A stretch of DNA of 64,000 bases. Origin: Escherichia phage Sa157lw. The stretch lies in the sequence record OK322699.1; one strand, given 5' to 3'. The notes beneath the pieces were generated by a model. The model made no database searches and was not told where the DNA came from. It worked only from the letters and a program-made list of their open reading frames with translations. Of this stretch, positions 1 to 64,000 are shown in pieces. The first letter of the stretch is position 1. Every line of letters begins with the position of its first letter. A program made the position numbers and the translations under genes.

Positions 1-12
1 TAGACACAACAA

Positions 13-34
13 TGAAAAAGAGGCCGAAGCCTCT
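13..34 (-). terminator. intrinsic terminator (agaggc-cgaa-gcctct, then T-run on minus strand)
   Basis: 6-bp GC-rich stem with tetraloop at 19-34; minus-strand reading continues into ttttcatt. Confidence 0.45.
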
Positions 35-256
35 TTAATCGTCATATTTGCCTGTCCTGAAATTCCATTTCCTGGCCTTGGATAGGTCAAGATCTTTGAA
101 TATATTACCGAAGATCTTTTTAAACCCTGACTCTTCTTCAAGATCTTTCGGTCTCTTGACAGGTTCTTGAACCATACCGCCTTCGGGTTTCCCCACATCA
201 GCGGTAGTGGTGGCCGGAGCCGAAGAGTCTTCTAGGTAATCCTGGAAGCTCTTCAT
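35..256 (-). CDS. hypothetical protein (73 aa)
   Basis: Intact ORF in the minus-strand gene series; stop abuts a hairpin plus T-run terminator at 13-34. Confidence 0.4.
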   Translation of the reverse strand: MKSFQDYLEDSSAPATTTADVGKPEGGMVQEPVKRPKDLEEESGFKKIFGNIFKDLDLSKARKWNFRTGKYDD

Positions 257-259
257 AGA

Positions 260-1069
260 TTACACCACAGCCAGTTCACAACGGGCGGAAGTTACAGAAT
301 GGCCGTCCGCGTCTTCTACAACACACCAGTACTCACCCTCAGAAGCAGCGGTGACAGCGTGGTTGACCAGAGACGCAGTCGCTGCTGTTGGGTTAACACC
401 AGCATCAATCACCACACCTTCGCCGCCAGGGGTGTCAGAGAAATACCACACATAAGAGTACGGCGCGGTGCCGCCAGCAGCAACGATAGTGAATGTCGCA
501 TCAGCGCCGTCGGCCACGTCCTGAGAAGCAGCCAGATCGGTTGTCAACGACAACAGTCCTGCGATGGTAATGACGGTAGAATCGGTGTGATTTCCTTCTA
601 CAGTAACACCATAAACTGTAACAGAACCAGACTGAAGCAGTTTGAATTTACCACCGCCGATATGGATCGCCTTCGTCAGGTCGCCAGAATACCAGTTCAC
701 TCCTTGATATGTTGCGTTCACAGGAGCAACAGTGGCCAGCAATTCAACGATTTGGCCTATTTCCCCGCTGGCCGTAGCCGGAGTAATGGTCAGACCTGTG
801 GTAAGAACAGCAGTCGGATCATGGATTTCATAAGAAACCTGGAAACCTACTGGCTTGGTCGGATCAACTTTGGTGACACCGTCCGCTTGCAGATTACTTT
901 TGGTCAGCAACGCATCAAGACCTTTACATTCGGTCAGGATCTCATCAGGATCTTGATTTAGGCTGGTTTTTTGCCAACCCTTTGCAACACCCGTCACGAC
1001 ATGATTGCGTTCGGTTTCCGGTTTGTTGCGGACAACTTCCGGCGCGACTAATACTGTGATTGTTGGCAT
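260..1069 (-). CDS. Ig-like domain protein, possibly Hoc-like capsid decoration protein
   Basis: Thr/Val/Gly-rich beta-strand sequence with an Ig-type Y-x-C signature (GEYWCVVEDADGHSV). Start moved to the ATG at 1067-1069, which has a GGAGG RBS; the ORF-track start at 1081 is GTG. Confidence 0.5.
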   Translation of the reverse strand: MPTITVLVAPEVVRNKPETERNHVVTGVAKGWQKTSLNQDPDEILTECKGLDALLTKSNLQADGVTKVDPTKPVGFQVSYEIHDPTAVLTTGLTITPATASGEIGQIVELLATVAPVNATYQGVNWYSGDLTKAIHIGGGKFKLLQSGSVTVYGVTVEGNHTDSTVITIAGLLSLTTDLAASQDVADGADATFTIVAAGGTAPYSYVWYFSDTPGGEGVVIDAGVNPTAATASLVNHAVTAASEGEYWCVVEDADGHSVTSARCELAVV

Positions 1070-1440
1070 GGTTTCCTCCACTCATCCAAATCGTTGTTCA
1101 GAGCCATCATCAGCTCGTTATCTGGTTCGTATGAACCGGAACATAAATCATCTCTCCAAACTCCTAACGTCAACAGCGCTGCCTTTAGACGAGGATGTTG
1201 GTTCTTATCCGTTTTCAACACCAGCATTCGACACACAGCTTCAGTTTCGAAAGTATTGAAAAGAATAATCAATTGATTGATAAGCACACGAGGACTTTTC
1301 CCTGGCACAAATCTCTTCAATGATTGATTAATTAGCGAAATTCGCTGAATGTCTACCATCAAATCATCCCGTGAGACACCAGCAGTGATATAGTGTCTCA
1401 GGGCATATTCCATCAAATTGCTTTCGTCAACGATAGCCAT
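1048..1440 (-). CDS. hypothetical protein (130 aa)
   Basis: Intact ORF, co-oriented with neighbours. Confidence 0.4.
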   Translation of the reverse strand: MAIVDESNLMEYALRHYITAGVSRDDLMVDIQRISLINQSLKRFVPGKSPRVLINQLIILFNTFETEAVCRMLVLKTDKNQHPRLKAALLTLGVWRDDLCSGSYEPDNELMMALNNDLDEWRKPCQQSQY

Positions 1441-1472
1441 ATTGAATTATAATCAGCAGTTATACACTGGGA

Positions 1473-1886
1473 TTATTTAATCTGGAGTTTTTCAGTCAAT
1501 TGAGAAATAATTTCATTCCGGTCGGTAGAAACAATCCCCAAAGGTTCGGCCAATGTTTTAAGATCATTGATGTCGAGCAAAAGAAGGACTTCAACCGTAA
1601 TATCTGTCGATACCACAGTGCCTGGTTTCATAGGCTTACCGAACTTGTCTAGCCCATATCGACGTAAAGTACCCGCCAGCCCCGTAAGTTCCGCGAGAAG
1701 CTCTTTCGTGCCGTCTTTGTATTCACAGACCCAACCGTAGTCACCAGCATAAACAATGCCGCCGTCGCCACCCTGAGGGATGTTATCCACCACACGCTGA
1801 AGATAACTTGGAAGTTTGTTTTCTTCCTGGGCGGTGATTTCCTGGGACGTTTGGGTATTTTCAATTTTCTTTGGTGTCTTCGCCAT
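1473..1886 (-). CDS. hypothetical protein (138 aa)
   Basis: Start chosen at the internal ATG (MAKTPKK) preceded by GGAG at 8 nt; ORF-track start 1982 is likely an upstream extension. Confidence 0.4.
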   Translation of the reverse strand: MAKTPKKIENTQTSQEITAQEENKLPSYLQRVVDNIPQGGDGGIVYAGDYGWVCEYKDGTKELLAELTGLAGTLRRYGLDKFGKPMKPGTVVSTDITVEVLLLLDINDLKTLAEPLGIVSTDRNEIISQLTEKLQIK

Positions 1887-2160
1887 GATCAGTTCTCCTA
1901 TAGACTGTAATGTATTTACCACAGCAATTGCAGCAATAAACGTGCATGGAATATCCGTCGTCATTGAAATCACACCCACCACAACGACAGAACAATTTCA
2001 CAAACTGGTCACCACTGACTTCTCTTGGAGGAAAATTCTTAAACGAGTATTCTCTGAGTTCACCCTCAAATTGGAATGAATCAACAAGGAACTTTGTTTT
2101 TCGGCGCAGTGATCCAAATGCCTGTTGCTCATACACGAAGTAAACATCTCTGGTTTCCAT
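1861..2160 (-). CDS. Cys-rich small protein (possible zinc-binding)
   Basis: Cys clusters CRCGGC and CCNCCGK in a 99-aa ORF. Confidence 0.35.
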   Translation of the reverse strand: METRDVYFVYEQQAFGSLRRKTKFLVDSFQFEGELREYSFKNFPPREVSGDQFVKLFCRCGGCDFNDDGYSMHVYCCNCCGKYITVYRRTDHGEDTKEN

Positions 2161-2213
2161 ATTAACCTCAAAGAAAAGGAGGCCGAAGCCCCCTCTTTTA
2201 TGTCAGTTCGCGG

Positions 2214-3797
2214 TTACTTGTACAGACCGTCAACGTCAATAGATTTATGTTGGCGGTTGTATTCCGTGGTGTAGTCATCCAACACGAGATATTCACAGCA
2301 GCGGATTTTACTAGAACCGTAATCATCAGTGATAGACACGATGTCTTTCGGGTTCAGCTTACAACGCACAACCCGCTGGCCCAGGCTACCGAAACATTGT
2401 TTCAGATACGCCAGAGAACAAACGTGAAGACCATAGGAGCACAGGTCTTTGTTGTTATCGTTCACGAATGAGCGAGCCATCCGGACGATAGTGCCAGGTG
2501 CGTTACTGACTTTACCTGTGCGCTTATCCATATAATTTCCGCGAACGGATTTGTATAGAATAATGTCGCCGTCTTCATGAATCTCAATGTCTGAGTATGC
2601 CATGAATTCATAGATCCGACCAGACTGAACCAGCGCGGCGCTCGGGTTTTGGAACATCTTGTCAAGGAAACGGCCCAAGCGTTCCAAGTTCGGATAATCG
2701 CCTTTTAATGCCAAAGCCAAAATGCGTTTGGCAACGGAAGTTCCGGTGATATCATAGCCACCCCAGCGAACACGGTTGTCTGAAAGATCAACCATGCCTG
2801 TAGTGAATTGTTTGATGGCTTCACGCGGTTTCATCAGAGTGTAAGCTGTTTTGACGTCACGATTTTTAATCGCTTCAACAATACGGTCATACGCCTGGTG
2901 GCTCGTTGTGATCGTTTCCGGTTTACCATCGACCACAATCACGATACTTTCCGGCAAAATCATGATCTGGTGTTCGTTCAGGAACACAGACAGTTCTTTT
3001 TCATTAAATGAATTCTGAGTTTGCTTGTCGCCTGTTTCTTCAACAACTGCAACCGTCTTGACCACGAATAATACGGATGACAATGCCAGACGAAGTGTAC
3101 GGCCTAAAATTGCATCAAAGTAACCCACGCGCCGACGGGCATCAAGGGAACCGCGCATCGGATATGTTTCACCGTCATGCTGTACGCTGATTTTCACACC
3201 ATCATTGACTTTAACCACGCCATCAACCAATGCAGTAGCCAGTTCTGCTAACGGCGAAATATTTTCTTCATTGAAGCGGCTTGACCGAGTTTCTAACGGT
3301 TTCAGTTCTTCGCTTCTGAAAAGTTTGGCCTGAATAGCAGCAGAGCTATCATAACGCATACAGATAAACACTGTTTGGTTTTCCAGGAAACGGCCAACAT
3401 ACCATTCTTCGCCTTCAGAATCGACAGACACCGAACCTTCCAGAACTTCATAGGTGTCGGGGATTTTGCCTTCTTCAGTCAATTCTTTAATTGGCGAAAT
3501 CACGACCACGTTATTAGATTCTTTGATGATACGAACCATCAGGGCACGGGCAATTGTTTTGGCACTGACACCATAAACTGATGCCAGAGAAGAATTGCTT
3601 TCACCTTTGCTGCTCTTGGTTTGTATTTCTTGAATCTGTTCAGTGGTCAGAGACTTAATCGAAGCCGGATCCACTCCCAGTTCTTTATCCGACACGCGTT
3701 GTATCATTGAGCGCGGTACGCCCAATTCACTGGCTATTGAACTTTGACTTCTGTTCTCATTCAACAGCTTGAGAATACGTTTTTCTATAGCATTCAT
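2214..3797 (-). CDS. rIIB: rIIB-like protein
   Basis: C-terminal stretch (...SYGLHVCSLAYLKQCFGSLGQRVVRCKLNPKDIVSI...) aligns by eye with T4 RIIB (...SRGLHVCSKSYIRHFGSSTSRVVKVKVHPRDVVSI...); N-terminal HTH-like segment; sits directly downstream of the rIIA homologue as in T4. Confidence 0.75.
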   Translation of the reverse strand: MNAIEKRILKLLNENRSQSSIASELGVPRSMIQRVSDKELGVDPASIKSLTTEQIQEIQTKSSKGESNSSLASVYGVSAKTIARALMVRIIKESNNVVVISPIKELTEEGKIPDTYEVLEGSVSVDSEGEEWYVGRFLENQTVFICMRYDSSAAIQAKLFRSEELKPLETRSSRFNEENISPLAELATALVDGVVKVNDGVKISVQHDGETYPMRGSLDARRRVGYFDAILGRTLRLALSSVLFVVKTVAVVEETGDKQTQNSFNEKELSVFLNEHQIMILPESIVIVVDGKPETITTSHQAYDRIVEAIKNRDVKTAYTLMKPREAIKQFTTGMVDLSDNRVRWGGYDITGTSVAKRILALALKGDYPNLERLGRFLDKMFQNPSAALVQSGRIYEFMAYSDIEIHEDGDIILYKSVRGNYMDKRTGKVSNAPGTIVRMARSFVNDNNKDLCSYGLHVCSLAYLKQCFGSLGQRVVRCKLNPKDIVSITDDYGSSKIRCCEYLVLDDYTTEYNRQHKSIDVDGLYK

Positions 3798-3829
3798 CTT
3801 GTAGTTCTCACTATGGGGTAATGGGGCTA

Positions 3830-6571
3830 TTATGCCCCGAGAATACGTTTTGAAATAGCCTTCACAAATCTAGTGGCATCTTCAATCGCATTATGCGCCG
3901 TTGGCTGATATTTTGACATCATGAATTTCACCAAACGATGACATTCAACTCGGTATCGGTTTTTGGCCTTTTGCTTTTGAGATATAGTGCTAGTGACCTT
4001 TATCTCATCAAATCCTTCAGCAGTTAATTTTTCATTCAATAAATCAACAACTTGAGTTAACTGGTTACAGGCGCGGAAAAATCTCGTAGTTGAGAAAGGC
4101 ATTTCTATACGATAATGTAATTCCTCAACAGCCTTGCGGAAATAACCGTACCCCGATCCAGACGGGTTTCGTTTGGCCAGCATACGAACAACCTTCCATT
4201 CTTCTTCAGTGATTTGTTGTTTCGCATAACCGATGATTGCTTTTGCCCTGTGTTGATGATGAGCATAGCCATCCGTAACTTCTCCATGGGAATCAATCAA
4301 CAGCTTGGCACCATAATCAATGCGATGAGACATGATGTTTATGCCCTTGCGAAGTTTCAGGAGTTTCTTAGATTCAAGCGCCTGAAATTCATCTTTATAA
4401 TGCTCAAGCAACATATCAAACACTGCGTCAATGGGGATGAATACTTCTGGGAATTTCTTCATCATCGGAACAGATTTACGACGCGCAAGAACGATTGTTG
4501 GATGCGCTCCCAGCAAATCAAACATGTTTTCGTTTCCATTCTCGCCGAACTTCGTTCTTTCCATCGCTTCACGCAAATGTCCAGCCGTGGATTGTCGTAA
4601 GGTATTACCATGAATTTTATGGATACCTTCTCGGCCAGATACTTCGATATATACGATCTTTTTGCCTGAATCAATAATATCTGAAACGGTTTTTCCATCC
4701 AATTCATAAACGCTGTCGAAGTTAAATGAATTGTAATGGAAACTAAACATCCCAGGATCTTTTTCAACGGTCGGGCGAACATATTCCATTTCATGCATGA
4801 AATAAACTTCATCCGGATTGAATAAATCGCCAAAAACCTCGATCAGTTTATCGGCAAAGACCAGGTAGTCCGGTGTTGTTTCTTGTACACCGATCCATGA
4901 TTCAAAATAAGACTTCAATTCCTCATGGTTGGTGAATGATTCTTTATGTGCCGCCAGCTGATTCCGATTACTGAAATAATTTTCATTCGGCTTGACGACG
5001 ATAACGACATTGAAGTTATTGCGTGCTGTTTGTATCTTCAGGTTTCGAGCACGATTCGAGTTATCAATAATAACAGCAATTTTTGATTTAGATTTCAACC
5101 AATTTCCGACAGAGTTCACATAAATGCTGTCGTGTACTACACCGTCGTCGTGTACTTCAATTTCGTAAGGACTACCAATAGACCGGAAAGGTGCATCCAC
5201 AGAGTAATCGCGCACGACGTCCGGCGCTCCGATATAACGGAACGTGCCTTTGTAGAAACGGTTATCTGCAGGAAATTCTCGCTCCACTAATTTACGGAAA
5301 CCACTACCGAACATATCGGTCAATTGAGCCTTCTTCATATAAAGCATAAGAGGACCCATAGATTCGGCCTGGCGAAGTTCATACATCTTCGCCTGCATAA
5401 TATTGTCAGCCACATATTTGAACACTCGGTTCAGGCTTTCACGGGTGAACTCGTCATATGACAAGTCTTCACGTGATGGAGGAACATTCAATTCTCCAAG
5501 TTCAAAGAATGTATAGGAACTCGGGAATTTCTCCAGCACCGAACGTATTTCAGAATCCAATTGCTCAAGATCTATCGGATAAGAAACCCCGCCCATAACG
5601 GCATAGTGGGTATTATCAGAATCAGACTTCGGCTGAATATACGTGTTGCCCACACGGTTTTCAAAATTGATGTCCTGCCAGCGGAAAGAATAACTGGCAT
5701 TTTCAACCTTCGGGCGCATTGATGGGCGCATAACTCGACCCAGACGGACCAGTTCTTGTTCAAATGCGGTAAATCGCTGATTCTTTACAGGCACTTTAAC
5801 AGTCAGACCATTGAACTCATCAGTGTCTTCTGGTTTCGGATCACGGGTATCCAAATCCTTGGTGATCAGGTCCACAGTAGGAATCCTGTCCGCATTCAGA
5901 TACATAAGAAAGCGATACAGTTTACCTTCATAACGACTTTCTACAGTAAATGAGTCCGACACTGCAAATGGGGATTTAGAACCCAGCCCGAACGCGCCGA
6001 TCTGCCCGTCGTCGTCCTCTTTGGTGCTGTGGAAGAGTGTGGTGTACAAACCAGGTCCACGGATGATCTCGCCATCCTCAGCGCGGAATACCAACACCCC
6101 ATTGTAATAACCAGGCGTCCCAATAACAGCAGTGCTGTCAGGGATTTCATCTTCCTTCACAACAATGTTGCCTTCGACAAGCACTTCATCTTCCCGCGCT
6201 GCGATAGGTTCCCCGATAATCATTTCTAACGGAAGGCCAATCCCATAATCCTTGATTTCCAACCATGGTTCCATAACATCAGGTAAATGGACCACAACGG
6301 GCGTCCCTTTGGGAGCAAGATGCTTGCTGTATCTTTGGGGCATAGGGGTAAGAGGGGCATAATGGGACGGCAACCAACGCTGTTGGCGATCACGCATATT
6401 ATGCGAGTCTATACCGTTACATAACGTCTCACGCAAAGATGCGGCCTCTTTATATTTGTAGAGACTTGAAAATAATGTTTCAAATAATTTATCCGTCATC
6501 TTGACATTAAATGTCTGTCCGACGATAGTGGAAGAAGAGCGCACGAAATGCTCAGACTTGCGCATTTTCAT
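3830..6571 (-). CDS. rIIA: rIIA-like protein (GHKL ATPase-like N-terminal region)
   Basis: Motifs GAFGLGSKSPF, VMGGVSYPID and NVPPSREDLSYDEF match T4 RIIA (GGFGLGSKSPF, IYGGIVYPID, IAPSREALSLDD). Confidence 0.8.
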   Translation of the reverse strand: MKMRKSEHFVRSSSTIVGQTFNVKMTDKLFETLFSSLYKYKEAASLRETLCNGIDSHNMRDRQQRWLPSHYAPLTPMPQRYSKHLAPKGTPVVVHLPDVMEPWLEIKDYGIGLPLEMIIGEPIAAREDEVLVEGNIVVKEDEIPDSTAVIGTPGYYNGVLVFRAEDGEIIRGPGLYTTLFHSTKEDDDGQIGAFGLGSKSPFAVSDSFTVESRYEGKLYRFLMYLNADRIPTVDLITKDLDTRDPKPEDTDEFNGLTVKVPVKNQRFTAFEQELVRLGRVMRPSMRPKVENASYSFRWQDINFENRVGNTYIQPKSDSDNTHYAVMGGVSYPIDLEQLDSEIRSVLEKFPSSYTFFELGELNVPPSREDLSYDEFTRESLNRVFKYVADNIMQAKMYELRQAESMGPLMLYMKKAQLTDMFGSGFRKLVEREFPADNRFYKGTFRYIGAPDVVRDYSVDAPFRSIGSPYEIEVHDDGVVHDSIYVNSVGNWLKSKSKIAVIIDNSNRARNLKIQTARNNFNVVIVVKPNENYFSNRNQLAAHKESFTNHEELKSYFESWIGVQETTPDYLVFADKLIEVFGDLFNPDEVYFMHEMEYVRPTVEKDPGMFSFHYNSFNFDSVYELDGKTVSDIIDSGKKIVYIEVSGREGIHKIHGNTLRQSTAGHLREAMERTKFGENGNENMFDLLGAHPTIVLARRKSVPMMKKFPEVFIPIDAVFDMLLEHYKDEFQALESKKLLKLRKGINIMSHRIDYGAKLLIDSHGEVTDGYAHHQHRAKAIIGYAKQQITEEEWKVVRMLAKRNPSGSGYGYFRKAVEELHYRIEMPFSTTRFFRACNQLTQVVDLLNEKLTAEGFDEIKVTSTISQKQKAKNRYRVECHRLVKFMMSKYQPTAHNAIEDATRFVKAISKRILGA

Positions 6572-6642
6572 AGTATAGAATTCCTATTCAGTTTCAAAGG
6601 GAACACATTATTGGGGTATGGGTATGATACTAGCGGGGGACT

Positions 6643-6670
6643 CAATAGAAAAAGCCTCCAAAAGGAGGCT
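6643..6670 (-). terminator. intrinsic terminator (agcctcc-aaaa-ggaggct)
   Basis: Perfect 7-bp stem followed on the minus strand by ttttct, downstream of the stop at 6680. Confidence 0.5.
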
Positions 6671-6679
6671 TAATCAGGT

Positions 6680-7033
6680 TTAACTCTGGTCTACATTTAC
6701 AACGGCAGCGTTAAAGTTGAATGTCGGATGGGTAGCGCCTGGCTCTAACGTTTCTTCCAGATAACCTGCGATATTCCGCACCACGGTTTTAGGCTCAGAA
6801 CGTGAAGGCTTCGTTGCTCCAAGTTCAATGATACTGGAAGTAACTTGTTCGACTTGGGTGTGAGCCACAACAAAATGGTAACGACTACCAAACGCCGCCA
6901 CTTCAACTTCTGTAATTTCCAAACCACTCAATTCAGAGCTGCTCAACTGCTTCACATTCAGTTGTGAACGAAGGTGTTCCACAATGTTGCTGTAAACATA
7001 TTGTGGCGTGATCAGCTGTTCAATAGAACTCAT
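6680..7033 (-). CDS. hypothetical protein (117 aa)
   Basis: ATG at 7033 with GAGG RBS; start overlaps upstream stop (ATGA). Confidence 0.45.
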   Translation of the reverse strand: MSSIEQLITPQYVYSNIVEHLRSQLNVKQLSSSELSGLEITEVEVAAFGSRYHFVVAHTQVEQVTSSIIELGATKPSRSEPKTVVRNIAGYLEETLEPGATHPTFNFNAAVVNVDQS

Positions 7034-7320
7034 GACATATCCTCATTTCTTTGGGGGTTATTGTTACTTAACCGGACGACCTCTGCTCGAAGGAAAAGGA
7101 TTTCATCGGCCATTATCTTTCCCTCTTCAAACATCACATGGCAACGTGATAATCTGGGTTCGCCTTCAGATAATGCGTGAAGACGATATTCAGGGATGAC
7201 ATCATTTACGGCGTTTCTTTTTGTTCTTTCCATGCGTCTTGGCCTTTTTATGACGACTAACGGAAGGACGGGCATGCCCAGGCTCCCCAGGGGTACAACC
7301 TTGGGCATAACGTTGGTCAT
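7030..7320 (-). CDS. hypothetical small protein (true start uncertain; may be only the C-terminal ~27 aa from 7113)
   Basis: ORF overlaps 7202-7408 in another frame; an internal ATG at 7113 has a GAGGGAAA RBS. Confidence 0.2.
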   Translation of the reverse strand: MTNVMPKVVPLGSLGMPVLPLVVIKRPRRMERTKRNAVNDVIPEYRLHALSEGEPRLSRCHVMFEEGKIMADEILFLRAEVVRLSNNNPQRNEDMS

Positions 7321-7408
7321 CCCAGAGGCGTCCTTTGTAAGACATATCTTCAGCCATCGCGGACAAGGCGAGGGTTGCTACAGCCGCAGCAGATAATGGT
7401 TTAGACAT
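7202..7408 (-). CDS. small secreted basic protein (signal-peptide-like N-terminus, Lys/Arg-rich C-terminus)
   Basis: MSKPLSAAAVATLALSAMA followed by a KKRRK tail. Confidence 0.3.
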   Translation of the reverse strand: MSKPLSAAAVATLALSAMAEDMSYKGRLWDDQRYAQGCTPGEPGHARPSVSRHKKAKTHGKNKKKRRK

Positions 7409-7847
7409 CTGTTTCTCCTTTTGCTGCATATGCCAGTGCTTTTACAATCATCACGGCCAATCCGATTGGGTCGCACGTACCTTCGAATTCTTGTTCTAAA
7501 ATCTCACGTATTTCATCAGAAGATTGTACTTCGGAGCAGTTCTTGCTCTGTCGACGTTGTTCTTGCTCAACGAGGTCTTTGAACAGAAGGTCTTTGAAAG
7601 AATACTCATCGAAGTTTTCCAGATACTGCTGGATACTTGGTTGTTTCGCATCCATCGTTCTACGCAGATTGCTGATAGTTGAACTCGCCTGTTCGCGGTG
7701 TTTGTTCATAACGGAAAAGTTCACGGGTTTCCCCCAAGCGTTCGTCACTGTGTTGGAACACACTTGTCCGAAGAGATCTTGGAAGGCGTCATCCAGATGA
7801 ATCAGCGCGGCGGCCAGTTCATCATAAGTTGGTTTTTGAGCAGTCAT
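7401..7847 (-). CDS. hypothetical protein (148 aa)
   Basis: Intact ORF in operon-like series. Confidence 0.45.
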   Translation of the reverse strand: MTAQKPTYDELAAALIHLDDAFQDLFGQVCSNTVTNAWGKPVNFSVMNKHREQASSTISNLRRTMDAKQPSIQQYLENFDEYSFKDLLFKDLVEQEQRRQSKNCSEVQSSDEIREILEQEFEGTCDPIGLAVMIVKALAYAAKGETDV

Positions 7848-8215
7848 TTTCGTTTATTCCTATTTTTAGATTTCTTGGCTTGACGTTTATGCTGAGCGGC
7901 TCCATACAAGCGCGGAGGCTTTTGATAACGCTGTGAGGCAATTATATCCCTGTAGTCGGCTTCGGCTTCACAGCAAGAAACATCCGTTCTTCGTAATTGC
8001 GCGACCGCTTGTGACACCAGCATTTTACGTTCGCTTTCTACCAGGTCATCACAAATTATCATGCGCTCGCCTGGTTCACAACGACGTTTGGGAATGTCGT
8101 CAACACTGATGCATTCCACCTCAACGCCTTTCAATTTTTCTTGAAGGATGATGGCCATAGTACGAGCGCCCACCCCTCCTCCAATAATTGCAATCTTTCT
8201 TGGCTTGTCAGACAT
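7844..8215 (-). CDS. hypothetical protein with dinucleotide-binding-like glycine motif
   Basis: KIAIIGGGVGART resembles a Rossmann GxGxxG/A motif; start placed at MSDKPRK. Confidence 0.35.
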   Translation of the reverse strand: MSDKPRKIAIIGGGVGARTMAIILQEKLKGVEVECISVDDIPKRRCEPGERMIICDDLVESERKMLVSQAVAQLRRTDVSCCEAEADYRDIIASQRYQKPPRLYGAAQHKRQAKKSKNRNKRK

Positions 8216-8221
8216 ATTACA

Positions 8222-8262
8222 TTCCATAAAAAGAGGATAGAGCAATAATACCCTATCCCCCT
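8222..8262 (-). terminator. intrinsic terminator, member of a recurring TTCAATAAA-hairpin family
   Basis: Hairpin ggatag/ctatcc followed on minus strand by tttttatgg; ccctttattgaagaacg motif is shared with 11083-11102. Confidence 0.4.
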
Positions 8263-8276
8263 TTATTGAAGAACGA

Positions 8277-8702
8277 TTAGTCTTTGGATTCTACTTTATC
8301 ACCGCGCAGATCCTGGACGGGTTTGCCATCCGGCGACATGATGTAGATGGTGTTAATTGTCTCAAACCAAGACAATTCATCAACTCCTTCAGTGTATGGA
8401 GTTACCGGAACTGAAGTTTTGATATGATCACCAACGTTATTTGGGGCACCATCAGACTTCAGCACTGGCTCCAGGAAGGCGAAACGGCCATTTGGATAAA
8501 TCACCCCGCCTTTGAACATGCGAATCTTCTTACGAGGATTATTCGCCTCACCAAGGCACACCACCAGATGATGGATCATCTCAGGACGGGTAAGCAACGT
8601 GTCGTCACGGATGATCCCCTGTTTGATAGCGGAGATCACCACTTCATCCAACAAAGCCTGTTGCTGTTCCAGAGTCAAAGATTCAGTAAGTTTCACGCTC
8701 AT
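8277..8702 (-). CDS. hypothetical protein (141 aa)
   Basis: Intact ORF. Confidence 0.45.
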   Translation of the reverse strand: MSVKLTESLTLEQQQALLDEVVISAIKQGIIRDDTLLTRPEMIHHLVVCLGEANNPRKKIRMFKGGVIYPNGRFAFLEPVLKSDGAPNNVGDHIKTSVPVTPYTEGVDELSWFETINTIYIMSPDGKPVQDLRGDKVESKD

Positions 8703-8705
8703 GGT

Positions 8706-9275
8706 CTAACCTTTGAAATTAATTGGGTTCTGAACCCCAGAGTCAAACGCGGCCTGGGTACGGGTATCGCTCACCACCTGACAGGTCTTGTCAAGATCGA
8801 TGCGAGGGTATCCAAAGATGCCAGCAATGACAGATCCAGGGAACTGGCCGAGTTTGGTTTCATAGATAGCACACGCGTCCAATTTCTTTGTCTGGCTGAT
8901 ACGGAATTCATCACGTCCTGAACTGATGACCACCTGAATTTCTTTGTACAGGCTTGAATCAAACTGGATGTTCTGTTCCTGGATCCATTGCATAACCGCC
9001 TTTGAACCATCAGCACCATAACGACCCTGGAAAGTATCTTTGATCACTTCTTTCAGACCGTCTTTGTACAGGCCAGGTATCTGAGCCGTCTCTTGTACTT
9101 TGTTTGTATAGTTGCTCAGATGGTTTTCAGAATCTTTATTGAACTTTTTGACTTGCTGTTCAATACGATTGAAATCATTGAAATAACTGACGAAACTACC
9201 AACACCGATTACAACAAAAGCCAGAATCGCCAAACCGATGATCCAACCAATTGAAATACCTTTACGCTGCGACAT
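8706..9275 (-). CDS. membrane-anchored protein (N-terminal TM helix, soluble C-terminal domain)
   Basis: Hydrophobic segment GWIIGLAILAFVVIGVGSFV near the N-terminus. Confidence 0.5.
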   Translation of the reverse strand: MSQRKGISIGWIIGLAILAFVVIGVGSFVSYFNDFNRIEQQVKKFNKDSENHLSNYTNKVQETAQIPGLYKDGLKEVIKDTFQGRYGADGSKAVMQWIQEQNIQFDSSLYKEIQVVISSGRDEFRISQTKKLDACAIYETKLGQFPGSVIAGIFGYPRIDLDKTCQVVSDTRTQAAFDSGVQNPINFKG

Positions 9276-9290
9276 CTTTACTTCCTCTTG

Positions 9291-10400
9291 TTAAAACAAA
9301 CGTTTGTAAGTGCGACCATTGTACTGCATATGGCCTAATATGAAAATTGCGGTAAACGGAACACAACCTAATAAAACGACGATAATCACTTCCCATGTCT
9401 TGAGGTCACGCCATTTCAGATACTCCATTTCCTTCATTTCAACGCGGTTATAGCCTTTGCTGATATTGACTGCAACTTCTTGGAATACTGATATCCCCAT
9501 GGGTTTGCCAGTCAATGAAAGACCGTTTCGGGAATGGAGTTCCATGTTATTCATCCCATCAGCAAATGACGTGGATTTACCCCAATTGATTTTCATATCC
9601 TTCGATATGTCAGTAACCACAATGACATCGTTCTTTTTACCACCGGACCATGCATATAGCAGCCCCTGAAAATATTCCACAGGCTGGCCAGAAGTCACTA
9701 CCCACACGATATTGACCTGACGTGATGCCCCCAATGTTTTCAAAGTGTTGTTCAGATAATCATTCCAATAATCAACGGGAATATCCATCCCTGACATATT
9801 CAGAACACGAGTCACCCGATAATAATCATACACCCTTGGATATGACGGGATATGGTCTTTGAACTTCTCAGCGAATTGTTGGTCAGATTTGGAGAATAAA
9901 GAATCCTTGTTCCCCAGAACATAGTTCATATATGCATGTTCACGAGCTGCAGGTTCTCCGATTTTAACTTGCGCCCAACGCGGAGGCTCTGTAGTACCCT
10001 GACGATCAATACGGTCAATGCTCAGATCACCGACGGTTGTTAATACGTCCCAATCAACGTCATAAGAGTGCTCATAGCACGTGCTGCAATGACGCGTTTG
10101 TGTACAAGATCGGTTATTTCCTGAACCAGAGCAAGAAGTTGTGTAATAGCACATACATTCATAAGAATGACTACAGCTTACCTTGTTTCGTTGCTTATCG
10201 GTAACGTATCCATTCAAAATTTCAACATCTCCCGAACTACCCAGGGAAAATGCAGCGTATGCTCCCGCCTGGATAAGACAGGATAATACAACCACTATCG
10301 CAGTAGCAATTAGCGTTTCTTTTGGTTCATGGGTTTTGCGATGGTAAACCACGAACAATATGGCTAAAATAATAGGGACCACAAACAGAAGGTAAATCAT
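9291..10400 (-). CDS. two-TM membrane protein with Cys-rich central domain
   Basis: Hydrophobic helices at both termini (LLFVVPIILAILFVV; VIIVVLLGCVPFTAIFIL) and a Cys-rich stretch (CSHSYECMCYYTTSCSG...CTQTRHCSTC). Confidence 0.5.
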   Translation of the reverse strand: MIYLLFVVPIILAILFVVYHRKTHEPKETLIATAIVVVLSCLIQAGAYAAFSLGSSGDVEILNGYVTDKQRNKVSCSHSYECMCYYTTSCSGSGNNRSCTQTRHCSTCYEHSYDVDWDVLTTVGDLSIDRIDRQGTTEPPRWAQVKIGEPAAREHAYMNYVLGNKDSLFSKSDQQFAEKFKDHIPSYPRVYDYYRVTRVLNMSGMDIPVDYWNDYLNNTLKTLGASRQVNIVWVVTSGQPVEYFQGLLYAWSGGKKNDVIVVTDISKDMKINWGKSTSFADGMNNMELHSRNGLSLTGKPMGISVFQEVAVNISKGYNRVEMKEMEYLKWRDLKTWEVIIVVLLGCVPFTAIFILGHMQYNGRTYKRLF

Positions 10401-10783
10401 AACACACCATCCACGAGTTGTTCCTTCGTCATACCAAGAAGTTGATTTTTATGACCTGATTCAGCTCCATTTTTCAACAACAGATCCCAACGTTCTTCAT
10501 GATACTGTGGAGTCATTGCATCGTCAAAAGAAACATGGTGGCGATGCATAATTGTTGCAACGGTATGAAGAACGATTGCTGTCGCTCTTTTTAAAGCACG
10601 TGTATCAGTGATATGGTCTTCATATTCAATACCCATCAAATCGAGTTCTTTCCGAATATATGCAATAGACAAATCACCTTCAGAATGCAATTTAACAATA
10701 GTCGCTTTCTTAGGATGTAACACGCCGTCTGTTTCTTTCATGAACAGATCGTACAAATATTGTTTGTATTCGGGGCGCATCAT
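10397..10783 (-). CDS. hypothetical protein (128 aa)
   Basis: Intact ORF, start overlaps upstream stop. Confidence 0.45.
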   Translation of the reverse strand: MMRPEYKQYLYDLFMKETDGVLHPKKATIVKLHSEGDLSIAYIRKELDLMGIEYEDHITDTRALKRATAIVLHTVATIMHRHHVSFDDAMTPQYHEERWDLLLKNGAESGHKNQLLGMTKEQLVDGVL

Positions 10784-11034
10784 CTCGTAATCCCTCCGGC
10801 ACAGATAATATTCAGTTCACCGCGACGGAAACCGCCTTGCCCCTCGCCATGTAGTAGACCAAACGCACTCTTGCCGGAATTTTTGTTGCCGTTCAGTATA
10901 TTCCAAAGAGCATCAGCATCGCCTAACTCAGTCATCTGGTATTTTGTTGGATTTTTATGATCTTCTTCCAGAATCACCGATACCATAGATTCAATATCGA
11001 GGGAGTCCATATCTTCAATTCGTTGCATTGCCAT
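10780..11034 (-). CDS. hypothetical protein (84 aa)
   Basis: ATG at 11034 with AAGGAA RBS. Confidence 0.4.
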   Translation of the reverse strand: MAMQRIEDMDSLDIESMVSVILEEDHKNPTKYQMTELGDADALWNILNGNKNSGKSAFGLLHGEGQGGFRRGELNIICAGGITR

Positions 11035-11045
11035 GATGTATTTCC

Positions 11046-11090
11046 TTGTAAAAGAAAGGGGAACGGGCTAATAATAACCCATTCCCCTTT
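11046..11090 (-). terminator. intrinsic terminator (ggggaacggg / cccattcccc hairpin)
   Basis: About 10-bp stem with one mismatch, then T-run on the minus strand; shares flanking motif with 8222-8276. Confidence 0.4.
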
Positions 11091-11115
11091 ATTGAAGAAC
11101 GCAATCGCAGTCAGA

Positions 11116-11283
11116 TTACTTTTTCTTCAGCTCTTCCAGCTTGGCTTCAATTTGGTCCAGAATCTCTTTACCTTTCTGGACGATGGCTTCACCGTCTTGC
11201 GCGTGTTTACGAAAAACCAGAGCGCCAGCAATGAAACCAACAACCACGCCTGGGAGCGCATACACCAACAGATCTTGTAACAT
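11116..11283 (-). CDS. small membrane protein (55 aa, below ORF-track cutoff)
   Basis: Manual translation MLQDLLVYALPGVVVGFIAGALVFRKHAQDGEAIVQKGKEILDQIEAKLEELKKK: one hydrophobic helix plus amphipathic tail. Confidence 0.35.
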   Translation of the reverse strand: MLQDLLVYALPGVVVGFIAGALVFRKHAQDGEAIVQKGKEILDQIEAKLEELKKK

Positions 11284-11321
11284 GATTTATATCCTCACTT
11301 TTATAAGCAAGGATATTTATA

Positions 11322-12557
11322 TCATCGTTTCAACAAAGACATGAGGTTTACACTGGTCGACTTCGGATTGTCCTCTATCTTCCGGACGGGCATTTTCAGA
11401 TTAGTGTAAACCTCAGATGGTTCCCAACGCGTACCCTGCTGCAGGTGCCATATATGTAGAGGAACACCTGTCTCAAAGAACACAGGCATCTTCCACTTCT
11501 GGACGCCAGGAACGTGCCCTGCAGGAGCTTTTTCGCATAACAGGGTATCTGGTAGCCAGAGGGAACGGGCTTCCCATAATGCCTTACAGGAGTACTCAGG
11601 CCAGATGCGTTCCATGTAGTCGATCTCATCCCAAGTACGCTCGGCATCCCACCCGATGTAACGAGTGTTTTTCAGACGGAAGAATTTCTTAAGCCAACAA
11701 GCACCGGAAGTCTCAAAGTTCAAACGATTGATGAACGTGATGTGACCAAACTCGGCGACACAATCTTTGAATGCCTGTTCAAGATCAGCCTCAAGGATGT
11801 CGCATTCTTCATCGGTGATAGGACAGCCGTTGATCTTTTTCTTTCCGTGCTTGGTCACCCAGTCGTCACGGTTTGACAAGAATGCCGCGCCGTTGCGGTT
11901 GGACTCACTACCATCACGGTCACGCAACATGAACCCAGGGACGTCGATCTGATACATGTTGCCGAATACCATGTTCAGGGCTTCCAGGAAGTTCCAGGCG
12001 CTCAGGCGACCGAAGTATTTCCACCCCATAGCCGTGTCCCATAGCTTAACGAATTGATCACTTTGCAGTTTAGTCTCCAACAACGGACGGAAAGCATCCA
12101 TCTGAGTACGACCAGCCAGCCAATCAATGTAGGACTGAACACACGGGATCATCTTCGATTTGCGATAGCGGCAATCAGTATCGAATCGCATACGCTCGAA
12201 GTTCAGGTTATACCAATCACAGAATCGCTTGAACTCTTGTGGTGACTGAGGCGGTACAGGAAACTCACTATAAATCGTCCATGGGCCAATCCCATTATAA
12301 CAACAGCCCCAAAGGAACGCCATCCAGATCTTGCGCTCGATCTTCTCAAGCTGCGTAATGCCTTCAGTGACTTCAATCGCATAATCCATCAGACGAACTT
12401 GTTGGTTGTGTTCTTCCGTATACGACAGCGCCTCCACCCATGCTTTGAGCAGATACATCCGATTCTCTGGCTTACGATAATCGATTGACAAATCAATTGG
12501 GTACTTCCATTCAGCCGGAGGCGTATAACCTGTCGGCATTTTAGATAGATGCGTCAT
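11322..12557 (-). CDS. hypothetical enzyme-sized protein (411 aa); possible DNA-modification or nucleotide-metabolism role
   Basis: Long intact ORF near a P-loop kinase and a HAD hydrolase; no motif recognised with confidence. Confidence 0.45.
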   Translation of the reverse strand: MTHLSKMPTGYTPPAEWKYPIDLSIDYRKPENRMYLLKAWVEALSYTEEHNQQVRLMDYAIEVTEGITQLEKIERKIWMAFLWGCCYNGIGPWTIYSEFPVPPQSPQEFKRFCDWYNLNFERMRFDTDCRYRKSKMIPCVQSYIDWLAGRTQMDAFRPLLETKLQSDQFVKLWDTAMGWKYFGRLSAWNFLEALNMVFGNMYQIDVPGFMLRDRDGSESNRNGAAFLSNRDDWVTKHGKKKINGCPITDEECDILEADLEQAFKDCVAEFGHITFINRLNFETSGACWLKKFFRLKNTRYIGWDAERTWDEIDYMERIWPEYSCKALWEARSLWLPDTLLCEKAPAGHVPGVQKWKMPVFFETGVPLHIWHLQQGTRWEPSEVYTNLKMPVRKIEDNPKSTSVNLMSLLKR

Positions 12558-12915
12558 CCTTCACCTCGGCTTCGAGTTGGATATCTTCAGGGTTTAAAAC
12601 GGGCTGGCCCAAAGACCAAATTGGAAGGAACCGACGGTCATTGGATACTACCCAGATTTGCTTGGCGGTTTTCGTTTTTTCAGAAATATAATGCTGGGCA
12701 TTAACCTGAGTCCGTGCCAGCCCAATTTGCCGCCATGCACCGAAATCTTTAGAAGATGGATTGGTGTTCAGCTGGAATTGGGGAATGATTTTATTCTGTT
12801 CCGGATAATATCGGACAGCGTTAATCATATTGGCATCGCCACGATAGTCAACAGCAATAGCAATGGCATTGCGTGGAATAAGAATTTTCATTTTAATTCC
12901 TTTTGAAACTTTCAA
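12541..12915 (-). CDS. hypothetical protein (124 aa)
   Basis: Intact ORF. Confidence 0.4.
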   Translation of the reverse strand: MKVSKGIKMKILIPRNAIAIAVDYRGDANMINAVRYYPEQNKIIPQFQLNTNPSSKDFGAWRQIGLARTQVNAQHYISEKTKTAKQIWVVSNDRRFLPIWSLGQPVLNPEDIQLEAEVKDDASI

Positions 12916-13096
12916 TTATGTTGTAAACGAACGGCGTTAATAAAGCAACACCGCCCGAATAATATAACGCGTAAACATTCAATATTTCGGTTGAGTCTAA
13001 TTCAACGATGCCCAAATATTTCATAACACCGACAAGCATAGCTGAAAAGCACATCACCAGACCGACGAACACAAAATATTTAGACATCTTTTTCAT
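12893..13096 (-). CDS. small membrane protein (67 aa)
   Basis: Two hydrophobic segments (YFVFVGLVMCFSAMLVGV; GGVALLTPFVYNII). Confidence 0.35.
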   Translation of the reverse strand: MKKMSKYFVFVGLVMCFSAMLVGVMKYLGIVELDSTEILNVYALYYSGGVALLTPFVYNIIESFKRN

Positions 13097-13099
13097 TAT

Positions 13100-14014
13100 C
13101 TACACCTTACGCATTAGCCCCAGAAGGGACACGGATGAGGTCTTTGGTTCTTCCTTGGCGACGGCCTTGTTTTTAGTTTTGGATGCCTTCTGCGGCTTCT
13201 CAGGCACTCTGTGAGCCAAAGGATCCTGACCGCCGACTTCACGCGTCATCGGATTGGTTTCGCAATAGCCGTAGAAGTCTTTCGACATCAGATTGTTAGC
13301 GCGGCAAACTGTGCCAAGCTGATGATAGATAGCATTACCCACCACCCACAACGGGGCGTCGAACGGCAACATAGCCAATTCGCTATCATTCCCAGTCTTG
13401 AATTCTTGGGTGTTCGTAACCGTTTGGTGGTACAAAACGTCTTGCCCACTGTAATCATCCACGGCAACATTCCAGCCCAGCGCCAGCATTTCAGATTTCG
13501 ACTTCTCGAACTCCTTGGAGTAAGATTCGTTGCGCGACCAGCCGGAATCCCCCGCTTCTTTACCAGAGCGTCCACGGATGCGGGCATCGTACTGATAGCG
13601 ATCAGGATACGCAAAGTACAGCAGCGCCAAAGAATCAATCGGATAGTTCTTGAACATCCATTCAGGACGCCACTTGTCCGACAGCATCAGGGGTTCGCCC
13701 TCACACACCAGGGTATATCCCTGAGCCAGCCAACCCTTGATGAGGTCGCGAGCAATATCCCCAGAGCCTGTGGCAGCATGAATGGCGTCCATAGAGGTCC
13801 AAGACGCCAGGCCGGATTTATTGGACACTGTGTATTGGCCGACGAAGATTAACTTCAGCTCTTCAAATTTCAGGCCGAAGGGGCGCGTCTTATCCCCAAC
13901 AGTGTACGACAATTCAGTCGGCTTCAGCTTAGTGCGGAGCCACTCGATGAACTGTACGACACGAGTGCCTTTACCCGTGCCGCTGGTTCCTTTGATTACA
14001 ATGATCTTTGCCAT
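13100..14014 (-). CDS. P-loop kinase (candidate dNMP kinase or 5-hydroxymethyl-dU DNA kinase-like)
   Basis: Walker A motif IKGTSGTGKGT at the N-terminus. Confidence 0.55.
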   Translation of the reverse strand: MAKIIVIKGTSGTGKGTRVVQFIEWLRTKLKPTELSYTVGDKTRPFGLKFEELKLIFVGQYTVSNKSGLASWTSMDAIHAATGSGDIARDLIKGWLAQGYTLVCEGEPLMLSDKWRPEWMFKNYPIDSLALLYFAYPDRYQYDARIRGRSGKEAGDSGWSRNESYSKEFEKSKSEMLALGWNVAVDDYSGQDVLYHQTVTNTQEFKTGNDSELAMLPFDAPLWVVGNAIYHQLGTVCRANNLMSKDFYGYCETNPMTREVGGQDPLAHRVPEKPQKASKTKNKAVAKEEPKTSSVSLLGLMRKV

Positions 14015-14319
14015 TATGCAGCATCCTCAATGCGCCAACTCACTCCACCCAACCAAGGTGCCCAAAACACGGCAACTTGCGGATGACCATTCTCAACAAA
14101 CTTCACTTTATACTGGTCATCAAAGTTATAGAAAATTTCGTCGTCATCAGGTGCCATACCGTTTTCAATCAGAACTCGTTTTAATTCCAACGCTGCGCCA
14201 ACGGAAGTTGGTGGATTCTGATTACGGATGAAGTTGTTTACATGGATAATGATACCATCCATATCACTGTCACCGGAACGCTTGTCAGGGCTTTCTACAA
14301 CTTTATTTTGTTCTTGCAC
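14014..14319 (-). CDS. hypothetical protein (101 aa)
   Basis: Intact ORF. Confidence 0.4.
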   Translation of the reverse strand: MQEQNKVVESPDKRSGDSDMDGIIIHVNNFIRNQNPPTSVGAALELKRVLIENGMAPDDDEIFYNFDDQYKVKFVENGHPQVAVFWAPWLGGVSWRIEDAA

Positions 14320-14328
14320 GATGTGCTC

Positions 14329-15171
14329 CTATCGGACATATTGATAATGAGAAACCAGGCGATTCACCACTTCATCGAGGTTACGATTTAAGAAGTCAAA
14401 GTGGTTTTGGCCTTCTACATGCTTAATATAAAGCATATCCTCGCAATTCGAAAGATCCAGTTTTTCATAATTGCCCTGAGGGACGAAGATGACGAAGATG
14501 TTATTCAGGGCACACGGCTCAACATACTTCGGATTGTCGTCGATCAGGACATCGCCAGCAAGCAGATGCTTTTCATCCGTGCTCACGAACCCATTAATCA
14601 ACGATTCAAAGTGATGGTATATGAACTGACGCTTGCTGCGTTCGTGTTCCGGTTCGCATTTTGTAACTGCCACCATTTCCACTTGCTCAAACTTCTGAAG
14701 GAGAGCGGCCTTTAAATTCGTAAGGAATTCAACAGCCCCTGGCAGTGGTGACATTCTGGAATACAGATCAGGCATACGCCACCAATCCATCGGATCACGT
14801 CCTGTTGGCGAATCCATCCACTGACCAGCAACGAATACACGGCGCGTTAACCAGGCCGGATGCGCGCGTTCACGCATGAGGATCGCCAGATCACCAGCGT
14901 GTGACATATAACACTCTTTGGTGATTGGTTGAAATTCAGATGGGTAGTCGTGACATCCCATATTTTCCGCAGCGGCTTTAGAATTAGAAATATTGAACCA
15001 TTCAACCCACGGCGATAGGGAATCAACCAGAGTCAAATCCACATCCACCAGAACGCGATATAACCCGCCAATTTTAGAACATGCGTCATACAGACCAACG
15101 TGATTATTCATCAGATTTCTCCACATTGTCATAACCAGTTGCGGTGCATTGCTCTTCGGTGCAATCGGCAT
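14329..15171 (-). CDS. HAD-superfamily hydrolase-like protein (possible nucleotidase)
   Basis: Motif I-like VLVDVDLTLVDS (DxDxT). Confidence 0.45.
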   Translation of the reverse strand: MPIAPKSNAPQLVMTMWRNLMNNHVGLYDACSKIGGLYRVLVDVDLTLVDSLSPWVEWFNISNSKAAAENMGCHDYPSEFQPITKECYMSHAGDLAILMRERAHPAWLTRRVFVAGQWMDSPTGRDPMDWWRMPDLYSRMSPLPGAVEFLTNLKAALLQKFEQVEMVAVTKCEPEHERSKRQFIYHHFESLINGFVSTDEKHLLAGDVLIDDNPKYVEPCALNNIFVIFVPQGNYEKLDLSNCEDMLYIKHVEGQNHFDFLNRNLDEVVNRLVSHYQYVR

Positions 15172-15448
15172 ACAGAACCACAGAAGATTCCTTCACGTAA
15201 GTGGTGCAGTGATAGGTTTCATCTTCCTGGATGGAATCATCATAATTGCAAACAGTTTGCAACGGACCAGGAGTCGTGTTGTCCAAAGCTGCATGTGCCT
15301 TGATGGTGTCTTCCATCTTATTCACCGCTTGCTGATTGGTGAACGTCGGCGCATCGAGGTCAACAGTAGACGCAACGTCCAGAAGGGTAGAGCATGCAGT
15401 GGTAGAGAAAGCCAGAGCACACACCAGAAGAATCTTATTGAGTTTCAT
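15104..15448 (-). CDS. putative lipoprotein
   Basis: MKLNKILLVCALAFSTTAC signal/lipobox-like N-terminus when started at internal ATG 15448. Confidence 0.4.
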   Translation of the reverse strand: MKLNKILLVCALAFSTTACSTLLDVASTVDLDAPTFTNQQAVNKMEDTIKAHAALDNTTPGPLQTVCNYDDSIQEDETYHCTTYVKESSVVLYADCTEEQCTATGYDNVEKSDE

Positions 15449-15464
15449 AACAATACCTGTTGTC

Positions 15465-15495
15465 AAAGGGATAACAGGGGGAATTATATCCCCCT
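15465..15495 (-). terminator. intrinsic terminator downstream of DNA polymerase
   Basis: Hairpin ggggga-attata-tccccc, T-rich on minus strand. Confidence 0.4.
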
Positions 15496-15508
15496 TTGTT
15501 TTATTGAA

Positions 15509-18505
15509 TCAACCTTTCTTGCCCATCATGGACAACAGATTAACTCGACGTTTGTGAGACCAACCAACCACGTCTAGAATAGATTGAATCGGCTCTATGA
15601 AGGTCTTTTCAAACGTGGTGTGATAATCTACCCACTTATCCAGCCCCAACTCCGGAGGGAGGAAGTCAGGGAAGGCTATGCGGTCGTTCCCCACAGGGTT
15701 CCCAGGTTTCAGGTTAATGATTTTAACCTTATCGCCAGATTCTATCGGCGGGAGACCGAGGTCTTCATGCTTGTCTATCAGCTTGTTGTACATAATACAA
15801 GCCTTGGCAGCAAAGTGTGTGCCACTGATATAATTTCCGTTGCCGTCTAACCACTTCTCAATATCACTAACGCCAGAGGCTTGAGCAATATCATCCACGG
15901 TTAATTCCATATATTCCTTCTTATAACCCGCGATCAATTCCTGAACTTCAGCCTCCGTCCCCAGAAGAACTTTCTCATAGCATTTAACCAGACGCTCACG
16001 ACACCATTCCGGCGTTGTAGATTTACGCGCTTCCAGACCTTTGAATTTGATCTTTGGCTTCTCATACTTGATGCCTTCGCTATCGTATACCGCCATGCAA
16101 TACATCTTCTTGGCTCGCCATACAGCAGACGATGCGATGACCTCACGTTCCCAGACCATGCGCTGCTCAAACCCGTTCATGGTATTACATAACAACTGCG
16201 CCCATTCGCTGGTTTTTGGCTGGTAATTCTCTTTGATCCATTGGTCAATGTTATCAACGAGTTTGTGATGGTCCTTTTCTTCAGGCCACAATTGCTTGAC
16301 CAGGCGTTCAATGCAAATGTAGTTGGAGTCAGTATCACCCGCGATAACAAAATCCTGACCAGTAGTGCCGCAAAGTTTGTTCAGATAATCATCGGTGTGG
16401 CGTTTGTTCCATTTGTTGATCAGCTGGCCGGAAGTGGTGATTGCTTCAGCGATGTTGATGTTGAAGTATTCTTTAAACCAGACGTTGGAGATTGCGCCAT
16501 AACCTGCGTTCATCAAGATCTTCAGACCTTGTTGTAACGTGTCTTGAGCAACCCCCAGATCTTCCCATTTATGCATGACTTCAGTCAGGTGATCAAGATC
16601 GATATGCTTGTGTTCTTCATACCATTCAGGATCGTAGAAACGAGACTTCATGGCAGACTCAAGGTGGAAATCACCTTTAGACATTTCCTTACACCAACCA
16701 GCCCATTGCTCATACTTCAGGCCAGTTGCTTTCTCTCCTTTACGGTCAGCGTATATGCCTCGCATAATTTCGGAAAGGAAGGACATCTTCTCATTACTGA
16801 AGAACTGAACGTTCGGGGTAAACGAAACGTTATATCGGCGTAGTGTTTCAAAATGGAATTCGCCCAGCGCGACCAATTCATCAACAACTTGTATGCGTTC
16901 ATCAATAGCACGCTGCAACTTGTCGTGAAGATTTTTGAGATGACGACGTTTATTCATCGGCGTTGTCATATCATTCATCGCTTTGGTCAATTCCTCACAC
17001 ATGGCCTCAATAATATCACGGCGTGTGTGCTTATCAGAAACGATAGTCTCTGGACCAAGGTTGTATTGCTGTATGATGTGGGGATACAGGGAGTTTAAGT
17101 CCTCAGAGAAGACCCAGAAATATATCCCTGGTGCAACCTCCATGACATATGCGCCTTCAAAATCTGTTGGCCCATCATAGACGCGCTGGATTTTCGGGAC
17201 AATCCCCTTCTCATAAAGACGATAATAGCACATCGCCAGCCACGGTGCTACAGTGCCGAGACCGTCTTCATAGTTGGATTTAGTGCGATAAGCCAATACA
17301 AACATCAGCTGTATCAAACGCAGTTTTTGTTCTAAGCGCCACACCAGCTTGACGTCTTTGATACCATATCGCGTATGCTTGCAATAATCATTGAAATAAA
17401 GGTCATACAATGATTTGCTTTCACTATAATCCAACTTCTTCTCACCGAGTTCACAATAAGCGATCCAGTCCAGTGAGTATTTTTCGCGGGTGGTGTAAGT
17501 GTGTTTCTTGTACACTTGCATGTAGTCCATCATTGGACAACCCACAAACTGATAAGACGTGACGTCGCCTTTACGGTCTTTGATGAAACGTTTCTTCAGT
17601 TTACCCCAAGGACTGAGACGCTGGGCTTCGGATTCACCAAGAACCTGCGTAATTCGTTCAACCAAATAGGGGCTATCGAACGTTTCAATGTTCCACCCCG
17701 TCCAACCGTCAAATTGACGCTGCGACCAGTAGTTAAGGAATGAACGCAGCAGATCCTGCTCGGTGACGAACTCCATATACTCAACCTGAAGCCCACCGAT
17801 TTCAGGATCGTTCTCATCATACCTGAACTTCGCGCGATCCTTGGAACACGGCATGCCCCAGACATAGAATTTATTGGTATTCATATCTTGGAGCTGTATC
17901 AGCGTAATAGGGAACGCCGCATTCATGTTCTGTGTGATTTTACCGTTACTGTCAATTATAGGGAATTGGTCAGTCACGTTGTTGGAAATAAAGGAACCAG
18001 GGAAATGCTCCCGAACGAAGTCATGGTTGGCCAGTACTTGCTTATGGAAACGACGAACCCGCGCCTCGCTGCCTTTAAACGTGTGAGATTCGATCGTTGC
18101 GTGTGGGAATGGACCTTTAGTCATTTCTCCGTCACGCCAACCAGCCGAGAACACTTCGATATCCACGTTGGCGATGTGGATATTTGAATAATCAGGTGTG
18201 ATCATCCCAGGAAAACTATGGGCGATGAATTGATATGCATAATCCGTTTGTCCATACACCGCAGCGCCTTCGACCTCCTTGTACTCCTCAAGATAGTTGT
18301 CAGCGTCGCGCATTGATGCAAACTTTTTAGACACCAACGGTTCGTTGAGGAGGCCAATCTTTTCAACTTTGGAATAATCAGCTGTGGGTAAATACAAGGT
18401 GGGTTCGAATTTCTTACGCAACATGCGGCGATTGCCGTTGTCGTCTGCGATACGAATCAGAAGGTCGTTACCCTGTCGGGCAACGTTCGTATAGAAAACA
18501 GTCAT
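15509..18505 (-). CDS. family B DNA polymerase (T4 gp43-like)
   Basis: Exo I DIE (HIANVDIEVF), motif A DLNSLYP, motif C GDTDS; N-terminus MTVFYTNVA parallels T4 MKEFYISIE. Start set at ATG 18505 (GGAG RBS) rather than upstream ORF-track start 18607. Confidence 0.9.
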   Translation of the reverse strand: MTVFYTNVARQGNDLLIRIADDNGNRRMLRKKFEPTLYLPTADYSKVEKIGLLNEPLVSKKFASMRDADNYLEEYKEVEGAAVYGQTDYAYQFIAHSFPGMITPDYSNIHIANVDIEVFSAGWRDGEMTKGPFPHATIESHTFKGSEARVRRFHKQVLANHDFVREHFPGSFISNNVTDQFPIIDSNGKITQNMNAAFPITLIQLQDMNTNKFYVWGMPCSKDRAKFRYDENDPEIGGLQVEYMEFVTEQDLLRSFLNYWSQRQFDGWTGWNIETFDSPYLVERITQVLGESEAQRLSPWGKLKKRFIKDRKGDVTSYQFVGCPMMDYMQVYKKHTYTTREKYSLDWIAYCELGEKKLDYSESKSLYDLYFNDYCKHTRYGIKDVKLVWRLEQKLRLIQLMFVLAYRTKSNYEDGLGTVAPWLAMCYYRLYEKGIVPKIQRVYDGPTDFEGAYVMEVAPGIYFWVFSEDLNSLYPHIIQQYNLGPETIVSDKHTRRDIIEAMCEELTKAMNDMTTPMNKRRHLKNLHDKLQRAIDERIQVVDELVALGEFHFETLRRYNVSFTPNVQFFSNEKMSFLSEIMRGIYADRKGEKATGLKYEQWAGWCKEMSKGDFHLESAMKSRFYDPEWYEEHKHIDLDHLTEVMHKWEDLGVAQDTLQQGLKILMNAGYGAISNVWFKEYFNINIAEAITTSGQLINKWNKRHTDDYLNKLCGTTGQDFVIAGDTDSNYICIERLVKQLWPEEKDHHKLVDNIDQWIKENYQPKTSEWAQLLCNTMNGFEQRMVWEREVIASSAVWRAKKMYCMAVYDSEGIKYEKPKIKFKGLEARKSTTPEWCRERLVKCYEKVLLGTEAEVQELIAGYKKEYMELTVDDIAQASGVSDIEKWLDGNGNYISGTHFAAKACIMYNKLIDKHEDLGLPPIESGDKVKIINLKPGNPVGNDRIAFPDFLPPELGLDKWVDYHTTFEKTFIEPIQSILDVVGWSHKRRVNLLSMMGKKG

Positions 18506-18584
18506 TGTTTGTCTCCGGTTAACCGTGCCGTCAGCACGTCCCCGTAATTTAACCGAGGAACGTTCAATGACCAAGGAGTTTAAA

Positions 18585-19157
18585 ATGGCAATCCCCTTTG
18601 TGAGCATGATTCCAGGGGCGCTAAAGCAACTCTGGAATCTTGGGACTGATTTGGTGCAATATAAGCGGGAAATTGTTCAGGCTAAACACGATGTTAAACT
18701 GGAGGCAATAAAGTCTTCTTCAGAATGGGAACTTTCTAAGATTACCGAAGTCGGCGGATCTTGGAAAGATGAATTCTGGACAATCGTTTTGGCTGTTCCC
18801 GCTATCCTTGTTATGATCGCTCCGGTTGTGGAACTTCTAATGTTCCCCACCGAGTATCATAAAGGGGATTTCATCAAAGCAGTAATTGATGGTATGCAAG
18901 CCCTTGAAACAGCGCCTGATTGGTATACTGCTTCGCTATTGACAGCAATTAGTGCATCATTCGGTATCAAGGGGTACAACCATTACAAAAGCAATAGCCG
19001 GAAGGCGCAAGCTGTGGATGCTCTCAAACAGTTTGGGGTCAAAGTGGTTAACAAAGATCCCACTGTTGTTACTCAGTCGGGTTCTCCCGATCTTGAGTCT
19101 GCTCCCCCAGCTGGGTCTACTGCGACCTCTGGTGCGTGGCCTGATCTGAAGAAATAA
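18585..19157 (+). CDS. membrane protein, divergent from DNA polymerase
   Basis: ATG 18585 with AAGGAG RBS; hydrophobic helix FWTIVLAVPAILVMIAPVVELLMF. Confidence 0.5.
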   Translation: MAIPFVSMIPGALKQLWNLGTDLVQYKREIVQAKHDVKLEAIKSSSEWELSKITEVGGSWKDEFWTIVLAVPAILVMIAPVVELLMFPTEYHKGDFIKAVIDGMQALETAPDWYTASLLTAISASFGIKGYNHYKSNSRKAQAVDALKQFGVKVVNKDPTVVTQSGSPDLESAPPAGSTATSGAWPDLKK

Positions 19158-19198
19158 GTTCAAGGGGAGGAAACTCCCCTTTCTTTTGGTGTTAGGGA

Positions 19199-19411
19199 AT
19201 GAAAGTGGTAAACAAGAGATTGCTCGTCACCCAAGGCGGGGCGACGATAGTACGTGGACGGATATATGAACAAACCAAGCTGGGTGATCATAAGACTCGT
19301 CTGACGGTTAAAGCCCCCGACGGCGGTTGGCCAACAAAGGTGATTGTCCCAGACGGCCTCATAGAACGAGGGACGGCGACGTATAAGGGAGCAGAGTTCA
19401 AAATTTATTAA
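19199..19411 (+). CDS. hypothetical protein (70 aa)
   Basis: Intact ORF. Confidence 0.35.
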   Translation: MKVVNKRLLVTQGGATIVRGRIYEQTKLGDHKTRLTVKAPDGGWPTKVIVPDGLIERGTATYKGAEFKIY

Positions 19412-19506
19412 AATATTTATTGAATAAAGTTTACTTCTTCAATAACTGGCGTATACTTCTAATTGTAGTACGAACAAACAACAATCTGAAGAGAAGGAAA
19501 TACATC

Positions 19507-20064
19507 ATGGCAATCGAAATTATCGCTCAATCAAAATCAGGCAAGACTGTAATGTACGGCACTGAAGAAGGCCGCTGCATCATCAACTACGGCACTATCA
19601 CTGGCGAGTCTCCAGAGAAAGGTGGCCGCTATCTGGTTGAGTACGGTTCACGCCTGCTAATGGTAAGCAAAGTCGATGGTCGTGAAATCATGATTCCTCG
19701 TAAAGAATACTTTGACTCACGCTCTGCCGCGATGACTTTCTTCCTCTTCCAGAAACGCCACGAACTCTTCGTTGAAGCGAAAGACGCAGGTCTGGACGAC
19801 GCGACGGCTGAGCTGATTGCCGAAGGTAAAATGACTCTCGAAGCTGCTCTGGGAGACATGGATTGCGAAGCCGAAGCACATTATATTGAATATTCCGCAT
19901 ATCAGAACGAATGTGAAGATGATCCGGAAGACGACGGATTCGACCCTGACCTCCACGGCGGTGAAGACGATAACACCCCTTCCTTAGAAGTTCTGATGGC
20001 TGGCGGCCAGGCCGCGTGGGAATGGCAGAACGAGAAGAACGCCTGGCTGGATTCCCGTATCTAA
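19507..20064 (+). CDS. hypothetical protein with acidic C-terminus
   Basis: Start at MAIEII with GAAGGAAA RBS; Asp/Glu-rich tail. Confidence 0.45.
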   Translation: MAIEIIAQSKSGKTVMYGTEEGRCIINYGTITGESPEKGGRYLVEYGSRLLMVSKVDGREIMIPRKEYFDSRSAAMTFFLFQKRHELFVEAKDAGLDDATAELIAEGKMTLEAALGDMDCEAEAHYIEYSAYQNECEDDPEDDGFDPDLHGGEDDNTPSLEVLMAGGQAAWEWQNEKNAWLDSRI

Positions 20065-20112
20065 TTGACTGAAGCCCCTTCGGGGGCTTACTTTGAACTG
20101 AAGGACTATATC

Positions 20113-20265
20113 ATGATTTTAATCTTATGGTTTGTATTCACATTTCTGGCCATGGCCGACATCGGCAAGTATCACGTTCTCCCAAGCGACCTGACCGTCC
20201 TGCTATACGGCATAGTTTCGTTTGTGCTGGGTTCCTTGCGCGCCCATATGAGGACTATATCATGA
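20113..20265 (+). CDS. small membrane protein (50 aa)
   Basis: GAAGGA RBS; ILILWFVFTFLAM hydrophobic core; same RBS-spacer motif (ggactatatcATG) as next gene. Confidence 0.3.
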   Translation: MILILWFVFTFLAMADIGKYHVLPSDLTVLLYGIVSFVLGSLRAHMRTIS

Positions 20266-20804
20266 GCACCCCAAAAACTCCTGTCCGTATCGCTGTTGAG
20301 CCTCTGCTGGTTGATGCTGAGAATGCTGCTGAGCAGTACGCGAACAAAATCATCAAGAACATAATGGACGATCTAGCATCCAACGGCTGGGACGTTGAGA
20401 AGTGCGCTCCGTGGCCATCTTCGGTTGGCGTCAAGTTTGGTGATCCAGATTACCAACGAATGAAATCAAAACACGCACTCTACCGTTCTTTGACCCAGGC
20501 AGTGAATCCTTCTTACACACCTGGGAAGCCGGATATTGTCAAAGCTGATCCTGAGCGCCATGCTCTGTTTGTCAAGGAAGCACGTCGAAACGCTGCGATG
20601 CAATATGAGTCTTTCATTTGTAAACTGGAAAACAAAATTGGTGGTCATAGCGCGGCTGTACTGAACGGTTCCCATGTATGGGGTTATTCAATCCTGACCG
20701 TGACTACACCAGAGGGGATCGAGCGCTGGAAGACTCAGACGATTATCAATATGTCCAAGTTGGGCAAACTTTTTAACCAATATCCAACGAGGAAGGTGAA
20801 ATGA
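20262..20804 (+). CDS. hypothetical protein (180 aa)
   Basis: Start at MSTPKTP with GAGGA RBS. Confidence 0.5.
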   Translation: MSTPKTPVRIAVEPLLVDAENAAEQYANKIIKNIMDDLASNGWDVEKCAPWPSSVGVKFGDPDYQRMKSKHALYRSLTQAVNPSYTPGKPDIVKADPERHALFVKEARRNAAMQYESFICKLENKIGGHSAAVLNGSHVWGYSILTVTTPEGIERWKTQTIINMSKLGKLFNQYPTRKVK

Positions 20805-21175
20805 TGAAAAACTTCGCACAAGAATTACAGACTACGATTGATCAGGCTCAGATTTGGGAAGCCATGGGGATAGTTGAAAAAGCCGTCGATATCTTTGTTT
20901 GCAAAATGAAGAAGCAACTCGTTTCCCAAGCAAAACGCGGAGTTGAAATTGATGACATGGTGTACGCTGTTGGTGGCCATAGGTTTGACGAAATATTAAC
21001 AGCATTCCAACAGGCACATAAGTCTCAAAAATACCCAACAGACAGGCAAGTCGAAAAGTTCAAAACATTGTTGGTGGCGAGTCTTCTGAAGGAAGGTTTG
21101 AAGTTCGAATTACACAAGGATGAAAGGACAGATGTCGTAACAATGAGATTCACAGTATACACAAACGATATCTAA
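20801..21175 (+). CDS. hypothetical protein (124 aa)
   Basis: Start overlaps upstream stop. Confidence 0.45.
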   Translation: MMKNFAQELQTTIDQAQIWEAMGIVEKAVDIFVCKMKKQLVSQAKRGVEIDDMVYAVGGHRFDEILTAFQQAHKSQKYPTDRQVEKFKTLLVASLLKEGLKFELHKDERTDVVTMRFTVYTNDI

Positions 21176-21201
21176 AATAAAGGGGCTTAATGCCCCTTTG
21201 T

Positions 21202-21660
21202 TTATTTCCCATCCCAAAAGTCGTCTTCATCGTCTACTTCATCAAACGCAGAATCCAATTCTTCGTCAGAGTACTCTGGAAGGCGACCATTCTGTTTCAG
21301 ATATTCAATCTCGTCATCTTCCAATTGAAGATCCGTTGCTATAAACAGTGCTCCGGTCTCTTCATCATGTTCAATGCTATAAGACGTATATTCAGAACCC
21401 TGAACTGTAATGATGATAGATGTCGGATCTTCTGGATCCACGTGAGCTTCAAACGGGATACCGTCAATTGGGGCGTCTTCTAAGAACGTTGCAAGGGCTA
21501 CGGCAGCGCGGACAACATCCGTGCCCTGTACCGATGCATAAATTTCTTCTGCACCCGTTTCCCCGCGCTCAAAGAATTCAATCGTAGTTCCGTCTTGAAC
21601 ACCAGTCCAGATAGGCATATCTGCTGGGGAATCAGATTCAAATAATTTCGAAATTGGCAT
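21202..21660 (-). CDS. highly acidic protein (152 aa)
   Basis: Very high Asp/Glu content throughout (e.g. DSAFDEVDDEDDFWDGK). Confidence 0.5.
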   Translation of the reverse strand: MPISKLFESDSPADMPIWTGVQDGTTIEFFERGETGAEEIYASVQGTDVVRAAVALATFLEDAPIDGIPFEAHVDPEDPTSIIITVQGSEYTSYSIEHDEETGALFIATDLQLEDDEIEYLKQNGRLPEYSDEELDSAFDEVDDEDDFWDGK

Positions 21661-21695
21661 GGCAATGTCCTCTTGAATAAAACGCTTTGGACTAT

Positions 21696-22144
21696 TTAGG
21701 CTTCTCTGGTCGCCAACCCTGGCTTAAACACCACCATTTCCTCAACGTTATTGGCACTCATAGAGGCTATAGAATCGAACCCTTTGTTGACAAGTTCTTT
21801 CACATTATCATGTATCTTACCAGGCTTTATCCCCAACTCTCGCATTTTATTTTCCCACACCGAAACATTGTTGGAATCTATTACAAGAGTCTTCTTGGCC
21901 TTGACACGAAATGCCATGACAATAGGTTCACCAGATTGACGATAGCGCACGGCATTTTCTGCGTAGATCTGTGCCTTTCCGGATCCCCTGTCAGGTAAAA
22001 CCCAGCACCCATCGTACCAGAGTCAGTCTGGCCAAATTTTTCAAAATCAAATATATCGAATTCAACATTAGACCCATGATACAAAACGATATTCGTAAAA
22101 TCAGGTAGCGTTGATTCGCGATAAAATTCTAGAAAGGTTTTCAT
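21696..22144 (-). pseudogene. gene split by a frameshift at a C4/G4 homopolymer (N-part 21881-22144, C-part 21696-21950)
   Basis: Two overlapping same-strand ORFs in different frames; joining at the run at 21985-21988 gives one continuous ~139-aa protein (...GAGFYLTG|GSGKAQIYAENAV...). Confidence 0.45.
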
Positions 22145-22183
22145 AGATACCCCACACTGGTCGTATGGGGTATTTAGGATGGA

Positions 22184-23611
22184 TTAGCTGGGGACAAACT
22201 CATTCACAGGGACATGTTCGGGGATTGATAATTCAGGACAAGCAGCTTTCATCGCTTCCAGATATGGCTTGCTCCCCACGATCCAAAACAATGAGTTCTC
22301 ATTAAGCAATTCTGGTTTGTGTTCCTGTATCCATGTCATGACCTTACCTTCATAACGAGGATGCAACTCAATATCCCCCCACTGGTAATCCATGAGGTCG
22401 TTGTAACGAACCCAATTAGTGGTATGAAGATCCCAATGGTGTACCTCAAAGCGAGGAAGCACGATATCCGGCTCGTTCTTTGGCCTGATACCACTTAGGA
22501 GGCCAGCCAACGAAACGCTCTTAGAGGCATGCGGAAGATCCTTCTTACCATACACATAGTCTGGGTTGTCGTGATAGCGACGAGTGAAATCAGTTATGTG
22601 AGGGAGGTTTGCTTGCTTACCGATAATGCGCAAACGACTTTCAATGAAATCTAATCGGTTAGGTCCAATCCCGATCAGATAGACATTCTTCAGATTTGGT
22701 TTCGGATGCATCGCCAAACCTGTCAGGATACTGGTGCACGAATTACAAGAACCAGCAGGAATGATCAGATCAGTGATATGGTCTGGGATATTGGCAACCT
22801 GCTCACCACCCAGCATATGGAATCCAGCAATGCGTTCTGGTGAATGAACGGTATGATCCAATGTAATGCCATATTCCAGATAATACGCCTTTGGATTTAA
22901 TTGTTCAATGAGTTTCTTACAGCGCGGCTGAATGGTGCTATTGTAACCAGATCCAACAAAGTTAAATTCACTACCAAACCATGCTGACATTGAAACCATA
23001 TCATGGTTCATGCATGTGGTTGGTTTAGTGGCACCCAGCACAGTGGTTGTCTTGCCGCCGAAATGCCGTGAGACTGCCGTCGCCATAGGGGACTGCGGAC
23101 TACCAACGACAGTACCATGGATAAGATCTGGGGATCCTCCCGCTTTAAGATGCTCCATCATGAGCCAGATGGCCTGACGGAGTTTGCTGCCATTGATCCC
23201 CTGCTTGCCGTTCTCATAGTGGGACAGGGGCGCAAAGTAATCTTCACGCTTGAACCAAACCTTCTGATCGGTTTCTGGATTGGCGACGAGTTCACACGGG
23301 GTGTGCTTGTAGAGGTAGTCTTCCCAGTGCACCAGATTGCGGTCGAGGGAGAGAGTGGTGAATATAGACTTGCTGTGGTGCTGGGAGATTACACCATTTG
23401 GTAATGGCTGCACAGAACAGAGTTCTTCACAAATTTTCTTTGTGTCGATCGCCTGAGGTATGCCAGCGGCTGACATCTCTTCTTTCAAGGCGGCGGCAGT
23501 CCATTCTTCTAAAGTATCGCGATCGATACCGTCGGGAAAGATAAAGGGGCTGGCGGTTTCTTCGACTGCCTGTTTGGTGTGATCTATAAGTTTCTGAAGT
23601 TTGTCGTTCAT
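22184..23611 (-). CDS. enzyme-sized protein (475 aa), weakly PLP-dependent-enzyme-like
   Basis: GINGSKLRQ and Gly/Ser-rich loops loosely resemble fold-type II PLP enzymes; not a confident assignment. Confidence 0.4.
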   Translation of the reverse strand: MNDKLQKLIDHTKQAVEETASPFIFPDGIDRDTLEEWTAAALKEEMSAAGIPQAIDTKKICEELCSVQPLPNGVISQHHSKSIFTTLSLDRNLVHWEDYLYKHTPCELVANPETDQKVWFKREDYFAPLSHYENGKQGINGSKLRQAIWLMMEHLKAGGSPDLIHGTVVGSPQSPMATAVSRHFGGKTTTVLGATKPTTCMNHDMVSMSAWFGSEFNFVGSGYNSTIQPRCKKLIEQLNPKAYYLEYGITLDHTVHSPERIAGFHMLGGEQVANIPDHITDLIIPAGSCNSCTSILTGLAMHPKPNLKNVYLIGIGPNRLDFIESRLRIIGKQANLPHITDFTRRYHDNPDYVYGKKDLPHASKSVSLAGLLSGIRPKNEPDIVLPRFEVHHWDLHTTNWVRYNDLMDYQWGDIELHPRYEGKVMTWIQEHKPELLNENSLFWIVGSKPYLEAMKAACPELSIPEHVPVNEFVPS

Positions 23612-23680
23612 TCTATTTCTCCTGTAGGCATTGGCTTATCATAGCGTATCTACAGGAGTATAGAAAAGGAGAATCTCGGC

Positions 23681-24382
23681 TTACTTCTTGAACAGACGAA
23701 GGAACTTCATCATGTTATCCATGAAAGTCGGCTTCTTGACCTTTTGTTTTACCGGAGCGCCCTGATCATTCAGAACACGACTGGCCGGAGGAGTAGGCGG
23801 TGTCGGGATTGAACTGTCATGTTTAACAACCGGAGCACCACTGGCCAGAGGAGTTGGCTTCAAAGATTTAATTGCCTGATCCAAATAGGAATTGTCCACG
23901 ACACTCACGTCTTCACCGACCGTAACGCATGGTTTGATTAGAACGGATTTCTTAGATTGCTCATATTGATGAGCAATATCCATATATTTCTTGCGCTCTG
24001 CGTAGAAATCAACATTCTTTACTTTACGGCGGCGAGCAGTAGAACTCTCTTCACCATAGAAATCATAACCATTTTTGAATAACCAATTCACGGCTTGCTC
24101 AAATGTATTGAACACCATATACAGACCGCGTCGACCATTTACCATGTCGTCTTCGCTGGAATAACCAATGAATACCGCTTGCCCTTTCTTGTTGATATCA
24201 AAAGGAGTACACACACCAGTTTCTTCAAGTGATCGCGGAGAAAGATGCCCGTCCCGATAGATATATGCCGGATACAAGAACTCATTCAGAGTACGTTTGT
24301 TCCCTTTGTATGTGTACAGGCGAGCAAATGGAGGCAGGTCACAAACGATATCGTTGTAATCCCAAATCGTAACATTACGCAT
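23681..24382 (-). CDS. hypothetical protein (233 aa)
   Basis: Intact ORF. Confidence 0.45.
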   Translation of the reverse strand: MRNVTIWDYNDIVCDLPPFARLYTYKGNKRTLNEFLYPAYIYRDGHLSPRSLEETGVCTPFDINKKGQAVFIGYSSEDDMVNGRRGLYMVFNTFEQAVNWLFKNGYDFYGEESSTARRRKVKNVDFYAERKKYMDIAHQYEQSKKSVLIKPCVTVGEDVSVVDNSYLDQAIKSLKPTPLASGAPVVKHDSSIPTPPTPPASRVLNDQGAPVKQKVKKPTFMDNMMKFLRLFKK

Positions 24383-24453
24383 GTTGTTTCCTCAAATCAA
24401 TGAAGGGGTTTATAAACGGTTAAATTTTAAACCCCTCTTCCTCATTGAACAAA

Positions 24454-24972
24454 TCAAATACTAGTCATATAGAGTGGGACAACCTGCTCAGCGATAAACA
24501 CGACCTCGGTAATGGTAAAATCACCACCATAAGAGTACAGTTTCATTTGCGCCCCGTTGGTCGCCAGGTTCCCATCCTTGTCAACACTGAAGAACGTAAT
24601 GAAAGACAAAGTGTCCGGCGGCGGTACGCTAGCATCACGACTTCTTGATAACTGGTTCCCCACAGAACCCACAAAATCTAATATCATGGTTCTATTAGAA
24701 GTAGACCCAGACCATGATCCGACAATATTAACCTTCACAGGAAGAATAGAATCATAGGGAAACGCATGAAATTTGTGATCTGATAATTTAAAGAACGGAG
24801 CCAAACCAGTAGGAGAAGAAGGGTTTGGTGTCTTCCCATCCAACTCAGTTAACAAATCTATTCCAGTTGCCCCAGAAGTTAGCAGTTGTGACAATCCAGA
24901 AAATCTGACTTCTGTTTTAATGCGGTGGGTCTGAAGCATATTCCCCAAATAGGGAGATGTCAAAATAGCCAT
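24454..24972 (-). CDS. hypothetical protein (172 aa)
   Basis: Intact ORF. Confidence 0.45.
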   Translation of the reverse strand: MAILTSPYLGNMLQTHRIKTEVRFSGLSQLLTSGATGIDLLTELDGKTPNPSSPTGLAPFFKLSDHKFHAFPYDSILPVKVNIVGSWSGSTSNRTMILDFVGSVGNQLSRSRDASVPPPDTLSFITFFSVDKDGNLATNGAQMKLYSYGGDFTITEVVFIAEQVVPLYMTSI

Positions 24973-24981
24973 ATCTCCCCC

Positions 24982-25215
24982 TTAAGAAACGATAACCGTC
25001 GCATCAGAATTAATTGCCTTAACCCATCCCACCGTCGGCGGGGTTAAAACGACCATATTTCCTTGATATATGATATGCGCGTTGTTACCCGTTGGAGCGC
25101 TGGGGCTATCACACAGATACACAGAACCGTGAGTCACTTGAAGAGTTTTCAAAGATGTGCCGTCTGAGACTTGCGTCCATGTACTTGCGTTTGGTGTGAT
25201 CTTAGCAGTTGCCAT
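24982..25215 (-). CDS. hypothetical protein (77 aa)
   Basis: Intact ORF just downstream of the tRNA-cluster terminator. Confidence 0.4.
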   Translation of the reverse strand: MATAKITPNASTWTQVSDGTSLKTLQVTHGSVYLCDSPSAPTGNNAHIIYQGNMVVLTPPTVGWVKAINSDATVIVS

Positions 25216-25250
25216 AATAGACCTCCTTTACAAGTCAGATCTATTTATTA

Positions 25251-25285
25251 CAGACAAAAAGAAGCCCGATCGTCCTGATCGGGCT
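25251..25285 (-). terminator. intrinsic terminator at the 3' end of the tRNA cluster
   Basis: Perfect 9-bp stem agcccgatc/gatcgggct with 5-nt loop; minus strand continues tctttttgtc. Confidence 0.55.
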
Positions 25286-25508
25286 ATGTTAAACCATCGT
25301 GGGGATGGAAAGACTACTCACAGCAATTTCTGATAATGGGCGTTGGGAGAGTGCGTCGGGAATCGAACCCGAAATCGTCAGGACGCTGAAAGCTATTTGC
25401 ATTTCACTTGCATATCCTGCGACTTTCTTAACTTCCTTAACCCCAGATTGTTATGAAGTCAGCATGCACACCTTCTTCATCTTCAGGAAGTCACACTCAT
25501 TATTCTGA

Positions 25509-25594
25509 TTGCTTCAACTGGATTCGAACCAGTGACCTCAGGCACCTTGTTCTCTCGAAACTTTCCTGCGCTCTACCACTCGAGCTATGAAGCA
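25509..25594 (-). tRNA. tRNA-like element (canonical acceptor, D-arm and T-arm; anticodon arm does not fold canonically)
   Basis: Acceptor tgcttca/tgaagca, D-arm gctc-gagtggta-gagc and T-arm actgg-ttcgaat-ccagt are textbook, but the 36 nt between cannot be folded by eye. Confidence 0.4.
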
Positions 25595-25597
25595 ATT

Positions 25598-25686
25598 TGG
25601 CGGAAGGTGAAGGATTCGAACCTTCGGGGGCTAAAAGCCCCACTCGATTAGCAGTCGAGTCCCTTAAACCTCTCGGGCAACCTTCC
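25598..25686 (-). tRNA. tRNA-Ser (GCU), type II with long variable arm, CCA encoded
   Basis: Hand fold: acceptor ggaaggt/accttcc, 3-bp D-stem, anticodon arm ctcga-cuGCUaa-tcgag, variable hairpin gggc-tttt-agccc, T-arm gaagg-ttcgaat-ccttc. Confidence 0.8.
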
Positions 25687-25690
25687 AATT

Positions 25691-25774
25691 TGGAGCGGGA
25701 GAACAGGATTCGAACCTGTCCAGTGATCGTCGCCGATGATCAGTCGGCTACTGGCCAACCCCTATGGCTCCCGC
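25691..25774 (-). tRNA. tRNA-like element with GAU anticodon-like loop (possible Ile), non-canonical D region, CCA encoded
   Basis: Perfect acceptor gcgggag/ctcccgc, T-arm acagg-ttcgaat-cctgt, hairpin gccga-cuGAUca-tcggc; extra nucleotide before the 3' acceptor strand and no clean D-arm. Confidence 0.4.
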
Positions 25775-26249
25775 GAAATTTGGACGGGCTTCACACCCGA
25801 TTGAGCATTTGATCTGCCGTAGCCCAACTCCCCGCGCTTCACAGCGCCGATTGGTTAACTGGCGACCAGTGCCTTCTGGTTCGATCTCCTGGAACTTTAC
25901 AGGCTTCGCGCCCGACCATTTCTGGAAGTTGGGGCATCGTTTCCGATGTGGAGTCACCCCATTTTATACACAGCTGGCTGCAACGCTTACTGTGTTTGGT
26001 CTACCGCTACGTGCTGGGCCACGCTCGAGGACATCGGCCATCCTTCCTCAGCTAATCCACGCAGCGGCAGATTTGTATCAGAGTGTCCGGTGTAGCTTTC
26101 CGTGAGGTGCGCACTACTGTAGCCTCTACACTCTGAAATTGTTTGAAGTAGGTCTCACTCCCCTGGGTATCTGTATCCTGCAGCCTTACATTGGCAGCTA
26201 TCGCGCGATTCGCACTTCCGAAGGCGCTTCGAGATACTCTACTTCAATT

Positions 26250-26325
26250 TGGCGACGATGGCAGGACTTGAACCTGCGACATACGATTTAACAGACCGCC
26301 GTTCTACCGACTGAACTACATCGTC
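26250..26325 (-). tRNA. tRNA-Asn (GUU), CCA encoded
   Basis: Hand fold: acceptor gacgatg/catcgtc, D-arm gttc-agtcggta-gaac, anticodon arm gcggt-cuGUUaa-atcgt, T-arm gcagg-ttcaagt-cctgc. Confidence 0.85.
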
Positions 26326-26326
26326 A

Positions 26327-26527
26327 TTATCCGTGCTTGTTTGCTTCAATTGCCCTTAATTGGGCATCAGCGTCAGCTTTGGTGTCATGTGTCCCAAGAA
26401 CCTTCGTCTTGGTGTGGTCAAGGACAACCCACTTGTCGCCTCGCTTTTCAACAAACTCAACAATCTCTTTGTTGTCAGTAGAGAGGCCATCCCACTCAGC
26501 AAGAAACTCACCGAACGTTTTCATCAT
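26327..26527 (-). CDS. small hypothetical protein (67 aa) between tRNA genes
   Basis: ORF fits exactly between tRNA-Asn and tRNA-Met. Confidence 0.3.
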   Translation of the reverse strand: MMKTFGEFLAEWDGLSTDNKEIVEFVEKRGDKWVVLDHTKTKVLGTHDTKADADAQLRAIEANKHG

Positions 26528-26644
26528 ACTCACCAATCGTTTATTGAACAACTGGTTTATTTAGGTGCTCCCGAGGCGGTATTTTAATCCCGCGATCCCA
26601 TCTCGCCTGTCGTAGACCGGAGCATGCTGACAGTCCAACATATT

Positions 26645-26720
26645 TGGTGACCCTGGCTGGACTTGAACCAGCGACCAATCGATTATGAGTCGACTGCTCT
26701 AACCACTGAGCTACGGGGCC
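26645..26720 (-). tRNA. tRNA-Met (CAU; elongator-type or lysidine Ile2), CCA encoded
   Basis: Hand fold: acceptor ggccccg/cagggtc (one C-A mismatch), D-arm gctc-agtggtta-gagc, anticodon arm gtcga-cuCAUaa-tcgat, T-arm gctgg-ttcaagt-ccagc. Confidence 0.75.
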
Positions 26721-26828
26721 AAAATTGGCGGGGTCTGAGGCTTTTCACCTCACCTGCTGGATTGGCCTCCAGCTGTTCTCTCTGGGGACTCGCTGTCCGG
26801 ACAGCTATCCCTTAAACTATCGCCCCTT

Positions 26829-26943
26829 AATTCATATTGCTGTGGGTAATACCAAAGCGGAGGTTTGGAATCTCTCGCCCTATAGCGACCTTTAAACCGT
26901 TTGATCAGTCCGATCCAAAGGACTACCCACAGCAATATGAATT
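26829..26943. repeat. perfect 20-bp inverted repeat (26829-26848 / 26924-26943) around a 75-nt spacer
   Basis: aattcatattgctgtgggta is the exact reverse complement of tacccacagcaatatgaatt. Confidence 0.9.
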
Positions 26944-27150
26944 TGTTGTGTCCAATCAAGGACTGTCAACCTTTTATCCCGTTTGTGCATGATCAGTTCA
27001 TGCAGGCCTCTTTGTGCGCCTCACAGCAACGCGCTTCTGTAGGTCATTGACTTGCACCGTAGTCTCACCACAGGCGTTTATTTTTCCAGGGCTTTCCACT
27101 TACAAGTCTTAACCAGATCGGGATACGGGCTTGTAAGATCAGATTGGACA

Positions 27151-27228
27151 CAACTTTGATGGCTCTAGGACTAAAGATCCCGCGTCACCCATAGACTTGG
27201 TTTATAAAATCTAGAGCCATCAAAGTTG
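27151..27228. repeat. perfect 18-bp inverted repeat (27151-27168 / 27211-27228) around a 42-nt spacer
   Basis: caactttgatggctctag vs ctagagccatcaaagttg. Confidence 0.9.
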
Positions 27229-27608
27229 CAACCAATGTCGCAACTCGCACTTCAGCGTCTTCGTCTCGCTTCAGCACTTGTCCTCTACGCTCGGACCAAA
27301 CGAGGCTGGCCGACAGAAACATGACACCACTCATCACTAGAGCGAGGATGTGGTTGATAGCCACGATGTTACATCTCTGTCGCAGAGTGATCACACTTGT
27401 CAGGATGATCACTGTTTTGCGAACTTGAAAATACTGCGCCTGTCTCGGGTTTCCCCTTAGTTCGGCCTCTCATTGTTCGTCTAGTCAGGGAGCTACCCTT
27501 GATGACCAGCTTATTTTGAGATCTTCGCCAGCACCCACTAGTGTCTAGAATATGTAGGTGTCGAGGTCTGCAAGGCATTGCCCTATTTCATACAACGCTC
27601 TCTCAAGT

Positions 27609-27744
27609 ACGCAAATCGAAGTTCTCTGGGCTTAACAGGTTCGACCCAACATGTTGTATATCGCCTAACTTGCTCATGGGACGGACACATCTGTGTACAG
27701 ACCTTGAGGGTTAAAAGATATACCCAAAGAACTTCGATTTGCGT
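27609..27744. repeat. perfect 17-bp inverted repeat (27609-27625 / 27728-27744) around a 102-nt spacer
   Basis: acgcaaatcgaagttct vs agaacttcgatttgcgt. Confidence 0.85.
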
Positions 27745-27889
27745 TGTGGGGGCAAACCCCCACACGGCTACTTCTTTGACAGGGATTGCTAGCCCTGGGG
27801 ATTCCACTGTTTAAGGCTTTATCCCATAACGCCTGAGGCGCGTTTTAACTTATTGAGCTTGCATAACTGCAAACTGATGCGCTGTGAGA

Positions 27890-28022
27890 CACATCTTTGA
27901 GGGCACTCAGTGTACAACAGGCTCCGATATTTCATAGGGCATTACTGCCTCGGATTTAAGTTGCCTTTCTCCTGAAACTCCATGCAGTCTCGCGTCTGAC
28001 GCGGAATGCCCTCAAAGATGTG
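27890..28022. repeat. perfect 16-bp inverted repeat (27890-27905 / 28007-28022) around a 101-nt spacer
   Basis: cacatctttgagggca vs tgccctcaaagatgtg; right arm ends at the tgg of the adjacent tRNA-like 3' module. Confidence 0.85.
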
Positions 28023-28146
28023 GAGCCGTTTTAGGGAGTCGAACCCAAATGCTTGGCCAGCGCTGACCTTACATCCCATCTGACTTAGGCAACCCACCTC
28101 TGCTTACTCAGGAGCTTATCCCCTTTGGACAGTCAGATATAACGGC
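28021..28146 (-). ncRNA. tRNA-like 3' module (CCA, acceptor, T-arm) whose only matching 5' acceptor strand is ~120 nt away
   Basis: tgg-a-gccgttt-taggg-agtcgaa-cccaa at 28021-28048; complementary aacggc only at 28141-28146. Confidence 0.25.
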
Positions 28147-28148
28147 TT

Positions 28149-28217
28149 TGGGATTGGAGGAAGGACTCGAACCTTCTCATGTACGCTCCTGATTTCTCAG
28201 AAGTAGCCTGCTCCCAT
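28149..28217 (-). tRNA. short tRNA-like element (about 69 nt with CCA), anticodon arm atypical
   Basis: CCA-discriminator-acceptor attggag, T-arm gaagg-actcgaa-ccttc, 5' strand atgggag (one mismatch); central ctga-gaaa-tcag hairpin has a 4-nt loop. Confidence 0.3.
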
Positions 28218-28434
28218 CGACCTATTAAGTACACGCTCCGCTCATTGTTCGGCGGGAGCTTATTAATCACACCCTCCCGCCTATTGTTAGTGCGCCGAAT
28301 TTTGTTATGAGGAATCGGAAGACCTCACTGGTGTATGGCTATTAAGCTACTGCCAGGAACGTGTTATCATTAGCGATTATTTTTGTGGTCAGTTTCTAAA
28401 AACCCGCAAAGTCACGCACAACGAAAACGAAAAC

Positions 28435-28499
28435 CTGTTTGAGTCCTAAACCTACCTGTCTTGGTCTCACATCGCTATGAGTGGCCAGGACTCAAACAG
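28435..28499. repeat. perfect 13-bp inverted repeat (28435-28447 / 28487-28499) around a 39-nt spacer
   Basis: ctgtttgagtcct vs aggactcaaacag. Confidence 0.8.
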
Positions 28500-29289
28500 C
28501 TTGCCGTTCAGTGAGTTAACTATACTTTGTAACCCGTTATTGATAAAACCTTTTATTTTTGTTGACGAGGGTGTGGAATCGAACCACACTTCTGAGCGCT
28601 GCCCCGTGTCACCAATGCACCACCTCACCATCGATTTGCCGGAACTTACGCATCCGGCCTCGCCTGTTGGTGATCCTTCGAATCCGGGAAGATTAGTAGG
28701 AACTATGAATCAAGTTAATTCGACCAACAGGAATCCTCGTGTTGCCCTTTGACGCAACATTATGAACCCTCTATGAAGACTCATAATGTTGTCGGCGTGA
28801 TGGAGATTAGCGCCCCCGACCTCCCCTTATATGTTGGTGTCGACTTGCCAACGGGGTGCTCTCATTCTTCTGAGCTAATCACGCTACAACAGGGAGTTTC
28901 GTTCTCCGACGGTCAAGTGCGTCCACTGACACCAGCGAGGTGGATGTGACGCCTCTATTCACACAAGCCCCAGAGACTAGGGGTTCACTGTTTTCGGTTT
29001 CAAGCCTACTCACACTGTGCTGTTTCCCTCATGTTTGATACTTTACTGCAAGCCAGCCAATTTGAAAAATCCTCTCCCCTTTGAATTACACTGCCCACAG
29101 CAGTGCGGACGAACCTTCATTCAAAACCGGATGCGCCGAAATGGGCGACTGTGTACCGGACTGATCAGGTCGACCCAGGAGAGAGCAGGTAATCCCGATC
29201 AGGAGGATGAGGAGTAACATCATGTAAAACATAGTGTTCCCTCCCTTCCATGCAACTAACTTTACCGCATTTATTTATTGAATAAAGCG

Positions 29290-29859
29290 TTATTTTATCA
29301 ATTCTAACTTCACAACGCGGCGCAGAAGATAAACATATTCACCAGACGCTTCATGCGACATATAATGTGTAGAAGGGGTGGAATGGTTGTTCTGGGTTTC
29401 TTTTAACCCAACGCGTTCAGCCCAACCATTAATGGAGTTCCCGTAAAACCCGATAATCGCGCCGAAATAAATGCGCTGGCTTTCTGGTTCTAAAATATAG
29501 TTGACAGTGAAGCAGATGTCAGAACGAATAGATTCTAATTTTATACCAACCCGACCTTCAGAGAATTCGTTGCGAACATACAAATGACGAAAACGATCGC
29601 GCCGCGCTTGTGATGACTCTTCCAATTCTTGGCGAAGTGAGGATGTTGCATCGATATTAAATGAAAATGTCGGGTTTTGTAGATCGGTACGGGCTAACTC
29701 TAATGCTGATTCAACAACACGGCGGTAATTAATATTTTTGCCAGTCAGACGTTTCACTTCTTCTGTAATTGTTCCGAAAGGAATTTTTGTAGCACGTTCC
29801 CCTTCGTATTTTGCTAACAAAGGAATGATGTGTTTCATTATTGCTGTATTAATGTGCAT
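29290..29859 (-). CDS. hypothetical protein (189 aa)
   Basis: Intact minus-strand ORF at the edge of the non-coding region, divergent from the structural module. Confidence 0.45.
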   Translation of the reverse strand: MHINTAIMKHIIPLLAKYEGERATKIPFGTITEEVKRLTGKNINYRRVVESALELARTDLQNPTFSFNIDATSSLRQELEESSQARRDRFRHLYVRNEFSEGRVGIKLESIRSDICFTVNYILEPESQRIYFGAIIGFYGNSINGWAERVGLKETQNNHSTPSTHYMSHEASGEYVYLLRRVVKLELIK

Positions 29860-30222
29860 TTCCTGAGCCTCGTCAAATTAATTAAATGTCCCCACTATTA
29901 TATTGGGAATATGTTTATTGAATATAACCCCAAGAAAGGCCAATAAAATAATGACAGCGATTATTAATAGGTAAAAACTACTTTTCTACAACATCAAGAA
30001 ACTGTATCTTAACGCGGTGCCCTTCGAGTTGTGAGTGTTAACGAACAACGAGAAGCAGCCTCCATGGCTGCGGAATGGGACTGCCTGTCAAGGCGGTGTT
30101 ACGAGCGAGGGCGTCAGCCCCCTCGCGAGTATATTCGAATAAATTAACGCGCGAGAGCGTTTTGATTCCCTTTGGCTAAATATCTTCAACACCATATTCA
30201 AACTCAGGTGATGGAGATTATC

Positions 30223-32004
30223 ATGGCCACGCAAACAGTTCCTTCACTCGACGTCAGAGCCTTTGAGTACATTATCAAACAGCGAATGAAAGCTGATCCC
30301 ACCTTTAAAGATTATGACTTTGAAGGTTCTGGTCTTAGTGCTATTATTCGTTTGTTGGCATCTGATGCGAACGCCATAGCCTTTATGCAGAACATGCTTA
30401 ATGGTGAAGGCCATTTAAAAACAGCAAATCAACGTTCTAATGTTGGTTTGTCTGCTGCTTTTCTTTCTTATACCCCCGACAACTATCGGGCGGCATACAT
30501 GTATGCCAACATCAAAGTAACGCCGTATGACGCCAGTACAGCTCCTAATGAGATCATTATGGACCGCCGTGTGATGTTCGTTGGGGCGAAGGATGGGAGT
30601 TCCTACAACTTTACTGTTGAAAAACCCGTGTCCGCCACGTTGACAACAGACGGTTATTACATGTTCAACAACGTGAAACTGATTCAGGGTAACTGGTTGT
30701 ACAAGACATATGATGTTGAAGGAAGCGCGATTTCGACTTATACGATACCTTCGGAAAATGTTGATATCAATCATCTGGTCGTACAGGTACAGGAATCAGA
30801 GTCCTCTGATGTTTCAACGACATACCAGAGATACAACAGTCCGTTCGACCTGAATCAATATGCATATCTCTATTTTGTGGAATTAGGGATAGATGGCCTG
30901 TATGTGTTTGAGTTCGGAGATGGTTATCTGTCTCGCCGAGTAGAAGATGGCAACGTTATTTTCCTCCAGTATTTAGAAACTTCTGGTGCTGAAGGTAATG
31001 ACATCACTAGTTTATCTTCCGCATCTTCGATAGGCGGGTTTAACCAGGTTGATATAGAATTGGTTTCCGAACGCAGTGCGGGTGGGGGAGATCCGGAATC
31101 TATTGAAGATACGAAGCGTCTGGCACCTTTGGCTTATCAGGCTGATGGCGCTGCCGTTACGGAAACCGATTACGGTGTTTTAACTGAACGCTTGTTTTCT
31201 AACGTTGCCCGTGCTAAATCATATGGGGGTGATACGCTTTCCCCTCCGGATTCTGGTTACGTTTATATCGCTGTGATACCATCTGTTGGGGAGACTCTTT
31301 CAGACGCAGAGAAGGCTGATATCGTTGCCGCGTTGGACAAATACAACGTTGGGTCCATCACCCCCAAAGTGGTAGATTCTGAGATCACATATATCCAAGT
31401 CACCACGACTATATTTTGGGATCCGACTTCGACAGTTTATGTTGAAGAACAGATGAAAGTCGTAGTTGGCAACAGTATTGTCAAATGGGGCGAAAACAAT
31501 CTCGGTGGATTTGATCAGTTGTTCGACAAAGAGATATTGCAGGAAGCAATTACGAAAATGGAACGTTCCATTAACTCAAATATCACGTCTGTCGGTTATA
31601 AACGTCATTTCAAACCCGATTATGGTGTGTTGGATAGCTTTACTTTCAGTTATGGGAGAAGCATTAAACCTGGTTCTGTGAAAATAACAGGGTTTAAACC
31701 GCTTCCGGCCGAAGTTGATTTCACATATTATATGCGCGATGACAATGGCGATTTGAACATGTATAAAGTGAACAACAACGACACCACTAAAGAATTTTTG
31801 GTTCAAAAGACTGGTGTTGTGGATTACGCCAACGGCGTCGTAGATCTTCAGCAGATTACGGTTTCAAACTATAATACTGAAGGAGTAACGATCGTTGTGC
31901 TACCAGATGGCCTGAATCAGAATATACAGGCTTCACAAAACCAGGTATTCAAAATCGGTGATGTGGTTGTTACGCCAGAGGTGCGCTATGTCCAAAGATC
32001 TTAA
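30223..32004 (+). CDS. baseplate wedge protein, T4 gp6-like
   Basis: N-terminal DYDFEGSGLSAIIRLLASDAN matches T4 gp6 LDYDFEGSRLNVLCDLLAYN; start placed at ATG 30223 (GGAG RBS) inside ORF-track ORF 30172-32004. Confidence 0.75.
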   Translation: MATQTVPSLDVRAFEYIIKQRMKADPTFKDYDFEGSGLSAIIRLLASDANAIAFMQNMLNGEGHLKTANQRSNVGLSAAFLSYTPDNYRAAYMYANIKVTPYDASTAPNEIIMDRRVMFVGAKDGSSYNFTVEKPVSATLTTDGYYMFNNVKLIQGNWLYKTYDVEGSAISTYTIPSENVDINHLVVQVQESESSDVSTTYQRYNSPFDLNQYAYLYFVELGIDGLYVFEFGDGYLSRRVEDGNVIFLQYLETSGAEGNDITSLSSASSIGGFNQVDIELVSERSAGGGDPESIEDTKRLAPLAYQADGAAVTETDYGVLTERLFSNVARAKSYGGDTLSPPDSGYVYIAVIPSVGETLSDAEKADIVAALDKYNVGSITPKVVDSEITYIQVTTTIFWDPTSTVYVEEQMKVVVGNSIVKWGENNLGGFDQLFDKEILQEAITKMERSINSNITSVGYKRHFKPDYGVLDSFTFSYGRSIKPGSVKITGFKPLPAEVDFTYYMRDDNGDLNMYKVNNNDTTKEFLVQKTGVVDYANGVVDLQQITVSNYNTEGVTIVVLPDGLNQNIQASQNQVFKIGDVVVTPEVRYVQRS

Positions 32005-32842
32005 TAATGGTCACAATGGGGTTAAGTATGAAACCCCGTTGTTTTACCAAAACGATTTTCCTCTGTTCATCGAGTTCATGGACACGTTCTTTAATTGGCT
32101 GTATCGGCAGCAGGGCTTCACTCAAGAAGAAATTTTGGCATATCTGGCAGACACTTCGAGTTGGATGAATCCTGAGAGTGAAGATTCACCTGTTAAACAA
32201 CTCATAGATTTAAAGGCCGACAAAACGCCAGGTTCTGAAGCCAAAGATTATTTGTCAGATAAATTTTTGGTCAGAACATTTGAGAACATGATGGCTCTTG
32301 ATGCCGAGATGCTGCTAGACGCTGATGGAAGGCCGTTGCTTTCTATTGAAGACAAGAACAAGCAGATAGACGACTGGTATAATGATTTTGGGTTTCAACG
32401 AACTGTCGATAAATCATTTCAAGAATTTGGACATTTTATTCCAGTCGGTTCGGATTCTTTATTGACGGCCACGGGCGATACGTTCTCTGTTTATATTGAA
32501 GGAACTAAACGAAGAACTCTGGATCATCCGCGTTGGCTGAAATTGTTGAAACACATCTATAAAATACGTGGAACAAAGAAAGCGATTGAATTGTTCTTTT
32601 GGATATATTTCGGTTGTCCAGTCAGCGTCTATTTTACGAAAGAAGACATAGGCGGACTGGACGGAAATTTTGAATGTGACGGCACGACAGGGATGCGTGA
32701 TGATTACTATTATGATGAATACACTTATGTTATAGGAGTCCCAGGCGACGTATCTGATTTTGAAGGTGTGTTTGAGCGCGTCTTCCGTCAGCATTTCCAT
32801 CCTGCTGGATTTACTGTATTCCTAGAAAGCACAAGGAGCTAA
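31988..32842 (+). CDS. putative baseplate/tail structural protein (284 aa)
   Basis: Follows gp6-like gene with overlapping start (AGGT RBS); structural role inferred from position only. Confidence 0.45.
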   Translation: MSKDLNNGHNGVKYETPLFYQNDFPLFIEFMDTFFNWLYRQQGFTQEEILAYLADTSSWMNPESEDSPVKQLIDLKADKTPGSEAKDYLSDKFLVRTFENMMALDAEMLLDADGRPLLSIEDKNKQIDDWYNDFGFQRTVDKSFQEFGHFIPVGSDSLLTATGDTFSVYIEGTKRRTLDHPRWLKLLKHIYKIRGTKKAIELFFWIYFGCPVSVYFTKEDIGGLDGNFECDGTTGMRDDYYYDEYTYVIGVPGDVSDFEGVFERVFRQHFHPAGFTVFLESTRS

Positions 32843-32844
32843 AA

Positions 32845-34035
32845 ATGGCCGATTTCCTGAGTCAATATACAGGTCAGCAGATAGATCAGATATTGGGTTC
32901 TGTTGACGACAAAGTAAGTAAAAACGACGTCATTGATGATTTTGAAGTCAGTGACCCATTGTTTCCGCCTTCTGCTCGCCTGACTTATGAGTTGAAAAGG
33001 TCTGTGGATACGATTAATGATACCCTGACCAACAAAGTTATAAGAACGGATAGTGGCGAACAGACAATCAACGGTAAGAAGACATTTAATGCGCTGTTGG
33101 TTACTAACGGGGGAATCCAAGTCCCCACTGGGAAATCTGTTTCAATCGCGGACGAACCAACCAACTCAACAGACGGTGTCAACCTGAGTATGTTGAGGAA
33201 ACATGGTGTCAGTGAAGACACCGCGCCAGATGGGTCTGGTTTGGCTGGGGAATTATTGACTTCCGGATATTACAAATTCAAACTGGATTTTAACAGATTG
33301 GCTGCGTATACGGAATTAACTCTCCCAACATCAGTTCCCGTGCAAACAGATTCTGGAGTTCGCACATGGTCAATGACTGCATTTTTTAATGCGTTATTTG
33401 CCGACAACCGTTTTAACGGTTATGTAACGACGACCACGTATGATGCCGACATGTTGAGTCTGGAGTCTCAGCTTAACAATATCAACACGACGTTGAACGG
33501 CAAAGTCAACACGTCAACTTACAACACAAAAATGGCTTCGTTGGATTTGAGTATATCCAACATTAACACATCTTTGAGCAACAAGGTTGAGGTCAGCACA
33601 TATAATACGAAGATGACTTCCTTGGACGGCAGTATCAGTTCTCTTACGACTGGTAAGGTCGATGTATCAACGTATAATGCCAAAATGGCCACAATTGATA
33701 ACAGTTTGGGGAACGCTGTTTATCGCACCAAAACAAACTTGTCATCACTGACGGTATCGGCTTCTGGAACAACAGCTCTGCCAGACTTTGATTTGGTGAA
33801 ACTTTGCCAGATATTGGTAACAGCACAATGGGGTACAGGAGATGTCGTAGACACATATCGAGTCACCATAACTCGAGATGGGACGATTAAGTCTGAGCTG
33901 CTGATCCAGAAAAGTACGAGCGGAACTGTGACGTTTACGGGTTCTGTAGTTGGTGGGAAACTGAGGATTTCTGTTGTCAATGCCAATACGACAACACCTT
34001 GCTCAGTCGATTATTCTATTACAGCATCTTTCTAA
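32845..34035 (+). CDS. tail fiber protein with internal ~20-aa tandem repeats
   Basis: Repeats V(N/S)TSTYNTKM(A/T)SLD.SIS..; Ser/Thr/Asn-rich fibrous composition. Confidence 0.6.
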   Translation: MADFLSQYTGQQIDQILGSVDDKVSKNDVIDDFEVSDPLFPPSARLTYELKRSVDTINDTLTNKVIRTDSGEQTINGKKTFNALLVTNGGIQVPTGKSVSIADEPTNSTDGVNLSMLRKHGVSEDTAPDGSGLAGELLTSGYYKFKLDFNRLAAYTELTLPTSVPVQTDSGVRTWSMTAFFNALFADNRFNGYVTTTTYDADMLSLESQLNNINTTLNGKVNTSTYNTKMASLDLSISNINTSLSNKVEVSTYNTKMTSLDGSISSLTTGKVDVSTYNAKMATIDNSLGNAVYRTKTNLSSLTVSASGTTALPDFDLVKLCQILVTAQWGTGDVVDTYRVTITRDGTIKSELLIQKSTSGTVTFTGSVVGGKLRISVVNANTTTPCSVDYSITASF

Positions 34036-34037
34036 AA

Positions 34038-34044
34038 CTAAATA
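34038..34044 (+). promoter_or_regulatory. CTAAATA late-promoter-like motif upstream of first tailspike gene
   Basis: The heptamer recurs 20-45 nt upstream of at least eight structural-gene starts; resembles T4 late promoter TATAAATA. Confidence 0.3.
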
Positions 34045-34077
34045 CCCCTAGATGACATGAATACATTTAGGGGTATT
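34041..34077 (+). repeat. 10-bp-stem hairpin (aataccccta / taggggtatt) at gene junction before first tailspike
   Basis: Perfect complement; variant of the element before the second and third tailspike genes. Confidence 0.6.
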
Positions 34078-34081
34078 ACAA

Positions 34082-37000
34082 ATGGCCAACAAACCAACAC
34101 AGCCTCTTTTCCCTTTGGGTTTAGAAACTTCGGAGTCTTCGAACATAAAAGGCTTCAACAACTCCGGCACCATAGAGCATTCCCCTGGTGCAATATTGAC
34201 GTTCCCTGAAGATACTGATGTTGCGGGTCTCCCATCTTCTGTGCGTTACAATCCTGATAGTGATGAATTCGAAGGTTATTACGAAAATGGCGGGTGGTTG
34301 TCTTTGGGTGGTGGCGGAATACGCTGGGAAACGCTCCCATACGCTCCCTCCAGCAATCTGTTAGAAGGGCGCGGCTATCTCATTAATAACTCCACTGGGA
34401 CTTCTACGGTGGTTCTTCCTTCCCCTACGCGCGTTGGTGACTCGGTTACAATTTGTGATGCCTATGGTAAATTCGCGACGTATCCATTGACCGTATCTCC
34501 AGCGGGAAATAACCTGTACGGCTCCACCGAAGATATGACGATATCCACCGATAACGTGTCGGCGACTTTCACTTGGTCTGGTGCTGAGCAGGGTTGGGTT
34601 GTTACATCTGGTGTTGGCCTCGGTCAAGGTCGTGTGTACAGTCGAGAGATTTTCACTCAAATTTTAGCATCTGATACAAATGAAGTGACTCTCAACATCC
34701 CTCCGACAATTGTGGACGTGTACACTGATGGGAAACGCCTTACAGAATCCAAATATTCTTTAAATGGAAACGTAATCACTTTCGACCCTTCTTTACCTGC
34801 TGGCACTGAATTGCAGGTAATAGAATATACTCCGATTCAGTTAGGTACTGGCGGCGGGGGTTCGGGCGCTTCTGCAATCACCTGGATTTACAATGGCGGA
34901 TCCGCTATCGGCGGCGAAACCGAAATAACGCTAGACATCGTTGTAGATGATGTTCCGGCTATTGATATAAACGGGTCTCGTCAGTACAAAAATCTTGGAT
35001 TCACGTTCGACCCATTGACGAGTAAAATCACTCTGACGCAAGAACTGGAACCAGAAGATGAAGTTGTTGTGGTTATAAATGGGACACCAAACATTTATAA
35101 CCAGATCGATCGTTCTTTACAGGAAGTTGCTCGCGCCTACAATTTTACAAATGCTCAAGTTATTTTGAGCAACGATTATACTTCTGCACTGGATAATAAA
35201 GTCGTTATTTATGATACGACATCCCAACGTTCTTGGGGGATTCCATCTGGAATTCCAGCAGGTTCTACAGTGGTTTCCGTCAATGGGGATCAACTGAAAT
35301 ACAAAAATGGATCAACTGAAACCACTGTTACATTGGTGAGCGTACCAGGTAGTGCAGAGAAGTTGAAGAACGATCTGGCGTCGAACTCTGGCGCGGGCAT
35401 GTTGAAAACTTCTAGAGGTGATACCGTAGAAGAAGAATTGACTTTTATTAATCAGAATATGGTCGTTCAAATTTCAGATTTCGCGAGCCTTAGAACTTTA
35501 GTGCCAGCCACAGCGGGCATCCGAGTCAAATTGAAAGGTTATTATTCTGGTTCTGAAATCGGTGGCGGAGAATTCATTTCCGTCGCTGGTGATGCTGTTG
35601 ATGATGCTGGGATGATTGCTCGAGTGTCAAGCAGCTTTTATTGGAAGAGAATTATCGACAAACATATTACTCCTGGTATGTATGGCATCAAAGGGAATCT
35701 TCCAGAAGATCCGGCAGTGAAACTGAACGCTATGTTTACGGCTGCGGCTGCGGCTAACGCTTATGTCTTACTGAACGATGTTGATACTCTGGTCTGTAAA
35801 AGCCCTGTCGTGATCCCAGCACATTCATTAGTGTACGGCAACAAACGGACCATATTGAAACGTGATGCATCGTTGTCATATGCTAATGATTTCTTGACAA
35901 TTATGAATGATTCATATGTCAAGGGGATCTATGTTGATGGTAGCCGTTTAGATTCTCAGACTCCTCTAGAAGCAGTTTTGGTGCGCATCGCTGGGAATGT
36001 GACTATCCATAAGAGCGAGATCCGAAACAATGCTGGCTATGGCGTTGTTGGTAACGCAGTCCCTGGCATTCGTATCACCAAGAACATTTTTTCCAACTTC
36101 GCCAAAGGTTGTGTGGCTATGTTTGGCGACGGAACGGCGACGAGTGATGATCTGCAAATTAATGATAACAGATTCTTTAACCTGGGCGCGGGAACCATTT
36201 ATGTTGGCGGTTACTCAAACTTCCTTGTCGACAAAAACGTCGGAAGAGGCACTTACGTGGGTTCTCCAGGAAACCGTCTGTATGTTGTGACCAATACCAA
36301 CGGGACTATCACCCAAAGCGCTGGGCCAGATTTTGGGGCGCTGAAAACGGGTATGTTCTTTGTATTGCCTGGTGGTTCTGAACATATGATAACTGCTGTC
36401 AACAGCCTTACAAGTGTGACAGTAACCCCACCACCGCCGTCGAACGCCACAGTTCGTGCAATCGCAGGGACAGGGGATCTTCTGGGCATCCAATCATGCT
36501 CCTACGGCACCATCAGCCGTAACAACCTGACCGATTGTGTGACTTACGGAACTGGTGGAGGCACGATGGAGGGGAGCACTCTGGGTTGCAATTATGTCAC
36601 TTGGGAAGACAACTTCATCCGCAACACAGGTAAGAACGGAATCAACGTCGGGCAATCAGGTGCTGGGGTCGCCACGTGTTCTATCCTGAGGAACACTCTG
36701 ATACAGGTTGGTAACGGCGGTCAGGGTGTTGGCCCAGCGTATCTTCTGCCTTGGTTCGATACGGTAGGTATCGCTCTGTATCAGGGAAACCCAGGTTATA
36801 TGGCGAATATGGACGTCAGTGATAACAACGTCTCTACATGGTCTGGCGATCTGAATGACGGCGCTGCTTGGTTTGGTATGAGCGGTTGTACGGAAGCCAC
36901 TGTGACTTGTACAGGCAACAAATCTTCTGGTTATTCCGACGGCTATGTTCGTGGAGATATATTAGAAGTCACGTTGACAGGTTATGGTACAGGGGCGGCT

Positions 37001-37255
37001 GCGACTTCATTCGTTAGTGATGGTGAGTCTATACAGATAACCGTTCAAACAGGTACTTCACCAACAGCTTCTCCTTATTTTTCAGTGCGGAAGGCGATCC
37101 GCACCCGCCATCAACCGATGATAACGGCGCAGATCGTCACCACAACTGGGAACATGTCTCATTGTTGGGGTATGCAATCTAGTACAGCAGGAAACTGGAT
37201 GGTGGGTCAGAATACAACTCCTTCAGGGGTCACGACGTATTACGCAAAAGGGTAA
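34082..37255 (+). CDS. tailspike protein 1 (1057 aa; beta-helix-like repeats)
   Basis: First of four tandem large genes; N-terminal module resembles that of 39518-42283; periodic Gly/Asn/Thr-rich repeats suggestive of a right-handed beta-helix. Confidence 0.7.
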   Translation: MANKPTQPLFPLGLETSESSNIKGFNNSGTIEHSPGAILTFPEDTDVAGLPSSVRYNPDSDEFEGYYENGGWLSLGGGGIRWETLPYAPSSNLLEGRGYLINNSTGTSTVVLPSPTRVGDSVTICDAYGKFATYPLTVSPAGNNLYGSTEDMTISTDNVSATFTWSGAEQGWVVTSGVGLGQGRVYSREIFTQILASDTNEVTLNIPPTIVDVYTDGKRLTESKYSLNGNVITFDPSLPAGTELQVIEYTPIQLGTGGGGSGASAITWIYNGGSAIGGETEITLDIVVDDVPAIDINGSRQYKNLGFTFDPLTSKITLTQELEPEDEVVVVINGTPNIYNQIDRSLQEVARAYNFTNAQVILSNDYTSALDNKVVIYDTTSQRSWGIPSGIPAGSTVVSVNGDQLKYKNGSTETTVTLVSVPGSAEKLKNDLASNSGAGMLKTSRGDTVEEELTFINQNMVVQISDFASLRTLVPATAGIRVKLKGYYSGSEIGGGEFISVAGDAVDDAGMIARVSSSFYWKRIIDKHITPGMYGIKGNLPEDPAVKLNAMFTAAAAANAYVLLNDVDTLVCKSPVVIPAHSLVYGNKRTILKRDASLSYANDFLTIMNDSYVKGIYVDGSRLDSQTPLEAVLVRIAGNVTIHKSEIRNNAGYGVVGNAVPGIRITKNIFSNFAKGCVAMFGDGTATSDDLQINDNRFFNLGAGTIYVGGYSNFLVDKNVGRGTYVGSPGNRLYVVTNTNGTITQSAGPDFGALKTGMFFVLPGGSEHMITAVNSLTSVTVTPPPPSNATVRAIAGTGDLLGIQSCSYGTISRNNLTDCVTYGTGGGTMEGSTLGCNYVTWEDNFIRNTGKNGINVGQSGAGVATCSILRNTLIQVGNGGQGVGPAYLLPWFDTVGIALYQGNPGYMANMDVSDNNVSTWSGDLNDGAAWFGMSGCTEATVTCTGNKSSGYSDGYVRGDILEVTLTGYGTGAAATSFVSDGESIQITVQTGTSPTASPYFSVRKAIRTRHQPMITAQIVTTTGNMSHCWGMQSSTAGNWMVGQNTTPSGVTTYYAKG

Positions 37256-37265
37256 TATTGAATGC

Positions 37266-37272
37266 CTAAATA
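37266..37272 (+). promoter_or_regulatory. CTAAATA late-promoter-like motif
   Basis: Same heptamer, 34 nt upstream of ATG 37306. Confidence 0.3.
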
Positions 37273-37302
37273 CCCCATATTGGACATCCTTTATGGGGTA
37301 TT
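37269..37302 (+). repeat. 10-bp-stem hairpin (aataccccat / atggggtatt) immediately before tailspike 2 start
   Basis: Identical stem to the element at 39479-39512. Confidence 0.65.
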
Positions 37303-37305
37303 ATC

Positions 37306-39402
37306 ATGATTTCTCAATTCAATCAGCCACACGGCTCCACTTCAATATTTGTTAACAAACAATCTATCGCTCGAAATTTCGGTGTCAAAGAAGACGAAGT
37401 CGTTTATTTCACTGCTGGTATTGATCTCAGTGGATTTAAAGTAATTTATGATGAGTCTACCCAACGGGCTTATTCTCTTCCTTCGGGTATTGTTTCAGGA
37501 ACGACTGCGATAAGTCTGAACGAACAAGCCATCCTCACTCATTCCGCTGGCTCTGTTGACCTTGGGGAATTAGCAGTAAGCCGCGAAGAATATGTGACTT
37601 TACCTGGTTCTTTTAATTTCGGCCATACCATTAATGTGAAAAATGAACTTCTTGTTCACGATGATAAAAAATATCGATGGGATGGTTCACTTCCTAAAAC
37701 TGTCGATGCTGGCTCAACACCTGAAACATCTGGTGGCGTTGGTATTGGTACATGGCTGAGTGTTGGTGACGCAGCATTTAGACAGGAAGCCAACAAAAAA
37801 TTCAAATATTCAGTAAAGTTATCTGATTATTCTACATTACAGGATGCAGCGACAGCAGCCGTAGATGGATTGCTTATTGATGTTGACTACACTTTTACTG
37901 CAGATGAGAGTGTAGATTTTAGCGGTAAAGTTTTAATCATTGAATGCAAGGGAAAATTCATTGGCGATGGTATGTTGGTTTGGAATGGTTTGGGTGCGGG
38001 TTCAGTAATTAAGAAACCGCACATGCATACTAAAACTACGCCGTATACTGTTTACCGATTCGATGCAAACGGTAATTGGGTTACAGACCCAACACAAGTT
38101 CTGGCATCTGTTCAGCAGCGTTTGGATGTTGGATATAAGCCAAATATTAACGATTTAGATATTTGGGACGACCTTCCTGATAATGTAAAAAATCAGGTTG
38201 CTGGTGCTACTTTGCGAATAATGAGCGGCGATAATATCATCGTAGAGAACCCAGAAGCTACATTTGGTGGTTATCTATTTACTTTATGTAATAGGATTCT
38301 TGTTAAGAATCCACGCAATTTTATTGCTTTGGAATCGGGCATTACATTTGAGAACCATCATACAACTGCATGGGGTACTGGCAACTGGGTTGTTGGGGGT
38401 GAGATTAAATATGGCTCTGGTTCCGCTGTACTGTTCATTCGCAATGATGGTGGTACAGACCATGATGGTGGAGTAAGGGATTTAATATCCTATCGCGTTG
38501 GAGAATCTGGTGTTAAAACCTATCAAAATGAAATAGGTGGTCGTTCAGCCAGGAACTACCGTTTAGTGTTCGACAATATAACTACAATCCAGTGTTACTA
38601 TGATGGTATTGATGTTAATGCTGACACAGGGTCGCCAACTGAACGTGTGGATGACTACTCACTCGCAGAGTATCCATGGTTCCACCTACCTACTCAACAT
38701 ATCATCCGTAATATTATTACTCGTGATTGTATGGGGATTGGTGCTTGGTGGGATGGTCAGAAAAATATTATTGATAATGTTGTTACTTATGAGGCCCATA
38801 AGGAAGGCGTCTTCGATAGGGGTACTAACAATGATATTACTAACATTACTGTAGTAGGTGCGAATAAGGATTTAACTAACCTAAATCAGATTACCTGTGA
38901 GGGAGGTAGTAGACTTCGTGGTATTAACATCCATGCATATACTACACAAGGTTACGCTATATACGCTCCGTCTTCAGAAGTAAGTAATGTTTCCTGTGCT
39001 GGTTCCGGTACTAAGAAATTACTATGTACCTATATAAGCGATATTCAGGGAGGTAATATCAATGTTCAGCATAGTGCCAACCAAATGACACTTGCAATGC
39101 AACCTGCTATGGGTGGTACTACAAACCCATCTTTGCTTATGACGGCAGATTGCCAGGTTGCTACACCAGGGGGTGAGGCAAGTATTGTCAAGCTTTCGGC
39201 AATTCAGGAGGGTGTACGTGTAGGTGAGTTTCAGCTTAACCGCTTAGGCTTTAAGCATATGAGTATACCTGCTGCCCCTTTACAATTACCAGAGAGCGCT
39301 CTGGAACATAATTCATCTATAGGATTCTTCTTCGGAAGTGACGGAGCATTGAGGTTGCTTGCTAAAAAACCAGATGGAAGTTATGTAACATACACACTTT
39401 AA
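37306..39402 (+). CDS. tailspike protein 2 (698 aa)
   Basis: N-terminus MISQFNQPHGSTSIFVNKQSIARNFGVKEDEVVYFTAG...YDESTQRAYSLPSGI parallels that of 42338-44128. Confidence 0.7.
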   Translation: MISQFNQPHGSTSIFVNKQSIARNFGVKEDEVVYFTAGIDLSGFKVIYDESTQRAYSLPSGIVSGTTAISLNEQAILTHSAGSVDLGELAVSREEYVTLPGSFNFGHTINVKNELLVHDDKKYRWDGSLPKTVDAGSTPETSGGVGIGTWLSVGDAAFRQEANKKFKYSVKLSDYSTLQDAATAAVDGLLIDVDYTFTADESVDFSGKVLIIECKGKFIGDGMLVWNGLGAGSVIKKPHMHTKTTPYTVYRFDANGNWVTDPTQVLASVQQRLDVGYKPNINDLDIWDDLPDNVKNQVAGATLRIMSGDNIIVENPEATFGGYLFTLCNRILVKNPRNFIALESGITFENHHTTAWGTGNWVVGGEIKYGSGSAVLFIRNDGGTDHDGGVRDLISYRVGESGVKTYQNEIGGRSARNYRLVFDNITTIQCYYDGIDVNADTGSPTERVDDYSLAEYPWFHLPTQHIIRNIITRDCMGIGAWWDGQKNIIDNVVTYEAHKEGVFDRGTNNDITNITVVGANKDLTNLNQITCEGGSRLRGINIHAYTTQGYAIYAPSSEVSNVSCAGSGTKKLLCTYISDIQGGNINVQHSANQMTLAMQPAMGGTTNPSLLMTADCQVATPGGEASIVKLSAIQEGVRVGEFQLNRLGFKHMSIPAAPLQLPESALEHNSSIGFFFGSDGALRLLAKKPDGSYVTYTL

Positions 39403-39416
39403 TTTATCTTGAGCAA

Positions 39417-39445
39417 AAACCCCGCTTTGGCGGGGTTCTTATTAT
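39417..39445 (+). terminator. intrinsic terminator (aaccccgc-tttg-gcggggtt)
   Basis: GC stem then T-rich run after stop at 39402. Confidence 0.5.
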
Positions 39446-39475
39446 ACCTTTGTTCATAAATTTTATTAGTTCAGA

Positions 39476-39482
39476 CTAAATA
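39476..39482 (+). promoter_or_regulatory. CTAAATA late-promoter-like motif
   Basis: Same heptamer, 36 nt upstream of ATG 39518. Confidence 0.3.
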
Positions 39483-39512
39483 CCCCATATTGGCAAATCC
39501 TTATGGGGTATT
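39479..39512 (+). repeat. 10-bp-stem hairpin (aataccccat / atggggtatt) immediately before tailspike 3 start
   Basis: Same element as 37269-37302 with a different loop. Confidence 0.65.
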
Positions 39513-39517
39513 TTCAA

Positions 39518-42283
39518 ATGACCAGAAATGTAGAAGAATTATTCGGCGGCGTAATCACAGCTCCCCACCAGATTCCTTTCACGTATAAATCAAATGTCGG
39601 TGGAGAAACTTTCATTTCTCTACCTTTCTATCCTGTCGCTGGTGTTGTCACAATTAACGGCGGGGTGCAAGTTCCGTTAGACAACTTCGAAATAGACGGG
39701 AATACGTTAAACCTCGGGCGCGCATTGTCTAAAGATGACGTGGTTTATTGCCTGTTCGACAAAATCCTTTCACCAGAAGATACTTCTAAAGGTATTCGAA
39801 TATACAAATTTCAAGCCGTGGGTGGAGAAACTGAATTCACGCCTGACTTTACTTCTTATGGTGTCCAGTCTCTTTATATCGGTGGTGAGTACAAAACTCC
39901 TGATATAGAATATTCATACAACAGTACGACTGGGAAAGTTTCCTTACAAACTGCGCTGACTGCAGGGGTGTGGGTTGTTGCGGAGATGTCTGTTAAACAA
40001 CCGAATATCAGTCCGGCGTTCGATCGCAGTATCCAAGAAATTGCCCGTTCGGCTAACGTAAAAGACTCTGAAGTCATTGTCAGCACTGATACCATATCTT
40101 TACTCGACGACAAGAAAGTTGTTTATGATTCAGCGGCGCAGATTATTTATGGTTTACCAACTATCCCTGATGGTTCAGTGATTTCTTCTGTTAGTAATGG
40201 GCAACTTACTTATAATCCAGGTAATGTTGTAGTGGATTTGTTGCCTTTAGAAGATTCATTTATTAATGTGATAAACACTCTGGGGCGCAATGATGGTGCC
40301 AAGTATATCGGAGAATGCCATTCTGTTGCTGATCTCAGGAATACTGAACCCACTATGGATGGACAACGCATTATTCTTAAGCAACACACTGCGGGTACTC
40401 TTCTTGGTGGAGGGGTATTCCGTGCGTTAATTGATGGTACAGGAAAGACTGATGATAACGGCACTGTGATCAAAACTGTTGGAGGCGCAGCCTGGTTACG
40501 TGTTAATGCTGATAGAGTTAACCCATTCATGTTTGGTGCTTTGGGCGGTTCTAATGATGATACTATTCCAGTACAATCTTGTGTGGACAGTGGTAAGGCC
40601 ACACAATTAACTGGTGTACATTACGTTAGCAATATCCGGTTAAAATATAATACGTCGTCTATTTATGGGTCTGGATTACATTACTCCAGGTTGCATCAGT
40701 TGCCTTCTGCTACTGGGAATTGTATTACCATAAAAGATACATGCTCCCTTATTGTATTAGACTCCTTTGGGGTATATGGCACAGGTGCACAACAAGGCAC
40801 ATCATTTACTGCGGGTACAACAGGTATCTATATAGAAACTCCTTCAGGTCTCTCAGCTGATTATCCGTTCCACACTACCGCAGACCCAAGACGCGACTTG
40901 TGTATTTCTAAGGTCCATATAGCAGGTTTTGATGAATATGGGTTAAATATTGATAGTGGTAACTTTAGTGTTACTACAGATTCTCTTTTAGTCAACCACA
41001 TCAATCAGGTGGGCGTCCGTTGTGCTACTACTGATTGGACTTGGACAAATATCCAGGTTAATACCTGCGGTAAACAATGTCTGGTTCTTGATGGTTGTGG
41101 TAATGGTCGTATTATTGGTGGTAAATTCATTTGGGCTAACTGGCAACCTTATGGTACAGTAGGACAGTTCCCAGGCATTACTATTAATAATAGCCAGAAT
41201 ATGGTTATTAATGGTATTGAGGTACAAGATTGTGGCGGGAATGGCATTGAGATTAGCGATTCATATTCAATTTCCATGAACGGATTGAACACCAATCGTA
41301 ACGGCATCAACGCTAACAACACTTTCTACAACATCGTATTTAACAAAAGTGATGCAGTTATCAACGGATTCGTAGGACTCAATTATGCCGCGAATAGTGG
41401 TTCAGGTGCTAACTCTAGTGCGGGCAATTTTCAGTTCCTGTCTAATGATTGCAGCGTCACCATTAATGGTGTGGTTGAGACTGGTTATATGGGCATTAAC
41501 TTTATTGGTGATAACAATATTATCAACCCCACAAATTCCGACCTGAGCATTAACGGATTGGTTAATTATTCCAAGACTGGTTTGCAAACCATGAACGAGA
41601 CCCCTACATTTGATGGTGTTAGCACTACACCTGTTTATGTAAGTGTCCCATCTTCTGTAGGGCAAGTAAATGGTCTGAGACTATCACAAGCCAACAAAGA
41701 TAAATTACTGTACTCAAGAACAGCAGGTCCAGAAGGTATTACCATGGCTGCTGTTGTAGTACCTACCATATCTGGAGCTGAAGTATTTAACTTCATGGCC
41801 ATTGGTTCAGGGTTTAGTGATACATCCAACAGTCTTCATCTTCAATTAGTTATAGACGCTTCCGGAAAACAAACAATTGCTTTGCTATTGGGGGGCGATG
41901 GTACAACCCAAATTTTATCTGGGGATTTACCTAACGACCTTAAACTACAAAGTGGTGTGCCATATCATATAGCTATTGGTGCTAAACCTGGATATTTCTG
42001 GTGGAGTATTCTTAATATTCAGACGGGTAAGAGAATCAGACGGTCATTCCGAGGCGCTTATTTAGCTGTACCATTTAATTCTATATTCGGATTAACTTCT
42101 TCATTAACATTCTTCTCGGATAGCAATGCTGGTGGGGATGCCTGTTCTGGTGTAGGTGCTAAAGTGTATGTTGGTATGTTCTCTTCTGAGAATGATTATG
42201 TAGCTTCACGGTACTACAACCTGATTAATCCTGTAGACCCTAATAAGTTAATTAGTTACCGTATATTGGATTCTTCTATTTAA
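39518..42283 (+). CDS. tailspike protein 3 (921 aa; start at ATG 39518 after the hairpin)
   Basis: ORF-track start 39503 lies inside the hairpin; by analogy with 37306 the ATG at 39518 is preferred. Confidence 0.7.
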   Translation: MTRNVEELFGGVITAPHQIPFTYKSNVGGETFISLPFYPVAGVVTINGGVQVPLDNFEIDGNTLNLGRALSKDDVVYCLFDKILSPEDTSKGIRIYKFQAVGGETEFTPDFTSYGVQSLYIGGEYKTPDIEYSYNSTTGKVSLQTALTAGVWVVAEMSVKQPNISPAFDRSIQEIARSANVKDSEVIVSTDTISLLDDKKVVYDSAAQIIYGLPTIPDGSVISSVSNGQLTYNPGNVVVDLLPLEDSFINVINTLGRNDGAKYIGECHSVADLRNTEPTMDGQRIILKQHTAGTLLGGGVFRALIDGTGKTDDNGTVIKTVGGAAWLRVNADRVNPFMFGALGGSNDDTIPVQSCVDSGKATQLTGVHYVSNIRLKYNTSSIYGSGLHYSRLHQLPSATGNCITIKDTCSLIVLDSFGVYGTGAQQGTSFTAGTTGIYIETPSGLSADYPFHTTADPRRDLCISKVHIAGFDEYGLNIDSGNFSVTTDSLLVNHINQVGVRCATTDWTWTNIQVNTCGKQCLVLDGCGNGRIIGGKFIWANWQPYGTVGQFPGITINNSQNMVINGIEVQDCGGNGIEISDSYSISMNGLNTNRNGINANNTFYNIVFNKSDAVINGFVGLNYAANSGSGANSSAGNFQFLSNDCSVTINGVVETGYMGINFIGDNNIINPTNSDLSINGLVNYSKTGLQTMNETPTFDGVSTTPVYVSVPSSVGQVNGLRLSQANKDKLLYSRTAGPEGITMAAVVVPTISGAEVFNFMAIGSGFSDTSNSLHLQLVIDASGKQTIALLLGGDGTTQILSGDLPNDLKLQSGVPYHIAIGAKPGYFWWSILNIQTGKRIRRSFRGAYLAVPFNSIFGLTSSLTFFSDSNAGGDACSGVGAKVYVGMFSSENDYVASRYYNLINPVDPNKLISYRILDSSI

Positions 42284-42337
42284 AAATATACCCCTCTTCG
42301 GAGGGTATTTACTAGAGAAAAACAGGAGATTCTTATT

Positions 42338-44128
42338 ATGAATCCGCAATTTGCTCAACCGAAAGGTTCTACTTCAAAAGAAACGAACAAAGATAGCATT
42401 GCCCGTAAATTTGGGTGTAAAAAGTCGGAAGTCGTTTATGCCAAAGCAGGACAGTCCTTGTCTGGTTATAAAGTGATCTATGATAAGGTGTCTCAACGTG
42501 CCTATTCTCTTCCTTCTAACATTGATGCTGTAACGGTCACCAGTTTAGTTGACGGCATCCTTACGCACTCTGGAGGCACCGTAGATTTAAATGAATTGGC
42601 AATGACACGCCGCGAGTTTATTACTTTGCAAGGAGACTTTGTTTCCGGTGTTACCGTCAATGCTAAGCATGAAGTGATCGCATACGGAAATAGCCGATTC
42701 CGTTGGGACGGGGATCTGCCGAAAGTTGTTCCCCCTAATTCAGAACCTGTCATACCAGATTGGGTTAACGTTGATGCCAACCCAGCACTGTCTGAATTAG
42801 CGAAATCTGTTGGCTCGTCTCTGGTGGGATATAAACCAACGGGGACAACCACTACGACTGGTACGGTCAAAGGAAAATTGGATAGTTTTATTGATTTTGC
42901 AAATGACTATTGCGGTGGCCCAATTACAGGACAACCTGATCTCACTTCTCAATTACAACAAGCAATTATTGATGCTTTTAATTCTGGTATTGCCGACATT
43001 AAGATTGTTGGGGATTTTTATATATCTGGCATGATATTATGGTATCCAGGTGTTCGATTGATTGGTGGACGTTATGACTCTACATTGATACGCGTTTCCA
43101 ATACTTTCCCAGTGGGTGGGACAATGTTTCGTTCTTACCGTCCTCCACTGTGGGCGGCGGGTTGTCATGGTCTATCTCTTGAAAATGTGTATTTGGTAGG
43201 CCGCGCCGCCAAGGACGTTTATGGCATAGATATCAATGATGCATCTTATTTTAATCTTGAAGGTGTGCGTCTGGATCTGTTTGATAAAGCAATTTCTTTT
43301 AATAGATGGATTGATGAAACTCGTGTAGACACGAGCGGTACAATTACCTATCCCAACGCGCATAGTGCCGAAATGGGTGGCCAATCATATTTTGGTACAA
43401 TAACTCGTTGCTACGCAGGCAATTGCGTCACGTGCGTTGATTTTAATGGTGTGGTAAACCGTTGTACATTTATTAGCAACACATGGACAACTAGTGATCT
43501 GGCATATAATTTCAGCAACCCGCGTGGAGTTTATGAAACTAACACATTCATCACTTGTAATATTGAAGGTGTGAAGAGTGCATTTGAATGGTTCTTTTCT
43601 ATAAATTCACCATATCACAATGTGTGGATTAATACGAGCATCGATAACGGGAACCCAGATATCACGAGTTTAGCGAAAGATGGTGGTCGACAGACATTTA
43701 TTGGTTTAGCGATTTTCCCTTATGGAAACCCATCGTTGGTTAATTGGTATGGAATTAACCCCAATGGTCATCGGAGTACTGTCTTGGGTACTGATCTTGG
43801 GGAAAATTTACCAGAAGATCAGTTAAAAACTCAGGTTCGGGAAGAATTACACACTTTAACAGGTATTGCCAACAAGCAATGGGCTGGACAACAAGTAACT
43901 GAGACAATTCCCGCCAATGGTTACAAAGCATTGAATATTAGCGTGCCAGGATTAAAAGGTAACTCAGCAGTTATTGCTTCATTATCTGCCATATATCATG
44001 GTATTACAGTTGATGCCGCCAGCAACAACACTGGTACAGTTTCAGTAATAATAAGCAATTACACAGGTTCTCCAATTGATGTAAATGCTTACCTGAGTGT
44101 CACAGGCATAGCCAAAAGTTTCTTGTGA
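42338..44128 (+). CDS. tailspike protein 4 (596 aa)
   Basis: N-terminus MNPQFAQPKGSTSKETNKDSIARKFGCKKSEVVYAKAG...YDKVSQRAYSLPSNI homologous to that of 37306-39402. Confidence 0.7.
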   Translation: MNPQFAQPKGSTSKETNKDSIARKFGCKKSEVVYAKAGQSLSGYKVIYDKVSQRAYSLPSNIDAVTVTSLVDGILTHSGGTVDLNELAMTRREFITLQGDFVSGVTVNAKHEVIAYGNSRFRWDGDLPKVVPPNSEPVIPDWVNVDANPALSELAKSVGSSLVGYKPTGTTTTTGTVKGKLDSFIDFANDYCGGPITGQPDLTSQLQQAIIDAFNSGIADIKIVGDFYISGMILWYPGVRLIGGRYDSTLIRVSNTFPVGGTMFRSYRPPLWAAGCHGLSLENVYLVGRAAKDVYGIDINDASYFNLEGVRLDLFDKAISFNRWIDETRVDTSGTITYPNAHSAEMGGQSYFGTITRCYAGNCVTCVDFNGVVNRCTFISNTWTTSDLAYNFSNPRGVYETNTFITCNIEGVKSAFEWFFSINSPYHNVWINTSIDNGNPDITSLAKDGGRQTFIGLAIFPYGNPSLVNWYGINPNGHRSTVLGTDLGENLPEDQLKTQVREELHTLTGIANKQWAGQQVTETIPANGYKALNISVPGLKGNSAVIASLSAIYHGITVDAASNNTGTVSVIISNYTGSPIDVNAYLSVTGIAKSFL

Positions 44129-44133
44129 TCAAA

Positions 44134-44160
44134 CAACCCCGCTTCGGCGGGGTTTTTATT
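44134..44160 (+). terminator. intrinsic terminator (aaccccgc-ttcg-gcggggtt + T-run)
   Basis: Perfect GC stem, tttttattt after stop 44128. Confidence 0.55.
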
Positions 44161-44183
44161 TCTATCTGTCTGTTGGCTGTATA

Positions 44184-44190
44184 CTAAATA
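44184..44190 (+). promoter_or_regulatory. CTAAATA late-promoter-like motif
   Basis: 33 nt upstream of ATG 44223; a second TATAAATG lies just downstream. Confidence 0.3.
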
Positions 44191-44222
44191 TCTCTATAAA
44201 TGGCACTCGATGGAGCATCAAA

Positions 44223-47200
44223 ATGCAATCTACAAATCTAAACCGTCGCCCGTATTGGGACGACTGGAATCCTGGAAAACGGTTTTCACGGATTCTTTTT
44301 CGCCCGATGCCTATTAAGGTTCAGACACGTGAACTGAACCAGATGCAGACTATTCTACAAGACCAGATTGAAAAGCTGGGAAACCATCTGTTCAAAGATG
44401 GATCTATGGTTATTCCTGGCGGTCTGACGATTACTAACGCCGCTGTGTCTATGAAATTCACCCTGGCTGGTGGCACTGAGTTCACTGATCTGGAAGGGAT
44501 TACTGAACTTTATGTTCTGGGAAAAGACAATAACGCCAAAGCGCGTGTGCTATCTCTTGAACGTGATCTGTCTGCTCCGGATACGATGTTGGCCATCCTT
44601 GAAATGACAGAAGTGGGTAATGCAGATGGCTTCCACGTCAACGACAATCTGTATTTCCAAACTTATGACGTCAATGACAACTTCATTCGTATTGGTTATG
44701 GTATCGCAGCTGCGGTGACTGGTTCTATCGTCGCTCGTATGACGAAGGGCGTTTACTTCATTCGTGGGATGTTCCTTGATGTTGATGACGCGACTCTCAT
44801 CGTCGATAAAACTTCAAACACTTCTTCCCATCGCGTCGGGTTTAAAGTCACCGAAACCATCGTGACTGAATCTGAAGACGAATCCCTTTATTCAAACGCT
44901 CAGGGAACGATTAACTCCAAAGCCCCAGGCGCTCATCGTCTTCGAATAGATCTGGTCTTATCTCGATTTGATTATGATGCTGTGGTTGAAGACTTTGTTG
45001 AACTGGCCAAAGTTCGTGATGGTAAAATCCAGTCTATGGTGACTCAGTCCACCTATAATATTCTGGAAGACACGTTGGCTCAACGGACGTATGAAACCAA
45101 CGGCGATTACAACGTTTCAACGCATCAGATCGACATCCGCGAACACCTGAAAGTCAATAACAATGGTGGTGTATTCAATGCTGCTGATGGCGGCGACGAA
45201 AGTAAATTCGTGTCTGTAATGAAACCAGGTATTTCCTATGTTCGCGGTCGTCGTATCGAAAACGTCGGGGAAGAGTTGGTGATCGTTGACAAGGCACGGG
45301 ATACCGATGTCCTGAATAACACGCCTGTCGCAGTTGCTACAGGGAATTATCTGGTCACCAAGAACTCCAAAGGTGTTCCAGTAATATCTCGCACAGTGCG
45401 ATACAAGTTATTGAACGCATCTGGCGCTGCTCAAGCCACGGCGTTGTGTATATCCGCTGAACGCAATTCAACTGAATTCCGTCTGTACATGCGTGATTTG
45501 GTTGTGACTGGGGACGCGTCCACTATCACCAAAGTGTCTTATGAAGAAAGTGGGATCACCATGTTCTCTGCCGAACTGGAATCCAACCAGTTTAACCAGA
45601 GTTCTATGGTAGACCTGATCTTCTCTCTTCCGGTCTTCGGTGTTAAAACATTAGCGCCAACAGGTTCCGTGGATATCAACTACACAGTCCTCAGAACTTA
45701 TAAGGTGACGCTAGACAGCAGCGGTTCTGGTTCTATTTCAGCCCCGCTGGGATATAGTTTCTCTCCTGAATTTTCGTTGTATTCTTCTGCGAAATCCGAT
45801 GGTTCAGAAGCGCAATTTGATATCTCTGGCTCTTTGTCACTGACTGGTTCTCCGGTGGGTTCGGCTTTGCAGATTTCCCTGGGTAGCGGTAATGCTAACC
45901 AGTCAATCAATTTGCTGGCACTGATGATCCGCACTACGGCCACGATCAAAACGAAGACGATAACTGAAACCACAGAGTCTGTGACTTTTACTTCCCAAAC
46001 CAGTAGACCTCTGGCAAATCACGACGGCTGGAAATTGGTATCTGTCAAAAATGATACTGGCGCGGACGTGACTTCGAGCTTCACCCTCGACGGTGGTCAA
46101 CGCGATGCGGGATATTACAAGGCTAATCTGTTATCCACCGCCGGAGCCATTTCAGGGACGTATACGGTGGTGTATCAATACTTCGCGCATAGTTCGGGGG
46201 ATTTCTTCTCAGCGGATTCGTATACTTCAATGGATTACAAAGATATCCCGAATTATACATCCTCCACATCAGGGGCGGTGTATGGTTTGGCCGATAGCCT
46301 TGATTTCCGTCCGAAAATTACCAACGGGACATCCGACACTGATATGGTTCGCCCGAATACGGCTGTCATCCTGGACACAGAGTATTATTTGCCTCGTATC
46401 GACGCGATTTATCTGGCAGATAATGGCGTGTTTGGTGTAGCCCGTGGCATCAGTTCCAACAACCTGGCGTCCCCAGCAATACCTGCAAACTCCATGCGTT
46501 TGTATGAACTGTTGATTCCCCCATACACGCCGAATATCGATGATATACAAATTCGCACCATCGATAACCGTCGTTATACGATGCGTGATATCGGTAAACT
46601 GGAAACGCGTATTTCCAACGTTGAATACTACACCTCTCTGTCGCAGCTGGAATCTTCGGCGATGACACAACAGGTATTTGATCCAATCACGGGTAATCCG
46701 CGATTCAAAAACGGTATCGCCGCCGATCCATTCAAAGACTTCCGTCTTATTGATGATCTGTCTGAAGATTGGATGGGATCTATCGATACGGAAAATGGAC
46801 GTTTGCGTCCGTTTGTTCAACAGAACGCCGTTGACATGACTCCAGTAGGCTGGAACAAAGTGATGGATGGTATGGTGGTTTGTAACTACACGCCTGAAAT
46901 CTCCGTAAACCAAGAATACGCGACGACGACGATCAACGTTAACCCGTATGCTGTATTCAACTGGGAAGGTTTCTTGAAGATTAACCCGACCACGGATTAC
47001 TGGTTTGAAAACTACTATGTCGCCCCGCGTGTTATCAATGAAACGATCAACACTCGTGGTACTGTACAAGAAGGTTCGGTGTACGGGACGTGGCGTACTG
47101 TTTCTGTTTCTGATCGTGTTTGGGAGCCGCATGGCGCTGGTGGTGTGTGGTGGGGATACCGCTATCGCACGACTGTTTCTGCCCGTGATGTCACCACATA

Positions 47201-49061
47201 CACATACACGGACAAAACAACCACGACCATGACTGGCGAACAGATTGTGGAAACGCAGGTTATCCCATACATGCGCGAAATTGATATTTCTTTCGACGCT
47301 TCTGGGTTGCGACCTTTCACTCGCATGTATGCATTCTTCTCAGGTCGTGATGTGAATCTGTATTGCAAGCCGAATGGCGGTAATTTTGGTGACCCAATCA
47401 CCACTGATGCCAATGGCGCAGTCAAAGGCGTGTTCCGCGTTCCTCAGAACGATACGATCAAGTTCAACACAGGTGACAACGTGTTCCGCTTAACGGATAG
47501 CCCTGTTGACAGTAAATCTGCAGATGATACGCTGACCAATGCTGAAATTGTTCACAAGTCTTTCGGTAAGAAACAAGGGATTCAAAAGACCTTTGTCAAC
47601 ACTCGAGTTCTGGGTTATACCGCAAGCACCAGCACCGAAACCAGCACTTCTGAAGTTGTGGTCGATCAATGGCGTGATCCAATTGCCCAATCGTTTATGG
47701 TGGCAACTAAGATCGGTGGTGAATATATCGAAGGCGTGGAAGTATTCTTCTCCACCAAGTCACGTGATGTTCCGATCACCCTGGAAATTCGCGAGATGGA
47801 GAATGGATTACCGTCCCATACCGTCATAACTCGTAAAACTTTGAACCCGTCTGAAGTGACGATCTCTACAGACTCTTCCGGCGGAACGAAGTTCACCTTC
47901 GATTATCCGGTGTACTTGCAAGCATCGACTGAGTTTGCTATTGTTTTGTTGGCGAATACTCAGGATTACAACGCGTATATCGCGGAAATGGGCAAGAAAA
48001 ACCTTTTGTCCAACGAATATATCGCCAAGCAGCCGTATACAGGGGTGTTCTTCACTTCTTCAAACGGTTCAACATGGTCTCCCAACCAGATGGCAGATAT
48101 GAAGTTCCGTGTTTATCGTTGTAACTTTGCTGCTGGACAGAACGTTGTAACATTTGATCCGAAACTTGGACCGAAACAACGTCCGCTGGGATTGAACACT
48201 CTCAACTGTGTGAGCGGGTCTTCTGTCGTGACCGTGTTTGCGCCTGGTCATGGTTTGGTTGCTGGGAACAATGTTACTCTGTCTGAATTGACAGGTGGCT
48301 GTGGATTTACTCCTGAACAACTTAACAAAACATTTACCGTGACAGATGCGAGCTATACTTCATTCAAGATCGATGTCGGTTCAGCGGCAGACAGCAACGG
48401 GCAAATCGGCGGGGATAATGCTTCATTCTTGGGCAATTATCTGGTTGACATGTTCTATGCCAGTGTCACCAATTCAGCTCTGGAAGGTTCAATTCTGAAA
48501 TTGGAATATCGCTATCGCGATGCTACTTCCAATTCTATGTCTGATTGGGCTGAATTTGAAACTGACACTGACGTGGCGTTGCCGACTGAAGGGATCTATC
48601 GTCAGGTTGGGGATTTCCAGATCCGAGCCACCATGACGCGCAGTGAAAACAACGTGTACACCGCTCCAATGATTGATGGCGATGACCTGAGCGTAATCTT
48701 CAACTCATACGGCGTGGATCCATTTGAAGATGTCTTCAAATATGTGACAAAAGACATCGGATTTGATAACCCATGTTCGACTGTGAAGTTGTTCTTTGGT
48801 GCAATGCTCCCATCTCAGTCTTCTATGAAGGTGCAGGTGAAACTTCTTAGAGCAGGTCAGGAGATGGATAGTGTGGCTTGGGAAGATGTTACTCCAACGT
48901 CGCCTCTGGTCAACGACGGTTCTACATTCTTTGAATATGAATACGACAAGACTGTGGCGAGCAATAACCCGTTTGTTGGCCTGAAAGTCCGAGCGCTTGT
49001 ACGGGGGAACCGCGTTGCTCCTCCATCATTCAAAGACTTCCGTCTTATTGCTCTGGCATAA
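44223..49061 (+). CDS. large virion structural protein (1612 aa); putative baseplate or tail fiber component
   Basis: Single uninterrupted ORF between tailspikes and neck genes; function inferred from position only. Confidence 0.55.
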   Translation: MQSTNLNRRPYWDDWNPGKRFSRILFRPMPIKVQTRELNQMQTILQDQIEKLGNHLFKDGSMVIPGGLTITNAAVSMKFTLAGGTEFTDLEGITELYVLGKDNNAKARVLSLERDLSAPDTMLAILEMTEVGNADGFHVNDNLYFQTYDVNDNFIRIGYGIAAAVTGSIVARMTKGVYFIRGMFLDVDDATLIVDKTSNTSSHRVGFKVTETIVTESEDESLYSNAQGTINSKAPGAHRLRIDLVLSRFDYDAVVEDFVELAKVRDGKIQSMVTQSTYNILEDTLAQRTYETNGDYNVSTHQIDIREHLKVNNNGGVFNAADGGDESKFVSVMKPGISYVRGRRIENVGEELVIVDKARDTDVLNNTPVAVATGNYLVTKNSKGVPVISRTVRYKLLNASGAAQATALCISAERNSTEFRLYMRDLVVTGDASTITKVSYEESGITMFSAELESNQFNQSSMVDLIFSLPVFGVKTLAPTGSVDINYTVLRTYKVTLDSSGSGSISAPLGYSFSPEFSLYSSAKSDGSEAQFDISGSLSLTGSPVGSALQISLGSGNANQSINLLALMIRTTATIKTKTITETTESVTFTSQTSRPLANHDGWKLVSVKNDTGADVTSSFTLDGGQRDAGYYKANLLSTAGAISGTYTVVYQYFAHSSGDFFSADSYTSMDYKDIPNYTSSTSGAVYGLADSLDFRPKITNGTSDTDMVRPNTAVILDTEYYLPRIDAIYLADNGVFGVARGISSNNLASPAIPANSMRLYELLIPPYTPNIDDIQIRTIDNRRYTMRDIGKLETRISNVEYYTSLSQLESSAMTQQVFDPITGNPRFKNGIAADPFKDFRLIDDLSEDWMGSIDTENGRLRPFVQQNAVDMTPVGWNKVMDGMVVCNYTPEISVNQEYATTTINVNPYAVFNWEGFLKINPTTDYWFENYYVAPRVINETINTRGTVQEGSVYGTWRTVSVSDRVWEPHGAGGVWWGYRYRTTVSARDVTTYTYTDKTTTTMTGEQIVETQVIPYMREIDISFDASGLRPFTRMYAFFSGRDVNLYCKPNGGNFGDPITTDANGAVKGVFRVPQNDTIKFNTGDNVFRLTDSPVDSKSADDTLTNAEIVHKSFGKKQGIQKTFVNTRVLGYTASTSTETSTSEVVVDQWRDPIAQSFMVATKIGGEYIEGVEVFFSTKSRDVPITLEIREMENGLPSHTVITRKTLNPSEVTISTDSSGGTKFTFDYPVYLQASTEFAIVLLANTQDYNAYIAEMGKKNLLSNEYIAKQPYTGVFFTSSNGSTWSPNQMADMKFRVYRCNFAAGQNVVTFDPKLGPKQRPLGLNTLNCVSGSSVVTVFAPGHGLVAGNNVTLSELTGGCGFTPEQLNKTFTVTDASYTSFKIDVGSAADSNGQIGGDNASFLGNYLVDMFYASVTNSALEGSILKLEYRYRDATSNSMSDWAEFETDTDVALPTEGIYRQVGDFQIRATMTRSENNVYTAPMIDGDDLSVIFNSYGVDPFEDVFKYVTKDIGFDNPCSTVKLFFGAMLPSQSSMKVQVKLLRAGQEMDSVAWEDVTPTSPLVNDGSTFFEYEYDKTVASNNPFVGLKVRALVRGNRVAPPSFKDFRLIALA

Positions 49062-49113
49062 ATAATGTTGAAAGGTGGGCGTAAAGCCCACCAAACCAAT
49101 AGAGGATAAAGAT

Positions 49114-49362
49114 ATGCGTGGAATGAAAGTACAGGGGCACGCATCCATGTTGAGAAGCAGTTCTTGTCCAGGCGCGATCATTTGTACTGATCATGCTGCA
49201 GGTATGGCTGCATTGCAAGCCCGTCAACGCAACGAAACCCGTGAAGCCACCATTGTTGAACAATCAAACCAGATATCGAATCTGGAGGCGACGATCAAAA
49301 TGATGGCCGAAAAGTTGGGGATAGAAATCCCCGAAGGAGGTCAGAATGGCGACGCAAGCTGA
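49114..49362 (+). CDS. hypothetical protein (82 aa)
   Basis: ATG 49114 with AGAGGA RBS. Confidence 0.35.
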   Translation: MRGMKVQGHASMLRSSSCPGAIICTDHAAGMAALQARQRNETREATIVEQSNQISNLEATIKMMAEKLGIEIPEGGQNGDAS

Positions 49363-49687
49363 AAGATCTGGGCTTGATATCCGTGGTATCTTGACTGCTG
49401 TCGTGGCTTCTGCATTGGTCTCGGCGGCGTCGTTCCTTTGGTTTATGGGTGGGATGGAAACACGCGTGAATGTATTGGAGCGAGATTCTAATAAAATGGA
49501 TCAGGTCCTTCAAAAGGTGAATGACATGAGTGAGCGCATGGCGATCATGAATACAGACCTCGCATATGTCAAACAAAATATGGCTGAGTTAAAACTCAAT
49601 AGCAGCAGCCTATCAGACGATGTCCGCACATTGCGGATTACTGTATCTGATTTGCAGCAACGAGGGAATAACAATGGCCGTCAATAA
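49346..49687 (+). CDS. membrane-anchored coiled-coil protein (113 aa)
   Basis: GGAGG RBS; hydrophobic segment ILTAVVASALVSAASFLWFM then heptad-like region. Confidence 0.4.
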   Translation: MATQAERSGLDIRGILTAVVASALVSAASFLWFMGGMETRVNVLERDSNKMDQVLQKVNDMSERMAIMNTDLAYVKQNMAELKLNSSSLSDDVRTLRITVSDLQQRGNNNGRQ

Positions 49688-50426
49688 AATTCGCGACAAG
49701 AAATCTTTTATGAACTATGTCTTGCGTAAATTGGGCGCTCCGGTCATCCAAATTAACCTTGACAGTTCACAAGTAGAAGATGCTGTTGATGATGCTCTAC
49801 AGAAGTTTTGGGAATATCATCGCGACGGTAGCCAAGATGCGTTCTTCCTGTACCAAGTTAAGCAAGAAGATATCGACAAGGGTTATATTGAATTCCCAGA
49901 AGATATTGACGATGTGATTGAAGTTATCCCTGGACCTCCTATTGAGTCAATTGGAAACTGGGCAACTCCTCAATGGCAAATGGCCCAAGCCATGCTTGTA
50001 CCAAAAGCGGCGCTTGTGTCTATTCGTCTCATTGATTACGTTTCCATGCAACAGCGCCTGTCTGATATCACAAGCGTCTTGAATGTTCGTCGTAATTTTG
50101 TGTACAAGAAGTTCCAGCGACGCCTTTACCCGCAATTTGCTGCCACCATTGATGAAACTCTGGCTTTCCGTTGTTATCAGAATATCGACCCCGAATCGGA
50201 AGAAAACGCTGAAGCATGGAATGACATGTGGTTGAAAGCGTATGCGACTGCATTGGTTAAGCGCCGTTGGGCTGAGGTGCTTAAGAAGGCAAGAGGCATC
50301 CGTCTCCCAGGTGGTATCGAACTGGATGGTGATAGTATGTTCAGTGAGGCCGAGACCGAGATAGAGCGGTTGGAGGAAGAATTGCGTACTGGTCAGCAAT
50401 ACCCTATCGATTTTATGATGGGATAA
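49674..50426 (+). CDS. neck protein, T4 gp13-like
   Basis: LRKLGAPVIQINLDSSQVEDAVDDALQKFWEYHRDG vs T4 gp13 [36 protein letters not shown]; C-terminal LPGGIELDGDSMFSEAETEIERLEEEL also matches. Confidence 0.75.
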   Translation: MAVNKIRDKKSFMNYVLRKLGAPVIQINLDSSQVEDAVDDALQKFWEYHRDGSQDAFFLYQVKQEDIDKGYIEFPEDIDDVIEVIPGPPIESIGNWATPQWQMAQAMLVPKAALVSIRLIDYVSMQQRLSDITSVLNVRRNFVYKKFQRRLYPQFAATIDETLAFRCYQNIDPESEENAEAWNDMWLKAYATALVKRRWAEVLKKARGIRLPGGIELDGDSMFSEAETEIERLEEELRTGQQYPIDFMMG

Positions 50427-50429
50427 GAG

Positions 50430-50457
50430 AAGGCGGGATAACCCGCCTTTCTTTTTA
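50430..50457. terminator. bidirectional intrinsic terminator (aggcggg-ataa-cccgcct)
   Basis: Between convergent genes 49674-50426 (+) and 50455-50667 (-); T-run on plus, A-run upstream. Confidence 0.5.
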
Positions 50458-50667
50458 TAACTTGATGTCGCGTTCGGAAGGATTTGAATTTGCTAGAATA
50501 TAACCATCAACCACGTTCTTTTCATCCCACCATTCAATAAAATCATTCCCATCTTTGCCTTTAATAAGACCCACAATGTTATAAGAATTATTTGCGACTT
50601 TAGCGTCCACACAGATAATTCTCACACGCCTTCCGTCACGAGTTTCTTTAATATCTTCAACCTTCAT
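50455..50667 (-). CDS. small hypothetical protein (70 aa), opposite strand within the structural module
   Basis: Only minus-strand ORF in a non-overlapping gap. Confidence 0.3.
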   Translation of the reverse strand: MKVEDIKETRDGRRVRIICVDAKVANNSYNIVGLIKGKDGNDFIEWWDEKNVVDGYILANSNPSERDIKL

Positions 50668-50728
50668 TTATCAATTCCTCAAAAGAATTAATGATTGACT
50701 AAATACCTTCAAAATTGAGGGTAAAGTC

Positions 50729-51370
50729 ATGGCTACTTCAAAATATTTCAACTATACAGCACACCAAGGTACTCAGAAATTAATTGACGACTTGGTGGTC
50801 GAGATGATACAACTACGTGGGATTGACGTCAAGTATATCCCACGTTCCATCGTTGAAAAATACCCAATTTTAAACGAGGCTGAACATAAATTCGACCAGG
50901 CGTTCGATATCGAAGTATACATGCAAGATTACCAAGGCTTTAACACCCAAATGTGGGAGAAGTTTGGCGGTATTCAATTACAAGATGAAGTGACGTTCAC
51001 CATTGCTCGTCGCCGTTTTTCGGAAGTGATTGGTAATGGGCCAGGACTTGAGCAGATGCCTCAAGAAGGTGATTTGATATACCTCCCAATGGCGAACAAG
51101 ATATTCAAAGTGAATAACCCGAATAACGACGAAGAATTTATGCAATTCGGTAAATGGTACACATATTCCTTACCGTGCACGTTGTTCCAATATGGTAATG
51201 AAGATTTTGATACTGGTGTATCTGAAATTGACGACATCGATAAACGTTTACAAGATCTAGACGGCGATGGTGTCTATAAAGATGCCAGTCTACAGACAGA
51301 TAACCAATTTGCGGACGAAATAGAGAAAGATCTTTCGCCCAATAAAATGAAGATAGACTTCGGGGAATAA
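50729..51370 (+). CDS. putative neck protein (T4 gp14 position)
   Basis: Synteny: between gp13-like and terminase genes; CTAAATA motif at 50699-50705. Confidence 0.5.
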   Translation: MATSKYFNYTAHQGTQKLIDDLVVEMIQLRGIDVKYIPRSIVEKYPILNEAEHKFDQAFDIEVYMQDYQGFNTQMWEKFGGIQLQDEVTFTIARRRFSEVIGNGPGLEQMPQEGDLIYLPMANKIFKVNNPNNDEEFMQFGKWYTYSLPCTLFQYGNEDFDTGVSEIDDIDKRLQDLDGDGVYKDASLQTDNQFADEIEKDLSPNKMKIDFGE

Positions 51371-51372
51371 TC

Positions 51373-52071
51373 ATGGCCAGACCATTTGAAAAATATTTCT
51401 ACCATGAATCGTTGTTGAAATACATTCATGTCTTCAACGCTATCATGTCAGATTTAAAAGTCAAAACCGAACGTGGCTTGATGGAAATCCCGCTGCATAT
51501 GGCTATTGGCCGTCGCAATGACCTCAACAGGAACGTGCCAGCCAATATGCTGCCATTTGCGACTATGTCCTTCGGTCAATTCGAAATTAATAAACAAGTG
51601 ACCAAGTCGTATCATAATCAGATATCGACTGCAACTGCGCGGTCCAAACAACGAATTCCGATCATTATAGATTTTGAATATAACATCAGAACGAAGAAAC
51701 TGGTCGAAATGCTACAGGTGTTGGAACAAATTTATTCTGTGTTCACTCCTTCTATTGATTGTCAGATAAAAGACAACGATACGTTATCTCAAGATCAAAA
51801 CGTGAAGATTATGTTGACATCCCATACCATTTCCGATAACTGGGAAGGGGATGCCGCTGAATCACCCCATATAGATTGCACCTTTAATTTTCAATTACAT
51901 GGGCACATTTATGGCGAAGATTATTGGGTCGATGACGGCTCTGGCGGTGGTGATCCGAACGTTATCAAAGAGATAATTATTGAAATGTCTAATGATTTGA
52001 ACACGCCATGGTCGGAACTGCCTGAGTGGTTCCGAGTTGACAAAGATGGCATACATCATCCGGAGGATTGA
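51373..52071 (+). CDS. putative tail completion/sheath stabiliser protein (T4 gp15 position)
   Basis: Synteny only. Confidence 0.45.
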   Translation: MARPFEKYFYHESLLKYIHVFNAIMSDLKVKTERGLMEIPLHMAIGRRNDLNRNVPANMLPFATMSFGQFEINKQVTKSYHNQISTATARSKQRIPIIIDFEYNIRTKKLVEMLQVLEQIYSVFTPSIDCQIKDNDTLSQDQNVKIMLTSHTISDNWEGDAAESPHIDCTFNFQLHGHIYGEDYWVDDGSGGGDPNVIKEIIIEMSNDLNTPWSELPEWFRVDKDGIHHPED

Positions 52072-52754
52072 TCATGAGCAATATGTCAGAAAGGTTACTT
52101 GCGACGCTAGACGCGGTGACTGCCAGAGATGAAGTTGGTAAGGAGGCGATGGAAGCCGTCTCTCCACGTCCAGGTATTGACTTCGATGAAAAAACGGGCG
52201 AGTGGTTTGGTGAACGCCCAGAAGGTTATCAGCCGATTCCAGAACCTCCATCATTGGAAGATATCGCGTCCAAAGAATCCAAGGTTCCGGAGTTTGCGGA
52301 TACTGATGCCACAACAGATTACAAGCGGATACGCGATACAACATACGCCATGCAGGAAGCCACGATGTTCATGATGGGGCAAGCTGCTAAATTAGCTGCA
52401 TCTACCGAAGCCCCAAGAGCGTTTTCCGTGTTTCGTGAATTGGGCGAACTCATGCGCGGCCTGAACAAAGACCTGATGGAAAACCAAAAAACCATCAAAG
52501 CTGTGACAGGGGATAAAGAACCGCCGACTGATGACACAACCGTGGATGTTACCACTTCACCCGACGGGACCACAACAGTATCTGTTGGGAAGAAAGCGAG
52601 ATCTTCGCGCGATTTATTGAAAACGATCGAAGATGCACGCCGCCGCGCTGAAGAACGCGCCCAGGCAAAAGCCACCCAACAAACCGAAGATGAAATTATC
52701 GACGGTGAAACGGTTGACGTGAAGGAAGAAGACGATGGCGTATCAGAAGCGTGA
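52068..52754 (+). CDS. terminase small subunit (T4 gp16-like)
   Basis: ...TDYKRIRDTTYAMQEATMFMMGQAAKLAASTEAPRAFSVFRELGELM resembles T4 gp16 ...[47 protein letters not shown]; immediately upstream of large subunit. Confidence 0.7.
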   Translation: MIMSNMSERLLATLDAVTARDEVGKEAMEAVSPRPGIDFDEKTGEWFGERPEGYQPIPEPPSLEDIASKESKVPEFADTDATTDYKRIRDTTYAMQEATMFMMGQAAKLAASTEAPRAFSVFRELGELMRGLNKDLMENQKTIKAVTGDKEPPTDDTTVDVTTSPDGTTTVSVGKKARSSRDLLKTIEDARRRAEERAQAKATQQTEDEIIDGETVDVKEEDDGVSEA

Positions 52755-54945
52755 TATAGAATATGCTCCGATAAAAACGGGGTTTAAAATCGACGACGTG
52801 AAATTGCGTATGGACCAGACGTTCATGCGCAAGCCTTCTGTGCGCGCTCCACGAGTCGAGTTGATGCTAACAGATGAACAAGAAGACGAATTTGTTGAAT
52901 GTTCAATGGACGCGCATTACTTCGCTGCCAATTACTACAAGATAACGACAATCGATAAAGGCTTCATCCTTTTCGATATGCATGATTATCAGAAACAATT
53001 ATTTCACGATTTTCAAGATTATCGTTTCAATGCCGTTGTCCAGGCGCGTCAGTCCGGTAAATGCGTCCGTGGTGATACTCTTGTTTATGTCTATGATACA
53101 GTCAGTCAACAAGAGTTGCATCTCACCATAGAAGAGCTTCACAAGCGCTTCGAAGGACCGAACCATGCTGTGCCACTGAATACCATTGGCAACCACAATA
53201 AGTTTGTAGACAGCCGTTTCGGGAAACGATATTTTGTTGAGTCCGACACTGGCTGGGTTCCGGTTATTGCCGCTCATAAAACGAAAGAATACGCTGAATA
53301 CGTGGTCAGGACTGAAACCGGACGCACAATTCATGTCGCAGATGAGCACATGTTCTTCAATGAATATGGGCGCGAAGTATTTGCTAAAGACATGGAGGCC
53401 GGAGATGCCATAATGACCCAGGAGGGAATAGAATTCATCTCTGAGATCTGGGAGACTGGTGAGTACCACCACATGTATGACTTGCAAGTCAAGTCCAGCG
53501 ATCAACGTTATTACACGAATGGGTTCCTCAGCCATAATACCACGGTCGTGGCTGCGTTTCTTCTTTGGTATGCGATGTTCCACTCAGACAAAGAAATCGC
53601 GGTACTGGCAAACAAAGAGAAACAAGCGATTGAAATTCTTGACCGTATCAGGAAGGCGTATCAGGACCTCCCATTCTTCCTTCAGCAGGGTTGTGAGAAG
53701 TTTGGTTCTACACTGATAGAGTTTGAGAACGGCTCTAAGATATATGCTTATGCAACGTCTTCGGACTCTATTCGTGGTCGTTCTGTATCTCTCTTGTACG
53801 TGGACGAAGTCGCATTCATCGAAAATGACTTTGAATTTTGGGAATCAACATTCCCAGCGATCGCATCTGCTGATACTTCACGTTGTATTCTGACCAGTAC
53901 TCCGAAAGGCCAGCGAGGGTTGTTCTATGATATCGTCACCAAAGCAGACCCGCGCCATCCGCAATACAACGACTTCCATCTTACCGAAGTCCCTTGGTAC
54001 AAGGTTCCGGCGTACACCAAAGACCCTGATTGGGAAACCAAACAACGCGCTCGTCTGGGGGATGCCCGTTTTGACCAGGAATTTGGAATCAAGTTCCGTG
54101 GTTCTGTAGGTTCATTGATACCAGCCAAATGCTTGGATAAAATGACATCCAAGTTATATCGAGAGCCTAATGAGTTCACCAAAATTTACAAGGAATATGA
54201 CCCGCAACGCATCTACTTCGGGATCGCAGATACGGGGAAAGGTGTTGAAGGAGATTATTCGGTTCTGACAATTCTGGATATAACGGAATACCCGCATGTC
54301 ATAGCGGCCAAGTACAGGAACAATACAATACCTCCGATGATGTATGCATACACGATAGCTGATATGTGTACTGAATACGGGGAATGCCCTGTCCTTGTCG
54401 AGACGAATAACGACGTTGGTGGACAGGTTATCACGATCTTGTATCAAGAAATTGAGTATCCAGAGATCATATTCACGTCGACGGATAACAAAGGGACAGG
54501 GAAACGGATTGGTGGTCGTAAACCAGAGCCAGGCATTAACACCAACAGGAAAGTGCGATCTATTGGTTGTGCTAACCTGAAAGCGCTTATTGAGAAAGAA
54601 ATGTTGGTGATTGAAGATCAAGACACGATAGATGAACTCAGCACATTCGTGTTCCGTGGTGCGCGTTATGAAGCAGATGATGGATGTCACGACGACTGCG
54701 TTATGCCGTTGGTATTATATTCTTGGGCAGTTAAACAAGAATGGTTCAGTGATCTGACTTCTACCAGTATTTCTCAAGACATGAGAAATAGAATGTCTTC
54801 GACTGAGTCACAACAAGTATTCCCATTTGGTGGTTTAGTCGTGGGAGACACTCCATCTGGAACTGAGCATCTCCCTGGGTTCGGTGGTGTTCAAGTCTTC
54901 GACGAACGTTCAGGGATGACAATGGACGAGTGGTTTAAGAATTGA
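52735..54945 (+). CDS. terminase large subunit (T4 gp17-like), interrupted by a mini-intein
   Basis: Walker A reads ARQSGK|C...HN|TTVVAAFLLWYAMFH; without the insert it becomes ARQSGKTTVVA, matching T4 gp17 SRQLGKTTVVA. Confidence 0.9.
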   Translation: MAYQKRDIEYAPIKTGFKIDDVKLRMDQTFMRKPSVRAPRVELMLTDEQEDEFVECSMDAHYFAANYYKITTIDKGFILFDMHDYQKQLFHDFQDYRFNAVVQARQSGKCVRGDTLVYVYDTVSQQELHLTIEELHKRFEGPNHAVPLNTIGNHNKFVDSRFGKRYFVESDTGWVPVIAAHKTKEYAEYVVRTETGRTIHVADEHMFFNEYGREVFAKDMEAGDAIMTQEGIEFISEIWETGEYHHMYDLQVKSSDQRYYTNGFLSHNTTVVAAFLLWYAMFHSDKEIAVLANKEKQAIEILDRIRKAYQDLPFFLQQGCEKFGSTLIEFENGSKIYAYATSSDSIRGRSVSLLYVDEVAFIENDFEFWESTFPAIASADTSRCILTSTPKGQRGLFYDIVTKADPRHPQYNDFHLTEVPWYKVPAYTKDPDWETKQRARLGDARFDQEFGIKFRGSVGSLIPAKCLDKMTSKLYREPNEFTKIYKEYDPQRIYFGIADTGKGVEGDYSVLTILDITEYPHVIAAKYRNNTIPPMMYAYTIADMCTEYGECPVLVETNNDVGGQVITILYQEIEYPEIIFTSTDNKGTGKRIGGRKPEPGINTNRKVRSIGCANLKALIEKEMLVIEDQDTIDELSTFVFRGARYEADDGCHDDCVMPLVLYSWAVKQEWFSDLTSTSISQDMRNRMSSTESQQVFPFGGLVVGDTPSGTEHLPGFGGVQVFDERSGMTMDEWFKN
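53062..53538 (+). mobile_element. mini-intein (159 aa, no homing endonuclease domain) in the terminase P-loop
   Basis: Begins Cys (CVRGDTLVYV), block-B-like GRTIHVADEH, ends ...FLSHN with +1 Thr; length multiple of 3. Confidence 0.8.
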
Positions 54946-54948
54946 TCA

Positions 54949-54955
54949 CTAAATA
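54949..54955 (+). promoter_or_regulatory. CTAAATA late-promoter-like motif
   Basis: 43 nt upstream of tail sheath ATG 54998. Confidence 0.3.
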
Positions 54956-54997
54956 TCTTTCAAATTGAGCGAAACTCTACCGAGAAGGAATAACATT

Positions 54998-56893
54998 ATG
55001 GCAACTCAAAGCTTCAGCGTTGCGCCGTCCGTACAGTGGACTGAGCGTGATGCCACGCTTCAGACTTCTCCGTCCGTGGTTGTTCAGGGCGCGACAGTCG
55101 GCAAATTTCAATGGGGTGAAGTCGAACTCCCAGTGCTGGTGACTGGTGGTGAGACGGGTTTGGTGAAGAAATTCTTCAAACCTAATGACAGCACTGCGAC
55201 AGATTTCCTTGTGATTGCAGACTTTTTGTCTTACAGCTCTATGGCATGGGTCACTCGTGTTGTTGGTCCTCTGGCCAAGAACTCTGTCACCAAAGGCCAG
55301 ACAGCCATCACGATCAAAAACAAGCTGGATTTTGAAACAGCAAGTCCGTCAGCGTCTATCACTTGGGCTGGTCGTTATCCAGGATCTCTGGGGAATGACA
55401 TCGCCATCAATGTTTGTGACTCCGCTGGATTCCCGACATGGGAATTCCGTAACAACTTTGCGTACGCACCTCAGTCTGGTGAATTCCATGTTGTGGTTGT
55501 AGACAAAGTTGGGCGCATTACTGACTCTGCTGGTGCGGTTGGTCAGGTTGACCGTATCTCTGTTTCTGGCACGGCAACCGCAGCTGGCACCATCAGTGTG
55601 GCGGGTGAAGATATCGCATATCTGGATACTGATACTCCGGCCACTTTGGCGACCAAAATTGGCGCGGCGCTGACGGCGCTAACAGATGTTTATTCTTCTG
55701 TCGTTGTTAAGTCTAACACTGTCATCGTGACCCATAAAGCCATTGGTCCCCAGACAGTTACTGCTATTGTTCCAGATGATAAGGGGCTGACTGCAACCGC
55801 CGTGATTACCACTGTTGGCGCATCTGGTTCTATTATCGAAAAATACGAACTCATGCAGAACACACAGGGTTCCAAAAAGTCCGATGGCGCGAATGCGTAC
55901 TTCAAAGATGTCATCAATGATACATCAAATTGGGTGTACACCTTCGCCACCGCTCTGGCCGCAGGTGTTGTTGAATTAGAAGGCGGCGTAGACGACTACA
56001 ATATCAACCGTGTCGCGGCTATCCAAGTTCTGAACAACGCCGAAGCATATGATGCGAAGCCAGTATTTGCATACTGTGAAGAGTTGATTGAACAACAGGC
56101 ATTAATCGACTTGTCTACCGAGCGAAAAGACACCGTTTCCTTCGTGTCGCCTTTGCGTGATACTGTGGTCGGCAACCGTGGCCGTGAGATGGACGATGTG
56201 GTCGCTTGGCGTGAAAGTCTGGTGCGCGACTCCTCCTATTTCTTCATGGACGACAACTGGGCATACGTGTACGATAAATACAACGATAAGATGCGCTGGA
56301 TCCCTGCTTGCGGCGGTACAGCGGGTGTTTGGGCACGTAGTATTGAAATCGCGGGTATCTACAAATCTCCTGCGTTCCACAACCGTGGCAAATACAACAA
56401 CTACAATCGAATGGCGTGGTCTGCGTCTTCCGATGAACGTGCCGTGTTGTACCGCAACCAGATTAACAGCATCGTGACCTTCTCCAATGAAGGTATCGTG
56501 TTGTATGGTGACAAAACTGGTCTGACTCGTCCGTCTGCTTTCGATCGTATCAATGTTCGCGGTCTGTTTATTATGGCAGAACAGAACATCGCTGCAATCG
56601 CCAAATATTACCTTGGTGAGAACAATGATGCGTTCACTCGCAGTCTGTTCAGCAACGCTGTTCGTCCTTATATTCGCCAGCTGGCAAATATGGGTGCGAT
56701 CTACGATGGTAAAGTCAAGTGTGACGAAGATAACAACACTGCTGACGTTATTGCGGCAAACCAGATGGTCGCTGGTATCTGGCTGAAACCGGAATACAGC
56801 ATCAATTGGGTGTATCTTGACTTTGCTGCAGTTCGTCCGGATATGGAGTTCTCGGAAATTGAATCCGGCGGCGGCATCGTTGCTGCTTCTTAA
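54998..56893 (+). CDS. tail sheath protein (T4 gp18-like)
   Basis: VGKFQWGEVELPV vs T4 AGKFQWGPAFQIK; C-terminal YVYDKYNDKMRWIP...VLYGDKTGLTRPSAFDRINVRGLF...NDAFTRS matches T4 gp18. Start at ATG 54998 (AGAAGGAA RBS). Confidence 0.9.
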   Translation: MATQSFSVAPSVQWTERDATLQTSPSVVVQGATVGKFQWGEVELPVLVTGGETGLVKKFFKPNDSTATDFLVIADFLSYSSMAWVTRVVGPLAKNSVTKGQTAITIKNKLDFETASPSASITWAGRYPGSLGNDIAINVCDSAGFPTWEFRNNFAYAPQSGEFHVVVVDKVGRITDSAGAVGQVDRISVSGTATAAGTISVAGEDIAYLDTDTPATLATKIGAALTALTDVYSSVVVKSNTVIVTHKAIGPQTVTAIVPDDKGLTATAVITTVGASGSIIEKYELMQNTQGSKKSDGANAYFKDVINDTSNWVYTFATALAAGVVELEGGVDDYNINRVAAIQVLNNAEAYDAKPVFAYCEELIEQQALIDLSTERKDTVSFVSPLRDTVVGNRGREMDDVVAWRESLVRDSSYFFMDDNWAYVYDKYNDKMRWIPACGGTAGVWARSIEIAGIYKSPAFHNRGKYNNYNRMAWSASSDERAVLYRNQINSIVTFSNEGIVLYGDKTGLTRPSAFDRINVRGLFIMAEQNIAAIAKYYLGENNDAFTRSLFSNAVRPYIRQLANMGAIYDGKVKCDEDNNTADVIAANQMVAGIWLKPEYSINWVYLDFAAVRPDMEFSEIESGGGIVAAS

Positions 56894-56899
56894 AAGATC

Positions 56900-56928
56900 A
56901 ACCCCGCTTCGGCGGGGTTTTCCTTTAT
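56900..56928 (+). terminator. intrinsic terminator (aaccccgc-ttcg-gcggggtt)
   Basis: GC stem and T-rich run after stop 56893. Confidence 0.55.
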
Positions 56929-56949
56929 CCCACATATTTGAGTTATTGA

Positions 56950-57408
56950 ATGATATACGCATACAAAATTGAAATGGTTTGTAATGGAAAGGTCTACATC
57001 GGTGTGACCAATGACCCACAACGAAGATATGATCAGCATTTTGCGAATGCCTTTCATCATGGCGTCCAAAGTGAATTGTATGACGCCATGCGTAAGTATG
57101 GAACATCTGGATTTACTTTCGTTGTAATTGCTCAGACCGATGAAGTCCATAAATGGGAATTAGAGAAGCAACTCATCGCTCAATATAATTCTTATGAGAT
57201 GGGTTACAACATGAATAAAGGCGGTAATGATGGAAGTCATATGCTGGGTAAAACTGCAGCAAAATTGACATCCACAGGTGAACACATTGGTCTTGTTTCT
57301 CTCATAGATCCCCGTTGGGAATTGTGTGAAATCGAACCTGTTTCAAGTAATGTTCATCATAGTTTCGATCTTTCTTCTATGAAGATTAAAAGATTGACGA
57401 CTAATTAG
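56950..57408 (+). CDS. free-standing GIY-YIG homing endonuclease (152 aa)
   Basis: IYAYKIEMVCNGKVYIGVTNDPQRRYDQH is a GIY-YIG core; inserted between sheath and tube genes that are adjacent in T4. Confidence 0.7.
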   Translation: MIYAYKIEMVCNGKVYIGVTNDPQRRYDQHFANAFHHGVQSELYDAMRKYGTSGFTFVVIAQTDEVHKWELEKQLIAQYNSYEMGYNMNKGGNDGSHMLGKTAAKLTSTGEHIGLVSLIDPRWELCEIEPVSSNVHHSFDLSSMKIKRLTTN

Positions 57409-57438
57409 AATTGTGTACTCTTATTTGGAGATATAAAA

Positions 57439-57972
57439 ATGGCGACAGTCAATGAGTTTCGCGCAGCCATGTCACGAGGGGGCGGCGTACAACGCCAACA
57501 CCGCTGGCGTGTGACTGTAAACTTTCCTTCTTTTGTTGCTGGTTCCGACACAATTCGCGACGTGTCCTTGCTGGCTGTAACTACCAACACCCCGACAGGT
57601 CAGCTGGGTGAAATTCTGGTGCCCTGGGGTGGTCGTGAACTTCCATTCCCAGGCGACCGTCGTTTCGAAGCACTGCCTGTAACATTCATTAACGTTGTGA
57701 ACAACGCGCCGTACAACGCATTTGAAGTGTGGCAGCAATTCATCAATGGTAGTGAAAACAACCGTGCCAGCGCGAATCCAGATGATTATTTCCGTGATAT
57801 CATCATGGAGCTTCTGGATGCGAATGACAATGTCACCAAGACATGGACTTTGCAGGGTGGCTGGCCTCAAAACCTCGGCCAATTGGAACTCGATATGTCT
57901 GCGATGGACTCTTATACACAGTTCACCGTCGATCTGCGTTATTTCCAAGCCGTGTCAGACAAATCTTTATAA
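57439..57972 (+). CDS. tail tube protein (T4 gp19-like)
   Basis: C-terminal TKTWTLQGGWPQNLGQLELDMSAMDSYTQFTVDL vs T4 gp19 TKEIEIKGLWPTNVGELQLDWDSNNEIQTFEVTL. Confidence 0.85.
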   Translation: MATVNEFRAAMSRGGGVQRQHRWRVTVNFPSFVAGSDTIRDVSLLAVTTNTPTGQLGEILVPWGGRELPFPGDRRFEALPVTFINVVNNAPYNAFEVWQQFINGSENNRASANPDDYFRDIIMELLDANDNVTKTWTLQGGWPQNLGQLELDMSAMDSYTQFTVDLRYFQAVSDKSL

Positions 57973-58039
57973 TGTCCTCGGTGCTGGGGGAATCATATTC
58001 CCCCTCACTAATTACAAGAAAATGTTGAGGACTTAGATC

Positions 58040-59722
58040 ATGGCTGGATACGGCAGAGGGTTCTTCGGTTTGTTTGGCGGCGGCGGTTTGGTGAACGCTA
58101 AAGTCGACACCGATAAGTTAGCCCAAAAACAAGATGAACGGTTGCTAACCAAAGCGACAGTTGTTGCTCTGGACGACGCTCAAGACGGTTCTATAATCCT
58201 TCAGGGTGGTGCGAACACCTACAACTATGTTGGCGTTGAAAGTGAACTTCTCAGCGTTAAAACAGTTGTGGAAGAATATCAGTCCATGGCTCAACAGCCT
58301 GAAATTCGCAAAGCGGTGGACATTATTGTCAATGATGTTGTCACCTGTGAGGAAGATGAAACTCCAGTGACAGTAAACCTTGACAAAGTTGAAGGGATAT
58401 CTGATACTGTTAAAGAATCTATCACTGAATGCTTCAAAGAAGTTATGCACTTGATGGACTTTGACAATACGGCATATCAGAAGATCCGGAAATGGTATGT
58501 TGACGGTCGACAAGCATATCATGTCATCGTTGATCCCACGAATAAAAAAGGCGGGATCAAGAAATTAGTTATGCTTGATTCTCGTTGCATTCGTCCTGTC
58601 TATATCGTTGAGAAGGCGATGCGTGAAGGCGGTATTGAAGCAATAGAATCCGTAACATTGAAGTATTATTACAACCCGAATTATAATCGAAACCAATTCA
58701 CTGGCCAATCTGGTACTTCCCAGAACTTCCAGCCTTCACAGCAAGAACTCGTATTCGATGACGAAAGCATTGTTTACATCGATAGTGGTGAAGAGCCATT
58801 GGCCAATGGTATTGTCCCAGGCCTTTTAAATCCTGCTATCCGTCCGTTGAACAACCTGGTTACGACTGAAGATGCGACTGTAATTTATGCCATCACTCGC
58901 GCCCCTGAGAAACGCGCATTCTATCTTGACGTCGGTACTCTCGGTAAGAAATCTGCTGAAGAATACATGACCATGATGATGGGTAAATTCAAAAACCGCA
59001 ACGCATATGACCGCACCACTGGTAAGATAACAGGTAATGCCCATCTTATGGGTATTGCAGAGGATTATTGGTTGCCGCGCCGCGAAGGTCAGAATGCTAC
59101 AGAGATCGCGACTGTTGGGGGTGGGAATCAATTGGGTGAAATGGATCACGTGAACTATTTCCGTGAAAAACTCTATGATGCTCTAATGATCCCTAAGAGC
59201 CGCCTCCAAGAGGAAGGATCTATTAACATTGGGGGTTCTAACCTTGCGGAGATTACACAGGAAGAGCTGCGTTTCAGCAAGTTCTGTGCTGGGTTACGTC
59301 GTCGTTACTCCCATTTCTTTATGGAGTTTTTACGTCGCCAATTAATTTTGAAAGGCGTGACTGACGAAAAAGATTGGAATGAAAAAATCAAGCCGTTTAT
59401 TAAGTTTGAATTCACTTCTGATAGCTATATTCGTGAGCAACAAGAAAACGCCATATTAAATGATCGCCTGGCTTCTCTGAACACTGTTGAGCCTTTTGTT
59501 GGTTCTATATTCTCCATCGATTATGTCATGCGGAATGTTCTGCGTATGTCAGACGAAGAAGTTAAAGAACAACAGGCTAAGATCGCGGAAGAGAAGAAGA
59601 AAGGTCTCTATCCGAAGGTTCAAGCAGATGAAACTGGCAATTATAGTGGTTCAGATGTTAGTCCGTTGAAGTTTAAACCTGAGACTCTCCCATTCTCCGG
59701 TTCAACAGACGATAGTATTTAA
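58040..59722 (+). CDS. portal protein (T4 gp20-like)
   Basis: IRKWYVDGRQAYHVIVDP and VIYAITRAPEKRAFYLDVGT...GKITGNAHLMGIAEDYWLPRREGQNATEI match T4 gp20. Confidence 0.9.
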   Translation: MAGYGRGFFGLFGGGGLVNAKVDTDKLAQKQDERLLTKATVVALDDAQDGSIILQGGANTYNYVGVESELLSVKTVVEEYQSMAQQPEIRKAVDIIVNDVVTCEEDETPVTVNLDKVEGISDTVKESITECFKEVMHLMDFDNTAYQKIRKWYVDGRQAYHVIVDPTNKKGGIKKLVMLDSRCIRPVYIVEKAMREGGIEAIESVTLKYYYNPNYNRNQFTGQSGTSQNFQPSQQELVFDDESIVYIDSGEEPLANGIVPGLLNPAIRPLNNLVTTEDATVIYAITRAPEKRAFYLDVGTLGKKSAEEYMTMMMGKFKNRNAYDRTTGKITGNAHLMGIAEDYWLPRREGQNATEIATVGGGNQLGEMDHVNYFREKLYDALMIPKSRLQEEGSINIGGSNLAEITQEELRFSKFCAGLRRRYSHFFMEFLRRQLILKGVTDEKDWNEKIKPFIKFEFTSDSYIREQQENAILNDRLASLNTVEPFVGSIFSIDYVMRNVLRMSDEEVKEQQAKIAEEKKKGLYPKVQADETGNYSGSDVSPLKFKPETLPFSGSTDDSI

Positions 59723-59763
59723 AGTTCAACTAAATATAGAAAATTAATTCGGAGATCAAAATC

Positions 59764-59934
59764 ATGAGCGCAATTGATATCGTTCGTGCAGTAATTGACG
59801 GTGACACTGAAACTGCTGTTGCAGAATGCAACATGGAACTTGATGCACGTAGTCAAGAACTATTGAACCAAGGCACAGCATATGTTCTGGATTCTATCGC
59901 AGCCGATATGAATTCAAACAACAACGGCCAGTAA
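59764..59934 (+). CDS. small protein (56 aa) at prohead-core position; below ORF-track cutoff
   Basis: Manual ORF with CTAAATA motif at 59730-59736 upstream. Confidence 0.3.
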   Translation: MSAIDIVRAVIDGDTETAVAECNMELDARSQELLNQGTAYVLDSIAADMNSNNNGQ

Positions 59935-59942
59935 GGAGATGC

Positions 59943-60260
59943 ATGATGGAAATCACAGAGATCGCCACGTTCGCTGATTTCCTGGCCTCTCGTATGGACG
60001 AGCAGCGAGTCATCGATAAAGTGAACGCTCGTGGTAAACGCCGCCGCCGCTTGAAATGTGCCCCTGGGTTCAAATTGTCGGCTGATGGTTCACGTTGTGA
60101 AGTTATGGACGCCAGCGAACGTCGTGTTCGCAAGATCGGCAACCGCAAAGCCCTCCGCTCTAAAAAGCGTATGGGAATGGGCTATCAACGTAAAATCGAG
60201 CGCCGCAAGAAAAAGGCTATGAAGTTCCGCAAAATGATGGGACTGAGTAAGAACAAGTAA
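59943..60260 (+). CDS. basic small protein (105 aa), possible prohead core/internal protein
   Basis: Arg/Lys-rich (KRRRRLK, RRKKKAMKFRK); sits between portal and prohead protease. Confidence 0.4.
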   Translation: MMEITEIATFADFLASRMDEQRVIDKVNARGKRRRRLKCAPGFKLSADGSRCEVMDASERRVRKIGNRKALRSKKRMGMGYQRKIERRKKKAMKFRKMMGLSKNK

Positions 60261-60267
60261 GGAGTTT

Positions 60268-60936
60268 ATGATGAAACTGTTGCGTGAGATCACAGCGATA
60301 GGGAAGGATCTTCAAATCGGTGAGGCCACAACCTCAACTGGTGGGAAGGCCATGTTCATCGAAGGTCCGTTTGTGATGTGTAACCAAGTCAACCGTAACG
60401 GGCGTAACTATGATCTACAGAAAGTGGGTATTCCTGCTGTCGAAGCATACGACAAAGAGTATATCCAAGATCGTCGCGCAATCGGTGAAGTCACACATCC
60501 TGACTATCCTTTCCCTAATTTAGTGGAAGCTGCGCTCAAAACCGAATCCCTTCGATGGGAAGGCACTAATGCCATCGGTCGGGCGAGAATTTTAAACACA
60601 CCAAAAGGCCAAATCATTCGTGCATTGGCCGAAGCAGACTTCAATCTGGCCGTATCTACTCGTGGCCTGGGTGAGACTAAGTCGGTAAGCGGTTATGATG
60701 ATGTTCAGCCTGGCTTTATGCTTACCGCCGTTGACGCAGTTGACCGTCCTTCTGGACAAGTTTGTTATGTTAAGGCTGTGAGTGAATCTGTTGAATGGCA
60801 GCTGGACGAGGCTTCGGGTATTTGGATGCCTCGTGATGTTAAAGGGAAAGTTGTAGACCAGTTGGTGAAAGCCAATATCCAGGTTGAAGACGATTTCCTG
60901 CGCCGCCTTGATGCAGCATTGAATCATCTGGGCTGA
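60268..60936 (+). CDS. prohead core protease (T4 gp21 position)
   Basis: Synteny and size (222 aa). Confidence 0.55.
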   Translation: MMKLLREITAIGKDLQIGEATTSTGGKAMFIEGPFVMCNQVNRNGRNYDLQKVGIPAVEAYDKEYIQDRRAIGEVTHPDYPFPNLVEAALKTESLRWEGTNAIGRARILNTPKGQIIRALAEADFNLAVSTRGLGETKSVSGYDDVQPGFMLTAVDAVDRPSGQVCYVKAVSESVEWQLDEASGIWMPRDVKGKVVDQLVKANIQVEDDFLRRLDAALNHLG

Positions 60937-60947
60937 ATTTCAGCTCA

Positions 60948-60954
60948 CTAAATA
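60948..60954 (+). promoter_or_regulatory. CTAAATA late-promoter-like motif
   Basis: 29 nt upstream of scaffold gene ATG 60983. Confidence 0.3.
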
Positions 60955-60982
60955 CTGAAAAATCGTTCAGAAGGAAACTATC

Positions 60983-61822
60983 ATGAAACCTGAATTGCAA
61001 AATCTGTTTGAAGGCGTTAACGGCATCAGCCCAGATTTCCTGGATAAAGTATCCAATTTGCTGGAATCGAAAGTTGAAGCGGCTCGTCTGAAAGCTATCC
61101 AAGAAACCGAAGCAGCTGGCAACGTCGAGCGCCTGAATCTGGTAGAATCTCACCAGAAAGAAATCGCCGACCTGAAAGAAAATTTCATTCTGCAATTGGC
61201 TGGGAAAGTTGACTCATTCCTCAACGCGGTGGTTGAAGAATGGGCTAACAAAAATGCCCCAGCTATTGACGCTCAGATCAAAACTGAAGCTGCTGAACGC
61301 TTCCTCACTGGTTTCTCCAACGTGCTGAAAGAAGCAGGTGTGAGTTTCGCTACTGACCCAGACGGTCAGATTGCCGCCCTCACCAGTCGCCTTGCTGAAG
61401 CAGAACAACGCGCCAACATGGCTAATACAGAGTTGAGCCAACTCAAAGAAAGCGAGACTAAACGCCAGCGCACCGACGTAATTGATCGCATTTGTGAAGG
61501 TATGGTTGACACCAAGAAAGACACTGTTGTCAACCTGCTGGAAGGTATTGAATTCCAGACCGAGTCTGAATTCGAATCGCGTGTTCGCACCTTCCGTAAT
61601 CTGGTAGAAGGTAAAGATGACTTCTCTGACAAAGTCGGTAAAGACAATGAAAAGGGTAAGCCAGATGGCGACAAGGCTGAAAAAGACATCAAAGAAGGTA
61701 AGAAACAGAAAAAAGAAGGTGATGATGTTGACGACGATAAAGACGACGACGACAAAGACGAAGTTGGCAAAGAAGTCAACGAAGCCGTCCGTCGCCAGAT
61801 CAGCGCCATTCTGAACGGCTAA
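60983..61822 (+). CDS. prohead scaffold protein (T4 gp22 position)
   Basis: Coiled-coil-like, charged sequence with poly-acidic tail (DDVDDDKDDDDKDE), immediately upstream of major capsid gene. Confidence 0.6.
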   Translation: MKPELQNLFEGVNGISPDFLDKVSNLLESKVEAARLKAIQETEAAGNVERLNLVESHQKEIADLKENFILQLAGKVDSFLNAVVEEWANKNAPAIDAQIKTEAAERFLTGFSNVLKEAGVSFATDPDGQIAALTSRLAEAEQRANMANTELSQLKESETKRQRTDVIDRICEGMVDTKKDTVVNLLEGIEFQTESEFESRVRTFRNLVEGKDDFSDKVGKDNEKGKPDGDKAEKDIKEGKKQKKEGDDVDDDKDDDDKDEVGKEVNEAVRRQISAILNG

Positions 61823-61913
61823 TTTTAGCAGCCACAGCCCTCGAAAGGGGGCTTGATTTTGAACTACTAAGTAATTTCAACTTAACTGAATATCAATGTA
61901 AGGAACGAGCATC

Positions 61914-63236
61914 ATGACTAAGAAACTTGTAACCGAAGAAATGCGCAAACAGTGGCTGCCAGTTCTCCAAAAAGAATCTGAAGCCATCCAACCTCTGTCT
62001 GCCGAAAACGTAACCATCCGTCTGATGCAAAACCAGGCCGAGTGGAACGCTAAAAACCTGGGCGAATCCGACGCTCCTGGTTCTGTAAACAGCACTGTCG
62101 GTAAATGGCAGCCAGTCCTGATCGACATGGCAAAACGTCTAGCGCCGATCAACATCGCAATGGACTTCTTCGGCGTTCAGCCGCTGTCTGGTCCTGATGG
62201 TCAGATCTTCGCACTGCGTGCTCGCCAAGGTGTTGGTGACGGTTCTACTACCGCTCAGGCGCGTAAAGAACTGTTCATGAACGAAGCCGATTCCGGCTAC
62301 TCTGGTGATGGCACTGTACAGGCTGGTGACCCGTCAGGCTTCAGTCAGGCTGAGATCGAAGGTTCCGGCTCTGTCGTGACCACTATCGGTAAAGGTATGC
62401 CGTCAACCGACGCGGAACTGCTGGGTACTACCACCAATCCGTGGGCGCGTGTTGGTATTACCGTTCAGAAAGCGACCGTTACTGCCAAGTCTCGCGGCCT
62501 GTATGCTGATTACAGCCATGAACTGCGTCAGGATATGATGGCAATTCACGGCGAAGACGTGGACAATATCCTGTCTGACGTGATGGTAACTGAAATTCAG
62601 GCGGAAATGAACCGTGAATTCATCCGCACCATGAACTTCAGTGCTGTTCGTTTCAAAAAATTCGGCACCAACGGTGTTGTTGATATCGCACAGGACATCT
62701 CCGGTCGTTGGGCGCTGGAAAAATGGAAATTCCTGACTTTCATGCTGGAAGTCGAAGCGAATGGTATCGGCGTTGACACCCGTCGTGGTAAAGGCAACCG
62801 TGTTCTGTGTTCTCCGAACGTGGCGTCTGCTCTGGCGATGTCCGGCATGCTGGACTATGCTCCGGTTCTGCAGGAAAACACCAAACTGGCTGTTGACCCG
62901 ACTGGTCAGACCTTCGCGGGTGTTCTGTCCAACGGCATGCGCGTCTATGTTGACCCATATGCTGTAGCAGAATATATCACCCTGGCGTATAAAGGCGCGA
63001 CCGCGCTGGATGCTGGTATCTTCTTCGCACCGTATGTGCCGCTGGAAATGTACCGTACTCAGGGTGAAACCACCTTCGCTCCGCGTATGGCGTTCAAAAC
63101 CCGTTACGGCATCTGTGCTAACCCGTTCGTTCAGATTCCGGCTAACCAAGACCCGCAGGTTTACGTGACTGCTGACGGTATTGCTCAAGACAGCAACCCA
63201 TACTTCCGTAAAGGTCTCATCAAATCTCTGTTCTAA
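61914..63236 (+). CDS. major capsid protein (T4 gp23-like)
   Basis: FGVQPLSGPDGQIFALRA, NPWARVGITVQKATVTAKSRGL...EIQAEMNREF and YKGATALDAGIFFAPYVPL...FKTRYGICANPF match T4 gp23. Confidence 0.9.
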   Translation: MTKKLVTEEMRKQWLPVLQKESEAIQPLSAENVTIRLMQNQAEWNAKNLGESDAPGSVNSTVGKWQPVLIDMAKRLAPINIAMDFFGVQPLSGPDGQIFALRARQGVGDGSTTAQARKELFMNEADSGYSGDGTVQAGDPSGFSQAEIEGSGSVVTTIGKGMPSTDAELLGTTTNPWARVGITVQKATVTAKSRGLYADYSHELRQDMMAIHGEDVDNILSDVMVTEIQAEMNREFIRTMNFSAVRFKKFGTNGVVDIAQDISGRWALEKWKFLTFMLEVEANGIGVDTRRGKGNRVLCSPNVASALAMSGMLDYAPVLQENTKLAVDPTGQTFAGVLSNGMRVYVDPYAVAEYITLAYKGATALDAGIFFAPYVPLEMYRTQGETTFAPRMAFKTRYGICANPFVQIPANQDPQVYVTADGIAQDSNPYFRKGLIKSLF

Positions 63237-63255
63237 TCAACAGGTTTTGATAAAC

Positions 63256-63285
63256 AAACCCCGCCATGTGCGGGGTTTTTCTTTA
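63256..63285 (+). terminator. intrinsic terminator (aaccccgc-catgt-gcggggtt + T-run)
   Basis: After major capsid stop 63236. Confidence 0.55.
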
Positions 63286-63372
63286 TAGGGATTCACTATA
63301 AGACCGCTAATAGTTTTCAATAAGTGGGCAATGAACGATCATTACCTAACTTTCACAACTGGAACGCTACTC

Positions 63373-63567
63373 ATGGCTAAAGAAACTCTGACTAAAGAAA
63401 ACTCTAACTTCGCAGAATGGCATGCAGAATTAGAGCGTGTCGCTCGTTCTCAACATGGCTCTGCCGCCGATGCTATGGCGTGGCATGAAGATTATGAGTC
63501 TGGCAAAACCCCGCGTCAGGCTTGGGAAGATGAATGGGGGTGGAATGATGCAGACTCTAATTCGTAA
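63373..63567 (+). CDS. small hypothetical protein
   Basis: Start at MAKETL inside ORF-track ORF 63331-63567. Confidence 0.3.
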   Translation: MAKETLTKENSNFAEWHAELERVARSQHGSAADAMAWHEDYESGKTPRQAWEDEWGWNDADSNS

Positions 63568-63778
63568 GATATATCTGGATAAGAACTATTTGGAATCCAA
63601 AATCGAAGTTTTCTCGGCTCAAAAAATAATTGAAGACGGTGAAACGAGATATTATCTGAAACCTGACCTTTATCTTCCAGGAAGTAGTTTGAATCGCGAT
63701 ATAATTCAGTCGGACGGTATTACTGTTCGTTGGGAAATGGCGTCACAGGAAGACAACTGTCATAGCATAACACTTTGA
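63545..63778 (+). CDS. small hypothetical protein
   Basis: Start at MMQTL with G-rich RBS; overlaps upstream stop. Confidence 0.3.
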   Translation: MMQTLIRKIYLDKNYLESKIEVFSAQKIIEDGETRYYLKPDLYLPGSSLNRDIIQSDGITVRWEMASQEDNCHSITL

Positions 63779-63793
63779 AGAGAGATCTATATT

Positions 63794-64000
63794 ATGTCAA
63801 AAGAAAAATACATATTCATCAGCCCCGCTACGAAGGAGTTCTTCATCTCCGACGTGAAAGATCGTGTTGAGAAGTTCCGCTACATGCGCAGCTATGGTCT
63901 GGCATCCGGTGATATTGATTATCAGTCACTGGACAATGATCGCCAAGATCTGATCGACGACGGTTGGCGTTTAGTTCCGTCCCCTCAGTACATTCATATC
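63794..64000 (+). CDS. hypothetical protein, 3'-truncated by window end
   Basis: ORF MSKEKYIFISPATKEFF... runs off the window. Confidence 0.3.
   Translation, partial: MSKEKYIFISPATKEFFISDVKDRVEKFRYMRSYGLASGDIDYQSLDNDRQDLIDDGWRLVPSPQYIHI

Follow-up and report, generated by a model that had tools for sequence, protein, structure and literature searches.

CTAAATA as the probable late-promoter core of a Vi01-like phage, with some copies lying in hairpins that may hide the ribosome-binding site

Comparative analysis indicates that the heptamer CTAAATA is almost certainly the late-gene promoter of the Vi01-like (Ackermannviridae) phage studied here. We favor a joint explanation, to which we assign a probability of about 0.85, in which CTAAATA would form the core of the late promoter and about one fifth of the promoters would in addition lie in hairpins that hide the ribosome-binding site (RBS). 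The window, i.e. the 64,000 nt of Escherichia phage Sa157lw (OK322699.1) that was analysed, is that of a Kuttervirus (Vi01/AR2819-like); its segment at 34-42 kb matches AR2819 at 100% identity, and that at 40-64 kb matches Vi01 at 99.5%. Whole-genome motif statistics were taken from the near-identical genome AR2819.

Distribution of CTAAATA in the window and in related phages

There are 15 copies of CTAAATA in the window, compared with 6.67 +/- 2.5 expected from dinucleotide shuffles, and none of 100 shuffles of the window reached 15. All eight plus-strand copies listed in the initial annotation are present (Table 1), and the measured gaps to the eight starts, 23-42 nt, fall inside the 20-45 nt that it had given. 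It overlooked a ninth plus-strand copy, which lies ahead of the baseplate-wedge gene, and two copies on the minus strand, which are 26 and 32 nt ahead of minus-strand genes. The minus-strand copies at 13077, 30970 and 42059 are clearly internal or antisense, and that at 26558 has an ambiguous context.

The motif had been described as often taking the form aCTAAATAc. This holds loosely; a precedes seven of the nine plus-strand copies, but c follows five and t follows four, and the exact 9-mer occurs four times. The full 11-mer CTAAATAcCcc is found at 34038, 37266, 39476 and 22177 (minus strand), while the remaining sites have the 7-mer core. A and T are also used at -12, with ATAAATA being sense-upstream in 7 of 18 copies and TTAAATA in 4 of 15. 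The spectrum of variants is nevertheless specific and retains TAAATA: position 1 is never G, and positions 2-4 and 6-7 tolerate no change. Several late genes in the window have no exact copy. Those for capsid, tube and portal carry only one-mismatch variants, and some late genes have neither the motif nor a variant nearby.

Table 1. Positions of CTAAATA, its variants, the associated hairpins and the intrinsic terminators in the window. Gap is the distance from the end of the motif to the gene start.
Feature	Position	Strand	Gene start	Gap (nt)	Remarks
CTAAATA, baseplate-wedge gene	30176..30182	+	ATG 30223 (likely)		ORF TTG 30172 overlaps motif
Moderate hairpin, baseplate-wedge promoter	30182-30218	+	30223
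CTAAATAcccc, tailspike gene	34038..34044	+	34082	37	predicted +1 ~34050
Hairpin, tailspike gene	34041..34077	+	34082		-19.1 kcal/mol; 5' arm AATACCCCTAGATG begins within motif; 3' arm CATTTAGGGGTATT holds SD-like GGGG; orthologous variants exist
CTAAATAcccc, tailspike gene	37266..37272	+	37306	33
Hairpin, tailspike gene	37269..37302	+	37306		AAATACCCCAT ... ATGGGGTATT(A); -19.5 kcal/mol; ends 4 nt before ATG
CTAAATAcccc, TSP2/tail-fiber gene	39476..39482	+	39518	35
Hairpin, TSP2/tail-fiber gene	39474..39515	+	39518		arms ATACCCCAT / ATGGGGTAT; -16.8 kcal/mol
CTAAATA, 1612-aa DUF4815/VriC-like gene	44184..44190	+	44223	32	without strong hairpin
CTAAATAcc, gp14 neck gene	50699..50705	+	50729	23
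Hairpin, neck gene	50696..50729	+	50729		-14.3 kcal/mol; inner stem 50704-50723, TACCTTCA/TGAGGGTA, covers SD GAGGG
CTAAATA, tail-sheath gene	54949..54955	+	54998	42	weak pairing TCTTTC/GAAGGA, -6 kcal/mol
CTAAATA, 56-aa gene downstream of portal gene	59730..59736	+	59764	27	no predicted structure
CTAAATA, prohead scaffold gene	60948..60954	+	60983	28
CTAAATAcccc, minus-strand gene	22171..22177	-	22144	26
Hairpin, minus-strand gene	22173-22147	-	22144		arms ATACCCCATAC/GTGTGGGGTAT; -18 kcal/mol
CTAAATA, 152-aa gene	21693..21699	-	21660	32	without strong hairpin
Variant ATAAATA, small ORF	11314..11320	-	11283
12-bp hairpin, small ORF	11316-11289	-	11283		SD GAGGA in 3' arm
Variant ATAAATA, minus-strand gene	25242..25248	-	25215
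Hairpin, minus-strand gene	25245-25216	-	25215		AATAGATCT/AGGTCTATT; -8.6 kcal/mol
Variant ATAAATA, small structural gene	49058..49064	+	49114		upstream of terminator-like stem and gene
One-mismatch CTAATTA, tail-tube gene	57401..57407	+	57439	31
One-mismatch CTAATTA, portal gene	58008..58014	+	58040	25
One-mismatch CTAAGTA, major capsid gene	61867..61873	+	61914	40	relatives have CTAAATA there
Canonical intrinsic terminator	44135..44154	+			AACCCCGCTTCGGCGGGGTT + T-run; just upstream of 44184 motif
Canonical terminator	39418-39437				upstream of hairpin-bearing promoter at 39476
Similar terminator	42292-42305
Similar terminator	50429-50450
Similar terminator	56900-56919
Similar terminator	61836-61853
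Similar terminator	63256-63278

Enrichment relative to gene position had been proposed as a check on the motif, and CTAAATA is indeed concentrated upstream of starts in AR2819. Sense-upstream positions make up 3.2% of AR2819 strand positions and hold 14 of the 23 copies (p = 7e-16), and non-coding DNA makes up 6.3% of the genome and holds 15 of the 23 (p = 3e-13). The motif is thus not equally frequent within coding sequence. Eight 20-kb structural modules of relatives were also compared, for which the sheath identity ranges from 87 to 42%. These contain 62 sense copies vs 4 antisense, and in 50 cases a called start follows at 15-60 nt. CTAAATA is retained at orthologous genes in Serratia, Vibrio and Delftia phages, even where sheath identity falls to 42%, and the exact 7-mer is kept at orthologous sites across genomes of 40-57% GC. 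The sense-oriented motif lies directly ahead of virion genes encoding baseplate, tailspikes, neck, sheath, tube, portal, scaffold and capsid, the last six being preceded by it in the relatives.

It is extremely improbable that CTAAATA merely reflects chance or the composition of AT-rich intergenic spacers, or that it serves as a weak -10 box for sigma-70 of the host. The intergenic DNA is AT-rich and TAAATA shares three of six positions with TATAAT, but this explanation is already contradicted by the sense-upstream enrichment in AR2819, and by the strand bias and retention of the exact 7-mer in the relatives irrespective of GC content. Moreover only specific variants occur, nothing like a -35 element is conserved, and a sigma-70 scan of 30-50 kb found no excess of sites (37 vs 42 expected).

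A putative late promoter and its factors

Alignment of 60 non-redundant sites reveals a single -10-like element, with no upstream position more than 48% conserved; across these sites the 7-mer is invariant by selection. There is an A at position 13 counted from the C, corresponding to +1 by the T4 rule, in 50 of the 60 promoters (p = 3e-16). CTAAATA often directly follows a canonical terminator, at the head of a transcription unit, and a terminator scan finds late units closed by such terminators upstream of promoters.

The genes for late transcription factors were sought in AR2819, outside the region of the window. The initial annotation had suggested a late sigma factor of divergent specificity. 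The late sigma factor encoded by AR2819 belongs to phrog_234 (E = 1e-53) and has a profile match to T4 gp55 (PDB 7d7c_F, E = 2.9e-7), with no pairwise or Pfam match, so it is strongly diverged. The gp33 of AR2819 matches PF16805 (E = 5e-19) and its sliding clamp phrog_223 (E = 5e-65), the Pfam gp45-slide_C match being under its cutoff. Proteins gp55, gp33 and gp45 are present in CBA120, ViI and AG3 (PMC3184105). The phage also encodes homologs of RegA and RegB, which act on leader RNAs.

The enrichment, the conservation in relatives, the A at the predicted start and the homologs of gp55, gp33 and the clamp together support a late promoter, and from these we infer both promoter activity and the site of initiation. 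Host RNA polymerase, once equipped with the phage's late sigma factor of the gp55 type, would recognise (a)CTAAATA at -12 to -6, with the gp33 co-activator and sliding clamp assisting initiation, as in T4. Transcription would begin about 6 nt downstream of CTAAATA, usually at A, generating leaders of 15-35 nt that lead into virion genes, and separate intrinsic terminators would bracket most late units. Our literature search on Ackermannviridae phages yielded no data on transcription starts or timing and none obtained in vitro.

CTAAATA might instead be an RNA-level or protein-binding signal in late leaders, for instance a site of processing or an operator for a translational or transcriptional regulator. 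It is always near the RBS, and the phage has the RegA and RegB homologs. We regard this as improbable. An operator linked to the RBS would be expected at a fixed distance, but the motif-ATG distance varies between 23 and 42 nt, and it is the conserved A that lies at a fixed distance of 5 nt, as expected of a start site. In addition CTAAATA contains the core that T4 gp55 reads, TAAATA (PMC7892883), is identical to the Aeh1 late consensus and occurs after terminators at the heads of transcription units, in a phage that has the gp55, gp33 and clamp set.

Hairpins overlapping the promoter and the ribosome-binding site

About one fifth of the promoters (those of the tailspikes, the neck and several genes on the minus strand) have a hairpin whose 5' arm is made up of the final motif bases together with the cCcc tail. 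The Shine-Dalgarno sequence (SD), GGGG(T)AT or GAGG, supplies the 3' arm just ahead of the ATG, which is 2-7 nt beyond GGGGTAT. Eight sites in the window fold at -8.6 to -19.5 kcal/mol, vs 0 to -4 kcal/mol for the predicted late RNA. If +1 is 6 nt past the motif, the late RNA would lose the 5' arm, which begins at the AATA of the motif or upstream of it. An earlier in-frame ATG of the TSP2/tail-fiber gene, at 39503, falls within a hairpin arm.

The pairing is specific to cognate partners. Cognate 5' and 3' halves gain -5.26 kcal/mol vs -2.99 +/- 0.26 kcal/mol when permuted, and none of 20000 permutations reached the cognate value. A ddG of -10 or lower was found for 13 of 60 cognates vs 2.1% of chimeras (p = 2.5e-10), and the strong hairpin is confined to this subset of promoters, about 13 of 60. 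Leaders with the motif, considered together, do not significantly exceed other intergenic leaders in structure (Mann-Whitney p = 0.15), and promoter-to-SD pairs in MFE folds are about as numerous in cognate (4.43) as in chimeric (4.36) constructs. Among IMG/VR variants at least three extra complementary pairs are kept in 15 of 25 distinct inner-stem classes, vs 4% in shuffles. The stems hold while the loops vary; they covary in these variants, and are cognate-specific in the chimera test. In the Vibrio-phage relatives the orthologous neck, UvsW-helicase and post-VriC hairpins differ in sequence and register.

A rather different role for these hairpins, which we consider unlikely, is that they mainly terminate transcription of the upstream gene or stabilise its 3' end, with terminator, promoter and RBS overlaid in a 40-nt spacer and occlusion of the RBS incidental. 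Stabilities of -15 to -20 kcal/mol are within the terminator range, and T-runs follow some of the hairpins (GGGGTATTTTC before the 39518 gene; GGGTATTTTT and GGAGGTATTTTC in AR2819), while GGAGGCTTTTT is the end of the hairpin that follows the giant gene of one Vibrio-phage-like relative. However, most have no T-run after them (TATTAC, TATTATC, TATCT, TAAAGTC), the scan called no promoter hairpin, loops being 9-17 nt or the T-tract too poor, and separate canonical terminators were found at 39418, 44135, 50429, 56900, 61836 and 63256. An intrinsic terminator has a stem rich in G+C, a loop of 3-8 nt and a U-tract immediately behind the stem, and by this description the promoter hairpins do not qualify. 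We note that a few of them do have partial T-runs.

We return to occlusion of the RBS, an effect on translation that we infer from the stability, specificity and covariation of the hairpins. The hairpin promoters of the window would serve the three tailspike genes, the neck and baseplate-wedge genes and several late genes lying within the early region of the minus strand. RNA reading through from upstream would contain both arms, so that the RBS would be hidden, while RNA begun at the local late promoter would lack the 5' arm and be translatable. We suggest tentatively, at slightly less than even odds, that the cCcc tail is an anti-Shine-Dalgarno arm rather than an element of sigma recognition, and that it allows genes such as those for tailspike, neck, resolvase and helicase to be translated only from RNA begun at their own late promoters. 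If this is true, the mechanism of T4 e, soc and 49 and of Aeh1 mobE extends to a whole class of promoter, including genes of late operons, in which the hairpins would set stoichiometry, not timing. The tailspike hairpins are within a late operon, and the T4 rationale of blocking early read-through is not obviously applicable there.

Comparison with known systems

The motif is not new, having been published both for Viunalikevirus/Ackermannviridae and as the Aeh1 late consensus. CTAAATAcCcc was reportedly first described by Adriaenssens et al. 2012, Arch Virol 157:2035. Our motif is the same sequence in the intergenic spacers of the same family, with no difference. As quoted in the EspM4VN paper, CTAAATAcCcc is a regulatory motif of Viunalikevirus/Ackermannviridae (PMC7283392). 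We add that the cCcc tail is present only in the hairpin-type promoters, where GGGG(T)AT at the RBS is its pairing partner, that A is conserved at the predicted +1, and that the reach of the motif extends to Vibrio-phage relatives and Delftia phage phiW-14. What is possibly new is the location of many copies inside hairpins that would hide the RBS on read-through RNA.

The late consensus of the T4-like Aeromonas phage Aeh1 is CTAAATA from -12 (Nolan et al. 2006, PMC1524935), an identical heptamer with C where T4 has A. In Aeh1 mobE and gene 49 the motif is in or beside the 5' arm of a hairpin, and the 3' arm covers the RBS; sequestration by the mobE hairpin is cited as experimentally shown in PMC3014915 and PMC2988022. 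By contrast with the present phage, Aeh1 belongs to the Straboviridae, not the Ackermannviridae. Its gp55 retains the T4-like pocket residues H95 and Y97, positions occupied by F and an invariant W in the Ackermannviridae protein, so that substitution in the pocket cannot explain the shared C.

The T4 late promoter TATAAATA likewise lacks a -35 box and consists of one -10-like element built on TAAATA, ahead of virion genes, and homologs of gp55, gp33 and the gp45 sliding clamp are all encoded by AR2819. The likeness to T4 had been recognised initially as one with a different first base. The core is kept, but the base that differs is the A at -12, replaced by C (sometimes A/T), not the first T of TATAAATA; the T at -13 is absent. 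The sigma factor has 256 aa vs 185 aa in T4, and is linked to gp55 only by profile methods. T4 also has leader hairpins that sequester the RBS and embed a late promoter (PMC3014915, PMC2988022). In e, soc, 49, I-TevI/II/III and segB, as is predicted for the present hairpins, one strand of the helix (5') carries the promoter and the other (3') the SD/AUG, and a late transcript would be without the first; for e, soc, 49 and I-TevI, and for Aeh1 mobE, late-promoter transcripts alone are translated (PMC3014915, PMC2988022). The AR2819 genes arranged as the T4 type include those for a Holliday-junction resolvase and a UvsW-type helicase. Unlike T4, three consecutive tailspike genes and the neck gene within late operons are also covered.

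The CTAAATA motif and its position before late genes

By megablast the window is placed in Kuttervirus (Ackermannviridae, Vi01-like myoviruses). Identity is 100% to Salmonella phage AR2819 (MW021753.1) over positions 34000-42000 and 99.5% to the type phage Vi01 (FQ312032.1) over 40000-64000; the stretch is a mosaic, the tailspike region matching AR2819 and the sequence from TSP1 onwards matching Vi01. TSP1 itself (42338-44128) has 596 aa, the length found in Vi01, while that of AR2819 has 744 aa. The plus strand from 30 to 64 kb carries, in order, genes for a baseplate wedge, a tail fiber and four tailspikes, then a 1612-aa DUF4815/VriC-like protein, the gp13/gp14 neck, gp15 and terminase, followed by sheath, tube, portal, prohead core, protease, scaffold and major capsid protein. 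The minus strand from 1 to 30 kb encodes rIIA, DNA polymerase, small genes and a tRNA cluster (Ser-gct, Ile-gat, Asn-gtt and Met-cat, four genes at 25598-26720(-)); tRNAs are the only Rfam matches in the window. Homing-endonuclease genes lie between the sheath and tube genes (GIY-YIG, 56950-57408(+)) and in the early region (13100-14014(-)), and at these two sites the relatives have other insertions or none.

The initial annotation placed CTAAATA 20-45 nt upstream of the starts at 34082, 37306, 39518, 44223, 50729, 54998, 59764 and 60983. The heptamer is present at all eight, with gaps of 37, 33, 35, 32, 23, 42, 27 and 28 nt respectively. It occurs 15 times in the window, against 6.67 ± 2.5 in dinucleotide-preserving shuffles, none of which reached 15. 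A ninth plus-strand copy, at 30176, lies upstream of position 30223, where the baseplate-wedge gene has its better ATG, and minus-strand copies at 22171-22177 and 21693-21699 lie 26 and 32 nt before minus-strand genes. Three other copies are evidently internal or antisense. One, at 26558(-), is ambiguous, being flanked by tRNA-Met and tRNA-Asn and overlapping a TTCAAT-N14-TATGAT match.

Coding and non-coding copies were counted in the whole genome of AR2819, assembled with its 218 annotated CDS. Fifteen of the 23 copies fall within the non-coding 6.3% of the genome (p = 3e-13), and 14 of the 23 fall in the sense-upstream window, i.e. 15-60 nt before a start, which comprises 3.2% of strand positions (p = 7e-16). 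Two more, nominally coding, precede better-supported ATGs, one in the baseplate-wedge gene and one in that for the UvsW-type helicase. The initial annotation had noted that equal frequency inside coding sequence would speak against its reading; given the distribution of these 23 copies, the frequency there is therefore not equal.

Relatives were sampled along a gradient of tail-sheath protein identity, and ~20 kb surrounding the sheath gene was taken from eight: Dickeya phage XF4 (87%), Serratia phage phiMAM1 (74%), three uncultured contigs (67, 64 and 53%), Vibrio phage BX-1 (51%), a K397-like Vibrio phage (48%) and Delftia phage phiW-14 (42%). The genes keep their order across the eight, and in nearly all of them CTAAATA lies 20-45 nt before the neck, sheath, tube, portal, small head, scaffold and capsid genes. 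The regions taken, from genomes of 40-57% GC, contain 62 sense and 4 antisense copies. All 19 neck-gene loci from IMG/VR have the motif.

The first position of the motif tolerates A and T, and never G. ATAAATA is sense-upstream in 7 of its 18 copies (p = 8e-7), TTAAATA in 4 of 15, CTAAGTA in 2 of 4 and CTAATTA in 3 of 8, the last two serving capsid, tube and portal genes; no enrichment of other one-base substitutions was found among the variants tested. In 60 non-redundant promoters no position upstream of the motif is conserved above 48%, the best being an 'a' directly before the C (29/60). The T4 late promoter TATAAATA spans -13 to -6 and CTAAATA in Aeh1 runs from -12 (Nolan et al., PMC1524935), a numbering that puts the predicted +1 at the sixth base downstream of the motif. 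Here 50 of the 60 promoters have A (p = 3e-16), and 36 have A at the next base; this would look like the pattern expected of a preferred initiating nucleotide. The usual unit comprises a gene, a terminator, ~35 nt, CTAAATA, N5, A (predicted +1), a leader, the Shine-Dalgarno (SD) sequence and ATG.

CTAAATA is thus supported by sequence as the predicted late promoter of this Ackermannviridae phage. It is also the late-promoter consensus, from -12, of the T4-like Aeromonas phage Aeh1, where it was tied to a diverged gp55 (Nolan et al. 2006, PMC1524935), and 33 late promoters were annotated in the related phage LIMEstone1 (PMC3296691). The occurrence of the motif described in the initial annotation is confirmed and was already known, and its reading as a late promoter is upheld as a prediction and was already published; since both stand in the literature on Ackermannviridae and Aeh1, the finding as first stated adds nothing new. 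The Ackermannviridae motifs reportedly originate from the 2012 proposal of the genus Viunalikevirus. A literature search found no transcription-start or transcriptome studies of Ackermannviridae or Kuttervirus, regulatory features are absent from the Vi01 record, and the public records of Vi01 and AR2819 have no promoter features.

The second published Ackermannviridae motif, TTCAAT-N14-TATAAT, is sigma-70-like and presumably early. With at most one mismatch there are 7 matches in the window against 0.63 expected, 6 of them on the minus strand and all 7 in the early-gene half. Several of the spacers carry part of a hairpin, AAAGGGGGAT.

Hairpins joining the promoter to the ribosome binding site

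The bases following the motif and those of the SD region are complementary, as in CTAA-ATACCCCAT-N15-ATGGGGTAT-tatcATG. This coupling of promoter and ribosome binding site (RBS) through a hairpin is a statistically solid addition, though of a kind already known. The energies tabulated are those of the read-through RNA; RNA starting at the predicted +1 reaches no more than 0 to -4 kcal/mol. In other parts of AR2819 this layout is found before the Holliday-junction resolvase, UvsW-type helicase and peptidoglycan-binding protein genes, among others, and every promoter with CC after the motif pairs with GG of the RBS region. The coupling may account for the 'cCcc' part of the published motif, CTAAATAcCcc.

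Promoter-associated hairpins, variant motifs and early-type motif matches in the window
Feature	Site	Extent	MFE (kcal/mol)
Hairpin	34038	34041-34077	-19.1
Hairpin	37266	37269-37302	-19.5
Hairpin	39476	39474-39515	-16.8
Hairpin	50699	50696-50729	-14.3
Hairpin	30176	30182-30218	-11.6
Hairpin	22177(-)	22173-22147	-18.0
Hairpin, variant motif	11320(-)	11325-11282	-15.5
Hairpin, variant motif	25248(-)	25245-25216	-8.6
Variant motif	61867		
Variant motif	57401		
Variant motif	58008		
Variant motif	49058		
TTCAAT-N14-TATAAT		8245-8270(-)	
TTCAAT-N14-TATAAT		11071-11096(-)	
TTCAAT-N14-TATAAT		15483-15508(-)	
TTCAAT-N14-TATAAT		19438-19463(+)	
TTCAAT-N14-TATAAT		24424-24449(-)	
TTCAAT-N14-TATAAT		26523-26548(-)	
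TTCAAT-N14-TATAAT		29897-29922(-)	

The 60 non-redundant promoters were divided into a 5′ part (8 nt, the motif and 5 nt) and a 3′ part (the remainder to the ATG), and chimeras were made between them. The mean gain in folding energy was -5.26 kcal/mol for the cognate pairs against -2.99 ± 0.26 kcal/mol when permuted, and none of 20000 permutations reached the cognate mean. A gain of -10 or better was obtained for 13 of the 60 cognates, compared with 2.1% of 3540 chimeras (p = 2.5e-10). Folding energy separates cognates from chimeras in this way, unlike the count of promoter-to-SD pairs in the MFE folds (4.43 cognate, 4.36 chimeric, p = 0.43). Nor do the motif-bearing leaders of AR2819 as a class have significant extra structure relative to other intergenic leaders (Mann-Whitney p = 0.15). 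From these two null results the hairpin feature is confined to a subset of promoters.

Strong hairpins are also found in the Vibrio-phage relatives at the neck, UvsW-helicase and post-VriC genes; these differ in sequence and register, and some hold the whole motif in the 5′ arm. IMG/VR was scanned with the pattern CTAAATACCCC-N5-30-GGGGTAT, which fixes the outer stem only. The matches listed include Ackermannviridae, unrelated terminators and chance matches, so only the inner-stem positions that the pattern leaves unconstrained were used. Among the matches listed there are 25 distinct inner-stem classes with an ATG within 11 nt, and in 15 of these 25 the complementarity continues for 3 or more further contiguous pairs, against 4% when shuffled (maximum 24% in 2000 shuffles). 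The complementary inner stems among the matches listed include tagatg/cattta, taatg/catta, aatga/tcatt, tgtgt/acaca, cat/atg and gta/tac. Also among them, the hairpin of the 22177 type retains its stem while the loop varies, one gtgt-to-gtat change converting a U.G pair to U-A, and the ATG lies 2-7 nt after GGGGTAT, so that GGGG is at SD distance.

Could the promoter hairpins be terminators? This is not supported, because a terminator scan calls separate canonical terminators (39418, 42292, 44135, 50429, 56900, 61836 and 63256) and none of the promoter hairpins, and promoter 39476 has both an upstream terminator and a hairpin of its own. The sites 44135 and 56900 carry exactly the same terminator sequence, AACCCCGCTTCGGCGGGGTT with its T-run. 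Intrinsic terminators of nearly the same sequence, AACCCCGCTT[C/T]GGCGGGGTT and a T-run, stand after the TSP3, TSP1 and sheath genes (39418-39437, 44135-44154 and 56900-56919), that at 56900 being called on both strands.

AR2819 also has hairpins (72140-72180 and 121805-121847) in leaders that start with the early-type -10 box GCTATAAT; they pair CTCC or CCTCT with an SD of GGAG or AGAGG. RBS occlusion beside a promoter may perhaps not be confined to late promoters.

The motif has practical value for annotation, where records lack promoter features and some starts are misplaced, straddling the motif or falling within a hairpin arm. In the baseplate-wedge gene the longest ORF begins at a TTG (30172) that overlaps the promoter motif and is annotated likewise in AR2819, the ATG at 30223 being better, and the first ATG of the 39518 gene, at 39503, lies inside the hairpin arm ATGGGGTAT; both starts are likely to be mis-set. 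Vi01-like phages serve as biocontrol and reporter agents for Salmonella and E. coli O157 with swapped tailspikes. If a tailspike cassette is exchanged without its 40-nt promoter/hairpin leader, expression could change.

Late transcription factors and comparison with T4 and Aeh1

Homologs of gp55, gp33 and gp45 were noted in CBA120, ViI and AG3 by Kutter et al. 2011 (PMC3184105), when the late recognition sequence of these phages was still to be identified. In AR2819 all three corresponding genes lie outside the window. The 'sigma factor for late transcription' (256 aa, 90210-90980) had no match in Pfam, NCBIfam or pairwise PDB searches; its link to gp55 comes solely from PHROGs (phrog_234 'late sigma transcription factor', E = 1e-53) and a profile of 15 sequences that matches T4 gp55 (PDB 7d7c chain F, residues 12-159, E = 2.9e-7). 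The gp33 homolog of AR2819, gp158, matches PF16805 (E = 5e-19) and the sliding clamp matches phrog_223 (E = 5e-65). In the sigma-factor alignment the Ackermannviridae protein is ~70 aa longer than T4 gp55, and an acidic F-S-L-E-D near the C-terminus of AR2819 gp122 aligns with S-F-L-E-D of Aeh1 gp55. By analogy with T4 gp55 and gp33, this segment may be the clamp-binding tail.

In the T4 structure a deep pocket of gp55 takes up the flipped -12 adenine, which stacks on Y97, and the pocket is formed by N13, L54, R57, F86, H95, Y97 and T99 (PMC7892883). By profile and MAFFT alignments N13, R57, F86 and T99 correspond to the invariant N21, R66, F93 and T111 of the Ackermannviridae sigma factor; in place of Y97 that protein has an invariant W109, and in place of H95 an F. 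These two substitutions might be taken as the cause of C at -12. That explanation is weakened by Aeh1, whose gp55 (L153, the Aeh1 sequence, 32712-33233) retains H and Y as in T4 and yet has the consensus CTAAATA as in Ackermannviridae, so the change in the pocket cannot alone explain C at -12.

An RBS-sequestering helix with the late promoter in its 5′ strand is found in T4 e, soc, 49, I-TevI/II/III and segB, and in Aeh1 mobE; the long early and middle transcripts of these genes are untranslated, while the late ones, which lack the 5′ strand, are translated (PMC3014915, PMC2988022). By analogy, the Kuttervirus hairpins most likely act in the same manner. The T4 rationale would apply directly to late genes in the minus-strand early region (22177, 11320 and 25248), and to the genes for resolvase and helicase. 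In the run of three consecutive tailspike genes, RNA reading through would itself be late, so the effect would probably be to tie the translation of each gene to its own promoter. If hairpin coupling is confirmed, translational gating of the T4 type would prove to be part of the general design of gp55-type promoters across families.

Aeh1 has 8 copies of CTAAATA within its first 50 kb, each of them on the gene-coding minus strand. The leaders of Aeh1 mobE (atttgcaccctCTAAATAgtcgtgtacgttaagagggtgcaaatATG, -20.9 kcal/mol, L153 43160-43230(-)) and gene 49, encoding endonuclease VII (CTAAATAgagtcatactatcaaaatggaatgactctaATG, -14.1 kcal/mol, L153 47579-47640(-)), have the same geometry of heptamer and hairpin as the window, with CTAAATA within or adjoining the hairpins that sequester the RBS.

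Follow-up and report, generated by a model that had tools for sequence, protein, structure and literature searches.

The large terminase subunit (TerL) gene in the 64,000-nt stretch of Escherichia phage Sa157lw DNA analysed here (the window; GenBank OK322699.1) has its P-loop divided by an insert of 159 codons. This raises the questions of what the insert is, how a working packaging ATPase could be made from such a gene, and whether removal of the insert might itself be a point of control. We consider it highly probable (roughly 0.9) that positions 53062-53538 encode a class-1 mini-intein within the TerL Walker A motif, that the intein splices autocatalytically and constitutively, and that this endonuclease-less element descends from a mobile intein.

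The terminase gene and its divided Walker A motif

The TerL precursor, of T4 gp17 type, is encoded by an open reading frame of 736 codons plus stop. The source of the gene is a Vi01-like Kuttervirus, with 99.5% nucleotide identity to the large terminase gene of Salmonella phage Vi01, and its start is overlapped for 20 nt by the end of the terminase small subunit (TerS) gene. The features of the locus are as follows.

52068-52754, plus strand: TerS gene (T4 gp16-like), an open reading frame annotated 'terminase small subunit' at the same position in phages Marshall, Mooltan, Cba120 and Magnus
52735-54945, plus strand: intein-containing TerL precursor, 736 aa plus stop, identified by Terminase_6N (E = 3e-16), the identity to Vi01, and the match of its spliced form to T4 gp17 (E = 4.6e-76)
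52735-53061, plus strand: N-extein, aa 1-109, whose last five residues, R-Q-S-G-K (53047-53061), make up the N-terminal half of Walker A
53062-53538, plus strand: class-1 mini-intein, 159 aa, precursor Cys110 to Asn268, identified by intein profiles, solved inteins, the predicted HINT fold, GenBank mat_peptide features named 'intein' and an identical nr entry
53539-54945, plus strand: C-extein, aa 269-736 plus stop, with the remaining ATPase domain and the RNaseH-like nuclease domain
53791-53808, plus strand: Walker B L-L-Y-V-D-E, within the C-extein
53893-53910, plus strand: TSTPKG, within the C-extein, paired with TTTPNG of T4 gp17 in the alignment

The precursor matched the Pfam profile Terminase_6N over residues 269-460, and more weakly Terminase_6C over residues 498-629 (E = 6.9e-4; 20.1 bits, under the cutoff of 22.6). 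The spliced form aligned with T4 gp17 over residues 28-516, nuclease part included, and the protein has the gp17-type architecture, an ASCE ATPase bearing Walker A and B at the N-terminus and an RNaseH-like nuclease at the C-terminus. The insert splits Walker A between the invariant Lys109 and Thr269, and its excision gives ARQSGKTTVVAAF. The spliced motif aligned without gaps, RQSGKTTVVA in the query lying opposite RQLGKTTVVA in gp17, in keeping with an earlier proposal, in a preliminary description of this DNA, that removal of the insert restores a T4 gp17-like Walker A.

Intein motifs, fold and selection

The residues and sequence blocks expected to take part in splicing were located at the following positions.

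53062-53064, plus strand: Cys1 codon TGC, block A, conserved without exception in 24 family members and predicted to act as nucleophile in the N-S acyl shift
53338-53349, plus strand: block B A-D-E-H, intein residues 93-96 (Ala93 to His96), lying opposite SEEH in the alignment with the gp41-1 intein
53476-53490, plus strand: block F Y-D-L-Q-V with invariant Asp140 (53479-53481), matching the block F of solved inteins in alignments
53518-53538, plus strand: block G N-G-F-L-S-H-N, with His158 and Asn159 at 53533-53538 (CAT AAT; precursor residues 267-268)
53539-53541, plus strand: Thr+1 codon ACC (Thr269), the first C-extein residue and predicted transesterification nucleophile, which doubles as the GK(T/S) Thr of Walker A

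The preliminary description had placed a mini-intein in the P-loop at precursor residues 110-268, starting with Cys, ending in His-Asn and followed by Thr. The codons listed above agree with it at each of these points, the boundaries are exactly those annotated for phage Marshall (see below), and the identification itself was borne out by intein profiles, a HINT model and intein-less alleles. Penultimate His158 and terminal Asn159 are the predicted drivers of succinimide formation. Over 24 intein copies with identities down to 30%, C1, A-D-x-H, D140 and L-S-H-N were invariant, and the +1 position was occupied by Thr or Ser in every related copy at the TerL Walker A site. Cys1 is the sole Cys of the 159 residues. 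A class 3 intein (WCT triplet, no N-terminal nucleophile) was therefore ruled out, because Cys1 is present and, as the only Cys, leaves block F without one.

Block B differed from the TxxH that had been described: no TxxH occurs anywhere in the 159-aa intein (the neighbouring TIH is TxH only), and the block reads A-D-E-H. The conserved His96 is present, the usual Thr is replaced by Ala, and this A-D-x-H form (A93, D94, H96) was invariant across the 24 family members; gp41-1 has Ser where the family has Ala. In intein block B the His is conserved more strictly than the Thr, and for this reason ADEH is read as a variant, which would not disqualify the element as a class-1 intein. The replacement of the usual Thr could alter the kinetics of the first splicing step.

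Among the profiles applied to the insert, TIGR01445 (intein_Nterm) scored 26.8 bits, above its cutoff of 24.5, Pfam Intein_splicing (PF14890) gave E = 3.9e-8 and 33.7 bits, below its curated cutoff, and TIGR01443 (intein_Cterm) matched weakly, also below cutoff. A profile of the intein family matched the solved inteins gp41-1 (E = 6.7e-9) and VidaL (E = 3e-8). The intein signal in the insert is thus far beyond chance. AlphaFold2 gave a pLDDT of 36 for the insert as a single sequence; a 24-sequence alignment was used instead and predicted a HINT fold (pLDDT 95.8, pTM 0.88). In a Foldseek search of the PDB, the top ∼40 matches to this model were all inteins (best E = 2.6e-10), gp41-1 giving a TM of 0.83 and an rmsd of 2.6 Å.

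We take gp41-1 and VidaL to be natural split inteins, of other host proteins, that were studied in fused form. They are the best matches to the window intein in both sequence and structure (PDB 6qaz, 6vgv), likewise consist of a compact, endonuclease-free HINT domain (128-145 aa), and share the block F/G pattern D...[ST]HN, although identity is only ∼20% and the model of the window intein contains a predicted helical insertion of ∼30 residues (residues ∼23-46) that is absent from gp41-1.

Neither Pfam nor NCBIfam revealed an endonuclease domain in the 159 residues, and the modelled structure consists of one compact domain rich in beta strands. From these two results and the length of only 159 aa, we conclude that the element is a mini-intein, as had been proposed. 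On the opposite strand, an open reading frame of 194 aa (52999-53583) spans the intein almost exactly and was considered as a hidden endonuclease or other gene; it was rejected, having no Pfam match and a frame that is reduced to 147, 126, 124, 147 and 71 codons in relatives.

A homologue search with the intein alone returned only two matches, and the full precursor was used as the query instead. Most of the intein was found within TerL in some 280 phage records, the majority of them from named isolates. Since a split P-loop cannot bind ATP, and yet these records carry the intein, splicing is indirectly supported. The dN/dS of the intein was ∼0.04 between the window and phage Magnus, with dS near saturation; for most pairs, saturation of synonymous sites made the ratio incalculable. 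The intein would be under purifying selection because a non-splicing copy kills an essential packaging ATPase.

The missing block B Thr, and the scores of the Pfam and TIGR01443 profiles under their cutoffs, might instead point to a HINT insertion that does not splice, such as a degenerate intein or a BIL domain that is retained or only cleaves. We regard this as extremely improbable, as the residues for full splicing (Cys1, the block B His, the block F Asp, His-Asn and Thr+1) are all invariant. In addition, the insert parts two essential Walker A residues, so that neither a retained nor a cleaved product could form the P-loop, and yet the phage records with the insert stem for the most part from named isolates. 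BIL domains typically occupy variable regions of non-conserved proteins, whereas here the host protein is interrupted where it is most conserved, in exact colinearity with intein-less alleles.

Known relatives, intein-less alleles and possible mobility

The element was already on record. GenBank entry KF669653 (phage Marshall, 2013) is annotated 'intein from Cys110 to Asn268', the TerL intein is described in two genome announcements of the same year (PMC3853055, PMC3868846), and it is likewise annotated in Maynard (KF669654), Mooltan (MH688040) and Magnus (NC_049462). The NCBI nr entry YP_008772116.1, named 'intein', is the identical 159-aa peptide. The Marshall and Maynard inteins are 100% identical to that of the window over the 159 aa, with the same Cys110-Asn268 limits, host gene and insertion site, while Klebsiella phage Magnus has an 84% identical copy, annotated alike. 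In most other records of the phage group, Vi01 included, the gene is called only 'terminase large subunit' and the intein is unmarked. The TerL intein, its boundaries and its host gene have thus been known since 2013, and as a discovery it is ordinary, because the same boundaries were in GenBank by that year.

The Lys/Thr junction has been termed a 'classic' P-loop intein site (Kelley et al. 2016, mBio, PMC5050341). In the mycobacteriophage TerL1-a 'classic P-loop' inteins of that study, splicing is needed to build the active site, as here. The TerL1-a host is a Terminase_1 protein, whereas the window host is a T4-type Terminase_6 protein, and the two are likened by insertion site; the sole Terminase_6 intein of the study (TerL6-f) is in the C-motif rather than the P-loop. 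Other TerL inteins were spliced efficiently in a reporter (PMC5050341), which was shown for several inteins but not for TerL1-a itself. In Campylobacter phages CP21 and vB_CcoM-IBB_35 (PMC3322345), the P-loop region of the T4-like TerL contains a relative of the intein, 33% identical across 73% of the query. Its site is three residues upstream (PRQ/C...SHN/SSKSTT), with Ser at +1, and its host gene is further interrupted by an intron and a homing endonuclease. A literature search found no splicing experiment on the TerL intein of the window, and no mention of it in the main ViI-like/Ackermannviridae papers or a 2024 review.

Comparison with intein-less homologues had been set beforehand as a possible refutation of the intein. 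The segment proved not to be a permanent domain: the junction RQSGK/TTVVAAF is present in TerL alleles that lack the intein and whose extein identities are 84.5%, 77% and 57%. Vibrio phage YC and P0015-P0019 (75-84.5% extein identity) are intein-less, and one of P0015-P0019 sits in a syntenic 118-kb phage contig. T4 gp17, Vibrio phage YC and P0015-P0019 are colinear through ...RQxGK/TT... with no gap.

Among Ackermannviridae-like TerLs, the presence of the intein is patchy; it is retained in what look like all enterobacterial Ackermannviridae genera. Within Kuttervirus, two intein alleles ∼21% apart occur in exteins only 1% apart. Between the window and Cba120, extein identity is 99.0% and intein identity 78.6%, with the intein divergence concentrated in residues ∼71-125, and between the window and Magnus the values are 88.7% and 84.3%. 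A gene for a MobE-like homing endonuclease lies directly upstream of TerL in SKML-39, Dickeya phage JA15 (F-LimIX), SenALZ1, SeTs-2 and Klebsiella phage Trex_ER12. The window has no such gene, TerS overlapping TerL directly. Larger inteins of 443-451 aa occur at the same TerL site, their extra ∼290 aa being low-complexity and rich in R/S/K/E; no endonuclease domain was found when these variants were searched as a possible ancestral mobile form.

These distributions bear on whether the mini-intein is still mobile, moving or being exchanged among Ackermannviridae by recombination or by co-conversion with the MobE-like HNH gene ('collaborative homing'). We consider this unlikely. It would explain the interleaving of intein-less alleles (84.5%, 77%) with intein-bearing ones (88-51% extein identity), the disagreement between the intein and extein histories in the Cba120 and Magnus comparisons, and the fact that some relatives have the HNH gene placed between TerS and TerL. 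However, the window lacks that gene, and the incongruence could reflect faster, less constrained evolution of intein loops, the divergence being concentrated in residues ∼71-125. Continued mobility is a reading of how the element evolved, and it does not conflict with its identity as a class-1 mini-intein.

Splicing and its possible control

The proposed splicing pathway is the canonical one for class-1 inteins and begins with folding of the 736-aa precursor. Cys1 would carry out an N-S acyl shift on the Lys109 carbonyl, assisted by the block B His, and the thioester would be attacked by Thr+1 to give a branched intermediate. Cyclisation of Asn159, aided by His158, would free the 159-aa intein, and an O-N shift would then produce a normal peptide bond, leaving TerL at 577 aa with its RQSGKTT P-loop restored. 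The ligated junction would read ...QSGK-TTVVAAFLLWYAMFHSDK. The anatomy of the insert, its predicted fold, the conserved catalytic residues, the colinearity with intein-less alleles and the earlier annotation are shown directly, whereas we infer both that the intein splices and that splicing is unregulated. Constitutive splicing of a selfish remnant is the default and most likely reading, although Novikova et al. (PMC4760082) argue that the clustering of inteins in P-loops points to selective retention, which counts against it.

The preliminary description had gone further in suggesting that splicing could gate DNA packaging. In such a scheme, TerL would remain inactive until a cue late in infection (redox, temperature, metal ions, DNA, or TerS/portal), which would time or gate packaging. 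The precursor must be ATPase-dead with its P-loop split, the intein is kept under purifying selection in apparently all enterobacterial Ackermannviridae genera, and P-loop inteins have been discussed as possibly retained as sensors (PMC4760082, PMC5050341). Nevertheless, we judge conditional splicing very unlikely, and the gating claim is speculation: the intein has no visible sensor feature and no sequence sign of conditional splicing, and its model shows a lone, compact HINT domain without additional modules. Known redox-regulated inteins use an internal disulfide trap, which the single Cys precludes here. Close intein-less alleles occur in phages that are syntenic and seem to package their DNA normally, and the intein is therefore dispensable for the packaging programme. 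The lethality of splicing failure fully accounts for the purifying selection, and where splicing was assayed in other TerL inteins, it was fast and needed no cue (PMC5050341).

A specific form of this idea starts from the unusual invariant A-D-x-H block B, which could slow the first step of splicing; the Ala-for-Thr replacement would hold back the P-loop intein until its release by a late cue or by TerS/portal assembly. To this, too, we attach very little credence. If conditional splicing were true, it would constitute a post-translational timer activating the packaging ATPase in Ackermannviridae.

Lys/Thr P-loop inteins, including those of terminases, are a textbook pattern, and the finding carries little weight as a discovery. 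Its practical value is in annotation, as most records of the Vi01-like phage group leave the intein unmarked; where the 159 aa are not removed, the length of mature TerL and phylogenies based on TerL are wrong. The observations on distribution, alleles, block B and the endonuclease gene leave the identity of the element unchanged. The patchy distribution, the two Kuttervirus alleles, A-D-x-H and the adjoining endonuclease gene could, however, feed a modest comparison, across a phage family, of the persistence and exchange of an endonuclease-less intein.

Host gene and insertion site

The precursor of the terminase large subunit (TerL) overlaps the terminase small subunit (TerS) directly in the window, and the residues at the insertion boundaries were assigned as follows:

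52068-52754: TerS
52735-54945, + strand: TerL precursor ORF, 736 aa
53062-53064, + strand: Cys, precursor residue 110 (TGC)
53533-53538, + strand: His-Asn, precursor residues 267-268
53539-53541, + strand: Thr, precursor residue 269

At the nucleotide level the TerL ORF shares 99.5% identity with its large terminase counterpart in Salmonella phage Vi01 and 97-99% with dozens more Kuttervirus (Ackermannviridae) phages. In Pfam searches of the 736-aa protein, Terminase_6N, the T4-type terminase ATPase domain (E = 3e-16), started only at residue 269, and Intein_splicing matched within residues 125-228. The preliminary description had placed a mini-intein in the Walker A P-loop at 53062-53538, and its coordinates and boundary residues were exact, with Cys110, His267-Asn268 and Thr269 at the expected codons. 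Excision of residues 110-268 in silico gave a 577-aa product, reading ...AVVQARQSGKTTVVAAFLLW..., that aligned with T4 gp17 over residues 28-516 (E = 4.6e-76) and was gapless at the junction (RQSGKTTVVA in spliced TerL, RQLGKTTVVA in T4 gp17). Removal of the intein thus restores a gp17-like Walker A, as had been proposed. The insertion point is the Lys/Thr boundary inside the Walker A GK(T/S); since the insertion lies between the Walker A Lys and Thr, this Thr would also serve as the +1 nucleophile.

Intein fold, catalytic residues and class

The excised 159 aa scored 26.8 bits with the NCBIfam intein N-terminal model (curated cutoff 24.5) and E = 3.9e-8 with Pfam Intein_splicing. Its closest solved relatives by sequence are inteins only (gp41-1, CDC21, the engineered Cat intein and VidaL), and a profile built from six family members strengthened the matches to solved inteins to E = 6.7e-9 and 3e-8. 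Structure prediction from the single sequence gave a pLDDT of only 36, so an alignment of 24 related inteins was used instead, giving a model with pLDDT 95.8 and pTM 0.88. The top ∼40 Foldseek PDB matches of this model are inteins without exception, including VidaL (E = 2.6e-10), gp41-1 (TM 0.83, 2.6 Å) and the Mtu RecA, Npu and Ssp DnaB and RadA inteins. The predicted fold is one compact, mainly beta domain, and no endonuclease family match to the 159-aa insert was found in Pfam, NCBIfam or the model. It is therefore a mini-intein, and the earlier claim that it lacks an endonuclease domain holds.

Among the 24 aligned copies, with identity down to 30%, the invariant positions are Cys1, Lys47, Gly64, Thr74, Ala93-Asp94-x-His96, Met138, Asp140, Thr152 and Leu-Ser-His-Asn (156-159), so that block A (Cys1), the His of block B, the Asp of block F and block G are all represented. 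Block B was located by alignment to gp41-1:

53338-53349, + strand: block B, ADEH

The same aligned position reads SEEH in gp41-1. A block-B-like TxxH had been described; block B indeed exists, but there is no TxxH anywhere in the intein sequence. Instead of the usual TxxH the family has A-D-x-H, whose Ala and Asp do not vary among the 24 members. The separate invariant Thr (Thr74) lies upstream of this block. A class 3 intein is excluded by the presence of Cys1 and the absence of Cys from block F, and the intein is therefore class 1. The anatomy, fold and conservation of the intein are established by these comparisons, and the class-1 mini-intein at 53062-53538 is genuine, had been delimited correctly and occupies the classic Lys/Thr site of the TerL P-loop.

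Distribution, variants and allele exchange

Comparison with homologues showed that the segment is not a conserved non-excised domain, as intein-less TerLs exist. The 583-aa TerL of Vibrio phage YC (Ackermannviridae, Campanilevirus) is missing exactly the Cys-to-Asn segment, and five metagenomic TerLs (P0015-P0019, 75-84.5% extein identity) have the junction RQSGK/TTVVAAFLLWYA; P0016, from a 118-kb contig, is part of the same gp13-gp14-gp15-TerS-TerL-sheath-tube-portal module. Most of the intein is present in ∼280 phage records, at the same site in all Ackermannviridae rows inspected, and remoter copies with the same junction occur in Vibrio phage VP-1, Salicola phage SCTP-2 and many metagenomic TerLs. 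Presence is patchy with respect to extein similarity, intein-less (84.5% and 77%) and intein-bearing (88-51%) proteins being interleaved.

Several relatives differ in size or position. Metagenomic TerLs P0082, P0087, P0110 and P0056 carry inteins of 443-451 aa at the same GK/T site, with no endonuclease domain detected by Pfam; their extra ∼290 aa are low-complexity and R/S/K/E/Q-rich, and follow block A but precede the conserved KF[VI]DS stretch, which is not the usual endonuclease position. In Campylobacter phage CP21 (L010:2494-3705) a related intein sits three residues upstream in the P-loop, with Ser at +1 (PRQ/C...SHN/SSKSTT), and the gene is split again further downstream; CP21 shows a second, independent insertion point in the same motif of a T4-like TerL. 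The annotated 'terminase large subunit' of SCTP-2, gene 267 (L011:2992-3885), begins mid P-loop intein, and CLDGETTV... follows the SLLY of Walker B, which looks like the beginning of a second intein at that motif. The TerL ORF of VP-1 (L008:2485-4701) has a 179-aa intein at the K/T site and a non-terminase C-terminal ∼270 aa that is GIY-YIG-type endonuclease-like (precomputed Pfam PF01541, P0084), with a separate 'terminase like family protein' downstream; a further interruption of this TerL, by an intron or a homing endonuclease gene, is likely. One further ORF was considered in the window:

52999-53583, - strand: antisense ORF, 194 aa, spanning the intein almost exactly

It had no Pfam match and its open frame is 147, 126, 124, 147 and 71 codons in relatives; it was rejected as a gene and is a chance open frame.

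Purifying selection is expected because a non-splicing copy would destroy an essential ATPase. Against Klebsiella phage Magnus, dN/dS was ∼0.04 for the intein and ∼0.03 for the extein, rough values as dS is near saturation. Two alleles of the intein occur in Kuttervirus, the window being of the Vi01 type. Its intein shares 78.6% identity with the Cba120 intein (L003:2501-2977), against 99.0% for the exteins; it is nearer to the Magnus intein (L004:2501-2977), at 84.3%, despite an extein identity of only 88.7%. Divergence is concentrated at intein residues ∼71-125. This pattern suggests that the intein segment recombined, or that constraint is locally relaxed. In several relatives TerS and TerL are separated by a free-standing gene for a MobE-like HNH homing endonuclease:

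L006:1309-2187: MobE-like gene of SKML-39, ∼330 bp upstream of the intein site
L005:1309-2187: MobE-like gene of Dickeya phage Ds25CZ, ∼330 bp upstream of the intein site

The gene, named F-LimIX in Dickeya phage JA15, is carried by Aglimvirinae, sporadically by Kuttervirus (SenALZ1, SeTs-2) and by Klebsiella phage Trex_ER12, and is absent from between TerS and TerL in the window. As a lead only, co-conversion via this endonuclease could mobilise the endonuclease-less mini-intein and explain the allele shuffling.

Splicing, packaging and prior annotation

Walker A essentiality is established for T4 gp17. Because of this, and because ∼280 phage records, the majority of them for named isolates, carry the intein, we infer that splicing itself takes place. 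Canonical class-1 splicing is the best-supported reading: Cys1 would perform an N-S acyl shift, the thioester would be attacked by Thr+1, Asn159 would cyclise with His158 assisting, and an O-N shift would leave a normal peptide bond. The products would be a 577-aa TerL with its P-loop intact and a free 18-kDa intein.

It had also been suggested that splicing could gate DNA packaging; we consider such conditional splicing very improbable. Known redox-regulated inteins use an internal disulfide trap; the window's intein has one Cys, so no such trap is possible. The modelled intein is also without an accessory domain, and closely related phages lack the intein wholly. The regulatory interpretation is unsupported.

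A literature search found no experiment on the window's intein, and the larger ViI-like/Ackermannviridae papers and a 2024 review leave it unmentioned. Terminases have been described as frequent hosts of inteins, and the Terminase_6 examples have been tabulated (Novikova et al., PMC4760082); the Lys/Thr junction is a 'classic' P-loop insertion, and efficient splicing in a reporter was shown for several other TerL inteins (Kelley et al., PMC5050341). GenBank KF669653 (phage Marshall, 2013) lists an 'intein-containing terminase large subunit' with the note 'intein from Cys110 to Asn268' and a mat_peptide 'intein' of the same residues. Maynard, Mooltan and Magnus are annotated in the same style, and the identical 159-aa peptide is in NCBI nr as 'intein [Salmonella phage Maynard/Marshall]'. 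Interruption of the large terminase by an intein is also stated in the genome announcements of both Marshall and Maynard (PMC3853055, PMC3868846). The intein is therefore already known at the annotation level, from database entries and publications on this group of phages.

Follow-up and report, generated by a model that had tools for sequence, protein, structure and literature searches.

T4 has its tail sheath and tail tube genes side by side; in Escherichia phage Sa157lw a short open reading frame (ORF) for a GIY-YIG protein stands between them. What kind of element is this gene: a homing endonuclease that invades its site, a nuclease that has settled there, or the remnant of something longer? 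We analysed a window of 64,000 nucleotides of the phage genome (sequence record OK322699.1) and compared its sheath-to-tube region with the same region of relatives. The ORF has an ATG start and lies exactly where the initial annotation had described it (Table 1), and the claim made there of a 152-aa GIY-YIG gene between tail sheath and tail tube genes is borne out by the frame itself and by its Pfam and PHROG matches. The genes run in the order large terminase, sheath, ORF, tube and T4-type portal. The adjacency of sheath and tube in T4, with the ORF as an insertion between them, also holds, and the two genes are likewise adjacent in five Agtrevirus phages. A mechanical ORF list starts the sheath gene at a TTG at 54965, but the true start is likely the ATG at 54998, giving 631 aa as in the annotation of relatives, where sheath genes are 1896 nt long; the sheath of PhiSH19 also has 631 aa (PMC3220722). 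The sheath-to-tube segment is 99.8% identical to those of Salmonella phages AR2819 and Sajous1 and 99.3% identical to those of Vi01, Marshall and Mooltan, all of them Kuttervirus of the family Ackermannviridae. The source phage is thus a Kuttervirus (Vi01-like Ackermannviridae).

The gene itself is already known as an annotation. The records of Vi01, Marshall and Det7, like dozens of others, label it 'GIY-YIG endonuclease' or 'GIY-YIG homing endonuclease', and besides Vi01 over 100 relatives have it annotated. For PhiSH19, a GIY-YIG endonuclease of 152 aa, flanked by tail tube and tail sheath and sharing 95% identity with that of Vi01, was listed in 2011 (PMC3220722). Literature searches gave no experimental work on this protein, be it on activity, target site or expression. 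The ORF is an ordinary feature of these phages, to which its truncated architecture and the history of its insertion site add detail only.

Table 1. Features of the sheath-to-tube region and genes found at the same site in relatives ('slot', the sheath-tube spacer)
Feature	Position	Strand	Basis or occurrence
Tail sheath gene, T4 gp18-like, left flank	54998..56893	+	Pfam Phage_sheath_1C, PHROG 23
Intrinsic terminator hairpin after sheath, AACCCCGC-TTCG-GCGGGGTT then T-run	56900..56919	+	Terminator scan, junction sequences
Segment absent from Agtrevirus empty alleles, ~468 nt	56934..57401	.	EspM4VN, Ag3, P46FS4 vs both junctions
GIY-YIG nuclease ORF, PHROG 5123	56950..57408	+	152 aa
GIY-YIG catalytic domain, residues 1-93	56950..57228	+	PDB profile, Foldseek, invariant residues
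Conserved linker-like tail, residues 94-148	57229..57393	+	Alignments, dN/dS
Motif ACTAATTAGAATTGTGTA 5' of tube gene	57400..57417	+	Junction alignments, motif scans
Tail tube gene, T4 gp19-like, right flank	57439..57972	+	PHROG 45 E=6e-57; Pfam Phage_T4_gp19
232-240-aa GIY-YIG gene, PHROG 314	slot	+	Se_EM4, allotria, FSL SP-029; SKML-39, Dickeya XF4, others
262-264-aa GIY-YIG gene	slot	-	Det7 gene 5, SW16-7, Klebsiella cp18
596-aa Hef-like nuclease gene	slot	-	Dickeya Ds25CZ

The N-terminal part of the protein is an I-TevI-type catalytic domain. Pfam GIY-YIG (PF01541) matches residues 2-87 at 41.2 bits (E=2e-10) against a curated cutoff of 22.6, and PHROG 5123 matches end to end (152/152, E=1.4e-93), its family name, 'homing endonuclease with GIY-YIG motif', being an annotation and not a tested function. 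Residues Y5, Y16, R26, H30, E72 and N87 correspond to Y6, Y17, R27, H31, E75 and N90 of I-TevI, and these six catalytic residues, together with Y16-I-G18, are invariant across nine cluster representatives. By its motifs and active-site residues the protein belongs to the GIY-YIG superfamily (PF01541/CL0418), and the core that the initial annotation had read from the sequence is confirmed, with its catalytic residues intact. A profile of nine homologues retrieved only the I-TevI catalytic domain from the PDB (E=2.4e-6, residues 5-89 against 6-92). An AlphaFold2 model made from the nine-sequence alignment has moderate confidence over residues 1-80 (pLDDT 63-79). When this core was submitted to Foldseek, the top three matches were chains of the I-TevI catalytic domain (prob 1.0, TM 0.71-0.73 on the target), and I-TevI was the only significant match among the 50 listed. 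The predicted core has the GIY-YIG fold, a three-stranded beta-sheet flanked by helices. The I-TevI-type family NCBIfam TIGR01453 is matched over positions 5-93 of 215 only, with 47.6 bits, below its cutoff of 56.05.

The catalytic domain is followed by a tail with the consensus SH..G...A.L.STGEHIG.VSL.DPRW.L.EIE...V.H.F....IKR, which is as well conserved as the domain itself and has its counterpart in residues ~100-143 of the 232-240-aa paralogues. Pfam detected no domain in residues 96-152, so that no DNA-binding domain is recognised there, and the model is uninformative on the fold of the tail (pLDDT 30-50). If the tail should be a small DNA-binding element of an unrecognised kind, the protein would be a normal site-specific enzyme. 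Short size is the rule among homologues: a search among 5.8 billion proteins gave nine clusters of 105-174 aa, eight of them of 151-174 aa and the 105-aa cluster covering 69% of the query, and the long C-terminal extension occurs in none of the nine. In the five loci studied closely the frame is unbroken and 151-156 aa long, and of 210 matching records 196 span 80% or more of its length, a figure for coverage and not for intact frames. A pseudogene or a longer, frameshifted gene is ruled out in the window, since the terminator directly upstream and the 30 nt between the stop codon and the ATG of the tube gene leave no room for lost coding sequence around the ORF.

GIY-YIG homing endonucleases have two domains, an N-terminal nuclease and, beyond a linker, a sequence-tolerant DNA-binding anchor at the C-terminus (PMC3664794), and this architecture is not that of the 152-aa protein. 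It aligns, with 40-42% identity, only to residues ~1-143 of the 232-240-aa paralogues found at the same site. Global alignment skips 80-110 residues, beginning right after the invariant His137, where the long forms continue with HK(D/E)..(T/S)(R/K)..S, a NUMOD3-like stretch and an F.L(I/L)SP.GE... module. The ORF therefore lacks a C-terminal module of ~95 aa that its paralogues retain, and from the architecture of the family this is presumed to be the DNA-binding part. An assignment of the extra segment as a NUMOD or helix-turn-helix module was not supported: Pfam found no domain in the isolated C-terminal segments, a PDB profile search with the long paralogues returned the catalytic domain only, and NUMOD3 gave one faint match (E=0.067). 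The C-terminal ends of the short and long forms align weakly (KRLTT against ERLNTT; in Serratia, LNRIV against LIRIV). This is suggestive only of an origin of the short form from the long one by internal deletion, and much of the likeness of the ends comes from the shared promoter-like motif, translated in frame.

Relatives that lack the insert, with which the initial annotation had proposed a comparison, do exist. Five Agtrevirus phages (EspM4VN, Ag3, P46FS4, MK-13 and Gloob) give one colinear alignment across the sheath-tube junction, with an empty spacer of ~75-78 bp that consists of the terminator, its T-run and then (C)ACTAA(A/T)TAGAATTGTGTAACTC...GGAG...ATG. The segment missing from these alleles comprises a 16-nt leader and the ORF, its boundary being uncertain by 2 nt, as AC stands at either side, and the sheath-tube span of EspM4VN is 470 bp shorter than that of the query. 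The right edge of the insert adjoins a motif that was already there and from which the last codons and the stop of the ORF are drawn. The Agtrevirus site might alternatively be read as a deletion scar that kept the 3' end of the ORF; a pre-existing tube promoter region explains the same sequence equally well, and we favour it. A free-standing position between conserved genes, with empty-site alleles in relatives, is what is expected of a homing endonuclease, and the argument that would have counted against homing, that no empty-site alleles are to be found, falls away with the Agtrevirus sites. These sites were, however, seen only in Agtrevirus and in none of the genera that carry the ORF, and the Kuttervirus phages that lack it (Se_EM4 and allotria) have the long gene in its place.

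The spacer has received other genes as well (Table 1). Besides the 152-aa ORF and its 232-240-aa paralogue, GIY-YIG genes of the opposite orientation and a Hef-like nuclease gene occur there, and Ds25CZ, which carries the last of these, also keeps a remnant of the long plus-strand gene. The occupant of the slot in Limestonevirus is known as F-LimVIII, a Hef-like free-standing endonuclease beside the tail tube gene (PMC3296691). Many Kuttervirus have two occupants, and the extra gene then always lies on the sheath side of the 152-aa ORF. The sheath-tube spacer is thus an endonuclease hot spot, for which no fewer than four occupants, unrelated or paralogous, are known.

The signals around the ORF correspond in part to what the initial annotation had described, a terminator and a ribosome-binding site of its own. 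The terminator after the sheath gene is real, with an 8-bp stem of which 6 pairs are GC and a T-run, and it is kept in both occupied and empty alleles; the terminator scan found none 3' of the ORF. The ribosome-binding site is weak, only a GAG ~9-11 nt 5' of the ATG, a position at which Klebsiella relatives have GGAG. At the other end, the stop codon (TAG, 57406-57408) sits within ACTAATTAGAATTGTGTA, a motif that is already present in the empty sites and supplies the stop of the ORF. T4 late promoters have the sequence TATAAATA. The late-gene strand of the window has nine copies of CTAAATA, one of them just 5' of the sheath gene (54949) and another just 3' of the portal gene (59730), ACTAATTA is found 5' of both the tube and the portal genes, and the CTAAATA/ACTAATTA core recurs 5' of sheath, tube and portal genes; by analogy with T4, this region is probably the T4-type late promoter region of the tube gene. 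The longer TAGAATTGTRTA was rejected as a general promoter motif, as it is unique in the 64-kb window. A motif scan of the window found no late-promoter-like motif 5' of the ORF, so that expression would probably depend on read-through of the sheath terminator. A predicted RNA structure, weak and with a z-score that includes the terminator hairpin, pairs the start region of the ORF with downstream codons and may occlude it. With no promoter motif of its own, a weak ribosome-binding site and this predicted structure, expression of the ORF could be very low.

Over longer evolutionary distances the ORF has diverged along with its neighbours. Its nucleotide identity to Klebsiella phages is 79%, against 81-84% for sheath and tube, and to Serratia phage 3M 63%, against 71-78%. 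Between Kuttervirus and Taipeivirus, dS by the Nei-Gojobori method is 1.37-1.49 for the ORF and 1.18-1.63 for sheath and tube; these values are close to saturation, and rough equality of the ORF and its flanks is all that can be claimed from them. By this match, the ORF and its neighbours have been passed on together since before the split of Kuttervirus, Taipeivirus and Miltonvirus. The dN/dS of the ORF (Nei-Gojobori) is ~0.08 (catalytic half 0.073, tail 0.080), so that it has been selected as an intact protein since its entry; the ORF is under strong purifying selection. Occupancy agrees with this picture when records with the ORF are counted against records with the tube gene, by organism name and with counts inflated by RefSeq/GenBank duplicates: 44 of 45 for Klebsiella, 11 of 11 for Serratia, 134 of 164 for Salmonella and 19 of 28 for Escherichia, against 0/19 for Dickeya, 0/6 for Shigella and 0/3 for Enterobacter. 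The gene is nearly fixed in Kuttervirus, Taipeivirus and Miltonvirus and looks like a long-term resident rather than a recently invading element.

Within Kuttervirus the pattern is different. Between the window and Det7, identity is 91.2% in the sheath gene, 99.6% in the ORF and 93.1% in the tube gene, and the near-identity reaches ~100 nt into the tube gene. Among Kuttervirus copies of the ORF, 142 of 151 are at least 95% identical to that of the window, and 135 tube genes stand at 90-95%. Within the genus, then, the ORF has diverged less than its flanks, and between genera it co-diverges with them. This shows local gene conversion at the site, the cause of which could equally be the long neighbouring endonucleases or general recombination. 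The one clean tract belongs to the long gene: apart from that gene itself, which FSL SP-029 carries, this phage and the window differ over ~4.4 kb by only 21 mismatches, all of them within the final ~150 nt of the sheath gene, a textbook co-conversion tract of the long gene. In the relatives compared, no tract attributable to the ORF was found. The same comparison shows genomes of the window type to be susceptible as recipients, with no protection of the site by the short ORF. With its patchy distribution and its clean co-conversion tract, the long gene behaves like an active homing endonuclease, unlike the short ORF.

A terminase intein had been counted with the ORF as one of two selfish elements near each other. 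The intein is real: the insert at 53062-53538 is a 159-aa segment with Cys1 at its start, His-Asn at its end and Thr as the next residue; it interrupts the Walker A motif as SGK|TT and matches NCBIfam intein_Nterm at 26.8 bits against a cutoff of 24.5. As a mini-intein, however, it lacks an endonuclease domain. In a comparison of lengths, the terminase gene measures 2208-2211 nt in Kuttervirus, Agtrevirus, Limestonevirus, Taipeivirus and Miltonvirus, and these equal lengths suggest that the intein is fixed in the family and not currently mobile. This weakens its description as a second selfish element.

Taken together, the ORF is a GIY-YIG gene of homing-endonuclease origin that lies in an insertion hot spot, is truncated and has long been vertically co-inherited. 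The initial description as a homing endonuclease agrees with its free-standing position, the hot spot, the empty alleles and the intact catalytic residues; the truncation, the near-fixation, the co-divergence with the flanks and the lack of a tract of its own do not fit it. Several known systems bear on what the protein may do. I-TevI and I-BmoI have in common with it the N-terminal catalytic domain and the six catalytic residues, but they are intron-encoded proteins of 245-266 aa, whereas the ORF is free-standing, has 152 aa and lacks the zinc finger, NUMOD3 helix and helix-turn-helix DNA-binding domain of those enzymes. A closer likeness is to I-BmoI N154, which has the same architecture of catalytic domain plus linker at ~150 aa. 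That protein is an artificial fragment of another enzyme, with a linker not detectably similar to that of the ORF, and the likeness is architectural only. The KD of N154 for DNA is ~500 nM and that of the full-length enzyme ~10 nM; at high concentration, N154 breaks down DNA without specificity (PMC3664794). Like the ORF, the T4 Seg genes (SegA-G, for example SegB; PMC2330249) are free-standing GIY-YIG genes between conserved phage genes; both show presence/absence polymorphism among relatives, and both would be expected to act in mixed infections. The ORF differs from Seg genes in lacking the C-terminal half and in being nearly fixed in three genera. Within the slot, the 232-240-aa plus-strand gene (as in Se_EM4, allotria and FSL SP-029, and CBA120 orf195-like) is a paralogue with 40-42% identity over residues ~5-140. 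Insertion point and orientation are shared with the ORF, and its 3' end likewise enters the motif, here ACTAATTAGAATTGTGTAA, but it has ~95 extra C-terminal residues and is patchy across four genera. Seg proteins have ~200-250 aa, with C-terminal DNA-binding regions.

The reading we tentatively put first, at somewhat less than an even chance, is that of a long-resident, low-affinity nuclease of Seg/I-TevI-type origin that would still be active, cut down to the catalytic domain and its tail, which acts by Seg-like marker exclusion. The ~468-nt cassette lies between the sheath terminator and the promoter-like motif of the tube gene, a position that different endonuclease genes have invaded repeatedly across the Ackermannviridae, and the short gene entered before Kuttervirus, Taipeivirus and Miltonvirus diverged. 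It would be transcribed late, through read-through of the sheath terminator, and translated from its weak ribosome-binding site into a presumably monomeric, one-metal GIY-YIG nuclease. Without a DNA-binding anchor, this protein may bind weakly and cut with relaxed specificity, by analogy with I-BmoI N154. By nicking or cutting the DNA of co-infecting relatives near the locus it would stimulate recombination there, so that the phage's own sheath-tube region would be favoured in inheritance, as in the marker exclusion of Seg genes and not by precise, high-affinity homing. The marker-exclusion reading is weakened by the strong purifying selection, which is expected of a domesticated gene as well.

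Rather unlikely, in our estimate, is a classical, autonomous homing endonuclease that cuts a specific site in sheath-tube junctions without the ORF or in a neighbouring gene and is copied in by repair of the double-strand break, with the tail as its compact DNA-binding element. Such an enzyme would have the intact I-TevI-type active site and the free-standing, intergenic place in a hot spot with empty alleles that the ORF has; the tail, conserved as much as the catalytic domain, and the shallower genealogy of the ORF, relative to its flanks, within Kuttervirus also speak for it. It should not, however, lack the defining C-terminal module that the paralogues at the site retain, nor be near fixation with a synonymous divergence between genera equal to that of the flanks. 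The carrying genera, moreover, offer no empty sites, Kuttervirus without the ORF having the long gene, and the only clean co-conversion tract is the long gene's.

Less probable again is a domesticated nuclease whose role benefits the phage and has nothing to do with its own mobility, for example an EndoII-like attack on unmodified host or competitor DNA. A dN/dS of ~0.08 maintained over genus-level divergence and near-fixation in three genera speak for this reading. T4 endonuclease II (DenA) is, like the ORF product, a small, essentially single-domain phage GIY-YIG protein, so that the single-domain size is comparable, and modified phage DNA could be spared. EndoII has 136 aa. The two differ in genomic context, and PDB sequence searches with the single sequence and with the profile (E<=10) gave no likeness to EndoII beyond the superfamily, nor was it among the 50 Foldseek matches listed; lacking a match in sequence or fold, the protein is not assigned to an EndoII-like family, and I-TevI alone is matched. 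A late structural operon, with no recognisable promoter of its own, would be an odd place for a host-shutoff function, and the gene is absent from Agtrevirus, Limestonevirus and some Kuttervirus. In favour of domestication, ViI DNA carries 5-NeOmdU (PMC6449724), Vi01-like phages protect their own DNA with hypermodified thymidine, which could make a low-specificity nuclease tolerable, and the I-BmoI N154 analogue does cut non-specifically (PMC3664794). We hold it to be quite improbable that the ORF is specifically a domesticated homing-endonuclease fragment that lost its anchor and was kept through the radiation of Kuttervirus, Taipeivirus and Miltonvirus for a low-specificity activity serving the phage; if true, this would be a functional convergence with T4 EndoII in which the phage's own hypermodified-thymidine DNA is spared.

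That the ORF is a non-functional relic, the decaying and passively carried remnant of a longer homing-endonuclease gene, is very improbable: the truncated architecture relative to the paralogues, the weak ribosome-binding site, the lack of an own promoter and the true long-gene remnant in Dickeya Ds25CZ, which proves that decay occurs at the site, would suit it, but the frame is intact in five loci (151-156 aa) and in eight of nine cluster representatives (151-174 aa), no catalytic residue varies, and a dN/dS of ~0.08 in both halves at a dS of ~1.4 effectively refutes it.

Kuttervirus phages are in use for biocontrol, and the ORF raises no safety concern for that use. For the biology of phage selfish elements the locus is of modest interest, as one spacer that has taken up at least four kinds of endonuclease gene and in which an empty site, the clean co-conversion tract of one invader and an older, truncated resident under purifying selection can be seen together. 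The resident ORF is a natural counterpart of the 'nuclease domain plus linker' fragments engineered for genome-editing fusions, and a candidate case of endonuclease domestication.

Over about 4.4 kb, the window and the corresponding locus of phage FSL SP-029 are identical apart from 21 mismatches, all clustered at the 3' end of the sheath gene. This cluster adjoins an additional 240-aa GIY-YIG gene that FSL SP-029 carries in the sheath–tube spacer, one of the long (232–240-aa) paralogues of the 152-aa window ORF. The cluster looks like a co-conversion tract left by recent homing of the long gene. Such a tract suggests that the long gene has its target in the sheath 3' end or the terminator region, and that genomes of the window type would be susceptible to it.

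In Dickeya phage Ds25CZ, the same spacer holds a 596-aa Hef-like gene, with a second copy of a terminator hairpin (CATGCCCTCTTCGGAGGGCATTTCAATG) on its 3' side. Also present are 39 codons (MITNSH...TTGWQLIRIV*) left from the 3' end of a long plus-strand GIY-YIG gene. Because the hairpin is duplicated and this remnant persists, the Ds25CZ locus provides evidence of successive invasions of the spacer, accompanied by decay.

Features at the sheath–tube and terminase loci
Feature	Coordinates	Setting
Mismatch cluster	window ~56745-56893	last ~150 nt of sheath gene; comparison with FSL SP-029
Second terminator hairpin copy and gene remnant	L004 (Dickeya phage Ds25CZ locus) 6412-6701	downstream of 596-aa Hef-like gene
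Mini-intein, 159 aa	window 53062-53538	inside the gene for the large subunit of terminase (52735-54945); Cys1 ... His-Asn, then Thr+1

Just 3' of the terminator in the window (56920-56990), the predicted RNA structure pairs the GAG/AUG region of the ORF with codons ~5-12 (overall z-score -2.9, terminator hairpin included). This modelled pairing could limit translation from read-through transcripts; translation of some T4 endonuclease genes is known to be limited in such a way. As for transcription, CTAAATA occurs nine times on the plus strand of the window (30176, 34038, 37266, 39476, 44184, 50699, 54949, 59730 and 60948), including one copy directly 5' of the sheath gene and another shortly after the portal gene. 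A variant, ACTAATTA, lies upstream of the tube and portal genes (57400 and about 58008). In these phages, the motif probably serves as the core of the T4-type late promoter.

The sheath gene opens at TTG 54965 in the mechanical ORF list (642 aa); the 631-aa annotation of relatives corresponds to ATG 54998, which GAGAAGGAA precedes. In Enterobacter phage EspM4VN (NC_049384.1), the tail tube CDS is annotated 72 nt too late (L001:2170-2241), with the conserved N-terminus MATVNEFRAAMSRG... starting at L001:2170. There, ...CACGTGGGGCGGCG... (~L001:2205-2225) puts the frame out relative to other phages, and the record may thus contain a sequencing indel. MN871475.1 ('Pseudomonas phage Pa-sanjiao') and OR844942.1 ('Enterococcus phage Efm 3-10') carry this Kuttervirus sheath–ORF–tube region (92-96% identity) and may be mislabelled or contaminated, since the hosts named seem implausible for such phages.

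The terminase large subunit harbours a mini-intein that interrupts its Walker A motif between ARQSGK and TTVV. It scores above the cutoff for NCBIfam intein_Nterm and below that for Pfam Intein_splicing, and its 159 residues contain no homing-endonuclease domain. Loci of five Ackermannviridae genera have terminase genes of equal length (2208-2211 nt), which suggests that the intein is fixed across the whole family.
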